Shown in pieces: positions 1 through 64,000 of a DNA stretch of 64,000 nucleotides. Each line of letters starts with the position of its first letter. Within the stretch, counting starts at the first letter, position 1. Source of the stretch: Lingula anatina (Eukaryota; Animalia; Brachiopoda); contig CM120644.1 in the NCBI GenBank assembly GCA_051362555.1, forward strand, positions 4,224,954 through 4,288,953, given 5' to 3'. The notes below the pieces were generated by a model, which was not told the origin of the DNA, ran no database searches, and saw only the letters and a program-made list of their open reading frames with translations. The translations under genes and the position numbers were made by a program.

Positions 1-779
1 ACTGATTATCTTTTAAAAGAGTGCACATTTATAATCATAACAAATATGACGAGAGGATTAAGAGCAGCAGGTTTAAGTAAGTTAAAAACTATGATTTGGC
101 AATGACCCAAAGTGAAAGATACCGGTACGTACCTAGGTCACACCATAATAAATAAATAAATAAATAAATAAAATTAATAAAGACTTGAGTACACAAATGA
201 GCAATAATTAACGTGGATATTGCATCAATGAATGACGCTTTGGGTGCCTCATTTGCATCCGTGCACGCTACCGACTGCTCCGTGCCAGACCCTCCCACCC
301 TCCTTAGGTGCGAGTTTCCTCTTATAGTAATCAATCTCAATTTAAAAAACCAAATTCATTCCGGCAAAAGTATTACAGAACCTCTGCCAGGACAAGAACC
401 AGCGTAGGAGTGTGTCTTTGTCTTTGCAAGACAGCAGAGTTACCACGGAGCCACGACAGCTTCGTTGACATGAAATGATCAGATGGAAACTTTGAACCTT
501 CTCACGGAGAGCGCCAGATTGGATGTACATGTGTAGATCTGCTATCCCAATCGATAATCCGGGTGCCGCATTTCATCCCACGCAATCCCCAGTCCCCGGC
601 ATGAACAGTGCATGATGTAGAGGAGGTCGTGTTTGAGAACCCGACACGGAGCACGGAGTTTGTTTTATGCCAAGATTTATTTTGTCTCTACCCATGACAT
701 TAAAGAGTACAGTGGGATCAGAGGCGGTTCACAACAGGCGTGTTTTACTTTTAACGAGACCCTAAGAGGAGAGAGTAAA

Positions 780-1070
780 AACATTCAAGTGTTTAATTAC
801 CGGTACGATTGCAGCGATGGCAATTTTGATTAAAGCAGCATATTTGGCAAATAATTCCGCCGAGGAGATATCGTTTTTCGACCAAACACGGTTAACAGGT
901 GGTATGACGTGCTGTCATACCGGAAAAGCTACTGAATCAAAACAACTTGGATCGCATTCATTGATAGGCCTGCTCAGAACGTTCCCAGTTAGATGACTTC
1001 AGATGCTTTTATTTGCATTTTGTTTTGAAATGAGATAACGTTTGGTTTCACCTTGGACGTTATAATACAC
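780..1070. repeat. Interspersed repeat fragment shared with 43290-43535 and 62990-63245
   Basis: tttggcaa(a/t)taattccgcc...caggtggtatg...aagctactgaat...agttagat...ttcagatgct conserved. Confidence 0.7.
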
Positions 1071-1303
1071 GTACGGCTGCAGACATGCTCGTTTGACTCT
1101 ATAGAAATTAGATTTAAGTAACAATATTAACCATATATATTCTGGAGTGAATAGCTATATTTTAAATATAGCCATTCACTCCATTAACACTAGGAATAAA
1201 CCGTTATAGTATTTGGAAGTAAAGATTATTTGTTCAAATTGAATTTTCATGTAGTTTTCTTTCGATATTCTTCCTTGGAGAATAAGTTCTCATTTTGCTT
1301 CAG

Positions 1304-2184
1304 ACATGGTATAACTGGAGTAGAAAGTTGTGATAGAATGATGTGCAAATGTGAAGGAGGATGCAGATCCGGTTGCTCAAAAGTGACAGTTTCCGGATTT
1401 TTCTTGTAAGAAATAAGTATTTTCAACTTATAACGCTTTTAATAGCACTACTAACAATTAATTTTTGGAAATGAATCTGAACTGTTATGGTGTTGATTAA
1501 ACAACTTCTTTGAAAGTGATGACTTAAAAAGTTGAAAGTTATTATTGAGAGACATATATATTTGATGAGCAAAAGAAAAAGGTCAAAAGATTGGCACAAT
1601 GCACAGCCAAATGGTCACCAAATTATAATATCTGAATTATTTTCGCTACACATCCCCCCCCCCAAAAAAAATTATAATGTTTGAGTAGTATAGTTTAGAG
1701 AAATGCCATAGGGCATCGTATAATTTTATAAGAAAATAATATTTGAGCGGATATATCTGCTTTCTTTATGTGCTATAAACATCCCTGGGAAGTCCCATTT
1801 GAATAAATATGCGATTGCTTTCCCATATATACATCCATACATAGGTGTGAAAGTGATGACTATGTAATGAGTGCACATTATTACGTAATTAATGGACTTT
1901 TACAGTTTTTACAAACTGTAAAGATGTATACATATATACAGTCAAACAATTGAAGAAGGCGCGGTTTAAAAGCTACATGTATTATTGGCAGATATTAGTC
2001 GTTTAAAAATAGTGGATGTTGTTTACTTGTAATCCACGCTCTGTTTATTTGTAATGACTCTATTTGATCAATATCAAGCGGTCACTGTATTTGCTACCGA
2101 ACAACCAAGAGGTCCGCTGGTGTAGGCGTGGATTACAGCATTGACGCTAGTGAAGTTTTCAATAACAATGATACAGACAAGTAA
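1304..2184 (+). CDS. Candidate Cys-rich secreted peptide, last two exons (5' exon not found)
   Basis: Exon 1304-1405 (ttttgcttcag acceptor, gtaag donor) joins in phase 2 to 2079-2184 (atcaag acceptor, weak), giving HGITGVESCDRMMCKCEGGCRSGCSKVTVSGFFFGHCICYRTTKRSAGVGVDYSIDASEVFNNNDTDK*: 7 Cys, dibasic KR, acidic tail. Confidence 0.35.
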
Positions 2185-2290
2185 ATGATGTAGACGTGGA
2201 TTACAGCATGACGCTATTGAAGTATTCAGTAACACTGAAACAGACAGGTAAGTGATGGAGGTGCGGATTACAACATTGACGCAATTAAAT
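2120..2290. repeat. Degenerate ~68-bp tandem repeat, ~2.5 copies
   Basis: ggattaca(g/a)cat(t)gacgc recurs at ~2130, ~2198 and ~2265 with similar downstream sequence. Confidence 0.7.
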
Positions 2291-3008
2291 AATGATAATA
2301 AATGGATATAAGCAGAGTACAATGATCAAATGTATGTGTCGAAAAGTTAATTAAATCAGCTTAAATAATTAACGATTAAAAAAAATAGATATAGGAAAAT
2401 CTTTTGAAATAGTTAAGGTGCGGAAGTACAGTAAATTTCCCTTTAAAATATTTTTAAATGCTAAACATTGGTATAAGGCAAGGATAAGAAATGTCAATGA
2501 ATTCGTAGCAAGTGACGGGTCACTGTAAATTATGATGTCCTTAAGACCATTATTCCAGACACAAATTTTAGTAAGCCAGCATGCAATGGTTTAATTTCGA
2601 AATGAATACCAACATCTTAACTCACGTCGCAACTGAGATATATTTGGTTTTGCTGCACACTAAATTGGCCGAAAGTCGACATCTGTGCTTTATTGCATGG
2701 TCATATTTACTCGTTTCACACATTATTTTAAGTGTACTCTATGTGAAAGAGACAAAATGACAGGGTTATCAATAAATTCAACCCAAGCCTCCTTGGGTTA
2801 ACTGAAATTTAAGGTCACATTTAATAGACATGCGTGTTTTGTTTTGCCGTACTTGTACCTCTGTTGTCAAGAAATAATGTCTCCACTTGTCTGAAGTCTT
2901 CAAGCAAACAGATTATAACCACCCAGCTCTGCCTGTGTTAGGTGTGCCAGTAACACTGCGGTTGAGTTAATACTAATTCCTGTAGGATAAGATTTCGCTT
3001 ATATTTAA

Positions 3009-3044
<36 letters not shown>

Positions 3045-4600
3045 CATTCGAAATATAGGATAATAAAGAGATAATCATCTATACTTTTTTACATTTTAAT
3101 TTATATCGACATTTTATTTTCCAACTAATTAACATCCAGAATCATGGAGAAGACTTGTCATTTTTATATCAAAAGGTTATCGTACAATATATGACAAATT
3201 TTGTATTGTAGTTTTTTTTTCTTTTTTTTTTGTTCAAATAAAGTTCCATTCCTACCAATTTCACTGAGACCAATGTTATATTGTGTATAGTGTTTATAAA
3301 GTTAATTTGGAAAACAAAAGAAAAAAAACTTGATAAAATACAGGGGGTAATATCTGCATCTAACAACCAGGGACACACGGTTTATGCAATGATGTTTTGT
3401 GAGTGAATTCAGACCGCGATTACATACAGACACCTGATGCCTTTATTATGCTAATGACCCTCATGTGACGATTCTACTTCCTCGGCCATACATATGTTGC
3501 TCAACATTTCACATATTCTCGTGTTCATTGACTGTGTCTAGTAGGGAGAAAACCTGAGGACGCAACCATAGGGTAAATATATATATTTTTTAATTTCCCT
3601 GTTGCTATAGATTATGGACAGGCGTAGTCTAAATTATGTCTATATCATATGCATATTAACAAGCACGATCATTTAAATGAAGAGTCTATATTGAACATTA
3701 TGAAACATGTTGTAATATCACTGCTAAGTTACTCCAGCCTTGTGTTTGTGAATGTTGCATTGCTGACTCCAGACACATGTCTGTTATTTCTGCAGTGGTC
3801 TAATTAACAATGCTATACATTCAATTTTTTACAACGCACCATACGGGATATGTGTGCCGCACAACGTCATTTAATTCTTGATGTACTCCATTTTCTCCTT
3901 TTTCTCGAAGTTAAATCAATAATTGCTTAGTGTAAAATTCACATTTTATTGTTAGTGGTGCAAAGACAGGTAAACGTATGTTTTCTGTGAATGTATAGTG
4001 CTAACAGCGTGTTTGAGTAAATTATTAAATTCTTACATCATTCTGATAGTTTGTGAATCTATTCTCTTGGACCTTTCTTGGAATTTTCATGACAAGATTC
4101 AATGCAATCCAATTAATTTTTCAATGTAGTGTGTAGATGTGTGTTTCAGGACTGGACAATAACCGATCTAAGGTCAGCTAACCCCCTGATAAGATTTACG
4201 ACTAATTCAGGCTTTGGATTACTGAGATTTTATCTCTCCCCTCCTGACAGTGCCTCAAATGAGAATTAAAGCTTGCATAAAATGGGCCTTGCCCCCACAT
4301 TTCCTCCAGTAACATGCTGTGGTTTTGGGGTTTGGCAGTCAAATTTCGTGCATAAATTGCTATATCCCCATGGTTATTCACGCGGGTAATTACACGCGTG
4401 ATATTCATTATGGCATCTTGATCCTCTCTTTGTTCTCGGAGCTGACTCTGCTTGGGATGGCGGCCAAACAATTCTACTCATTGCATCACGTATTTCAACC
4501 CAATAAAATCTCAATTATTACCATTGATGATTGCAAGACGTATTTTATTGCAAAACAAACTGCAATAATGACCACGTAATTTCTTTTTCTTGTTTAATAC

Positions 4601-4767
4601 CAGGCCCGTAGCCAGCAATTTCAAAAGGGGGGTTCTTTTTCTGAAAAAGTGGACCTTTCCCTTAAAAACTCTATGTACCTAGGTCAAATTTTACTCAAAG
4701 TGGACCTTTTCCCAGCAAAAGGGGCGGTTCTTTCGAACCCCCTGAATCCCCCCTGGCTACGGGCCTG
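4601..4767. mobile_element. MITE, 15-bp TIR CAGGCCCGTAGCCAG, 5-bp TSD
   Basis: caggcccgtagccag...ctggctacgggcctg flanked by AATAC on both sides; related copy at 39746-39920. Confidence 0.85.
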
Positions 4768-6658
4768 AATACATATAGTGCACTTGATCCATATAAAAGG
4801 ATAAGGTATGGATATCTTAAAGACCAGTTTCTTAAAAATGTCTCAATAGGCCGGGGAAGACATAGGTGAAGTGCAGGTAAAGTGAATGTATAGTATAGGT
4901 GAATTAAACTACGTACAGGGTATATTGAAAACAAGGCCATAAACTCAGACACATAAATAAGGCCCTCATTCAAGTTGAGATGATGGGAAGATGGTTAAAA
5001 GTCACAAAGCTATCTGAAATCTAATTTTTCCTTCCATTAGTTTCCATGTAGATGCCACAAAAGAGGCGTTTTGTTTACCACACCTGTTCAACATGTACAG
5101 TGCGGGTAAGCATTCGTTGTAAATGGTATCTGCTCAACTCCACTACATACAGGTGAGACGCTTGATTATGGTAGCGCTGCCTTTAAAAACCATTTATTTA
5201 TTTATTTATTCATTTCTTTGTTTGTCAACAAAACGCCTGGAGGAGATGTACGAAACGACTTATTGAATAACATCGATTCCTAGGTTTCCACGTTCTGCTC
5301 CGAAATTTGGAAACAATTTGTATTTGCTTGGTCGATTGCATCATGTACATGTACGATATAAAAGCAGAAGGATTACACGACAACTTGAAACCGTTTTACG
5401 TTGTCTATACTGTTGTTTTTTTTATTCCATACACCATATGTAACATGACATGTGGCCCAGGAAGCAAAATACCGGTGAAGATATCCATGCAATGAATAAA
5501 TAAATCAATAATAAAAACAAATAGATTTAGAACAAGTGTGACGAAGCTGTTGTCTTCATATTTTGCTGTTACACGAAGTAGTAAATGAAACTCTGTAATA
5601 CTTTTTCATATTCTTATTTAACTACTTAATTTCCAGTTGGTTCCCGCGCCTCTCCCTTTCCGTTTCTATCTCTACCTCATGCAGTCACCAGCCACCTTAT
5701 CTATGTTTACATTAGACGCAGTTATATGACTATCATAAAGGCATGTCATTCAACTAAGTTACTCTACAAAACATTCCCCGTTCCTTATTCACTCATGGCT
5801 GTCAGTTACTAACATTACACAAGCACCCCTCAATCTGTTGTTCCGCATTGGTTTCCATTGAGGCAGCAAATGTCCTTTAGTTGAGGTAACGCGCGTTATA
5901 CATTCAACAAGAATTACAAATCTGTTCAGAGGGATATTTTGTAGAGAAGCTTCGCGGGGTTGGTCCAGATTCTTAGAAGTTTGATTATACTCTGCAATGA
6001 GCACTTCTGTCATCTTGGGTGGTTCCATAGCTTATTGTGAGCACCCAAAATGGTTGTTACGATCTCAGACCATTATGGTAATGTTGTAACAAAAGACAGG
6101 AACTTTGAGAGCGCCCGTTGCCATGGTGATGCCTGTAGTTACTCCTGAAGTATTTTAGCTGCACTTAAAATTATATGATGGTGTTTGGCCGGGTTAAGTA
6201 GCAAATATTTGACTTTATATGTAAGTTTACATGTTATTACTATTCCAGGCGACTTCAGATCACACTTGTAAGAGACACCCACTCATTATGGTCTTCAGTC
6301 TATTGACAATATGTTTTTCTGCCACGTTGATGAGTGATAGAGTTTCCACTCTGGCTATACGAGGTGAAAAGGTATAGATTATCACATAACTTACTTGACT
6401 GTGATATGAAAAGACGTCTCGTTTGGGTACCCGTACATATATCAATTTAATAATGTTAATGTTGTCCGATACATGGTAATGTCAGTGTCATGAAAGACGT
6501 TCCGTCTTAAAATTTGATAGAATTTGGCAGGGTGATTATGATATCTGAAAGAATGTATGCTTTTTTTGTTTTTTACACAGTACATAAACCTACATTTAAT
6601 TTTACTAAATAAGTTACTATTACAGAGAGTTCTGACACATTGTGTTTGGTCATTTTAG

Positions 6659-7213
6659 CTTAACGAAGACAATCCGTCACTTGATTTGTGGGCAAACAAA
6701 TGGGCAACATTCATTGACCGCATGGATGTAAACGGCGATGGAAAGATGGATGAATACGAATACGTTAATATGACGGCATGCAGATTTGGAGCAATAACGA
6801 AGTCCGCCGAGAAGGAAGAGAAAATGAAAGCGCTCTTGAAGGAAAATTGGGACAAATGGTGGAATAGTTTTATGAACGGCGAACATTTAGAAAGCATTTC
6901 AGCAGGTGACTTTATTTCAATCGAAGATAAAACCAGAGCGAAAATGGTTGATATGCAACACTTGGTTATGGAAATGATATGGCCTCTTACGTTGTTCGAG
7001 CTGATGGATGCAGATGGGAATGACTATCTGAACAAGACAGAGTATGCCAATATTCTGAAGATTTTCCGTGCCCCATTTCCCTCGACTCTTTTCTCTGAGG
7101 TAGATACCAACACTGACGGCGCTATAAGCAAAAGTGAAATGATAATAAAGGAGTTAGCCTGGGTAATAGATAACAGTGTGGAGGGGGCAGATTTTTATGG
7201 GAAAATACGGTAA
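6659..7213 (+). CDS. Divergent SCP/calexcitin-like EF-hand protein, terminal exon (184 aa; upstream exon unresolved)
   Basis: cattttag acceptor at 6657-6658, phase 0; loops DVNGDGKMDEYE, DADGNDYLNKTE, DTNTDGAISKSE; N-terminal W..KW..F..RMD and C-terminal FYG typical of the family. Confidence 0.85.
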   Translation, partial: LNEDNPSLDLWANKWATFIDRMDVNGDGKMDEYEYVNMTACRFGAITKSAEKEEKMKALLKENWDKWWNSFMNGEHLESISAGDFISIEDKTRAKMVDMQHLVMEMIWPLTLFELMDADGNDYLNKTEYANILKIFRAPFPSTLFSEVDTNTDGAISKSEMIIKELAWVIDNSVEGADFYGKIR

Positions 7214-10200
7214 TTCCACGTCTACCACTTTGTTGCCACGGGCAACATAAAGCGCGAATTTGAGCATAGGTATTACAAATCAGAGAAAAATAAACTTGAT
7301 GTCTGTTCACTCCAAAAGTGAAATAGATTTTAATATGTAATACCATGTTTTATTAATTTTGATCGTTAGCGAAAATGCAATTGCTGCTTCAGTAAACTGA
7401 AAAGTCGGTGCGCCATAATGACAGACACACACAAAGACAGTCAAACATACAGAAGAACAGATTGATGGTTACTGCCTTTTAAAATTATTTTTTCAATTTT
7501 AAATATCTTTTTCAGAAACAAACATTTTGTAAAATGAATCTGTATGATTGATATTTCTATTTGGCACCAATGTTAAGTCTCGTAAATGGTTTTATAATCA
7601 TTGAAAAGTGAGTTCAAACTTGTCATAAAAATTAACGATTCGCTATGGCGTTTTATCACATTAATGACACGTGTAATTGTTTCAAAATATCTCGCTATCT
7701 CACGAAGGGTTATTTCATTAATTCCTGTGCTGATCATCGACGACGGAAGCAAAAACAGTGTCACCCCTACCGCAATTATACACATTGCTACAATGGTACC
7801 GATATTAATGACACTGTAACAGAAGTGCAAGATAACCGAACTTGTTAATTATAGGGATGTGAGTAGTAGAACATTGATCTACCTCGCGTCATCACTGAAA
7901 TACCTTAAAACCAATTATATTTTGATATGGGCCTCCTAAGTAAGAATGATGCATTTTGGTGTTAGAAGGTCAGTGATCACCTCCAGGAACCGTCTACGTT
8001 AAGTCCGAAAATGCACACCAACCAAAATCTGGGCAATGATTCTGTTCTCAGATGAAAGCAGGTGTAGCGTTGTCAGAGGTAATTGAGGAACAGCTGATAA
8101 AAATTATCCTCCCAATTAGCTGACAGGACGCACGCCAAATAAGCCATGGTAAAAGGTGTGTTTTGGCTACTGTGGTGTAGGCAAACTGGCAGTGGTCAAC
8201 GTGAACCTCAACGCATTGCAGTGAATTCACGTGGAAAATAACAGATTTGTCTGTCTGGTGTAATTAAACTACCCCACCCCTACCCACCCTTTTAACGCTG
8301 GTTGAACAGCAGAGGGGGTTTACTTCTGGGTTCTGTTCAATATTCATAAGCCATTATTACTGTTCATTTAATATAACACATCACATATTTTGACAATTAT
8401 CAGCAATAATCGATACACAATCATTGTATAATGGTTGTTAATTCAATGCATATACTTGCATGTTACAAAGTTGAACAACACGCTATATCCGATCAACACC
8501 AGACGTCGTCATAACATGTATTGCGCTATTTTTCCATTATTCGTGCGTCGATCAACGACGTCTGAATAATGCACGGAGTCATTTCGAACCGCAAAGTAAA
8601 TCGAAATGTTTAATTTTCTTTAATCTTTAATGTATAAGTGCGCTATTCGCTTTTTTGTTCAATCCATACACACTGGCTAGCACGTACACTTAAAGGGATA
8701 AAAACGTTCTGACCAAAAATGAATTTTCCTGAAGTAAACAACAATTTTCCAAAACTTACCAATGGTTAATGGATCAATTTTTATATTCAAAGTTAGTCCC
8801 TGTTTTTTTCTAAAATTGTTTTGTTATATTTTCTTAAGAAATTATAACAGAGTAAAGCCATCAATGGAGGTCACGTGGTCTAAAAACAAGCTCAGATATC
8901 AGAATAATAGCTATAACTGCCGTTTTCGTAGTACAACATAATATATTATATTTCTATGAGTTGTTCACAATGTTTTATTGTGAAATATAGATCCCATACT
9001 AATATTTTTTGTCCCTTTAAAACTGTATGTCTAATAAAAAGGAAAAGTGATTTTTTACATTCATCATTCATCTTAATGTTGGATAGAAACGTCATTGTTC
9101 ATGACATCTGTTTTAGTCTTCAACAAAATGTGGGCACTGCATGTTATAAGACTGGTTATTGCATGTTTTACCGTTGGTTATAGATCCAATTCTGCAAACG
9201 ACATCTGTTTCCCATACAAAAAGGGTGGACTTTCGGGATAACAGTAAATATGTTTTGTAAAAAAGATAAAAAAGTGATTTTTTGCATTCACCCGCCATGC
9301 AAATGTTAGATAAGAAAACATTGTTCACACAAACTATTTTGCTTTGCCTTAAAATACCACATAATGCGAGTGGGTTATAAAATCTCACTACCCGTATGTT
9401 CAAATTCTTTTCTTCATTTTAACACATGGGATACTTGCACGAGACACAAACATTCAATACGTAAAAATTTACATTTAGGTACCCAAGTTTTTACTAATTT
9501 TGTTGACACTGTAAGCACAATTCGCTATTACCAGTTTTAATGCTACATATTAAATAAAATGAAGTAAGACCAAAAGACGTATGTTTTATTAAGCATTGTT
9601 TTACCGCTGTGGTCACAATTATTTCTTGTAATTGCCTTGAAACATTAAATCGCTGACGTTTCTTTTCAAATATCTCTATTGCAAAAATAGAATTCAATAT
9701 TCAAGTAAAGTTCCTTTTACACAGTCTAAAATATTTGAAAACGTTATTTTAAAAATAAAATATAAGAATAAACGTAATGTGGAAGCAAATAGGGGTGGGC
9801 CTACATGTTTTCTACATAAAAAAATAATTAAAAAAACACGTTTATGAACCGGCTTATCGCTGCATTGACATGCAAATTAACCTCATGTGACGGTGCCCTT
9901 TTCTGCCAAGTCACACACCTTGAAAACGGGTAGTGATCTTCCAGTGAATGCAGGATCATTCGGTGCCGAGTCTAGTAGTTGGGTAGGCCTGATTCCAAAT
10001 ATTTTTACCCATTCTTGTGGCCGGCCCGAATGTTTTGCTCATGCTCAAAACATTCGAAGTGCATTCTAAAACTCATTTTGGGTTACGTTCACCATGGTTC
10101 AGGGGTTGGTTTTTACTTTGATAGTCGTGTCACGTGCGCCCTGTCTCAGCGGAAACTGTGCATGCGTTATCTAAACGTTAAAATGACATTTCGGTACTTT

Positions 10201-10524
10201 TTAAATGGCAAGTCTCATTTTAAATTTGACATCGCAATGAAATGTGTTCAGGTATGCATCTTGTGGAGATGTTGCTATTGTGTTACATACTGGTACCTTG
10301 TTGTAAGAAAAATGGGTGCATTTTTTACTGTCATCCACTTTTGGGCTAAAGGTTCAACATGGTTCAGGAGTTCCTTTAACTTTGATAGTCGGGTCACGTG
10401 CGCCATGTTGCAGTTTGCAAAGAAGAATGAAAAAAAGAGGAAACTGTCCATGTTACCCGGTATATGTAGCATTCTAGGCTAAAGAAAAGCTGACAGTAAA
10501 TCTGAAGTCTGACTGGAAAAGACG

Positions 10525-12586
10525 ATGTTGAAAATAGCCAAAGTTGTTCAAGCATGTCGTGGACTAGCGAAAACTACATGTATACAATTAAGCCAGACAT
10601 TGACAAGTATCAAAACCACTCGGATATCTATGACCCCTTACCAACCTGCTTTGGCTGCAAGTAACGAAGCCTGTATCCTTTCTGTACGGGGACTGACGAA
10701 CCGAACTTTGCGTTTGAAAAAAGTAAGTACTCCACCAAAGCAATTCCTTTTCTTTAAGCTGTATGGATAACGAGTTATTCATTAATAATTGTTAAAATAA
10801 ATTCGGCGGACATGAGCGTGTATATTGTTGAATCTAGTGAAGCATTAAAAACAACCACGGCAGTGAGTTGCCTTGTTTCCCTCTAAGTACTTTGTTCTAG
10901 CCCTGGCAAACGAATAAGGTAGAGTTAGGTTGTTGTAAACCAAATGTGCCAGAACTCTTACCTCAGAACTTTGGGATCCTCAGCATCTACTTTAGCTGGC
11001 AATGTTTTTATACCTGAAATACATGATTGTGATTTTTGTTTTAACAATGAGTGATGGCACCTGACGAATTTGTCTTCCATCAACAAATGTACACACACAC
11101 ACACACATACAAACATACAAACACACACACATACATACACAATTACACGCACATGAGTACACATGCACACAAACATGAGTGCAAGTACATGCACCCACGC
11201 ACAAACGCCACACATGAACCCAAATACACATGGATTTTTGTACTGACCGTACTTACCAAGTACAAGCACGGTTTGTTACGCTCCCTAAGCACAATACTTT
11301 TAACTGCCGTAAATGTTTGTGTTAAAGAAGTCTGGGTATACATTTATTTCCACCACCTATAACTGGTCCTGGTTTCACCTTGCCTTGAAAACCTTTCAGA
11401 TGCCGATGGATTACCCACTGGTAACTGGATCAGACCATTGGAAGCGAAAGATGCGCACTGTATTCAAGCGCTTAGACGTCAATGGCGACGGATACATTAC
11501 AGAGGAAGACTTTCTGATGGCTGCTATACGAGCTGCGCGGTATTTAGGTCTCAATGGTAACACTGTGTTTTAAGATGTATTTCGGGGCATATCTCCTAAG
11601 AAGGGGATAAAAAAAAAAGGTTCAACTAAAGGTCTACTTTGGATTTCATTATCCCCTCTTTTTAATACCTCTCGCTTAAATTCTGCTCATTTTGTTCACC
11701 TTAGGGGCTGACGACAGAATTGGGGGTGGGGGTGGGGGCGGGTATCAACCTGGTTTTGACGTCAATGGTGTAGTGTAGTTCTCCGCTCATTGTGCATTGT
11801 ATTGAAGCAGAGAAGTCAAAGGTGATCAGCACGATTTACCGTTGTTGGAGCTCAGCAGTTGTACCTGTGGCTCCAATACCCAGTTGATGACCCCCCGCAT
11901 CTCCCGTTAATCCAAAGACGAAGCAAATTAATTGCAGATAATTAAATATTACCGTTTTCATTTCCATGCTCCAGAAACTAACGTCCTATATAAGAGCATA
12001 CCGATATATGTTTGATTTGTATGGGTGGTACCTTGGTATGGAAGAAAAATGAAGGAACCGAAAAGGATCATTGACTTAATTTGTGAAGTACATACACTGT
12101 AATAGTATATGTGAAACCTATTTTGGTGACGTTATTGCTGCTCTAACATCATTAACCTAACATACATCTCTTATCGTTTTAGACGAGGAAACAGAACCAG
12201 TTTTGGAAATACGCCGTGAAGTCTGGAAAGCTTGGGCTACTAACAGTAAAACCGGCATGATATCAGAGGAAGAGCACAGAGAGAAAGCCATGTTACAATG
12301 TAATCAAAATAAGTTCCGACTGGAAATTTATCCTCAAATTTTACTGACGGGATTCGACAACATGGATAGCGATGGAGATGGCCGAATATCACAGAGGGAA
12401 TTTGCCGCCTTTTACTACGGTATGAACGTCCCAGCCGAATATTCGAAGGATGTCTTTGATGTTCTAGACGAAAACAAAGATGGCTTTATTTCATTGGAGG
12501 AATATGCACAAGCGCATGCGGATTTTTTGTTCAGTGAGGATCCCAATAGCAAGTACACTGACTTTTTTGGTCCTCTAGTGCCATAA
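10525..12586 (+). CDS. SCP/luciferin-binding-protein-like EF-hand protein A1 with presequence-like exon (252 aa)
   Basis: Exons 10525-10722 (MLKIAK...RLKK, gtaagt), 11400-11556 (MPMDYP..., EF-I DVNGDGYITEED), 12183-12586 (EF-III DSDGDGRISQRE, EF-IV DENKDGFISLEE); GT-AG, phases 0 and 1, open frame. Confidence 0.88.
11088..11230. repeat. CA-rich degenerate microsatellite in intron 1 of A1 (paralogous copy 16940-17075)
   Basis: acacacacacacacatacaaacatac... explains the spurious Cys/Val- and His/Thr-rich ORFs. Confidence 0.85.
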
Positions 12587-12634
12587 TTTCGTTGCCGTAC
12601 AGTACATGTACCGGTGCGACCATAAAAAATGACC

Positions 12635-12784
12635 AGGGCCTCGTATATCGAAAGCATCGCGTATTGCGAATCGTTATATCAAATAGAGGCTACAATGTAT
12701 TATATGGAACGAGTATGGGCGAGTTATGGAATCGAGACGCTTGTGCACGATCGAAATGCACGATGCTTTCGAGATACGGGGCCT
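12635..12784. mobile_element. ~150-bp palindromic MITE just 3' of the A1 stop (relatives 18555-18690, 21846-21993)
   Basis: ggcctcgtatatcgaaagcatcg...cgatgctttcgagatacggggcc inverted ends. Confidence 0.7.
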
Positions 12785-13269
12785 TTCTGTCATTAGATCG
12801 CGATCGGGTTTTAGCCTCTCGTTAGTTATGAGTGCTGTTTCACGAAGCTCGCGATATTTTGCGTATTCCTGTGAGATATATAACATGCGTTATATGCTAA
12901 TATGTCCTGTATGTATTATACAATAGTATAATACAATAGATCATGAAAAATACAAATGTGATTGAGCCATTAGTTAAAGATTTTGGAAAATGCACCTATT
13001 AAGTAGGTGACGTGAACTTTTACATCGGCCACCAGAGGCGCTGTAACATATGTAGCACGTTGTTTCGTAATCACCTTTGCATCTTTGTTGTCATTTGCCA
13101 ATAGTGCGGTCATTTCAGTGTCATCTCATCGTGTGGTACTTGATGCAATGTTTCTATGAAATTAAATATATAGCTATAATACTTACACAACATTCGGCAA
13201 CTTAAAGATTATGTACACAGTAACGGGGCGGCCAGAAAAGCAATTGTCTAAAAGGAAAACGTACATGTC

Positions 13270-13272
<3 letters not shown>

Positions 13273-13330
<58 letters not shown>
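13273..13330. repeat. (TA)n(TG)n microsatellite; other (TA)n at 19163-19200, 32143-32214, 49755-49822
   Basis: Direct inspection. Confidence 0.95.
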
Positions 13331-13445
13331 ACTTTATACTAATATCACCTTACTAATGAACTACGAATAGGTGACGACGGTTTACCAAATCTTTCATATC
13401 GAAATAAATAAACAACTAAATATGTACATATCCAAAGTGTTCTAC

Positions 13446-14730
13446 GCGTTTTTCCTTATTACATCGTGAAGAGAACAACCTGACCGCACCCAGAAGTGGT
13501 GTGCACCCGCTTTTATAGTGAGCGTTGACAAAATGTACTCAAATATTCATGACCCTATTACAGCGACATTGCGGTAGCTGTGATAACGTGATATATTTGT
13601 TGATGTCGATAACGGCCGTAATTGAACTATGAGTAAAAGTGAAATGTAAAAAAGGCAAATACACTTCCAAGATTTCTATGGCGAATGTTTGACCATATCA
13701 CAGAAGATCGATGGTTTTGTCAGAGGGTGGGCCGGGACTACCCTGAGTGCCAGAGCAACGTGAAAGTTAGTTTGTTTAATATTTAATATACCTTGGAGTC
13801 ACTTTCACTAGCTCTGACGAACAGCCACAATCTGACACCCTGAGCTTCAAAGATAACTTGACACTAACCTCTTCACTGTAGTCTATCTTCATCGTGTCAA
13901 GTTACCTCTGACGAAAATAGTTTGACCTAGTTTATATAAGCCAATCGAATCCATGTTTCAAAAATTTTCACCAAAGATTGGTGAAAACGCTGATTGGTTG
14001 AAAGTCCAGAATTATGTCAAATGAGAAAATTGTATTTTGTTGCGTCTGCATAACCGTCAATCGGTAATCCTCGGCCGATTCCGCAAGCGTTTTTCCTTAT
14101 TACATCGTGAAGAGAACAACCTGACCGCACCCAGAAGTGGTGTGCACCCGCTTTTATAGTGAGCGTTGACAAAATGTACTCAAATATTCATGACCCTATT
14201 ACAGCGACATTGCGGTAGCTGTGATAACGTGATATATTTGTTGATGTCGATAACGGCCGTAATTGAACTATGAGTAAAAGTGAAATGTAAAAAAGGCAAA
14301 TACACTTCCAAGATTTCTATGGCGAATGTTTGACCATATCACAGAAGATCGATGGTTTTGTCAGAGGGTGGGCCGGGACTACCCTGAGTGCCAGAGCAAC
14401 GTGAAAGTTAGTTTGTTTAATATTTAATATACCTTGGAGTCACTTTCACTAGCTCTGACGAACAGCCACAATCTGACACCCTGAGCTTCAAAGATAACTT
14501 GACACTAACCTCTTCACTGTAGTCTATCTTCATCGTGTCAAGTTACCTCTGACGAAAATAGTTTGACCTAGTTTATATAAGCCAATCGAATCCATGTTTC
14601 AAAAATTTTCACCAAAGATTGGTGAAAACGCTGATTGGTTGAAAGTCCAGAATTATGTCAAATGAGAAAATTGTATTTTGTTGCGTCTGCATAACCGTCA
14701 ATCGGTAATCCTCGGCTGATTCCGCAAGCG
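13446..14730. repeat. 641-bp near-perfect tandem duplication
   Basis: 13446-14089 is repeated at 14087-14730; GCG microhomology at the junction; one mismatch noticed (ggccgatt vs ggctgatt). Confidence 0.92.
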
Positions 14731-15420
14731 ATACTAACAACAAAGTAATTGTCGAGTGCGGAGACATCCGAGTAGTTCCGAGTGCAAAACCGTGCACAAA
14801 GAAAGCATGGCGTCTCCTACGAGTGCCTACGTAAAAGAATGGGTTAAGTTATCTCTTGATTCTTTACAAAATATGAGTATAACGGAATTGAAACCAGAGC
14901 AGTTTGAGGCCCTGCATCATTATCTACTGAGGGATGGTGTATTTTGGGCGTGCTGTCCACAGGTTACGGCAAGTCCCTGATATTCAGCCTTATCTTTGAT
15001 TGGTCCGGATTTGAACAAAGCGCGCTTTGACTCGTTCGCGTTCATTGGCTAAATCGTTCAATGAGTCATTGAGTGCGGGCTTTAATTTTGATTGGCAGGC
15101 GGCGCAGGCAATCGAATATGGTCAGAGGTAACTTGACACGATGAAGATAGACTACAGTGAAGAGGTTAGTGTCAAGTTATCTCTGAAGCTCAGGGTGCAA
15201 TCTGAAGGCGTTCTTCTTTAAAATTTTGCCTGGGGCGCAACCATATTTGGAAGTCATGCGTCACAGCTGTGTCCGCCTGGATACATATTTGGAAGTCATA
15301 AGTCTCGTACGTCACAGGTTTAGCCGCCTGGCCGCTGTGCACTAGAGCCTGGTATTGCGATATGCGTTATATATGAAATCAAGATCGAGCTGGCAATACC
15401 GGAATCTAGAACCTAGGGTA
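13739..15420. mobile_element. Non-autonomous DNA transposon, TACCCT...AGGGTA termini, 8-bp TSD (Academ-like)
   Basis: Flanks gccgggac / ggcgggac; empty site with a single ggcgggac in the paralogous region at ~19612; same ends at 47560-48346. Confidence 0.85.
14477..15197. mobile_element. Nested 721-bp element with ~76-bp TIRs, 8-bp TSD and RecQ-type helicase relic (AcademH-like)
   Basis: caccctgagcttca...acctctgac / gtcagaggt...tgaagctcagggtg; TSD CAATCTGA on both sides; 14807-14985 encodes LKPEQFEAL then, frameshifted, VLSTGYGKSLIF. Confidence 0.85.
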
Positions 15421-16415
15421 GGCGGGACTGGAAAACAATACTGACTTTTAAATAACTCTGAAAGAACAATAGCTTTATTTTCGGGATTTTTCCTTTTGCC
15501 ATTTTGTACTAAATATGGTGAACTGCCACAAAAGGTGTCGTTTGACAAATAATACCTATTTTTGGCAAGTAGACTAAGTAGACTACTAAAATATTTTGAT
15601 GAGTAGATTTAGGTCCCTTAATAGACTGAAATATCACTAGAGTAGATTTTGTTTGGTCTACTTGCCAAATGATTGAGTTCTTTGAGCATATCGTGACCAA
15701 GAGCATTTATTTCTATGGCAAAAGTTTTTTGCGCATCGCACATACGGTTTGTGAACCCAGCTATTATTCTTCTTAAAAATTGTTTGATACAGCTCACTCA
15801 ACCATGTGTAGTCAGTTGAATCCGATTTCGGCAGGCTAAGCTTAGCCAAATAACTTCATTAGACGTTTCGTAGCATGGGGGCCTGGAAATGGTACTATTT
15901 TATTACATTCCGGTACCTTGTTGTAAGAAAAAGGGACTACTTTTTGTAGTCACTCATTTTTGGGTAACATGTTCACCATGGTTCAGCGACTTTTGTTTTT
16001 ACTTTGATAGTCGTGTCACGTGCGCCCTGTCTCAGAGGAAACTGTGCATGCGTTATCTAGTATTGGTAAACGTTAAAAGGAAACGCCGGTATTTTTTAAA
16101 TGGCAAGTCTTATTTTAAATTTGACATCGCAATAAAATTCAGGTCTTTTTCTTGCGGAGATGTTGCTATTGTGTTACATACTGGTACCTTGTTGTAAGAA
16201 AATGGGTGCATTTTTTACTGTCATCCACTTTGGGCTAGAAGTTCAACATGGTTCAGGAGTTCCTTTTACTTTGCTAGTCGGGTCACGTGCACCATGCTGC
16301 AGTTTGCAAATAAGGATGAAAAGAAGTAAAATGTACATGTTATGTACAGCATTCTAAGCGATCATTAAAAGAAAAGCTGGTACATTTTAAATCTCAAGTC
16401 TGATCGGAAATAACG

Positions 16416-18506
16416 ATGTTGAAAATAGCGAAAGTTGTTCAAGCATGTCGTGGACTAGCGAGAATTATTCAATCAAGCCAGGGATTGACAAGTATCACAA
16501 CCACTCGGATATTTATGACCCCTTTCCAATCTAGTTTGGCTGCAAGTAACGAAACATGTATCCTTCCTGTCCGGGGACTGACGAACCGAACTTTGCGTTT
16601 GAAAAAAGTGAGTACTCCACCAAAGCAATTCCTTTTCTTTAAGCTGCATGAGCAACGAGTTGTTGATTAATAATTGTTACAATAAATTAGGCGGACATGT
16701 GCGTGTATGTTGTTGAATCTAGCGAGGCATAAAAAACAACCACGGCAGTGAGTTCTAGCCCTGGCAAAGGAATAAGGTAGAGTGAGGTTGTTGTAAACCA
16801 AATGTGCCGGAACTTTTACCTCAGAACTCTGGGATCCTCTACTTTAGCTGGCAATGATTTTATACCTGAAGTACATGATTGTGATTTTTGCCTTATCAAT
16901 GAGTGGTGTCACCTGACGCATTTGTTTTCCATCAACAAATGTACACACACACACAAATACAAACATACAAACACACACACACACACATACACAATTACAC
17001 GCACATGAGTACACACACAAACATGAGTGCAAGTACATGCACCCACGCACAAACGCCACACATGAACCCAAATACACATGGATTTTTGTACTGACCGTAC
17101 TTACCAAGTACAAGCACGGTTTGTTACGCTCCCTAAGCACAATACTTTCAACTGCCGTAAATGTTTGTGTTAAAGAAGTCTGGGTATACATTTATTTCCA
17201 CCACCTATAACTGGTCCAGGTTTCACTATGAAAACCTTCCAGATGCCGATGGATTACCCACTGGTAACTGGATCAGACCATTGGAAGCGAAAGATGCGCA
17301 CTGTATTTAAGCGCTTAGACGTCAATGGCGACGGATACATTACAGAAGAAGACTCTCTGATGGCTGCTAGACGAGCTGCTCAGTACTTGGGTCTCAATGG
17401 TAACACTGTGTTTTAATTTACATGTATTTCGAGGCATATTTCCTAAGAAGGAGATCAAAAACTAGGTTCAACTAAAGTTCCACCTTGGATTTCATTGCCC
17501 CCTCTTTTTAATGCCTCTCGCTTATATTCTGCTCATTTTGTTCACTTTAGGGGCTGACGACTGAATTGGGGGGGGGGGGGGGGGGTACAACCTGGTATTG
17601 ATGTCAATGGTACGGCGTAGTGTAGCTCTCCGCTCATCGTGCATTGTATTGCAGCAGAAAAGTCAAAGGTGTTCAGCACGATCTACCGTTGGTGGAGCTC
17701 AGCAGTTGTACCTGTGGCTACAATACCAAAGTAATGTTCCCCCACCTCCCGTTAACCCAAAGACGACGCAAATTAACTGCAGTTAATTAAATATTATCGT
17801 TTTCATTTCCATGCTCCAGAAATTAACGTCCTATCTAAGAACATACCGATGTATGTTTGATTTGCATGGGTGGTACCGTGGTATGGCAAAAAAGAAAAAA
17901 TAATAAATAAAAAAAAAAATAATAATAGAAATAAAAAATAAAACAAAAATAAAAAAAAAAAAAATAAAAAAAATGATCAGAAAAGGATCATTGACTTAAT
18001 TTGTGAAGCACATACAGTGTATTAGTATATGTGAAACCGATTTTGGTGACGTTATGGGTGATCTTACATCATTAATCTAACAGACATCTCTTATCATTTT
18101 AGATGAGGAAACAGAACCAGTTTTGGAAGTACGCCGAGAAGTCTGGAAAGCCTGGGCTACTAACAGTAAAACCGGCATGATATCAGAGGAAGAGCACAGA
18201 GAGAAAATCATGTCACAATGTAATCAAAATAAGTTTCGATTGGAACTCTATCCGCAAATTGTACTGACGGGATTCGACAACATGGACAGCGATGGAGATG
18301 GCCGAATATCAAAGAGGGAATTTGCCGCCTTTTACTACGGTATAAACGTCCCAGCCGAATATTCGAAGGATGTCTTTGATGTTCTAGACGAAAACAAGGA
18401 TGGCTTCATTTCATTGGAGGAATATGCCCAAGCGCACGCGGATTTCTTCTTCAGTGAGGATCCCAATAGCAAGTACAATGACCTTTGTGGTCCACTAGTG
18501 CCATAA
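16416..18506 (+). CDS. EF-hand protein A2 with presequence-like exon (250 aa)
   Basis: Exons 16416-16607 (gtgagt donor), 17243-17399, 18103-18506; close duplicate of A1 including introns and flanks. Confidence 0.88.
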
Positions 18507-19158
18507 TTTCGTTACCGTACAGTACATGTACCGGTGCGACCATAAAAAAGACCAAAGCATCGCGCATTGCCACCGTGGGCAAGCGTCTCAATTCCATAAC
18601 TCGCCCATACTCGTCCCATATAATATATGGTAGCCGTTATTTGATATGGCTTTTTGCAATACGCAATGCTTTCGAGATACGGGGCCCAGCTGTCATTAGT
18701 TAGCTATCGGTTTTTAGCCTCTCGTTAGTTATGAGTGCCGTTTCACGAAGCTAGCGCTATTTTGCGTGTTCCTGTCAGATATAGAAAGAAAACATGCGTT
18801 ATATGCTAATATGTTCTGTACGTATGTATAATACAATAGATCATGGAAAATACAAATGTAATTGAGGTATTACTTAAAACACCTATTTAGAAGATGACGT
18901 GAACTTTCAAATCGGCCACCAGAGGCACTACATAACACATGCAGCACGTTGTTTTGTAACCACATTTGCATCTTTGTTGTCATTTGCCAATAGTGCGGTC
19001 ATTTCAGTGTCATCTCATCGCGTGGTACTTGATGCAAAGTTTCTATGAAATTAAATATATAGCTATAATAGTTACACAACATTCGGCAACTTAAAGATTA
19101 CGTACACAGTAACGTGGCGGTCAGGAAAGCAATTGTCTAAAAGGAGAACGTACCTGTC

Positions 19159-19203
<45 letters not shown>

Positions 19204-21103
19204 ATGACTTTATACTAATATCACCTGACATTAATGAACGACGAATAGGTGACGACGGTTTACAAAATCTTTCATATCGAAATAAATAAACAACTAAATA
19301 TGCACATATCCAAAATGTTCTTCGTGTCTTACCTAATTATATTCTGAGGGGAACAACCTGACCGCACCCAGAAGTGGTGTGCACCCGCTTTTATAGTGAG
19401 CGTTGACAAAATGAACTCAAATATTCATGACCCTATTACAGCGACATTGCGGTAGCTGTGATAACGTGATATATATTTGTTGATGTTGATAACGACCGTA
19501 ATTGAACTATGAGTAAAAGTGAAATGTGAAAAAGCAAATACACTTCCAAGATTTCTATGGCGAATGTATGACCATGTATCACAGAGGATTGAGGGTTTTG
19601 TCAGAGGGTGGGGCGGGACTGGACAACAATACTGACTTTTAAATAACTCTGAAAGAACAATAACTTTGTTTTCGGGATTTTTCCTTTGCCATTTGTACTA
19701 AATGTGGTGAACTGCCACAAAATGTGTCGTTTGACAAATACAGTCTATTTTTGGCAAGTAGACTAAGTAGACCACTGAAATATTTTGATGAGTAGATTTA
19801 GGACCCTTAATAGGCTGAAATATCACTAGAGTAGTTTTTTTGGTCTACTTGCCAAATGATTGAGTTCTTTGAGCACATCGTGACCGAGAGCATTTATTTT
19901 TATGGCAGAAGTTTTTTGGGCATCGCACATACGGTTTGTGAACCCAGCTATTATTCTTCTTAAAAAAACATTTGTTTGATACAGCTCACTCAACCATGTG
20001 TAGTCATTTGAATCCGATTTCAGCAGGCTAAGCTTAGCCAAATAACTTCATTAGACGTTACATAGCATGGGAGCCTGGAAATGGTACTATTTTATTACAT
20101 TCCGGTACCTTGTTGTAAGAAAAAAGGACAACTTTTTGTAGTCACTCATTTTTGGGTAACATGTTCACCATGGTTCAGCGACTTTGTTTTTCATGTTAAG
20201 GAGCTAAACGAACTTAGGAGCTAAACGCGTCGAAAAAATGAGACAAAACAGGCGCTTAGAAATGTGTTTAGGAGCTAAACACTGTTTTTCGATGTGTTTG
20301 GGGCGTAACTGCATGCCTGCATGCCTGAGTTATCCAGGAGAGTAAAGACTATAATCCCTGCAGTCATTTTGGTTTGAAAGTTTTTGTTATGGAGTTACGA
20401 GCCTCTAATTACAGATTTTCATTAAACAAAGGCATCATTTTGCTTTATCAGCGATACAGTCTGAACTGAGACTTTAAGAAAAATCGCTGGCAGGGTTTTG
20501 GAGTACCAAATGGTATCATTAAATCGGCTTTGGCACGGTGATCGTGGGTGCTCAGGTAAAAGAGATATCTGAGAAACCTTTTTTTTCAGTTTTTACCCCA
20601 AAATCACGATTATGACGTCAACCGTAATATGACATATGTGTAAAGATTTATTTATTACCCAAAATAATATATGTAAGGCAGTAAATAAGAGTTTTGGGAG
20701 ATGGGTGACAATGTCCTTAATAATCTAACGAATAAACACGGTGACCATATTTTGACGAAGTATTATCTCATTTAATTTCTTTGTTTTGTTGACATTTGTT
20801 GACATTGGAAATTTTAAGGGTTAAATAATTCCTTCTCGATATGATAACAGGAAAAACGAAAAGTTATGTACTATTTTCGTTAACGAAGGGCGATTTAGCA
20901 TATATCGCAAATATGATGTTCATAGTGATAGCCGTTGAATGTATAAAAATAAAAAACAAAGGTTTTCAATGAATTTACGTACAGCAGTTTCGAAAAAAAA
21001 TTCTGAAGACATTTCATTATTTTCAATGAATTTAGATTTTATTTCTTTTTATTTTCTTTTTTCAAAATCTTCTAACGCAAAATTATGCACCTAGAACAGT
21101 TGT

Positions 21104-22295
21104 TTAGGCAACATTGCAATCCTCCCTGGTTCCACATCTCCAGGAATCAGGTGACAGTAGGATCGGTTTATCCTTGGGACACATGCAGCCTTTCCAGCAC
21201 AACGTGACGCACATTGGAGGGTCATATGATGTGCACGTGGTCGGGCAAATCCAGCCACACTTTGATGGGTATTCCGGCATATCCAGATCACCGGGGCATT
21301 CTGAGAAAAACGGAGTAAGATAAATAAACACAGTTACAGTAATACCCGTTAAAAAAGTACCTAAGCCAAATACGAGGACTTCTTTACTTGACGACGAATC
21401 CATACCATTTCAAGTGCATGTAAATGAAGTGAGTTTAGTTCTGAAGCTGTAGCCATGCCTTTTCTGCGTAGGCGCTATATTCCTATAAATTGGACTACAG
21501 ATTTATCTTAGCTCAAACTTTTTTGAATTTTGGTCTAAAAATATAAACCAGTTTTAGAGCAAAATCCTTTTGTGAAGTCATCTGTAGGTTTTTTATAATA
21601 GACTTACAATTACGAAATGCTTTCTCGAGATATAAAGGAAATTCAATAATATAAATGCGGATACTGAATTGTATGCAAATGAAATTTTTGTGCAAACCGA
21701 TATTAAATAGTCGGGAAGATTTATCATGCCCGGTTACATGTATACAGCTGCTGTGATTATAAACAAGTCTGAATGAGAGTAGGTGCGGTCTTGATACTTT
21801 CATCAGCCTGCTTAAGTCACTTATTGAAAAAAAGTGGATGAAACCAGGCCCCGTAACTCGAAAGTATCGCGCATTGCGACCGAGCGCAAGCGTCTCGGTT
21901 CCATGACTCGCCCATAATGCTCCACATAGGGGCTATGGAATCGAGACGGTTGCGCTCGGTCGCAATACGCGATGCTGAAGACTTACGGGGCCCAGGTGTA
22001 ACAGGAATGAAGCACGCTAGGCACCGTGGTACGTTTTTCATTACTTTGCACAGGTGACATTCGTCCCATTTACTAACCCCAATACTCCAACTAACCCTAA
22101 CCTGTACTAATCATATAGGACCCCGGACTGCCATTCCTAGGACTACCATTCCTGTCACACTGGCATATTTGGATATTGAATATCTAAACTTGTTTGCATA
22201 CATGTACCTCCTTTTTCATCTGGTGGAGGGTAATGAAGCCGTCTCGGGTTTGCTGCAATACCCGCAATTAGCAAAATTACCAACAAGGCCCGCAT
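21104..22295 (-). CDS. Secreted TIL (trypsin-inhibitor-like Cys-rich) domain protein, 94 aa
   Basis: Exon 22295-22208 MRALLVILLIAGIAANPRRLHYPPPDEKG (signal peptide, phase-1 gtacat donor) + exon 21300-21104 (ttctcag acceptor) with 10 Cys in TIL spacing ECPG...CGWICPTTC...MCVTLCWKGCMCP...RCGTREDC. Confidence 0.85.
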
Positions 22296-22866
22296 TCTAA
22301 AAAGGTACAATTTTACAGTGAATACAAAATACCACTTCAAGGTTTCATTCCATAAATAAAAAATCTGTATATAGTACAGATTAGTTATTGCCTGGTTATC
22401 GAAGCAGATGGAATCAATACCATCCCCACCAACACGTACTGAGTTCAGCAGAGATGGAGTCGGGCATTTTCTTTTTCTCAATCATGGTGTACCCTTCTTT
22501 CACCTTTCAATACGTTCACCTGTTAGCCTAACACCTGTCATTCTCAGCTACTTGTCAAAATCATGCCTCGCCCTAGATCATTTTCCATTTTTACACTATT
22601 CGATTTCTACACAATAACCTGAAAGCGGACCCGAGAACTTTCGTCCCTACACTTGGGACTCATCAGATTCTCTGAAGTTACGTGACAATGCATATAGTGA
22701 ACAGTTTAGTGAAAACCAGATGTGAGACGGGTTGTGCCCCCCCCCCAATATGGCTGACTCTCTTGAATACTTGTTGCGTAATCCCCGCGGGGAAACTATT
22801 CAGTGTCTGATCGGGAATTAAGGCGAGAGGTTTTTAGTGGTGAGCCACATTTGATGCGCGGATCTG

Positions 22867-23087
22867 TTAGACCCCATTTCCAGAGATTAGATCGATCTAC
22901 TTTAGGTTGACCTAACTCCCTGGGGGTTCACGCTAAATAGCTGTCAGCCGGGCGGACACGAAAGTTAATTACCCCCTTACAGCTTGTATTAGGCGGGACG
23001 GACATTTAAGCCGGATTATCTGACAGTAATCTAGTGAGACTACCCGCGGGGATAGATCGATCTAAAAGCTCTGGGAATAGAGCCTAA
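22867..23087. mobile_element. ~220-260-bp MITE family with agatcgatct subterminal motifs (also 23678-23940, 36651-36899, 55702-55930)
   Basis: Shared internal sequence and imperfect inverted ends; the 36651 copy is absent from paralogous sites (gacatagtcagc at ~42041 and ~55429). Confidence 0.7.
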
Positions 23088-24791
23088 GTCCGCTGTTCTG
23101 AATGCACTAATACACAGAGTCGTACTTCACAAAAGAAATTCAGGGACTTTGTCAGTTTCAAAGAATAGTAAGAGATTTTGGACGAAATGTTACATTTTGG
23201 GCAAAATACTAAAACTGAATAAAATCCAAGAACAATATTAGTTTATACATAAATCTACACTGTATAATGGAACATGACAGAGGCAAACTGTTATTGAAGC
23301 ACCATAGTAAATCTAAATGCTGGTATACCAGCTCGAGCCCATTGTTTAGAATTACTCACGTGGATTGCTTACTTGTTCTTTGGGTTTGTTTCGAAGTTTT
23401 CACGAAGAAATAAACTCGACGCCTCAGCCGCAACAGTTTACAGACGCTACTTCTATTGGTCTTTTATATGTTTGTATCACAATTACTATTTACAGCCAGA
23501 AAATTAAATAAATACGACGTTTAATTTTCGCCGCAAATTACCTCAATCTTAATATATGAAATACATGGTCTACTCAGTGCATTATGCGACTTAAATAACC
23601 TTCAGTGAAACTCATCGGCAGACGTATTATGTATAATGATGTGCGTTTATAAATTGAAAAAAAAGTCAAGTTATGTTTAAGAGACCATTCCCAGAGCCTA
23701 TCGTACTAAATTTGGATCGAACTATTTCCAAGGGGAATCTCACTTAATTGCACTTAACTTAAGGGGCTCAGATGTCTGTCACGCCTACTGAAGCTGATAG
23801 GGGGTAAGTAACTATCGTTTAGCAGCTCTAGTAGGCATCCCAGACATCAAAACCACTTAAGCTGAAAGCAATTTGGCAACCCCCCCCCGTGGAGATGGAC
23901 CGATCCTATTAGATCGATCTAGAGATGGAACCCAGTCTAAGGCACTTCCCCTAGGAATATTTTAATACTTAAAAAAGTGTATGCAAATACCATGAAGTAC
24001 TTTGAAAGACTCAGATATGATTTGACTTGAATAAAAATCACACTCACGAGTGTTTAGTATTCCTAACACTGAAGATCTTCGAGTCGCATCACAGACGATT
24101 TCTTGCTCCTAGCGAATTACACTAATTAGATAAATGCATCTTCGATAAAATCCTTTCCTTATCTTTTTTTCTGTAGTATATCTTGCATATTGAAAAATGT
24201 TATGGCTGGACTGCTTATATTCCCTTTAATTATGATAGCGATATATTGTACTAGTACTTCAAGAAGGCCACTAAATGAAAAGATAATTTTTGTTTTATTT
24301 TTGTCCTTGGTATTCTTTTCAGCTACCCATTAAGTCATATTGCGTAATGTGTATGTCGTTCTACTTACATTTTATATTCATTATGTCACTGACTGATACT
24401 TCTACCCGTATCGTGTAATGTTTGGACTGCATCATTAACTTAGACGATTTTGTAAACGTGGCAGGGTCCTGGAGATATTTGTACCAGATCAAACATCCCT
24501 ACTACAGTATCTGCTTAAGAGAACATAGCTACATGTAGATTATTTGCTGTCAACGGCAACTGCATACGTCCCTACATCGAAAATTTGAATACTTTGTAGG
24601 TAACACGTTCACCGTGGCCCAGCAATATTCCTTTTAATTTCATAGTTGTGTCACATGCGTCCTGTTCATTTACCTGTCACTATTTGCAAAGTAATGAATA
24701 AAAAAGAGGAAAAGTGGCCATGATATATCTATTATCGGTGACAATTTAAAAGACAAGCAGGGACTTTGTAAGTCTTGAGTATCATTTCAAG

Positions 24792-26302
24792 ATGTTGAAC
24801 TTGGCGAAGCGTTTTCAACCTTGCCGTGGGTTTGCAAGACATATGCGACCAAGTGGTAGATCAGCAAGTATCAGTAAGCCTACTCGGATATTTATTAACC
24901 CTTTTCAACCCACTTTTGTCAGAGGTAGAGCACCATGTATCCTTCCTGTCCGGGGGCTGAAGAACCGAACTTTGTGTTTGAAAAAAGTGAGTACTCCCCG
25001 TTCACATTCCCCCTTCATAAGGCTTCAAAGTTATTTTGAAGTAGATAAATGGAGATGCCGTAATAATCGTACACGATTTAAAACCGCATACCACTTCAGT
25101 TTTCATTGGCAGAGGAATAACACCTTGAATGTCATCAGTATTTGGTATGTTTTCAATATTTACATAAATGTATACATTGATTAACGAATCAATGTTTAGT
25201 TGCATAAATAGCAGAGGAGAGAGAAGGAAAATGCGACAAAATAGAAGAAAAGAATGAGACAAAAGACAGATTTAAGGTTGAAAGATATTAAGTAAAGAAG
25301 CAGTAAAAGTACTTTAAGCTTGTGAATGCATTTTCTTTCTCGTATTTCAGTAAAAATGACCGTGGTTTCATGACTTCATCACTTCCAATTTTTGAAAACA
25401 ACCCACTTGCATATTTCAGATGCCGGTAGATTACCCACTGGTGACTGGGTCAGACCACTGGAGACGAAAAACCCGCACTGTATTCCAGCGTTTAGATGCC
25501 AACGACGACGGATACATTACGGAAGAAGACTTGGTAACAGGTGCTCTCCGTGCTGCGCAGTACTTAGGTCTTAGTGGTGAGTACCTATACACATACTGAG
25601 TACTATATACATATGTAGCACGTTTGAATATTCGTTTTTTTTTTTTTTTTTTTTGGGGGGGGGGGGCAGATCTGTTGGGAAGAGTATAAAATATATCGTT
25701 TTAAAGTGATGCGTAGAAGTTAAAGACCACATCAACCGACGTTGGTGATGTGTATGAAGCGAATTACCTGTATACATATATTGAGAGATGTGCACGCATG
25801 TGCAATTGATACTGTTCAAGTAATTGGTATGTGATTATAACTGACCGTTACTTACGTTAATCTTATCTACACATCATACATATTTTCAGACGAGCAAGCC
25901 GAACCTTACATAAAATTACGCCATGAAATCTGGAAAGGTTTGGCGCAAGGTGTTAGAAACGGTAAAGTAACCAAGATATCACAGGAGGAACACAGAGAGA
26001 ACAGCATGGCGTATCTCAACCAAAGGAAATTCAGATTGGAAACCTATCCCCAGATTATACTTGCGGGATTCGACAACATGGATATCGATGGAGACGGTCG
26101 AATATCACAGAGGGAATTCGCCGCCTTTTTCTACAGTTTGAATGCTCCAGTGGAATATTCGAAGGATGTCTTTGATGTTCTAGACGAAAACAAAGATGGC
26201 TTCATTTCATTGGAGGAGTACGCCCAAGCGCACGTGGAGTTTTGGTTCAGTGAAGATCCCAACAGCAAGTACAATGAATTTCTGGGTCCACTTGTACCAT
26301 AA
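24792..26302 (+). CDS. EF-hand protein A3 with presequence-like exon (254 aa)
   Basis: Exons 24792-24986 (65 aa, no Asp/Glu), 25420-25576 (MPVDYP..., DANDDGYITEED), 25890-26302; ends AHVEFWFSEDPNSKYNEFLGPLVP. Confidence 0.88.
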
Positions 26303-28285
26303 TTTGGTTTTCGAACATGTAAGACAACGAAATGGACCAATTCTATTGACCGAGATTTATGAACATAAATCTGCTATACGCTAAATGCAATTAATCTGTT
26401 ACCATATATTGTCGTTTTTATTGTAGCACATGTATAGTGCACTGTTTAGTAATTGCTCGGATAAAAAGAAGTTTAATTTAATACTGACTAATCTTACTCG
26501 AAACGAGCATCAGTACATTACGAGATTATCACAAGGCGTTTTTTATATGGACTTAATTGTCATGCGTGTCACGTGGTGACAGTCTGCAAGGGATGTCTCC
26601 CAGAGACTGGTCCCACAGATGTGCTAGTTGGTATAACTGAGGAAAATACGACTGGATGAATTAAAACATATACTTTGGTTCAGTTATTCCCTTTGGTAAT
26701 ATTCCTTATTCATGGCTGTTGCCAATAGTACTAGAATGTTGATTTCACCTCATTCCGTGGTAAGAGGGCAAACTACTAGTACCAAAACTGGCCAAAGACA
26801 CACCACCTCACCATCCTCTCAAGATGTACCCGTTATGAGTGAGCTAAGGATAACAATCAGTCTGCCAAATATAGCCTAATAACAGATTCCATTGATGATA
26901 GAGTTACTATTAACACTTGTTAGTATTTGTGGCTTAGCTTGTTATCACTCTGCTTAATTTGATATATTACCTTAAAGCAGTTGCTATGTTAACGTTATTT
27001 GCGAGACATACCCTAATCACTTGGCACATATTGCGATACTCAGACCAAGAGAGACGTCTCCATAATTGGACTATCAGAGCAGTCAGGAAACCTAAGCCCC
27101 CATCCTAAAACGGTAAGGGTTGCGCGGCTCGCTCTCAGCCTAGGCCTTCTTGTGAACATGAATTTTCTTAAAAAAATCCATCTCATTTGTGGTCCTTTTC
27201 CCCTCCATCTTTGCTAAAACTTTAATTATATCTAAAGTAAGTTATATGTAAGTTATTTACCATTCATGATTATCAATCACAGACTTATTTTCAATTCGAT
27301 TCAATTTATTTCTGTACTGGTACATAAATGATCACGAGCTTATACAATATAAAATTATAACAACGATGCAACTGGTGCATTACCGTTACCTAATTGGTAA
27401 TTGTGTTGTCAGTTCGTGATTGAACAAATATATATCTTTATATAATGAACAAATGTACTAGTTAAGTAAATAATAAAATATTCAAGCTAGGCGGTGAGAT
27501 GCATGTACATGTATAACTTCTTGTGAGATTTTATATTTACCATAAACACAATTCGTGAAACATATGGATACAATAACATGTTACACAATATAGAGTGGTT
27601 CAAATTTACAAGATGGGGATGGAAAACAACACTTAAAGAAATACTGTAGATAAGTAAATAACAATGTTACACAGATTTATACATAAATATTGTTACTCTT
27701 TACCATGTGCCATGTTTAGTATCACTTATAGTTAAATGTTTGCAACATTTTGTGTGTATTAATCAAAGTACAAATGTCACTAAAATCACATTTAAACTAA
27801 CAACTATATGATTCTGTTGTATTTAAGAAAAAAAAAAACATTTTTACAGCAAAATTACCTCAGATACTCCTCCCAATTAAACATTTCTACATCGTATAGC
27901 CTGATATTCTGACATTCCGGTAAAAGATAGTTGAAAAGAATCCACAGATCATTTGTAATGATACAGGTACTTGCTTAAAGATGGTTAAATATATGGGTAG
28001 TAATTTTATCTCATTCATGTTTTTGGCATAAGTAAGGGCGGCGAGATTACTAAGTGGGCAATTCATTCATGTTCATTGCTTCATTGTTTGTGAGTTCACG
28101 AGAAGGCAACATACTGTTACTATAGAAAAACGTTTTAGAGTTGCCGGATACCAAAATAATAGAACATATTTATATGTAAGGGAAACAAATTTGAAACAAA
28201 ATACCGAAATTCTTTTTCCGCATGACGTGAACACTGTTTAGGTCCTAATTCAACAGTCCAAACAATCAAGTTTCAAACTTGATTT

Positions 28286-29728
28286 TCATTGGGCGTGGGG
28301 ATTTCCTTTCTCTTCTCCTGTTGCCATCGTTACCAGCTTCACGGTTGTGTCAGCGTAGTCCCTGGCTTGAGCATCAGTTACCCTATTGGTGCCGTAGTCA
28401 AGATTATAGCAGAAGCGGCCACGGAACTTGTGCAGAGTGTGCATAAACGGAACAGAATACTCGTGACATGCAGCTGACGTCACTATCCTCGTGGCATCAA
28501 CCTCGTCGCGTCCAGCACTCGGAGGACAATATTTATCGCAGTCGCCGATGTTTGAGAAACCAAATTCAAACTGACATGAAGGTTTCGTTACTATGCGCTT
28601 AGTGATGCGGTCGAAAAAGGATTGGGCTTTGAATATTCTGTAACCTTGCATGATATCGCCATTGTTAAGCTTTGTATGAATAGCTTCGGTGGCCTTTCTT
28701 GCAACATTCCAAAATGAACTGTAGGTGGCGGCAACTGGGGTGGTCAAATTAATGTCAACTATACATGCGAACAGCCCAAAAATATCTCGTGATTCTGGTG
28801 GTAGAAAACGCCGCATGTTAACAGGATGAGTTGAACCAATGTTGAAAGTGCGCGGTGTTTCTCCTTTACTCATGATGTTCACTAAAGCTATCGATGCAGC
28901 AGCAACAAAAGCACCGTGAACAGTGACTTTGTGATCCTTGCACTTCGCTATAACTCTTTCCGTTTCCAGAATTGAGAATACCAACGCTAGCGACTTTGTG
29001 CAGCCTCCTTGTGATGACGATTGTGGGAAGTATGTCATGAACAGGCTTTCCTTTGGAAGACATTCTTTATACAGTATTCTTGCCATTTGACAATAGTCAG
29101 ACCATCTTATTGTCATCTCATCCCGAGGCAGGAGGTCTTCTAAAGCTGGCCGAACCTCTATCACATCACCATCATCGCAGGTTCCACCCGTTATCACTGA
29201 GTTCAGGATACCAATCAGCCTGTCTAACATGGCTAAATTAGAGATACCATCGATGATGGAGTGATGGATACCAAATACGATTGTGTAGCTGAAGAGAGCG
29301 CTGTCACACGAAGTAAAACCATCTCCTTCTGTGCAAACGAGAGGTTTGCGCAGGATTTTTACCTTCCAAAGCGGCCCATTCGTTGTATCGAATGTAACGC
29401 GCATCATGTTTTCGTGCACGTTCTTCCATTCATCAGCTGTAGCCACATGTAAGATCTCAAAATCTAAACGGGGGTCGTCCATGAACTTGAAATGTCGCTT
29501 ACCATCTTGCCAACATAAAGCCAGTCGAAGATGAGCAATGTTTCTCTGAAGACGTTGAAGGCAAACTCTCCAAATTTCATCAGTTAACAAACTCTTTGAA
29601 ACTATCCACGAGGTGAAGGCAATAGTGGAGATATTTGACTCGTGCATGATAGCAAAAGTGTTTTCTAACCCTTGCAATGGGCGAATGGCCTTATTTGAGA
29701 CAATAGGTTGTGTCACTTCTGTAGCCAT
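28286..29728 (-). CDS. CoA-dependent acyltransferase / condensation-domain superfamily protein (alcohol acetyltransferase/PapA5-like), 480 aa
   Basis: Uninterrupted ORF; HHSIIDG matches HHxxxDG; RPL..LE..F N-terminus, GPLWKV, CKDHKVTVHGA, PVNMRRFL and FSNIG motifs; tttcag acceptor 12 nt upstream of the ATG suggests a 5'UTR intron. Confidence 0.88.
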   Translation of the reverse strand: MATEVTQPIVSNKAIRPLQGLENTFAIMHESNISTIAFTSWIVSKSLLTDEIWRVCLQRLQRNIAHLRLALCWQDGKRHFKFMDDPRLDFEILHVATADEWKNVHENMMRVTFDTTNGPLWKVKILRKPLVCTEGDGFTSCDSALFSYTIVFGIHHSIIDGISNLAMLDRLIGILNSVITGGTCDDGDVIEVRPALEDLLPRDEMTIRWSDYCQMARILYKECLPKESLFMTYFPQSSSQGGCTKSLALVFSILETERVIAKCKDHKVTVHGAFVAAASIALVNIMSKGETPRTFNIGSTHPVNMRRFLPPESRDIFGLFACIVDINLTTPVAATYSSFWNVARKATEAIHTKLNNGDIMQGYRIFKAQSFFDRITKRIVTKPSCQFEFGFSNIGDCDKYCPPSAGRDEVDATRIVTSAACHEYSVPFMHTLHKFRGRFCYNLDYGTNRVTDAQARDYADTTVKLVTMATGEEKGNPHAQ

Positions 29729-30725
29729 TTTTATTTGACTCTGAAATGGAATAAATTAATAAAGTGTGGCTTGCACCCACTAGATCATTCATATATATAT
29801 ATGAAGACACGTGTTAGATGACTGCACCAGTTAGATGAAATGGAAGGGAGGTGCGAACATTCCCAATTTTACGAAATAATTTATTTGAATTTTATGCCAA
29901 AGTATTCTGAATGTGTCGATACATTTGTACCTACCTTCAATGCCACGTCCGCTAGCGCTGTCCTTTCCCGCAGATAAAATATCATTTACTTTGCTGCACA
30001 CAAATGTTAAACTATTTGGTCACTTTTGACGCACTAAATGGAGTAATGACATGCAGGGAGACATTAGAGGGGTAAAAAAATCGGTACATATGTCAAAAGC
30101 GGAATGTGTCCAGTATTAATGTGAGGTCTGCTTGCTGTACAACGGCCAAGGTTTGTAAGACTGGGACATGAATATTTTTGGAATTTTTCGATTGGCTACT
30201 ACAGGATATTTTTGTATATTTTACACTGTATTTTCGAGTCGCCGAGAAGTTACCTCGTGCGTTTTGCAAATTACGCAAATTAGAATTCAGCTGGATCTTC
30301 TCCCCCTTTTTTATTTCTGCTTTATATCAAGAGGCTTAAGCTTAAGTGGTGAAGTAAACGCATATACTAATTACAGATCCTCGTCAGGATGGCTAAAGAA
30401 AAACGAAGTCAGGAAACACATTGTGCCTTCTCCTCCCTGTTTCTTCTTAATTTTTTACCTTTGAACACCCCTTCAGCCTCCCCTCGCTGTATGTTTGTCC
30501 TGCCCTCCCAAACCTTTATTCCATTATATTGAGCTGACCGGTCGTTGACCCGTGTCAGTGAAAAGTCACAGTAGAATTACCATATGGAGTAAACATTGTA
30601 AATTGGTCACTCCTAGGCTACGAGGCAACACGAGTACTGAGTCAAATAGCTGATATACACGGTTTTCAATATTTCATCGTCTTATTTATCCCATTAAGGG
30701 GCAAGTAAGACTTTACCAAATAACC

Positions 30726-32112
30726 ATGCGACTCACAAGTTCAGTTTGGTGTAATACTGGATTCTTCAGAAGATTTGCAGCGGATTTTAAACTTGTCCGT
30801 GGCCTGGCGAACCAGCCCCAGCATTTTAAGAAAGTAAGTTGATATAGAGAATGTACTATCTGAACACATACAATGTAACATAGTGCTATGTTTCTCGAGT
30901 CTCCAAAGCTACGTTATTCTATTCAAACTCGATGTTCCGTTTTCTGGAACACTAACAGCATGGAAACAGCTGAAGAACACAAGGGGTGTGTATTCTTGCA
31001 TTCAAGATGGAAGTTGATTTATCAAAATTCCAAAAGTGAAAAAAATGCAATGATAGCCCTGCAAGCCACTGACTTTATTATTGCAAAACCCCACACTATT
31101 TTGGAAGGTTTAAACCAATCTAACCAAGGGGGGAGTCGAAAGGCCAATTTACAGGTTTTAGTAAACATTTCAGATGCCCATTGATTACCCACCGGTCACT
31201 GGATCCAGCCACTGGAGACGGAAAGTGCGCACATGTTTCAACTGCTTAGATTCAAATTCTGACGGCTGTATTACAAGAGAAGACTGGGTGGCAACCGCTA
31301 ACAGGACTGTCCAGTTTTTAAGCCTTGATGGTAATTGACTAATATGACATGGAATACACTTATATTATCATCATCATTAATTTTACTTAATCGATTTTAA
31401 ATGCTAAAAAATACTGTTAGAATTGAGGAAGGGTATATTCATTGAATCTCTTAAACTTTGATTCCTTTTTGTAAAAATAAAACATCGATTTAACTTGACA
31501 TATATCTTCAAACGTGTGTGTGTGTGTACGTGTTCATGTATGAGCATCATCATAAGTTAAACATACTCGATTAGAATGCTGTAATAATACGGCTAGAAAT
31601 GAGGAGGTGTATAAACACTGTAATTCTTAAAGTTCGATTCGATTTTGTGAAAATTAGACACAAATTTAGCTTAACATATATCTTTAACTGTTTCAGAAAA
31701 GCAAGCTGACGTCATACTTAAGCAACGCCTGGGCATCTGGGAACGTTATGTGCAAAGTTTAAGGGATGACATTTCTGCCAAGATGATAGAGGACGAATAC
31801 GTAAAGGAAAGTTTGTCGATGGTTAACCAACTTAGCTATCGACGTGAACTACTTCCCAGCATCATCACCGTGGAATTCAATGCCATGGATGTTGATGGCG
31901 ATGGTCGTATATCTAAGGAAGAGCATGCTGCTTTTTTCTACAGCATACGTGCCCCAGTTGATGCTTCGAAGAGAGTCTTCAATGTGATGGATAGCAATAA
32001 GGCTGGGTTTATATCCATGGAAGAATTTGCAGAAGGGTATATGGAGTATTGGCTAACGGAAGATCCAAATAATAAATACAATATGTTCTTTGGCCCCCTT
32101 GTCAAAATGTAA
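30726..32112 (+). CDS. EF-hand protein B1 with short presequence-like exon (226 aa)
   Basis: Exons 30726-30833 (MRLTSSVWCNTGFFRRFAADFKLVRGLANQPQHFKK, gtaagt), 31174-31330 (MPIDYP..., DSNSDGCITRED), 31697-32112. Confidence 0.85.
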
Positions 32113-32140
32113 CTAGCTTCTTCCGTAACCAATGTTTGCA

Positions 32141-32217
<77 letters not shown>

Positions 32218-34192
32218 CATTTTTTGCGTACATAAAGTGAGCTTTTGAAGACACAGTCGCCATCACTAAATACTTTAAACTAATTCGTGTAGATACATGT
32301 ATGTTGGGGTTTAATACATGAGGTCAAATACAAGATAACAGCCTGATATTCGTTACCACTGCATAATACTTACACTTGGCTACGTAAATATGAAATGTTA
32401 TGCATACATTCCTATATGAAGGTATTCTTTTATTATAAGTACGGTTGATTTGGTTTCTTGTACGTAATTACGAAAATAAAATCAGATCAAATATCAGCAT
32501 TTTGTATTGTTTTGATGTTTTCATACATGTTAATATGTAGAAAAACAATGTTAACACCGGAAAGCTGTAAAGGTGCTATAACTCGGTTTCTTGACATAAA
32601 GTAAAAATTAAGCTATACTCCTCTGCAATATTATGCAGGTAGTTTCAAAAATTACAAACACTGTAGAACAAGATAATCTAACAGGCACTTCCAACACCAA
32701 AACAAGAGGAACTTTTTCCTTTTGAACATATTGAAAAATAAAACACTGTTATTGCCTTATTACACAATTCTAGAAAAAAAAGTTGTTGGGGGAGCGAAAT
32801 TATAATTGTGTCTTATGTTTGAAAATAATTTAATTTTATAGTACTTAAGATGGCAATATACCTAGCACATTTTTGAACCTGATTCTTATTGAATATACAT
32901 ACGTGTAGTCGTTATCATCTAGCGTGCTAGGGATGATACAGCTCAGCTGTTGTGTGGAGCAATGAAAGGTACGTTGCATAGGGCAAATATATTCCAATAC
33001 CTGAAGTAGGGAGACACAATGTATCGTTTATAAAGGGCTGCTATGTTCTTCAGTGACCGATACTCTGACCACAAAGCCATTCGGTAGGTTTTAATGCGTT
33101 TTGTTAATTCTATTTGAACTGCATGCTTTACGTTACCATGTTCACGTTACATGTACCATGTTTTTCACTGAGGGGCATGAACGTTAGAGTTGTCGCAATA
33201 CATGTACATATATGTTGAAATAAGTGGTATACCGTCTTTATCCTGATCAGGATTCAATACCCCTGTACTCTTCTTCTTTTATTTCTATTCACTCGAGTTC
33301 TTTCCACAAGTAAAAAAAAATTGTTCAACGGTCTACTGAAGAACAAAGAACGTCGACATCCCGCATTATACAAATGTAATGTAATATAGGCTGGTGGCCT
33401 AAATTTACGAAATAAACACCATTATACCAAGTGAACATGAGGCGGCTGACATGAATGTAGGTACAGTCTTGATAAGCAAGGCCAAGGAAGGGGGGGGGGG
33501 CACTAACAACAAAATGTATAATTATGTAAAGGTTACTTCTGAAAAAAAAATTTTGATGATAATTCCATCGCGAAGATAGCTTTTTTGATGAAAGGGCAGT
33601 ATGACATGCATGACGCCATGCCAAGTACGGTATTGACTCAATTCAAGGTTGATCTGTTGAATATTTGGTAAATTCACAGGGGACATACGATCCTAAAATT
33701 CAAGCGTCCGGTTGTGACCGAGGCTTAAGACAGCACGATTCCTAGCTACCCTTTGTTAGCCCTGAAAATTCACCACCATAAGATGTATATATCCAAGACA
33801 GGGGATGTCCTGTTCTCATAACCGTAGATTCGATGATAAACCTTTCTATATTCAAACTAACACATTCATCTAGAGGCGCTCAGTGACAAAAAATGCGAGA
33901 AAAGATTGTGGACCGAAATGTTGTGTTTCACTGGTGTTATTCAGTCTCTTTGTGACGAACAATTATATTTTATCATCCTATCTGGAGACCACGAAAAATC
34001 TCTTTCATAGCCAATGTAAGTTTGAAATTGTGAGTCAGGTCACGTTCATTTTATGGCGTAATACCTTCATTTGTGTGAATATACAGGTAGGACGTTCTTT
34101 GTAGTCTTTTAACATTCGTGCGGAGATTTTGCTCGAATTGAGTTGAGTTTAGCTGAAGGATTCGTTATTTATCCAGTTTTACTATTGCCAAA

Positions 34193-35721
34193 ATGTCTAA
34201 GCTTTTCCAAAATAGTTGGGGATTATTGAGAATTGTGCAGTCAAGATGGGGATTGGTACGAACCACGCCATCTAACCAGATATTATTGAAAAAAGGTCCG
34301 CAGAGTGGATTAGTGCTAGGATGTACACCCTGTATGCAATCAGCTCGAGAACTGACCGGCCAAGTGACCAACCAACCGATCCGCTTTAAGAATGTAAGTA
34401 GAAATTAGGTAGTCAGTAAGGATGGCAAAATTCACAACGGGGTCATCTCCAGAATATAACACTGGTAAAACAATCTGATCTCTTTATCCCGTATGTTCAA
34501 GTATTTGCAAATTATCCTATCTACCTAACTTCTAGACGTACCCTGTACACGCAGTATTGTAACTAGCCTGTAGCTGAGCTATCGCTTAGGCCAAATTGTA
34601 AAGTCAGGTTGGTTGTCCCAACATTTGCCTATTTGAGAGAAGATTATTGAATATTAAGGTATTTTTATGCGGAACGTCTAGCGGTGTGGGTTGGAGGTGC
34701 AAATTACTGTACGTTTACTGTGCGTTTGGGCCTGCAATCTTTGTGAACTACGCAATGGCGGCTTCTGAGTCCTCGGATGCAAAATAACCCAGACAATTAA
34801 TATTTATGACGCAGATAATGAAAAAACAGTACTCGTTTTGAACAAGATGGAATAAAAAACAACTTTTTGTCTCTTGTGTATTTTACGGCCATTAATGCAC
34901 ATGTTCTTTGTTGTCAACAAGCTAGATGCCGACCGATTACCCGCCGGTTACTGCATCTGATCACTTGAGACGAAAGACACGAACAGTATTTAATTGCTTC
35001 GATTCGAACAACGACGGCATCATTACAAAGGAAGACTTCGAGGCCAGCGCCAGGCGTACCATAGAACATCTGAAACTCAATGGTATATTTTGAATTCCAT
35101 CTGAATTTGATTAATCTGGGCTCTCAAAAGAATTTCGTGTAGTAAATACGATCATAATATTCCATGACTCCTTTCTGCCCCGGATCCGTCTCACTGTTTT
35201 TCTCCTTAAGACCGCATAGATGTCCTTTTCATTAAAGCTTTATTTTGAAACATTTTTGCAATATCAAACATTTTTATTTAAATTAGTTTGAGAAAACTTG
35301 TCCCCCTTTTTTAGCTGAACAAGCAGCAAATATACTTAAACAGCGCCTTGAAATGTGGGAGTTTGTGTCCAGAGATTCCAAAGATGCTTCTCAAGTAACA
35401 GAGGAGGAATTTGTGGGCTTTGATCCTTCGGTCCTCAATCAAAGTACCTACCGGAAAGAGTTCTTCCCAATGTATGTGTCCATGGGTTTCAAGGTCATGG
35501 ACATTGATGGTGATGGTCTTGTAACAAAGGATGAACACGCTGCTTATTTCTACAGCATGAACGTCCCTGTTGAAGAATCGAAGAAGATTTTTGACGTGAT
35601 GGACGCCAACAAGGACGGTTTCATATCCATTGATGAGTACGCGCATGCGTATGCGGAGTTTCTTTTCACTGATGATCCAAATAACAAATATAATGGGTTT
35701 TTCGGTCCTTTAGTTGATTGA
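34193..35721 (+). CDS. EF-hand protein C1 with presequence-like exon (254 aa)
   Basis: Exons 34193-34393 (MSKLFQNSW...IRFKN, gtaagt), 34926-35082 (MPTDYP...), 35315-35721; open frame. Confidence 0.87.
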
Positions 35722-35994
35722 AGGACTCATTTTAAATTCGATGAAGGTGACTTAATATCGGTACATGTGTAATGTGAAAGATATACAATCTAGCGCAAAA
35801 ACTTCCGCCGTTTGTTGGAAGACGCACCGTTACTTTTTGATGGTAATATAGTCTTATTCTTTGACACATATGAATTAACGTGACCTAAAATACCATCTGT
35901 AATGGATTTATTTGTATACCATACGTGATTTTTCACAAGTATGATGCTTACAGACTCCAAACCCAGATTATGGAAATACTAGTGTATGCATTCA

Positions 35995-36072
35995 TAATAT
36001 AATATAATATAATATAATATAATATAATATAATATAATATAATATAATATAATATAATATAATATAATATAT
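35995..36072. repeat. (AATAT)n pentanucleotide microsatellite 3' of every C-type gene (also 41368-41420, 51852-51907, 54712-54790, 60923-60978)
   Basis: Direct inspection; equivalent position ~250-280 bp after each stop codon. Confidence 0.95.
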
Positions 36073-37476
36073 GCACTTGTAGTATAAAGACATGATAAGC
36101 ATGATTAAAAAGGGTTCGAATGTGATTTATAATTTTTAGGATTCAGAAACGAGCAGGTGGTGCCCAGACTTTCGTGTTTGCTTGGGTCCAGATTCCCATT
36201 CAGTTTTAGTTTTATGACATTTGACATCCATTTAAATTCTGCCACCCATTTTCGCCAACTATTTTCAAAGACTGTGAATCTCCAGAGATGACCTAAAGAG
36301 GGGAGATTCGGACAGAAATACTGGTAAAACAGCGTGGTGCGGCAAAAAATGTCATCCATGTGCTTGTAATTTAGGTTGTGTTCTGCACTAGTAGATCCAT
36401 TACAATCTAACAGTACCAGTATACCTCGCTTTGTGTGCTTGTATTGTATTGCTTTCAGAAACGATAATGACGGAGATAAAAGCCTCAGCTTGTTATTGAA
36501 ACGTTAACCTCGCCTTGCGCCGATGCACGTGTGTTACTTATTTTAAACGACGCAACACAGTGCCTGGATCCTTTTATGCTAACCTGGACGATTTCCTTTG
36601 GTTTGAACGCCTTTTCCTCCTCCCACGGGAGAGCTTACACTTCTTGACATAGACTGGGTTCCCATACTCAGATCGGTCCATCTAGATCGACGTAACTCCC
36701 TGAGGGTTCACGCTAAATTGCTATCAGCTCAAGAGGATTAAATGTCTGTCTCGCCCACCGAATCAGCTAGGGGTAAAGATAATTACCCCCTAACAGATTT
36801 ACTAGGCGTGACAGACGTTTAAGCCCATTAGTTAATAGCAGTTAAGTGAGAGTCCCCAGGGAGATAGATCGATCCAAATATCCGTGGAAATGGTCCCATG
36901 GTCAGCCTTCTTCCATGAAACAGCGCACATCCCTTAATTCATTTGCTGTTGTGTCAGGAATGGCAGTCCTAGGAACTGAAGTCTGTGTTCTACAAAATTA
37001 GCACAAGTAAGGGTTAGACGGAGTATTGGGGTTGATATAATTTATGGGACAAATGTTGCCTGTACCCTGTACAAAGTAATGGGGAACAGACTAGTGTACT
37101 GCCATACCAGTACCATTACTAATTCACCGGTGAAACGAAACTGAGGGTCCGCCCTCCATGGTTAGTCTGACCAGGGCCCGTATTTCAGAATATCCCTTTA
37201 GCGTTAAGGGAGACTTAAAGTCGACCTTATACGAAATTTGTATTCCAAGACCTTTCTTTATCTCACTTGAAAGGGATCACTTAACAATCATCCTTAGCAA
37301 AGGCTGAGGATTCCTTAAAATGTAAAATGTAAGGTTGGTCTTAAAATGTAAGGTTGGTCTGGAGTAACTTTTAGTCTTCCTTAAGCAGCCATCGTGTACA
37401 GTTATATTGTGAAAATCAGCTCTATGGAGGACTATGTAAACCAACATGCCTACCTAAATTCAAAATCATTAAATTC

Positions 37477-37918
37477 AGCTAGAAAAGCACTCCGAAAAGC
37501 ACTCCGCCAAGACAGCAAAGTCTCCACCCAATTTTCTTTCTATAATGATTTGGTTTTTTGATTTTTGATTATTGATTGATTATTGATCCGGATCACCACC
37601 AAAAACCAATCATCTGTTCCTTGGTCCACTTGTGACAGTTCCGGAAAATTTCATCACAATCGTCCCATAACTTTTTGAGTTATTTTGATTATTGATGATT
37701 GATTGATTATTGATCTTGATCACCACCAAAAACTAATCACGTCTAATACAACCCATTTCTGACCTACCCTGATAATTTTATAAAAATCGGCCCGTAACTT
37801 TTTGAGTTATGTTGATGACAAACAAACAAACAGACAGACAGACAATTAAGACAGACGGACAGACAGACAGACAGACAAGCAAACAGGGGTGAAAACAACC
37901 GCCTTGGCGGAAGTAATA
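37477..37918 (-). mobile_element. Helentron-associated (HINE/DINE-1-like) non-autonomous element
   Basis: Minus strand begins tattacttccgccaagg, carries a (GTCT)n tract and ends cttggcggagtgc...ttttctag; subterminal inverted repeat ccgccaag/cttggcgg. Confidence 0.65.
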
Positions 37919-39405
37919 CATTTGATCGAGGATAGGCTTTTCTCTGTTAACTAGTTGCATCAGTAGCTGCTTTTCGATATCAGAAAAGGGTCTACGACTT
38001 TGGTTTTCTCATCCTCCAAACCATTCTTTTCTCCTCTTGGCATACTTGCTTTATTAACTAAATTTGGCTTAGATCAAAACATCCACATGCAGTGATAATG
38101 TCCACTTGAGCTGTTGCATGACTGAAGTTAAGCAGTTGACCCCAATTATACAACCTTACTGAGGCGTTTATAAGAGGAAGGTGTCACAAAGGCCTATTCT
38201 AGCCAATGAGGAGCTCCTTTATGTCAGTGTCCCTTACATAAAGAATGACTTTTGTCAAAGTAATTCTTCATCAAAGGAGAGGCTAAAGTGTGGTCTTTGA
38301 ATACCATTTCGTTAGGACTTCCTTTACCAAGAAACACCTCATCAAAGGAAGCCTTTATAAAAGTTGACCTGATGCCTATTTTAATGAACATCTTGGAATA
38401 CGATATAATTCGCTGGTCTGACCTTAGTGGGTCAAAATCTAGGGCGAGGACCACCTGTACAAATGAATAGGAAGCGGGCTCATTGTTATGGGGGGATTTC
38501 TGTCACGTCACACCGCCGTGGGAAAAGCAACGGTTAAAACATGATTCATCCACTGCATGCATAATACCGTTACAAGATGTGTGTGTTGCATACAGTTGGC
38601 GACGAGTATCAGTACGCGCTTCGAAGTATCAGACGTGACACCGCTCTTGTTTAGTACGCGATGTGATGGTGGTGATTATCAGCGGGGTTAGTAATTAGTG
38701 CATCTCATCTCAAAACTTGTTCCGCGGTATGATACCTTGAAGTGCATACTGACGCACACCTTGAAAACGGGCATTAATTGTGATCCGATCTACCGGTGAA
38801 TTCGGGATCAATCGGTGCCGAGTCTGGTAGTTGGGTAGACATGATAGATACAGAATCTATTTAATCATCCATTTCATAAAAAAATATAGCAACACACAAT
38901 CGTTAAATGTGTTTTTGAATTTATGAAATATACAACTGTATAAATTGTTGTTTATATCAAATCCTTGTCCTTATACGTAGGGAGGGGTTTTAGAAATTTC
39001 GAATGGAGCTATGACCACCACCTACATGTAGCTACGATAGTGCTATGTTTCCTGGGCGTCGGATTCCTGCGCGAATATACAACCCTCGCCCCAGACAAGG
39101 TCCAGATAGATGGTGGACCGAAATGTTGTGTTTCACTGGTGTTATTTAGTCTCTTTGCAAAAAAACAAATATATTTTATCATCCTATCTGGAGACGTCAA
39201 AAATCTCATTCATAGCCAATGTAAGTTTGATATTGTGAGTCAAGTCACGTTCATTTTATAATGCAATACCTTCATTTGTGTGAATATACAGGCAGGACGT
39301 CCTTTGTAGTCGAACAGCCTTTTAACATACGTGCTGAGATATTGCTTGAATCGAGTTGAGTTTAGCCGAAGGATTCGTTATTTATCCAGTTTTACTATTG
39401 CCAAA

Positions 39406-41102
39406 ATGTCTAAGTTTTTCCAAAATAGTTGGGGATTATTAAGAATTGTGCAATCAAGATGGGGATTGGCACGAACCGTGTCATCTAACCAGATATTATT
39501 GACGAAAGGTTTACAGAGTGGGTTAGTGCTGGAATATACACCATGTAAGCAATCAGTTCGAGAACTGACCGGCCAAGTGACCGTCCAACCAGTACGGTTT
39601 AAGAAAGTAAGTAAAAATTAAGCAGTCAGTAATGATGGCGAGATTTACAGCACGGTCATCTCCAGTATAAAATACTGGTAAAACAATTTAATCCCTTTAT
39701 CCCGTACAGGGGTATGTATTTGCCATCTATCCTATCTACCTAACTGAGGCCCGTAGCCGGGGGAGGGGGGGATTGGGGGGGTTTAAAAGAACCGCCCCTT
39801 TTGGTGGGAAAAGGTCCCCTCTGGGTAAAATTTGATCTAGGTTCATGAAGTTTTTATTGAAAAAAGGTCCACTTTTTCAGAAAAAGAACCGTCCTTTTGG
39901 AATGTCTGGCTTCGGGTCTGTAACTTCTACACGTTCCCTGTACACGCAGTATTGTAGCTACCCGGTAGGGTGACTGCTTAGGGCATATTGTAAAGTCAGA
40001 TTTGGTTGTCCCAACATTTGCCTATTTGAGAGAAGATTATTGGATATTAAGGTATATTTTTTATGCAGAGCGTCGAGTGGTGTAGGTTGGGGGTGTAAAT
40101 TACTGAACATTAACTACATACGTGCGTTTGGGCCCGCAATCTTTGTGAACTGCGCAATGGCTTCTGAGTCCTCAAATGCAAAATAACCCAGACATGTAAT
40201 TTTTATGACGCAGATAGTGAAAGGACATAGTACTCGTTTTGAACAAGATGGAATAAAAAACAACTTTTTGCCTCTTGTGTATTTCACAGACAATAATGCA
40301 CATGTTCTTTGTCACCAACAATCTAGATGCCGACCGATTACCCCCCGGTTACTGCATCTGATCACTGGAGACGAAAGATACGAACAATATTTAATTGCTT
40401 CGATTCGAACGACGACGGCATCATTACAAAGGAAGACTTCGAGACAAGCGCCAGGCGCACCATAGAGCATCTGAAACTCAATGGTATATTTTGAATTGCA
40501 TCTGAATTTGATTAATCTAGGCTCTCAAATTTTTTTCAGTAATTATGATCACAACCTTCCATTCTGCCTCCGTCTCATTGTTTTTCTCTCAAAGACAGCA
40601 TAGATGTCCTTTTCGTTAAAGCTTTATTTTGAAACATTTTTTGCAATATCAAACATTTTTTTAATTATTTTGAGAAAACATTACCCCTTTTTTAGACGAA
40701 CAAGCAGCAAATATACTTAAACAGCGCCTTGACGGATGGGAGTTTATGTCCAGAGGTTCCAAAGATGCTTCTCAAATAACAGAGGAGGAATGTGTGGGAT
40801 TTGTTCTTTCAGTCGTCAATCATAGTACCTACCGGAAAGAGTTCTTCCCAATGGTGGTATCCGTGGGTTTCAAGGTCATGGACATTGATGGTGATGGTCT
40901 TGTAACAAAGGAAGAACACGCTGCTTACTTCTACAGCATGAACGTCTCTGTTGAAGAATCGAAGAAGATATTTGACGTGATGGACGCCAACAAATATGGT
41001 TTCATATCCATTGATGAGTACGCGCATGCGTATGCGGAGTTTGTTTTCACCGAGGATCCAAATAACAAATACAATGGGTTTTACGGTCCGTTAGTTGATT
41101 GA
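39406..41102 (+). CDS. EF-hand protein C2 with presequence-like exon (254 aa)
   Basis: Exons 39406-39606, 40327-40483, 40696-41102; EF-IV variant DANKYGFISIDE. Confidence 0.87.
39746..39920. mobile_element. MITE in intron 1 of C2, 5-bp TSD TAACT
   Basis: Inverted relative of 4601-4767; paralogous introns show the empty site cctaacttcta. Confidence 0.88.
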
Positions 41103-44100
41103 AGAGCGCACTTTAAAGTTGATGAAGGTGACATACAGTTGTAATACATGTGTAATATAAAAGATATACAATCTAGCGCATTATTTCCCGCCGTTTGTTG
41201 AAAGACGCAACATAACTTTTTGGTGATAATTTTAGTTCAATTCTTTTACAAACATAAATTTGAACTAAAGCACCACCTGTAATGGATTTATTTTCATTGT
41301 ATACGTGATTTTTCCACATATGAAACTAATGGACTCCAAACCCAGATTATAGAAATACAAGTTTGTTATAATATAATATAATATAATATAATATAATATA
41401 ATATAATATAATATAATATATGCACTTAGTATAAAGACATGATAAAGCAGGATTAAAATGGGTTCTGATGTGATTTATAATTTAAGGTGTCAGAAATGCG
41501 CAGGTGGTACCCAGAGATCCGTGATTGCTTGGGTCCGGATTCCCATTCAATTTTAGTGTTATGATATTTGACATCCATTTTAATTCTGCAACCTATTTTT
41601 GCTACCCATTTTCAAAGATTGGGAATCTTCAGAGATAACCCAAAGTCTTGCAGCTCAAATCAACCGGAAGTTCCCAGGACTTGGGTGGAGAGTCAGACAG
41701 AAATACTGGTAAAACAGCATGGTTTGGCAAAAATGTCATCCATGTGCTAGTGTTTCCGGTTGTTTTCCACGCTAGTAGAGCCATTGCAATTTTATGTTGC
41801 ACAACAGTACCAGTATACCACGCTTTGTGTGCTACTATTGTATTTGCTTTCTGAAACGATAATGACGGGGAATAAAAGGCTTCTATTGTTATTGAAACGT
41901 TTACCTCGCCTTGCGCCGATGCACGTGTGTTACTTATTTTAAACGACGCAACACAGTGCCTGGATCCTTTTATGCTTACCTGGACGATTTTCTTTGGTTT
42001 GAATGCTTCCCCTTCTCCCACAGGAGAGCTTACACTTCTTGACATAGTCAGCAAGGTTAGGGTTAGACGGAGTATTGGGGTTGATATATTTTATGGGACA
42101 ATGCTGCCTGTACAAGGTAATGGGGAACGAACTTGTGTATTACAATTCCATTACCAAAACTACTTCACCGGTGTAACGAAATTAAGGATCCGTGTAACAG
42201 AAAGTCCCGAGCTCTATTTAGTTATAATGGTAAGGGTTAGCCTGACCTAAGTGGGCCAAAATCTTTTAAATAAATAGGTTTTTAGATAATTAGGGTATTA
42301 GTAACATTGTAACCTTGAGATAAATGTGTCTGAATAAAATTATACAATAAGATATACACATAAAGGGTTTATATTCAGATGAAATTGAGTTCGTAATAAA
42401 ACACAGACCTCTAAAAGTTGGTTAAAGAAAAAATCGGAAACGTTCGTTCTTTAATTTAGTACATTAAAATTGGATTGATTAAGTGTTATCTTTATCTTTA
42501 CAGTGCAGAGTTAAGTGCACAGACAATTTAAAAGTTGGTTAAAGAAAAAAAATAATAACAGTTTTCGCGATCGGAAATGTTCGGTCTTTCATTTGGTACA
42601 TTAAAATTGGATTGATTATGTGTTATCTTTATGTATGACTAGTACCCGGGTCAGAAAATAACCAACCTGTCATAGTGGTAAAGTGACATGTTGTGGGCAG
42701 CTTTACAGTGCACAGTTAAGTGCACAGACAATTTAAAAATATAGTGCCCATCTATTGAATGCCGTCCACCTTTACAAGCGCTCATCAGTGGACTTGGCCC
42801 CAGTCTCACAAGGAAAAAAAAATAGCCAATTAGTTGAATGGGATTTCTACGAGAGTGCTGCAACACTGTTCCTGATAGGGGAATGTACCCATACAACGTT
42901 GGTAATTATATTCTTAGCCATGTTTCTTTTTTTTTTTTTTTTTGTGAAACCGGGGCCTGGAAAAACGACTCAGTGATGTATTAGTACTTGAGTCACCTCG
43001 TCATAAATCAGTACAATTGTGCATGATTAAATTTTAGTGTTGATTGACTGTGCTCTTATAAGCATTATTTATTGTATCAAAATTGACAAAATGATCTACT
43101 TTCTGCATCTTAATTTTATGATTTTTGTCTGTACATTGACGGCTTTGCTGCATTGTTTACCTATGACTTTGTTTTATGCTGAAGTTTGGTTTGGCTTCAC
43201 CTATGACGGTAAAGGGCACAATAGGAAGGTTTTTGTTTTAGCAACCCCATTAGCAGAGTGAACCATAACAAACACTACATTTACAATTTGATGCTAATTT
43301 TGAGAGAAATTTATTTGGCAATTAATTCCGCCGTGAAGATACCTTTATTTTTTGCTGACCGCAGTCTACAGGTGGTATGTCGTGATGCTATAATGGGAAA
43401 GCTACTGAATTAATTCAAATCACGTCACTTTTTTTGATAAGCCTGCCCGGAACAATCCTAGTTAGATTATTTCAGATGCTGTTATTTTAATATTGTTTCA
43501 CACCGAGTTTACATTTGACTTCACCTGTGACGTTATATAGAGCACGACGAGAACCTAAGCTGTTTACAAATTGGCAGTTTTAGGTGTGAGTAGTATTTGT
43601 CATTTCACATGTTGACTGTGGAGTTGCCCCGGAACTGTATGAATGTACGAACAGTCTTGATAAGCAAGGCTAAGGAAAGGCCTACCCAACTACCAGACTC
43701 GGCACCGAATGATCCTGAATTCACCGGTAGATCAGACCACACTACCCGTTTTCAAGGTGTGAGTCAGTACGCATTACACAGTATCAGACTCGACACCGCT
43801 CTTGCCTAGTACGCGATATGCATTATTTGACGAATATTATTGAGGTGATCAAGGCAAAAAATTATCAATGACCAACAAGCACAACACAGATGATACGATT
43901 CAATTTTGGTTGCATAGGAACCCATGTCTCTAACAATTATAGCCAGAATCTATAGTGTTTATTCATTCGTTTCATAAAAAAAATCATAGCAACACACAAT
44001 CGTTAAATGTATTTCTGAATTTATGAAATATTCAACTGTATAAATGTTTTTTTTATACTAAATCTTTTGTCCTTATACATAAGAAGGGGTTTTAGGAATT

Positions 44101-44255
44101 TAGAAGGGAGCTATGGCCTCCACCTAGGTACGATAGCATCCTGTGTCCTGGGCGTGGAAATTCTGAGCGAATGTACAATCCTCATCCCAGACAAGGTCCA
44201 GATAGATCGTGGACCGAAATGTTGTGTTTCACTGGTGTTATTTAGTTTCTTTGTA

Positions 44256-44286
<31 letters not shown>

Positions 44287-44511
44287 TTTTATCATCCTAT
44301 CTGGTGACCACGAAAAGTCTCTTTCATTGCCAATGTAAGTTTGATATTGTGAGTCAGGTCACGTTCATTTTATGATGTAATGCCATCATTTGTATGAATA
44401 TACAGGTAGGACGTTCTTTGTAGTCTATTGACATACGTGCGGAGATTTTGCTCGAATCGAGTTGAGTTTAGCCGAAGGATTCGTTATTTATCCAGTTTTA
44501 CTTTTGCCAAA

Positions 44512-45815
44512 ATGTCTAAGCTTTTCCAAAATAGTTGGGGATTATTAAGAATTGTGCAGTCAAAATGGGGATTGTCACGAACCGTGTCATCTAAACAGAT
44601 ATTATTGAAGAAAGGTTTGCAGCGTGGGTTAATGCTGGAATATACACCCTGTAAGCAACCAGTTCGAGAACTGACCGGCCAAGTGACCGACCAACCAATC
44701 CGCTTTAAGAAAGTAAGTAGAAATTAAGTAGTCAGTAATGATGGCGAAATTCACAGCGCGTTCATCTCCAATATAAAACACTGGTAAAACAATTTAATCC
44801 CTTGATCCCGTATGCATTTGCCATCTATCCTATCTACCTAACTTCTACACGTACCCTGTAGACGCAGTATTGTAACTACCCAGTAGGGTGATCGCTTAGG
44901 GCATATTGTAAAGTCAGGGTTGGTTGTCCAAACATTTGCCTATTTGAGAGAAGATTATTGAATATTAAGGTATATTTTTATGCAGAACGTCAAGTGGTGT
45001 AGGTTTGGGGTGTAAATTACTGTACGTTTACTACATACGTGCGTTTGGGCCCGCAATCTTTGTGAACCACGCAATGGCTTCTGAGTCCTCAAATGCAAAA
45101 TAACCCAGATAATTAATTTTATGACGCAGATAGTGAAAGGACATAATACTCGTTTTGAACAAGATGGAATAAAAAAAAACTTTTTGCTTCTTGTGTATTT
45201 TACGGACAATAATGCACATGTTCTTTGTTGCCAACAATCTAGATGCCGACCGATTACAGATGGAGGTCACGAGGAATGTGGGTTCCTTCATTCAAGATGG
45301 AAGTTAGTTTATCAAAATTCAAAATAATAAAAAAAAACCAAAATGCAAAGATAGCCCTGAACACCGTTGGCTTTATTATTGCAAAATCCCACACTATTTT
45401 GGAAGGTTTAAACTAATCTTACTAAGAAGGAGGGGGGGGGGTCGAAAGGCCAATTTACAGGTTTTAGTAAACATTTCAGATGCCCATTGATTACCCACCG
45501 GTCACTGGTTCCAGCCACTGGAGACGGAAAGTGCGCACATGTTTCAACTGCTTAGATTCAAATTCTGACGGCTGTATTACAAGAGAAGACTGGGTGGCAA
45601 CCGCTAACCGGACTGTCCAGTATTTGAGCCTTGATGGTAATTGGCTAATATGACATGGAATATACATATATGACCATCATCATAAATTTTACTTTATCGA
45701 TTTATAATGCTAAAAGAATACTGTTAAAAATGAGGAAGGGTATATTCATTGAAACTCTTAAACTTTGATTCCTTTTTGTAAAAATAAAACATCGATTTAA
45801 CTTGACATATATCTT

Positions 45816-45852
<37 letters not shown>

Positions 45853-46449
45853 ATGTGTATACGTGTTCATGCATCAGCTTAATCATAAGTTAAACTTACT
45901 CGATTAGAATGGTGTAAGAATACGGCTAGAAATGAGGAAGTGTATAAACATTGTAATTAATTCTTAAAGTTCGATTCGAATTTGTAAAAATTAGACACAA
46001 ATTTAGCTTAACATGTATCTTTAACTGTTTTAGAAAAGCAAGCTGACCTCATACTTAAGCAACGCCTGGCCATCTGGGAACGTTATGTGCAAAGTGTTAG
46101 GAATGACACTTCTGTCAAGATGACGTGGGACGAATACTTGAAAGAAACTTTGTCGATCGTGAACGAAATAAGCTATCGACGTGAGTTACTTCCCAGCATC
46201 ATAGCCGTGGAATTCAATACCATGGATATTGATGGCGATGGTCGTATATCTAAGGAAGAGCATGCTGCTTTTTTCTACACTTTACGCGCCCCAGATGATG
46301 ATTCGAAGAGAGTCTTCAACGTGATGGATAGCAATAAGGATGGGTTTATATCCATGGATGAATTTGCAGAAGGGTATATGGAGTTTTGGCTAACGGAAGA
46401 CCCAAACAATAAATACAATATGTTTTTTGGCCCCCTTGTCAAAATGTAA
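44512..46449 (+). CDS. Chimeric EF-hand gene: C-type presequence exon + B-type body (257 aa)
   Basis: C-type exon 44512-44712; 15-nt stub of C exon 2 at 45243-45257; B-type intron from ~45285; B-type exons 45480-45636 and 46034-46449, all open. Confidence 0.75.
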
Positions 46450-47559
46450 CTAGCTTCTTCCGTAACCAATTGCAATGTTTGTATGGCATTTTTTTCATGT
46501 TTGCGTACAAAGAGTGAGCTTTTGAAGAAACTGTCGCCATCATAGAACACTATAAACTAATGCTTGTAGATAAGTTGGGGTTAAATACATGAGGTTTAAT
46601 ACAAGATAGCAGCTTGATATATGTGGCCATCGCATTATACCTTAATACTTACACTTGGCTATGTAAATATGAACAGTTATGTATACATTCGTATATGAAG
46701 GTATCGATAAAGAGATTTTACTTTTATCATAAGTGCGGTTGGTTTGGTTTCTTGTAATCAATTACGAAAATAAAATTAGATCAAATATCAGCATTTTGTA
46801 TTGTTTTGATGTTTTCACACGTTTATATGTAGAAGCTGTTTTAACCTTAAAAGGTGCTTAAAATCTGTTTTGAACGTGATTATTACTGAATATGCATACG
46901 TGTAGTCGTTATCACCTAGCGTGCTAGGGAGGATACAGCTCAGCCAAGATATGCCAATACCTGAGGCAAGTACTATTGGTACGCCCCTGCTTCAACGCCT
47001 TAATGATGAGCGTCCAGCAGGGAGACACAATGTATCATTTATAAAGGGCTGCCATGTCCTCCAGTGGCCGATACTCTGACCAGGAAGTCATTCGGTCGGT
47101 TTAAATGTGTTTTGTTAATTCTTTTTAAATTGCTTGCAGTAAATGTTAATTATCATGTGCTCACTGAGTGGCCTGAACGTTTGAGATATATATTAAATGA
47201 TTGGTATAACGTCTGTAATCTGATCAGAATTCAAAACCTTTTTCTTTTATTGTCTTTTATTCATTCACTTTGGATCTTTCCAAAAAACATTCAAGCTTCA
47301 GTTAGATAAAATACAAGTGGAATGTTTTTGCTCAACGGTCTACCGAAGGACAAAGAACGTCGACTACCTGCATAATACAAAGTGAAGTGAGGCGGCTGAC
47401 AGCGCTCTTTTATTTATCAAGCTTACTCAGTGATCCCGCGACCAAAGGTTTAACAAAGAAACAAGTTAAATATGCATGATCTTTGCATTTCCAACAAGTA
47501 TACACCTAAACTTTTTGGATATCATACAAGTGTTATATTTTGACAGTTTCGTAAATGCC

Positions 47560-48346
47560 TACCCTGAGTGTCAGAGCAACGTAAAAGCTAGCTTGCTAAA
47601 TATACCTTGTGGTGGAGTCGCTTTTACTAACTCTGAAGACCAGCGGCCATGAAAGTTTCCCATCAATCAAATAGAACTGCTCCGCAGTGAAAATGCAGTT
47701 GAATGTCATCAGACCAAAATAAAACGTAAAACAAATTTAATTCTGTTTTATTTAATTTTATTTGCTGTATTTAAGATGTAAAGTGAAAAAATAAATAATA
47801 TTCTTCAGAAAGAAAAGATATATCCAATGTTTTTGTATATTTTGTTTATCAAAGAACATTTAGTCCCGAGATATACACGTGCACAATACATGTACTTGCC
47901 GTGTGCCAAATTTGACAGCTACACTGTATGCCCGATACCACTATAAGGGCTGCGCAATGGCTACACGAAAATAAGTTTTTACAGCAGAATGTTGCTTGTA
48001 TTGTGGCACTGACCTTCGACTGCAAGATATTTTCATTTCAAACTTCTAACTCCGCGTCAGGCACTTTAATTGCTTCTTGTCTCGCCTGCACGAGACTTCA
48101 GCGCAAGGCGGGAAAGGCAGCTCCAGGCGGCCAAACCTGTGACGTACGAGACTTATGACTTCCAAATATGGATCCAGGCGGACACAGCTGTGACGTGTGA
48201 CTTCCAAATATGGAAGCGCCCCTGGCAGAATTTTGAAGAAGAACGCCCCCGAGTTGCCACTGTTCGCTAGAGTCTGGTATTGCTACTATAAGTTATATAT
48301 GAAATCAAGATCGAGCTGGCAATACCGGAATCTAGAACCTAGGGTA
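47560..48346. mobile_element. Second copy of the TACCCT...AGGGTA element, perfect 8-bp TSD
   Basis: TAAATGCC at 47552-47559 and 48347-48354; both ends match 13739-15420. Confidence 0.9.
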
Positions 48347-49098
48347 TAAATGCCCTGCTTTGTGGTAATAATGTGGATATACATGTACGTGACAGTTACT
48401 CTACGCTCACAATGCGTGATTATATCTGAGCGTTGTGTGCTGGGGAATACACCCAGATAGATGCACAAAATTTAGAAAAGATGGTGGGAATATCTAGACC
48501 CGCCTTTTACATAACATTTTATGTATGTTTCCTCGTGTTCTCTACTAAGATAATTCGTGTTAGATACTAATATGAATTCAATGCATTTTTCTTTACTATC
48601 CTTTTTTTATTTCACTTGTAATATTTCTACAGATTATGTACCAAAAAATGAAAAGAAACAAAAGAGAGTAATTAGTTCTAGCTAATTACTTAAAAGGTAA
48701 GGGTTGACATTGTTATGAGTTTTGAACATTCTTAGCTTATATTTTTTTCAGTCAACCAACGTTTTATCTAATTCCGATATTTGCTATTTGCTAGTAAGAG
48801 CCTGGTCTTCGAAATCTAAAACTAATATTCAATCTTGAAATAGTGCCTCCCAGTTACTTAAGTAATAATTGACGACGCAGACTTTATAATAATGACGAGC
48901 AATAAGCTGTTGTCAAATCGATCACTAATTCTAAACTATACCGGGTTTTATGCAAAATGTAATTTGCCCGGAACCACGAGAGCCTGCATTCAGTTTTGAC
49001 TGCGAGGTCAAAATATTTATCAGTGACCAACAAGCACAACACTGCTGATACGATTCCACTTTGGTTACATAGGAAACCATGGCTCTCACAATTATAGG

Positions 49099-49413
49099 CA
49101 GGCCTAGCCAACTACCAGACTCGGCACCGAATGATCCTGAATTCACCGGTAGATCGGACCACAATACCCGTTTTCAAGGTGTGCGTCAGTACGCGCTTCG
49201 AGGTATCAGACGCGACACTGCTCTTGCCTAGTACGCGATGTGGTGGTGATGATTCTCAGTGGGATTGGAAAGTAGTGCATCTCATCTCAAAATTTGTTCC
49301 GGGGTATGCTACTGTGAAATGTGTACTGACGCACACCTTGAAAACGGGTGTGGTCCGATCTACAGGTGAATTGGGGATCATTCGGTGCCGAGTCTGGTAG
49401 TTGGGTAGACCTG
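49099..49413. mobile_element. ~315-bp MITE with ~90-bp TIRs, CAGG termini (partial copies 9910-9991, 38608-38843, 43677-43815, 58544-58640, 63384-63520)
   Basis: caggcctagccaactaccagactcggcaccgaatgatcc...ggatcattcggtgccgagtctggtagttgggtagacctg; flanks ATAGG/ATAGA. Confidence 0.85.
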
Positions 49414-49713
49414 ATAGATACAGAATATATTTAATCTTCATTTCATAAAAAATCATAGCAACACACAATCGTTAAATGTGTTTCTGAATTTATGAAATAT
49501 ACAACTGTATAAATTGTTGTTTATATCAAATCTTTTGTCCTTATACTTAGGAAGGGGTTTTAGGAATTTAGAAGGGAGCTATGGCCACCACCTAGGTACG
49601 ATCATCCTGTGTCATGGGCGTGGGAATTCTGAGCGAATGTACAATCCTCGTCCCAGACAAGGTCCAGATAGATCGTGGACCGAAATGTTGTTTCACTGGT
49701 GTTATTTAGTTTC

Positions 49714-49825
<112 letters not shown>

Positions 49826-50046
49826 ATCATCCTATCTGGTGACCACGAAAAGTCTCTTTCATTGCCAATGTAAGTTTGATATTGTGAGTCAGGTCACGTT
49901 CATTTTATGATGTAATGCCATCATTTGTGTGAATATACAGGTAGGACGTTCTTTGTAGTCTATTGACATACGTGCGGAGATTTTGCTCGAATCGAGTTGA
50001 GTTTAGCCGAAGGATTCGTTATTTATCCAGTTTTACTTTTGCCAAA

Positions 50047-51578
50047 ATGTCTAAGCTTTTCCAAAATAGTTGGGGATTATTAAGAATTGTGCAGTCAAAA
50101 TGGGGATTGGCACGAACCGTGTCATCTAAACAGATATTATTGAAGAAAGGTTTGCAGCGTGGGTTAGTGCTGGAATATACCCCCTGTAAGCAACCAGTTC
50201 GAGAACTGACCGGCCAAGTGACCGACCAACCAATCCGCTTTAAGAAAGTAAGTAGAAATTAAGTAGTCAGTAATGATGGCGAAATTCACAGCGCGTTCAT
50301 CTCCAATATAAAACACTGGTAAAACAATTTAATCCCTTGATCCCGTATGCATTTGCCATCTATCCTATCTACCTAACTTCTACACGTACCCTGTACACGC
50401 AGTATTGTAACTACCCAGTAGGGTGATCGCTTAGGGCATATTGTAAAGTCAGGGTTGGTTATCCAAACATTTGCCTATTTGAGAGAAGATTATTGAATAT
50501 TAAGGTATATTTTTTATGCAGAGCGTCAAGTGGTGTAGGTTGGGGGTGTAAATTACTGAACGTTTACTACATACATGCGTTTGGGCCCGCAATCTTTGTG
50601 AACTACGCAATGGCTTCTGAGTCCTCAAATGCAAAATAACCCAGACAATTAATTTTTATGACGCAGATGGTGAAAAGACATAGTACACCTACTCCTTTGA
50701 TCAAGATGGAATAAAAAAAACTTTTTGCCTCTTGTGTGTTTTACTGACAATAATGCACAAGTTCTTTGTCGCTTACAATCTAGATGGCGACCGATTACCC
50801 CCCGGTTACTGCATCTGATCACTGGAGACTTGTCGTATAACAATACGAACAATATTTTATCGCCTCGATTCGAACAACGACGGCATCATTACAAAGGAGG
50901 ACTTCGAGACCAGCGCCAGGCGTACCATAAAGCATCTGAAACTCAATGGTATATTTTGAATTCCATCTGAATTTGAATTATCTAGGTTCTCAAAAGAATT
51001 TCGTGCAGTAATTATGTTCATAATCTTCCATAGATCCATTCTGCCTCCGTCTCCCTGTTTTTTCTCTCTAAGACCGCATAGATGTCTTTTTCATAAAAGC
51101 TTTATTTTGAAACATTTTTGCAATAACAAACATTTTATTTGAATTATTTTGAGTAAACTTGTCCTCCTTTTTAGACGAACAAGCAGCAAATATACTGAAA
51201 CAGCGCCTGGAACTATGGGAGTTTCTGTCAGGTTCCAAAGATGCTTCTCAAGTAACAGAGGAGTAATGTGTGGGATTTGATCCTTCGGTCACCAATCAAA
51301 GTACCTACCGGAAAGAATTCTTCCCATTGTTTGTGTCCGTGGGTTTCAAGGTCATGGACATTGATGGTGATGGTCTTGTAACAAAGGAAGAACACGCTGC
51401 TTATTACTACAGCATGAACGTCCCTGTTGAAGAATCAAAGAAGATATTTGACGTAATGGACACTAACAAGGACGGTTTCATATCCATTGATGAGTACGCG
51501 CATGCGTATGCTGAGTTTCTTTTCACCGAGGATCCAAATAACAAATATAATGGGTTTTTTGGTTCTTTAGTTGATTGA
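50047..51578 (+). pseudogene. C-type EF-hand pseudogene C3
   Basis: Exons 50047-50247, 50784-50948 (net +8-nt insertion ttgtcgtataaca giving a frameshift and in-frame TAA), 51175-51578 (GAA>TAA at 51264-51266). Confidence 0.88.
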
Positions 51579-52938
51579 AGGACTCATTTTAAATTCGATG
51601 AAGGTGACTTAATATCGGTACATGTGTAATATGAAAGATTTACAATCTAGCACAAAATCTTCCGCCGTTTGTTGGAAAACGCAACAAAACTTTTTGATGG
51701 TAATTTATAGTCCTATTCTTTGACATATATGAATGTGACCTAAAATAACATCTGTAATGGATTTATTTTCAATAGCACACGTGATTTTTCACAAGTATGA
51801 TGCTAACAGACTCCAAACCCAGATTATGGAAATACAATTGTATGCATTCAAAATATAATATAATATAATATAATATAATATAATATAATATAATATAATA
51901 TAATATATGCAATTGTAGTATAAAGACATGATAAAGCATGATTAAAATGGGATTGATTGAATTTTTTAGGAGTCATTAACGAGCAGATGGTACCCTGGGA
52001 TTCGTGTTTGGGCTTAGGTCCAGATTCCCATTCAGTTTTAGTGTTATGACATTTGAGATCCATCTTAATTCTGCCACCCATTTTGCCAACCATTTTCAAA
52101 GACTGTGAATCTTCAGAGATAACCCAAAGTCTCGCTGCTTGATAAGAGCCAAATCAACCGTGAGTTCCCAGGATTTGAGGGGAGAGTGGGACAGAAATAC
52201 TGGTAAAACAGCATGGTGCGGCAAAAAATGTCATCCATGTGCTAGTATTTTCGGTTGTGTTCTACGCTAGTAGATCCATTACAATTTTATGTTGCGCAAC
52301 AGTACCAGTACACCACGCTTTATGTGCTACTATTGTATTGCTTTCTGAAACGATAATGACGGGGAATAAAAGGCTCCCGTTGTTATTGAAACGTTTACCT
52401 CGCCTTGCTCCGATGCACGTGTGTTACCTATTTTAAACGACGCAACACAGTGCCTCGATCCTTTTATACATAAGCAGGGGTTTTAGGAATTTAGAAGGGA
52501 GCTACCCCTATAAGGCCACCACCTAGGTACGATAGCATCCTGTGTCCTGGGCGTGGGAATTCTGCGCGAATGTACAATCCTCGTCCCAGACAAGGTACAG
52601 ATAGATGGTGGACCGAAATGTTGTGTTTCACTGGTGTTATTTAGTTTCTTTGTAAAAAAAAAAAATAATAATAATAATAAATAAAAATAAATAAATAAAT
52701 AAATAAAATTATATTTTATCATCCTATCTGGAGACCACGAAAAGTCTCTTTCATTGCCAATGTAAGTTTGATATTCTGAGTCAGGTCACGTTCATTTTAT
52801 GATGTAATGTCATCATTTGTGTGAATATACAGGTAGGACGTTCTTTGTAGTCTATTGACATACGTGCGGAGATTTTGCTCGAATCGAGTTGAGTTTAGCC
52901 GAAGGATTCGTTATTTATCCAGTTTTACTTTTGCCAAA

Positions 52939-54461
52939 ATGTCTAAGCTTTTCCAAAATAGTTGGGGATTATTAAGAATTGTGCAGTCAAGATGGGGATT
53001 GGCACGGATCGCGTCATCTAACCAGATATTATTTAAAAAAGGTTTGCAGCGTGGGTTAGTGCTGGAATATACACCATGTAAGCAACCAATTCGAAAACTG
53101 ACCGACCAAGTGACTGACCAACCGATCAGCTTTAAGAAAGTAAGTAAAAATTAAGTAGTCAGTAATGATAGCGAAATTCACAGCACGGTCATCTCCAATA
53201 TAAAACACTGGTAAAACAATTTAATCCCTTGATCCCGTATGTATTTGCCATCTATCATATCTCTTAACTTCTACCCGTACCCTTCACACGCAGTATTGCA
53301 ACTACCCAGCAGGGTGATCGCTTAGGGCATATTGCAAAGTCAGGGTTGGTTATCCAAACATTTGCCTATTTGAGAGATGATTATTTGATATATAGGTATA
53401 TTTTTATGCAGGGTGACGAGTGGTGTAGGTTGGGGGTGTAAATTACTGTACGTTTACAGTACGTGCATTTGGGTCCGCCATCTTTGTGCAATGGCTTCTG
53501 AGTCATCGGATGCAAAATAACACAGACAATTAATTTTTATGACGCAGATAGTGAAAGGACATAGTACTCGCTTTTAACAAAATGAATAAAAAAAAACTTT
53601 TTTCTCTTGTGTATTTTACGGACAATAATTCACATGTTCTTTGTTGCCAACAATTTAGATGCCGACCGATTACCCCCCGGTTACTGCATCTGATCACTGG
53701 AGACGAAAGGTACGAACAGTATTTAATCGCTTCGATTCAAACAACGACGGCATCATTACAAAGGAGGACTTCGAGGCCAGCGCCAGGCGCACCATAGAGC
53801 TTCTGAAACTCAATGGTATATTTTGAATTGCTTCTGAATTTGATTAATCTAGGTTCTCAAAAGAATTTCGTGCAGTAATTATTTTCATAATCTCCCATGA
53901 CTCCGTTCTGCCTCCCTCTCACTGTTTTTCTTTCAAAGACCGCATAGATGTCCTTTTCATTAAAGCTTTATATTGAAACATTTAAGCAATATCAAACATT
54001 TTTATTAGTTTTATTTTGAGAACCCCCCCCCCCCCTTTTTTTTAGCTGAACAAGCAGCAAATGTACTTAAACTACGCCTCGAAGTATGGGAGTCTCTGGC
54101 CAGAGGTTCCAAGGATGTTTCTCAAATAACAAAAATAACAGAAAAGGAATTTGTGGGGGTTAATTCTTCGGTCGTCAATCAAAGTTCCTACCGGAAGGAG
54201 TTCTTCCCAATGGTGGTATCCATGGGTTTCAAGGTCATGGACATTGATGGTGATGGTCTTGTAACAAAGGATGAACACGCTGCTTATTTCTACAGCATGA
54301 ACGTCCCTGTTGAAGAATCGAAGAAGATATTTGACGTAATGGACACTAACAAGGACGGTTTCATATCCATTGATGCGTACGCGCATGCGTACGCGGAGTT
54401 TGTTTTCACCGAGGATCCAAATAACAAATACAATTGCTTTTACGGTTCGTTAGTTGATTGA
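52939..54461 (+). CDS. EF-hand protein C4 with presequence-like exon (257 aa)
   Basis: Exons 52939-53139, 53659-53815, 54046-54461; 9-nt duplication (QITKITEK); EF-IV position 12 Glu>Ala. Confidence 0.85.
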
Positions 54462-56119
54462 AGAACACAATTTAAATTTAATGAAGGTGACATAATACAT
54501 GTGTAATATAAAAGATATACAATCTAGCGCATAATCTTTTGCCATTTATTGGAAACTACAACATAATCTGTTGACAATTTTAGTCCAATTCTTTTTCAAG
54601 TATGAATGTGAACTAAAACACCACCTGTAATGGATTTACTTTTCATTGTATACGTGTTTTTTCCACAAGTATGAAACTATGGACTCCAAACCCAGATTAT
54701 AGGAGTACAGGTATAATATAATATAATATAATATAATATAATATAATATAATATAATATAATATAATATAATATAATATAATATAATATATGAACTTGTA
54801 GTATAAAGACCTAATCAAACATGATTAAAATGGGTTCGAATGTGATTTATAATTTTTAGGAGTCAGTAACGCGCAGGTGGTACCGTGAGATCCGTGTTTG
54901 CTTGGGTCCAGATTCCCATTCAGCTTTAGTGTTATGACATTTGACATCCGTTTAAATTCTGCCACCCGTTTTTGGCACCCATTTTCAATAACTGTGAATC
55001 TTCAGAGATAACCCAAAGTCTCGCAGCTTGATAAGAACTATATCAAGCGGGAGTTTCCAGGATTTGAGGGGAGAGTCGGACAAAAATACTGGTAAATCAG
55101 CGTGGTGCGGCAAAAATGTCATCCATGTTCTTGTATATTCGGTTGTGTTCTACACTAAAGTAGATCCATTACAATCTAATGTTGCGCAACAGTACCAGTA
55201 CAGCACGCTTTATGTGCTACTATTATATTGCTTTCTAAAACGATAATGACGGAGATGAAAGCCTGCCCTTGTTATTGAAACGTTTACCTCGCCTTGCGCC
55301 GATGCACGTGTGTTACCTATTTTAAACGACGCAACACAGTGCCTGGATCCTTTTATGCTAACCTGGACGATTTCCGTTGGTTTGAACGCTTTTTTTTTTC
55401 TCTTCCCACGGGATAGCTTACACTTCTTGACATAGTCAGCCCTGTTCTTTAAAACAGTGCACATGGGCGTAACTAGGCATACGCACGGATGCACTGTGCA
55501 TATAATTTTTTGGCCAACCATGATATTTTATATAGATTTAGTGTATTTTTCAATGAATATAAAATAAAATCCTCTGCTTATTAAAGTCACCTGTATGTAC
55601 AAACCCTCTGTATCAATTGTATAGGCACTTGTTCTTACCCCCCCTCCTCGTCTTGCAAACTGAGGTAAACAATGCCTGTAACCTTAACAAGTCCTATCTC
55701 ACACCCCATTTTCATAGATTTTTAGATCGATCTATCCCTGTGGGGAGTCTCGCTAGATTACTGTCAGCTTGGCCGGCTTAAGAGTCTGTCCCGCCTACTA
55801 AAATCTGTAAGGGGGGAATTAACTATAGTGCCCGCTCGGCTGACTGCAATTTAGCGTGAACCCCCAGGGAGTAAGGTCGATATAAAACTTAATCTTTAGA
55901 TCGATCTAAATCTCTGGGAAAGCACCCTTAATCGTCCATCTAACTGGAACTTCTTTACCTCTTAATTGGAGGGCTCAGTGGCCCTCAACTCTTCTGTACC
56001 CTCTTTCTTGCACCTTTGTGCACTGCACATCCCTTTATTCATTTGCTGTTGTGTCAGGAATAACAGTCCTAGGAATTGAAGTCTGGGGTCCCATATTAAA
56101 ACACTTCAAATGTGTATAA

Positions 56120-58330
56120 AGCCTCAGTCACAACCGGACGCACGAATTTTAGGATCATACGTCCCCTAAGAATTGTGGGTGCAGCGGAGGTCGTAGAGTA
56201 TGTAGAGGTAAACGAAAGGTTTCAAAAGAAAAGTGCAAGTCTTCCTTGCGAGTGGCAGGGACAACGTAAGGTTCCGTTTAAAAGGGATTCTATTTGCTGG
56301 GCACGATGGCCTTGGAAATTGTACTCATTCAGTAAGTTTGTTTTGCGGCCTGCATACGTGGCACGCACTCACCACCTACGAAGAGAATGCAACACACTAC
56401 GAAAATAGTTTACTTTTGGGTCACTTTTGCTTCACATTCGCATCACACGTTTGTGTTGACGTAGTGGCGGCGTACGTCAATTTTGCCTCCTGTTCTCCCC
56501 TTCTTTCTTCTTCCATATCCTTACTTTTCTGTTGTGTGATTTTTTTCCCTTGCCTTTTGTAAGCATTTTAAAAGCTAAATTGAGTAAACTTTGAGATTCC
56601 TGAAAATCATTGTACACAACCGACGTTCATTGTCGAAACACGAGCGTGCGCCATGAGCAAGCCCTTTATATTCCACGCGTGGAGGTAATGCACGTGCGAC
56701 GCATTCCCGGTGTGCTTTCGACTTTGTTCGTTAGCTGTGAGGGCGTGCGCTGTACTCAACACGCAAAAGGCACTTGCTCTTTCATTGTTTGTGACTTGCG
56801 TCTTGGACAAAGCACGTCTTACTTGCGAACTCCTTTCGAGATGGGCAGGTCACGCTTGCGGCCTCGCTACTCGCAGATTATTCGTAGAATCGTTTGGACA
56901 TGTCCAATCTCCGTACGTTCGTGTCTGCGAACTCGAAATTCCGTAAGGACTTGCGTGGGACCTGGGATGCTGCGGCAAATTTGGACGCAAATAGCCCGTA
57001 CAGCAGCCCGTACAGAGCCCGTACAGCAGGCTGTGACCGAGGCTTTAGCTGGTGCGCTTTCCATTCAAGCAACTGTTTCTTGCGAAATTAGGAGTTAACA
57101 GACAGACCGTAAGCACGTACGGAGGATACTGGACATGTCCAAAAGATTATACGAATACTCTGCGAACGGCAAGGCCGCAAAAGTTCAGCCTCGGTCACAA
57201 CCGGGTCGTACGGGCTCTTACGGGCTGTTTGCGTCCACATTTTGCGCAGAATCTCACGTCCCACGCAAGTCCTTCTTAAGCAATTTCGAGTTCGCAGACA
57301 GCCCGTACGGAGGATGTTGGACATGTCCAAAAGATTCTACGAATAGCCTGCGAACAGCTAGGCCGTAAGCGTAATTTGCTCCCCTCGCACGGAGTTAGCA
57401 AGAGAGACACACGTTGTGCAAGACGCACGTCGCAAGCATTGAAGGAGCAAGTGCACTTTGCGTGTTGAGTAAGGCGCACGCCCTCACAACTAACGAACAA
57501 AGTCGAGAGCACACCTGGAATGCGTCGCACGTGCGTCACCCCCACGCCTGGTGTATAAAAGGCGTGCTCACGACACACGCTCGTGTCTTTACAATGAACG
57601 TCGACTGTGTAACGTGTACAACAATTTTCAAATTTTTGCTCAATTTAGTTTCTAATATGCCTCCAAAAGGCAAGAGAAAGAAGCTTACATAGTAGAAAAA
57701 AGGGAGGAGGAAGAAGAAGGAAGAGGAGAACAGGAAGCAAAACTGACTTGCGCCGTCAGTACGTCACCACAAACGTGTGAGGCAAGTGTGAAGCAAAACT
57801 GACGTAAAAGGGCACTACTTTCGCCATGCGTTGCATTCCCTTCGTAAGTGGTGAGTGTGTGCCACGTACACAGGAAGCAAGACAAACTCAAGAAATGAGT
57901 ACAATTTTTCACGGCCATCGCTCCTTGCAATTAATGTCCCTGCTTGAAATAACATCTCATGTGGCCCTTGCGACTCGCAAGGCAGAATTTCCTCTACCTC
58001 TACGACCTCCACGGCCTCTGCAACACCCAAAAATCGCAGGGGACGTACAGGGTACGATCTTGAAATTCGTGCGTCCGGTTGTGACCGTGGCTTAACTAGC
58101 GCCCCTCGCAATAGTTCGCTAGGAGTTCCCAAGTGAGAGGTGCGTGGTCCAAGAAACCCGTCGTAAGCACTGAAGGAGCAAGTGTCCTTTGCATGTTGAG
58201 TACGGTGCACGTCTTCACAGCTAACGAACAAAGTCGAAAATACGGCACAGGAGTGTGTTGCACGTGCGTCACCCCACGCCAGGAATATAAAAAGCGTGCT
58301 CACGACACACGCTCGTGTCTCTACAATTAA
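56120..58330. mobile_element. Cluster of PIF/Harbinger-like ~0.9-kb non-autonomous elements in inverted orientation
   Basis: Termini AGCCTC(A/G)GTCACA...TGTGACCG(A/T)GGCT at 56120-57044 and 57187-58092, TAA/TTA flanks; fragments of a third copy at 57100-57186 and 58096-58330; GC-rich versus background; solo end at ~33697-33727. Confidence 0.75.
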
Positions 58331-59197
58331 CGTCCAAAAGGTTCCTGTAACTAGAGAAGCTAGTTTTGCGTGGTTATGGCAACATCAACCTACCAATTCG
58401 TGATCAAAATAGATGATGCATTTTTTGACGAACATTACTGAGGTGATTAAGGCCAAAAATTTTATTAATGACCAACAAGAATTACACAGCTGTTACGATT
58501 CCATTTTGGTTACATAGGAAACCATCTCTCTCACAATTATAGGCAGGCCTACCCAGCTACCAGACTCGGCACCGAATGATCCTGAATTCACCGCTAGATG
58601 GGACCACACTAGCCGTTTTTAAAGTATGTGGGTAGGTCTGATAGATACAGAATCTATTTAATCATTCATTTCATAAAAATTATAGCAACACACAATCGTT
58701 AAATGTGTTTTAGAATTTATGAAATATACAACTGTATAAATTGTTGTTTATTTAAAATCTTTTGTCCTTATACTTAGGAAGGGGTTTTAGAAATTTAGAA
58801 GGGAGCTATGGCAACCACATAGCTACGATAGCGTCCTGTTTCCTGGGTGTCGGATTCCTGCGCGAATATACAATCCTCGTCCCAGACAAGGTCCAGATAG
58901 ATGGTGGACCGAAATGTTGTTTTTCACTAGTGTTATTTAGTCTCTTTGTAAACAACAATTATATTTTTATCATCCTGTCTTAAGACCAAGACAAATCTCT
59001 TTCATAGCCAATGCAAGTTTGATATTGTGAGTCAAGTCGCGTTCATTTTATAATGCAATACCTTTATTTGTGTGAATATACAGGTAGGACGTCCTTTGTA
59101 GTCGAACACCCTTTTATCATACGTGCGGAGATTTAGCTTGAATCGAGTTGAGTTTAGCCGAAGGATTCGCTATTTATCCAGTTTTACTATTGCCAAA

Positions 59198-60649
59198 ATG
59201 TCTAAGTTTTTCAAATATTGTTCGGGATTATTAAGAATTATTATTATAATAATATTATTATTTGTGCAATCAAGATGGGGATTAGCACGAACCGACTAAC
59301 CAGTACGCTTTAAGAAAGTAAGTAAAAATTAAGTAGTCAGTAATGATGGCGTAATTCACAGCGCAGTCATCTCCAGTATAAAACACTGGTAAAACAATTT
59401 AATCCCTTGATCCCGTATGTATTTGCCGTCTATCTTATCTACCTAACTTCTACACGTACCCTGTACACGCAGCATTGTACATGTAGCTACCCAGTAGGGT
59501 GATCACTTATATCATATTTTAAAGTCAGGGTTGGTTGTCCAAACATTTGCCCATTTGAGAGAAGATAATTGAATTAAGGTATATTTTTTATGCAGAGCGT
59601 GAAGTGGTGTAGGTTGGGGGTGTAAATTACTGTACGTTTACTATACGTGCGTTTGGGCCCGCAATCTTTGTGAACCACGCAATGGCTTCTGAGCCCTCGA
59701 ATGCAAAATAACCCAGACAATTAATTTTTATTACGCAGATGGTGAAAAGACATAGTACACCTACTCCTTTGATCAAGATGGAATAAAAAAAAAAAAAAAC
59801 AACTTTTCGCCTCTTGTGTGTTTTACGGACAATAATGCACGTTCTTTGTCGTTAACAATCTAGATGGCGACCGATTACCCCCCCGGTTACTGCATCTGAT
59901 CACTGGAGAAGAAAGATACGAACAATATTTTATCGCCTCGATTCGAACAACGACGGCATCATTACAAAGGAGGACTTCGAGACCAGCGCCAGGCGTACCA
60001 TAAAGCATCTGAAACTCAATGGTACATTTTAATATTATCTGAATTTGATTAATCTAGGTTCTCAAAAGAATTCCGTGCAGTAATTATGTTCATAATCTTC
60101 CATGGCTCCATTCTACCTCCGTCTCATTGTTTTTCTCTCAAAGACCGTATAGATGTCTTTTTCATAAAAGCTTTATTTTGAAACATTTTTGCAAAAACAA
60201 ACATTTTATTTGAATTATTTTGAGAAAACTTTCCCTCCTTTTTAGACGAACAAGCAGCAAATATACTGAAACAGCGCCTTGAACTATGGGAGTTTCTGTC
60301 AGGTTCCAAAGATGCTTCTCAAGTAACAGAGGAGGAATGTGTGGGATTTGATCCTTCGGTCGCCAATCAAAGTACCTACCGGAAAGAGTTCTTCCCAATG
60401 TTTGTGTCCGTGGGTTTCAAGGTCATGGACATTGATGGTGGTGGTCTTGTAACAAAGGAAGAACACGCCGCTTATTACTACAGCATGAACGTCCCTGTTG
60501 AAGAATCGAAGAAGATATTTGACGAAATGGACACCAACAAGGACGGTTTCATATCCATTGATGAGTACGCGCATGCGTATGCGGAGTTTCTTTTCACCGA
60601 GGATCCAAATAACAAATATAATGGGTTTTTCGGTCCTTTAGTTGATTGA
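59198..60649 (+). pseudogene. Probable C-type EF-hand pseudogene C5
   Basis: Exon 1 59198-59317 internally deleted, with TAA at codon 34; exon 2 59864-60021 has +1 C in a homopolymer; exon 3 60246-60649 open, EF-III DIDGGG. Confidence 0.8.
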
Positions 60650-63600
60650 AGGACTCATTTTAAATTCGATGAAGGTGAATTAATATCGGTACATGTGTAA
60701 TATGAAAGATTTACAATCTAGCGCAAAATCTTCCGCCGTTTGTTGGAAGAAGCAACAAAACGTTTTGATGGTAATTTAGTTCTATTCTTTGACATATATG
60801 AATGTGACCTAAAATAACACCTGTAATGAATTTATTTTCAATAGCATACGTGATTTTTTCATAAATATTAAGCTAATAGACTCCAAATCCAGATTATGGA
60901 AATACTAGTGTATGCATTCATCATATAATATAATATAATATAATATAATATAATATAATATAATATAATATAATATATGCACTTGTAGTATAAAGGCATG
61001 ATAAAGCATGATTAAAATGGGATTGATTGAGATTTTTAGGAGTCATTAACGCGCAGATGGTACCCTGGGATTCGTGTTTGGGCTTAGGTCCAGATTACCA
61101 TTCAGCTTTAGTATTATGACATTTGACATGCATTTTAATTCTGCCACCCATTTTTGCCAACCATTTTCAAAAACTGTGAATCTTCAGAGATAAATCAAAG
61201 TCTCGCAGCTTGATAAGAGCCAAATCAACCGTGAGTTCCCAGGATATTAGGGGAGAGTCGGACAGAAATACTGGTAAAACAGTATGGTGCGGCAAAAAAT
61301 GTCATCCATGTGCTAGTATTTTCGGTTGTGTTCTACGCTAGTAGAACCATTTCAATTTTATGTTGCGCAACAGTACCAGTACACCACGCTTTATGTGCTA
61401 CTTTTTATTGCTTTCTGAAACGAAAATGACGGGGAATAAAAGCCTTCCCTTGTTATTGAAACGTTAACCTCGCCTTGCACCGATGCACATGTGTTACCTA
61501 TTTCAAACGACGCAACACAGTGCCTCGATCCTTTTATGCTAACCTGGGCGATTTTCTTTGGTTTGAACGCCTTTTCCTCCTCCCGCAGGAGAGCTGATAC
61601 TTTTTGACATAGTCAGTCAGGTTGGGGCTATAGACGGAGTATTGGGGTTGATATAATTTATGGGACAATGCTGCCTGTACAAGGTAATGGGGAACGAACT
61701 AGTGTATTAAAATTCTATTACCAAAACTACTTCACCGGTGTAACGAAATTAAGGGTCCGTGTAACAGAAAGTCCGAGCTCTATTTAGTTATAATGGTAAG
61801 GGTTAGCCTGACCTGAGTGGGTCAAAATCTTTTAAATAATTAGGTTTTTAAATAATTAGTGTATTAGTGACATTGTAACCTTGAGATATATGTGTCTGAA
61901 TAAAATTATACAATAAGATATACACATGAAGGGTTTATATTAAGATGAAATTGAGTTCGTAATAAAACACAGACCTCTAAAAGTTGGTTAAAGAAAAAAT
62001 CGGAAACGTTCGTTCTTTAATTTGGTACATTAAAATTGGATTGATTATGTGTTATCTTTATGTATGACTAGTACCCGGGTCAGAAAATAACCAACCTGTC
62101 ATAGTGGTAAAGTGACATGTTGTGGGCAGCTTTACAGTGCACAGTTAAGTGCACAGACAATTTAAAAATATACCCGCACGAAAACGAAGTAGATACTCCA
62201 GCGCAGTAGACTACTGCAATCATACTGCAAATATGCTTCAAATCTGCTTCGAAGTGGGAGCTAATTCGCATATTTGAAACTTGCTTCTATCATGCTGCTA
62301 ATCTACTGCATTAATGCTCCTCCTCTGTACAACCCTATGTAATTTTTGAAGTAGAATTGCAGTAGGCTATACTGCATTTTTACTGCAAATATGCTCCATA
62401 CCACTACTGCGTTAATGCTTCTTTGCTACTTCGATACTACTGCATTTTCGTGCGGGTAGTGCCCATCTATTGAATGCCGTCCACCTTTACAAGCGCTCAT
62501 CAGTGGACTTGGCCCCAGTCTCACAAGGAAAAAAAAAATAGCCAATTATTTGAATGGGATTTCTACGAGAGTGCAGCAACACTGTTCCTGATAGGGGAAT
62601 GTACCCATACAACGTTGGTAATTATGTTCTTAGCCATGTTTCTTTTTTTTGTGAAACCGGGGCCTGGAAAAACGACTCGGTGATGTATTAGTATTGAGCC
62701 ACCTCGTCATAAATCAGCACAATTGTGCATGGTTAAATTTCAGTGTTGATTTACTGTGCTCTTATAAGCATTATTTATTATTGTATCAAAACTGACAAAA
62801 TGACCTATGTTCTGTATCTTAATTTTATGATTTTTGTCTGTACATTTGACGGCTTTGCTGCCTTGTTTACCTATGACTTTGTTTTATGCTGAAGTTTACT
62901 TTGGCTTCACCTATGACGGTAAAGGGCACAATAGGAAGGTTTTCGTTTTAGCAACCCCATTAGAAGAGTGAACCATAACAAAAACTCAAATTACAATGGT
63001 GCTAATTTTGAGAGAAATATATTTGGCAATTAATTCCGCCGCGAAGATACCTTTATTTTCTGCTGACCGCAGTCTACAGGTGGTATGTCGTGATGCTATA
63101 ATGGGAAAGCTACTGAATTAATTCAAATCACGTCACTTTTTTTGATAAGCCTGCCCGGAACAATCCTAGTTAGATTATTTCAGATGCTGTTATTTTAATA
63201 TTGTTTCACACCGAGTTTACATTTGACTTCACCTGTGACGTTATAGAGCACGACGAGAACCTAAGCTGTTCACAAATTGGCGGTTTTAGTTGTGAGTATG
63301 ATTTGTCATTTCACATGTCGACTGTGGAGTTGCCCCGGGTACTGTATGAATGTATGAACAGTCTTGATAAGCAAGGCCAAGGACAGGCCTACCCACCTAC
63401 CAGACTCGGCACCGAATGATCCTGAATTCACCGGTAGATCAGACCACACTACCCGTTTTCAAGGTGTGAGTCAGTAGCCATTACAGTATCAGACGCGACA
63501 CCCCTCTTGCCTAGTACGCGATATACATTGTTTGACGAATATTATTGAGGTGATCAAGGCAAAAAAATTATCAATGACCAACAAGCACAACACAGATGAT

Positions 63601-64000
63601 ACGATTCAATTTTGGTTGCATAGGAACCCATGTCTCTAACAATTATAGACAGAATCTATAGTATTTATTCATTCATTTCAAAAAAAAAATTCATAGCAAC
63701 ACACAATCGTTAAATATATTTCTGAATTTATGAAATATACAACTGTATAAATGTTTTTTATATTAAATCTTTAGTCCTTATACATAAGCAGGGGTTTTAG
63801 GAATTTAGAAGGGAGCTATGGCCACCACCTAGGTACGATAGCATCCTGTGTCCTGGGCGTGGGGATTCTGCGCAAATGTACAATCCTCGTCCCAGACAAG
63901 GTCCAGATAGATGGTGGACCGAAATGTTGTGTTTCACTGGTGTTATATATTTAGTTTCTTTGTAAAAAAAATATATATATATTTTATCATCCTATCTGGA
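60650..64000. repeat. Segmental duplicate of the 41100-44300 intergenic spacer; upstream flank of a further C-type unit
   Basis: Collinear similarity through to gatagatggtggaccgaaatgttgtgtttcactgg, which precedes each C-type exon 1. Confidence 0.85.
62173..62456. mobile_element. 284-bp MITE, CCCGCACGAAAA TIR, TA TSD (CCC...GGG termini, EnSpm/CACTA-like)
   Basis: ta|cccgcacgaaaa...ttttcgtgcggg|ta; the paralogous site at ~42742 reads aaaatatagtgccc with no insert. Confidence 0.88.

Follow-up and report, generated by a model that had tools for sequence, protein, structure and literature searches.

The window analysed here, a stretch of 64,000 nucleotides of Lingula anatina DNA, carries ten tandem SCP-fold EF-hand genes of three exons each, of which eight are intact, one of these being a C/B chimera (unit 7), and two are pseudogenes. 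We consider it probable that these genes encode SCP-fold proteins with three EF-hand loops that act in the mitochondrial matrix as Ca2+ binders, buffers or sensors, and that exon 1 encodes a likely cleavable presequence. The array comprises three subfamilies, A, B and C. Phase 0/1 splicing gives uninterrupted ORFs of 226-257 aa in 8/10 units, and the identity of the encoded products to L. anatina RefSeq proteins reaches 99%. The units are laid out as follows (window positions).

10525..10722, + strand: A1 exon 1, presequence-like, 66 aa
11400..12586, + strand: A1 exons 2 (11400-11556) and 3 (12183-12586), SCP-fold domain, ORF intact
16416..16607, + strand: A2 exon 1, 64 aa
17243..18506, + strand: A2 exons 2 (17243-17399) and 3 (18103-18506), RefSeq P0004 99% identical over 147 aa
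24792..24986, + strand: A3 exon 1, 65 aa, no acidic residues
25420..26302, + strand: A3 exons 2 (25420-25576) and 3 (25890-26302), exon 2-3 joint in RNA reads
30726..30833, + strand: B1 exon 1, 36 aa
31174..32112, + strand: B1 exons 2 (31174-31330) and 3 (31697-32112)
34193..34393, + strand: C1 exon 1, 67 aa, joined to 34926 in RNA reads
34926..35721, + strand: C1 exons 2 (34926-35082) and 3 (35315-35721), exon 2-3 joints in RNA reads
39406..41102, + strand: C2, exons 39406-39606, 40327-40483 and 40696-41102, intact
44512..46449, + strand: C3/B2 chimera (unit 7), exon parts; C-type exon 1 at 44512-44712, C exon-2 stub at 45243
45480-45636 and 46034-46449, + strand: B-type exons of the C3/B2 chimera, ORF intact if acceptor 45480 is used
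50047..51578, + strand: C4 pseudogene; exon 1 (50047-50247) intact, exon 2 (50784-50948) frameshifted, stop in exon 3 (51175-51578)
52939..54461, + strand: C5, exons 52939-53139, 53659-53815 and 54046-54461, ORF intact
59198..60649, + strand: C6 pseudogene; exon 1 (59198-59317) broken, exon 2 (59864-60021) frameshifted, exon 3 at 60246-60649

The initial annotation had described, upstream of every unit, an ATG-led exon that ends in (L/F)K(K/N) at a GT(A/G)AGT donor and splices in phase 0 to exon 2. Such donors lie at the expected place in all ten units, 340-767 nt ahead of an acceptor in which AG directly precedes ATG (10/10), but exon 1 of C6 is broken by an in-frame stop and a rearranged middle, leaving nine intact first exons. 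The peptides encoded by these nine are, as described, 36-67 aa long with 0-3 D/E residues, none in the 65 aa of A3, and their net charge is +6 to +15. Open frames of this kind are uncommon in the window: 55 of its 1704 non-coding ATGs precede 64 stop-free codons, and GTRAGT occurs 62 times when both strands are counted, 12 of these sites closing an ATG-led phase-0 frame of at least 30 codons; nine of the 12 are array exons. Indels between intact copies of exon 1 measure 3 or 6 nt, with non-triplet gaps in flanks and introns, and A1/A3 identity is 0.71 in exon 1 versus 0.41 in the intron. An artefact or a 5' UTR exon is ruled out by the frame, the triplet indels and the loss of the exon-2 Met in relatives. 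Two measures count against the presequence reading. Exon-1 dN/dS is 0.38-1.09 (16 pairs), and the per-unit chance of finding exon-1-like composition among stop-free non-coding frames, 0.0005-0.035, is modest for most units. A Pfam search with two exon-1 peptides returned no families, and in the Atlas the extension by itself had no usable match.

RNA reads show that transcripts contain C-type exon 1, joined in frame to exon 2 by splicing. The joint 34393/34926 is spanned by 13 reads with seven different starts in run X8 (one of four runs), where 29 loose ends at the C1 exon-1 junction also match the C-type exon-1 end. The joint reads carry one differing letter at the exon end, and because reads are mostly 88-95% alike, the junction holds for the C subfamily and not for the C1 copy itself. 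Of the four junctions that had been predicted, this one was thus recovered at the family level; those of A1, A3 and B1, like that of A2, are absent among the joints listed. The exon 2-3 joint is present in X8, X1 and X3 for C1 and in X1 (four reads) and X3 (one read) for A3, and two reads in X1 have exon 2 beginning with GTG instead of ATG. Exon 1 of B1 has a sense-strand depth of 0.69 in its bin, in X1 only. Across runs X1, X2, X4 and X7, depth was 0-0.03 at A2 exon 1 and nil at the 3' end of A1 exon 1 (4/4 runs), and reads on 20 kb in these runs, swamped by repeats, showed no exon junction among the 15 of 85 joints listed. Mapping covered units A1-A3, B1 and C1, in runs other than X6 and X9.

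Comparison with relatives provides strong, sequence-based grounds for inferring that the window units begin translation at the exon-1 ATG. Among 31 extension-bearing RefSeq relatives (at least 19 upstream residues), 19 lack Met at the start of exon 2, indicating that the extension is translated; a start solely at the exon-2 Met, which the initial annotation had named as the contrary outcome, is therefore not what the family shows. Could the window units nonetheless produce mostly an ordinary cytosolic SCP from the exon-2 Met, by leaky scanning or from a downstream promoter, with the long form minor? In 10/10 units exon 2 still opens with ATG, and exon 1 provides the A at -3; the retained Met is a point against our preferred reading. 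RefSeq models P0003, P0164, P0173 and P0158 begin there, and the sense-strand depth of A3 exon 1 in X1 and X3 is low, well under that of exons 2-3. However, polyA libraries lose 5' ends, the exon-1 ATG also has A at -3 in 10/10 units, A and C units have out-of-frame ATGs between one start and the other, and the exon-2 Met has been lost in many paralogs. We regard this scenario as highly improbable.

Presequences have been characterized, in one account, as N-terminal segments of about 10-70 aa that lack acidic residues, are rich in R/K/S/T and have Arg at -2/-3 of the cut (PMC12895284). The extensions resemble them in length, acid-poverty and R/K/S/T richness. Their pooled composition is 10.6% R, 7.7% K, 13.9% S+T and 4.0% D+E, against 17.8% D+E in the domain, and 35/38 extension rows have at most one acidic residue in the first 25, compared to 5/30 other SCP-like N-termini. 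Of the 29 non-C rows, 25 have Arg at -12 and 28 have a hydrophobic residue at -10, while in C rows the same R-x-hydrophobic motif lies four places earlier (6/6). Its place is fixed, at offset 9 in 20/38 rows and offset 13 in 6/38 (shuffle maximum 5). Two caveats apply: the motif was defined post hoc from the sequences, and paralogs are non-independent. The RGL(A/T/K) motif noted previously in A and B copies turns out to be the A/B form of this family-wide motif; C copies carry R(E/K)LT. The fixed R-x-hydrophobic resembles the mitochondrial R-3 cleavage site, and a cut is predicted there.

For another presequence feature, an amphipathic helix, support is uneven. When the rows are pooled, the hydrophobic moment is largest at 105-110 degrees (mean z 0.85); single rows exceed the shuffle mean in 31/35 cases, with p<0.05 in 4/35, and in B1 and four C peptides amphipathicity is no greater than in shuffles (z -0.08 to 0.28). 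In the AlphaFold model of the paralog P0010, pLDDT is <50 over residues 1-51, and the predicted cut falls after residue 53; residues 51-60, which include a short helix, have a pLDDT of 67, and the motif may therefore have a structural role. Other N-terminal signals were considered and rejected: the extensions lack the hydrophobic core of a secretory signal (best 10-residue hydropathy ≤1.6), a PTS2-like peroxisomal signal occurs in 2/35 rows and in none of the window units, and no row (0/35) has the Met-Gly start needed for myristoylation.

These observations bear on a different role for a translated extension, that of a basic disordered tail acting as a tether to nucleic acid, a partner or acidic membranes, with the conserved last 12 residues of the extension packing on the domain. 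The weak amphipathicity in B and C, the intermediate pLDDT and short helix at the motif, the alignment of Atlas structure match 1 from residue 49 onwards and the lack of an Atlas feature match for the extension would all suit such a tail. Against it stand the persistence of N-terminal acid exclusion and of R-x-hydrophobic-S/T/A across extensions of 24 to about 90 aa and the absence or rarity of the three other signals. We find it rather unlikely.

Under the presequence reading, the exon-1 peptide would drive import through TOM/TIM23, and since there is no hydrophobic stop-transfer stretch, the end point would be the matrix. MPP would cut after R-x, and one hydrophobic residue would then be trimmed in the R-3 pattern, in which the enzyme acting after MPP is Icp55/XPNPEP3. 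Nine exon-1 residues, or 13 in the C type, would remain on the mature protein. The original suggestion of mitochondrial Ca2+ binders is partly supported: it gains from a spliced, translated extension with an R-3-like motif and loses from B and C peptides no more amphipathic than shuffles. As to history, a coding exon may have been gained directly before the old start Met of a cytosolic SCP gene, with later tandem multiplication and turnover producing the chimera and the pseudogenes. RefSeq P0178, 93% identical to the chimera, has the same C/B make-up.

The closest match of the domain, in both sequence and fold, is a plain SCP: the P0010 model (pTM 0.76) aligns to Nereis SCP (2scp) with a TM of 0.91 by target and an rmsd of 2.1. 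A loop table of 23 rows, together with alignments, shows loops I, III and IV to be canonical and loop II degenerate, and the former three are putative Ca2+-binding sites. Loop I has Asp at position 12. Loop IV is degenerate in B1, C2 and C5, the last EF loop of C5 lacking the position-12 acid. A plain buffer would not need dozens of diverged paralogs, which counts against the buffer reading. The proteins might instead, once in the matrix, serve mainly in Ca2+-controlled binding of a small hydrophobic ligand or a protein partner, with cavities diversified among paralogs. In keeping with this, the next fold matches are Renilla coelenterazine-binding protein, okadaic-acid-binding protein and JH diol kinase (2hps, 7pjd, 4wri), the middle of the domain is its most variable part, A3 and P0003 retain the H-x-x-F-W of the aequorin last helix, and dN/dS is 0.39-0.50 for recent C and B copies versus 0.15-0.25 for A-type and deep pairs. 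Set against these points are the top match to plain SCP and the occurrence of the last-helix His/Trp pair in only 2/35 rows, and we deem a ligand-binding main role unlikely.

The clade to which the array belongs comprises 46 named Lingula proteins from 15 contigs. Exon 1 had been called hidden, and this is true of some models, such as P0004 (99% identical to A2), which starts at an internal Met; since 31/46 relatives are annotated with the extension, the first exon is not hidden in the family at large. Extensions are predicted to be disordered and diverge considerably (median identity 27% among 16 divergent ones), yet the R-x-hydrophobic motif stays in place. In the portion of the literature covered, which did not extend to the Drosophila matrix APEX proteome, neither a mitochondrial SCP nor the Lingula family is described, nor do the main texts of the Lingula genome and shell-proteome papers mention the family. 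The top five expanded families in Table 14 of the genome supplement, the part within our scope, do not include it. A metagenome scan reduced 228 pattern matches to one locus, a 40-aa generic EF-hand match.

Lingula belongs to the few invertebrates whose shell is made of calcium phosphate. The buffering of Ca2+ in the matrix is generally ascribed to phosphate, not to a soluble EF-hand protein. If our preferred reading of matrix Ca2+ binders is true, dozens of presequence-bearing SCPs would constitute a natural protein-based matrix Ca2+ buffer or sensor, and the family would be a clear case of a cytosolic protein re-routed by exon gain, perhaps with a parallel in arthropods. That mitochondria concentrate calcium and phosphate for apatite is a long-standing proposal, and Lingula cells are reported to contain Ca/P granules (PMC3824353). 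The family would give this idea named genes. A speculative and quite improbable extension is that Lingula matrix SCPs hold and release Ca2+ inside mitochondria and in this way build or regulate the calcium-phosphate granules that are precursors of the apatite shell; if so, they would be a set of proteins specialised for the mitochondrial route to phosphate biomineralisation put forward by Lehninger.

How do these proteins compare to known systems? Calcium-binding proteins of the SCP kind normally reside in cell fluid. The Lingula domain shares the fold of Nereis SCP at about 30% identity, and in both, loops I, III and IV look active whereas loop II is degenerate. However, solved SCP chains begin at the domain (the 2scp alignment starts at residue 9 of P0003) and classical cytosolic SCPs lack a targeting peptide, whereas the Lingula proteins, encoded in dozens of copies, add a spliced, translated, presequence-like N-terminal exon. 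Photoprotein pockets are lined by His/Trp/Tyr residues, and we know of no light emission in Lingula. The Lingula model shares the fold of Renilla coelenterazine-binding protein (TM 0.71-0.84 by target, 28% identity) and of aequorin-type photoproteins (TM about 0.6-0.7 by target). Membership among the photoproteins was rejected, given the rarity of the last-helix His/Trp pair noted above and a His after the first-helix W-x-R-K in 0/42 rows. Nereis SCP has itself been placed beside coelenterazine-binding protein and photoproteins, in one comparison (PMC3570280), and SCPs are elsewhere described as parvalbumin-like buffers, Pinctada Pf-SCP being a mantle Ca carrier for shell formation (PMC12542302).

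Arthropod SCP-likes (P0098, P0115 from Cacopsylla, P0146 from Notodromas, P0153 from Brenthis) also have the SCP domain behind a basic, acid-poor N-terminus, with 0-1 acidic residues in the first 25 in 4/5 rows, and the highest-scoring Atlas feature match (0.94) is an arthropod cluster of 296 aa. They form a separate branch (99*) outside the Lingula clade, have an acidic Ser-Asp linker and do not share the exon-end motif; their similar extension may be an independent gain. We found nothing on their localisation in the literature, and the part of the silkworm APEX supplement covered has no SCP row. Natural mitochondrial EF-hand proteins, namely MICU1-3, SCaMC/aralar and EFHD1, come from different EF-hand families, and most of them are exposed to the intermembrane space; SCaMC-1 matches the Lingula domain over two loops only. 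Engineered matrix aequorin or parvalbumin joins a presequence to a soluble EF-hand protein, the very design proposed here for Lingula.

A tblastn search with the exons of unit 1 showed that a three-exon gene is present ten times on the + strand of the window, from 10525 to 60649. All ten carry the donor, (L/F)K(K/N) followed directly by GT(A/G)AGT, then an intron of 340–767 nt and an exon 2 that opens with ATG. Spliced ORFs of 226–257 aa are intact in 8/10 units, C4 and C6 being pseudogenes. The initial annotation's claim of an ATG-led exon 1 running in phase 0 into exon 2 holds, except that exon 1 of C6 is broken. GTRAGT occurs 62 times on the two strands of the window; 12 sites close an ATG-led, phase-0 frame of at least 30 codons, and nine of these 12 are the exons considered here. 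Among non-coding ATGs in the window, 55/1704 are followed by 64 open codons. The seventh unit and four other features are as follows.

44512–46449, + strand: C/B chimera (seventh unit), with a C-type exon 1 and B-type exons 2–3, past the stub of a lost C exon 2
6659–7213, + strand: one exon of a divergent SCP-like EF-hand gene, with a phase-0 acceptor at its start
28286–29755, − strand: intronless 489-codon frame with PapA_C, alcohol acetyltransferase and Condensation matches
56119–58334: nested long inverted repeats, ∼2 kb, G+C-richer, between C5 and C6
13446–14730: tandem duplication, 641-nt spacing, 100% identity reported across 300 nt

The chimera arose through deletion and is 93% identical to a RefSeq model (P0178) of the same C/B make-up; its stub acceptor at 45243 is a possible splicing competitor. 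The 28286–29755 frame sits between A3 and B1 and has low read depth in RNA run X8. The repeat arms at 56119–58334 reach 300 nt at about 82% complementarity and resemble a foldback transposon. The duplication at 13446–14730, one copy of which is skipped by RNA reads, is either recent or an assembly artefact.

Seven of nine RNA runs were mapped, those over the 24600–35800 region being X1, X3, X5 and X8. In X8, 13 reads with 7 starts connect 34392 and 34926, a single A lying between them, which corresponds to a C-type exon 1 ending in AAA and spliced to exon 2. A further 29 loose ends at 34926 match a C-type exon-1 end. X1 adds two exon 1–2 reads at 34926, with exon 2 opening GTG; none are listed there for X3 or X5. 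Because the reads are mostly 88–95% alike, exon 1–2 splicing is shown for the C subfamily, not for the C1 copy. For A3, five reads span exons 2–3 and exon 1 has low sense-strand depth; B1 exon 1 has depth in X1 only, and exon 1 of A1 and A2 has almost none. Exon 1–2 joints of A3 and B1 are absent among those listed for this region. Of the predicted junctions, then, 34393/34926 stands at the subfamily level, and 24986/25420 and 30833/31174 do not appear among the listed joints.

Translation solely from the exon-2 Met, the outcome the initial annotation had set against its own reading, does not fit the relatives. The exon-2 start lacks Met in 19 of 31 rows having at least 19 upstream residues, so the extension must be translated there to retain the first EF-hand. 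This Met is probably an old cytosolic start, as suggested by its position on the exon boundary, by the many paralogs that have lost it and by P0013, a Lingula relative with no extension. Where intact copies in the window differ by indels in exon 1, these measure 3 or 6 nt, with non-triplet gaps in flanks and introns, and dN/dS is 0.38–1.09 for exon 1 (16 pairs) and 0.15–0.50 for the domain (10 pairs). These values agree with the proposal that frame persists while sequence drifts, and point to constraint that is weak on letters and strong on frame. A1 and A3 are 71% identical in exon 1 vs 41% in the intron; among the C units, exon 1 is no better conserved than its 5′ flank, which makes this comparison uninformative.

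Presequences are described in PMC12895284 as 10–70 aa, amphipathic and S/T-rich, with no acidic residues and Arg at −2/−3 of the cut. The claimed acid-poor, basic composition is evident in the pooled extensions (R 10.6, K 7.7, S 8.2, T 5.7, L 11.4, D 1.5, E 2.5%), compared with D 9.6 and E 8.2% in the domain. At most one acid occurs in the first 25 residues of 35/38 extension rows; the figure for other SCP-like N-termini, which make a weak control, is 5/30. Counting against a presequence, such a composition by itself arises by chance at 0.0005–0.035 per unit in this AT-rich DNA, and clear amphipathicity is confined to A2, A3, P0170 and P0184; B1 and C are at shuffle level. Median identity among divergent extensions is 27% (n = 16). 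Counting back from the exon end, and leaving out four mis-modelled or truncated rows, non-C rows have R at −12 (25/29) and F/L/V/M/I at −10 (28/29), with T/S/A next (21/29); C rows have the same motif four places earlier (6/6). The strict motif occurs in 20 + 6 of 38 rows vs a shuffle maximum of 5, for a motif picked after inspection in paralogs of shared ancestry. In the AlphaFold model of the related protein P0010, disorder runs through residue 51 and the predicted cut follows 53; with residues 51–60 at a score of 67, part of the motif's role may be structural. Also against a presequence, an Atlas search with the extension alone found nothing. Sequence tests fail for a signal peptide, a PTS2 and a Met-Gly start.

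The most likely course, which we favor with moderate confidence, is that the precursor would be imported via the exon-1 presequence, cut at an R-3-like site and would buffer or sense Ca2+ in the matrix. The best matches of the domain, by sequence and fold, are Nereis SCP (E 5e-13; TM 0.91 by target) and Renilla coelenterazine-binding protein, followed by JH diol kinase, calexcitin, okadaic-acid-binding protein and photoproteins. EF loops I, III and IV of the A units are canonical. Loop I closes with Asp, loop II has been lost, and loop IV departs from canonical in B1, C2 and C5. A matrix-targeted protein whose main job is binding a ligand or partner seems improbable; counting it in with the buffer or sensor, matrix targeting as such is rather likely. 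A units end in a terminal Pro. At the A3 C-terminus (26132–26299), the solved structure closest to the last helix is that of aequorin, with His and Trp aligned in register; aequorin's H-x-x-F-W is common to A3 and the related protein P0003. On this test photoprotein membership was rejected, last-helix His and Trp occurring together in only 2/35 rows.

The family reaches well beyond the window. A3 exon 3 as query retrieved L. anatina RefSeq proteins, and A2 is 99% identical to one (P0004). Relatives came from phmmer against 1.84 billion representative sequences and from a profile search. In the latter the best 39 matches all belonged to L. anatina, at E 2e-40 or better, and the next had E 5e-30 and 25% identity, a sharp edge. 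The sequence searches gave no close relatives in other brachiopods, which may be thinly represented. The Lingula family comprises 46 named proteins, which form 45 clusters at 90% and lie on 15 contigs distinguished by their lengths; some may be alleles. An extension of at least 20 aa recurs in 31/46, far outside the window; three of the 31 look mis-modelled and one truncated. A quick tree was built from 90 rows (omitting fragments <150 aa, P0024, P0037, P0040 and seven rows without an exon-2 start). One branch sets 42 Lingula rows apart from the rest, and P0013, P0007 and P0035 join them at support 95*. The 6659–7213 gene is a long branch outside this clade.

We found no report of a mitochondrial SCP in the openly readable literature searched. 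The family is unnamed in the examined parts of PMC4595640 (main text and supplement) and PMC13425148 (text and supplement rows). PMC3824353 puts forward the idea of mitochondrial Ca/P granules and reports Ca/P granules in cells of Lingula, and PMC12542302 describes a pearl oyster mantle SCP as a Ca carrier. A link to shell formation is a hypothesis only. The top Atlas feature match is an arthropod clade of extended SCPs (P0098, P0115, P0146, P0153; some rows lack an arthropod label). Like the Lingula proteins, these have a basic, acid-poor N-terminal extension; they also have an acidic Ser-Asp linker, and they sit on a separate branch of the quick tree. They may be a parallel case of independent mitochondrial SCPs and could prove a precedent.
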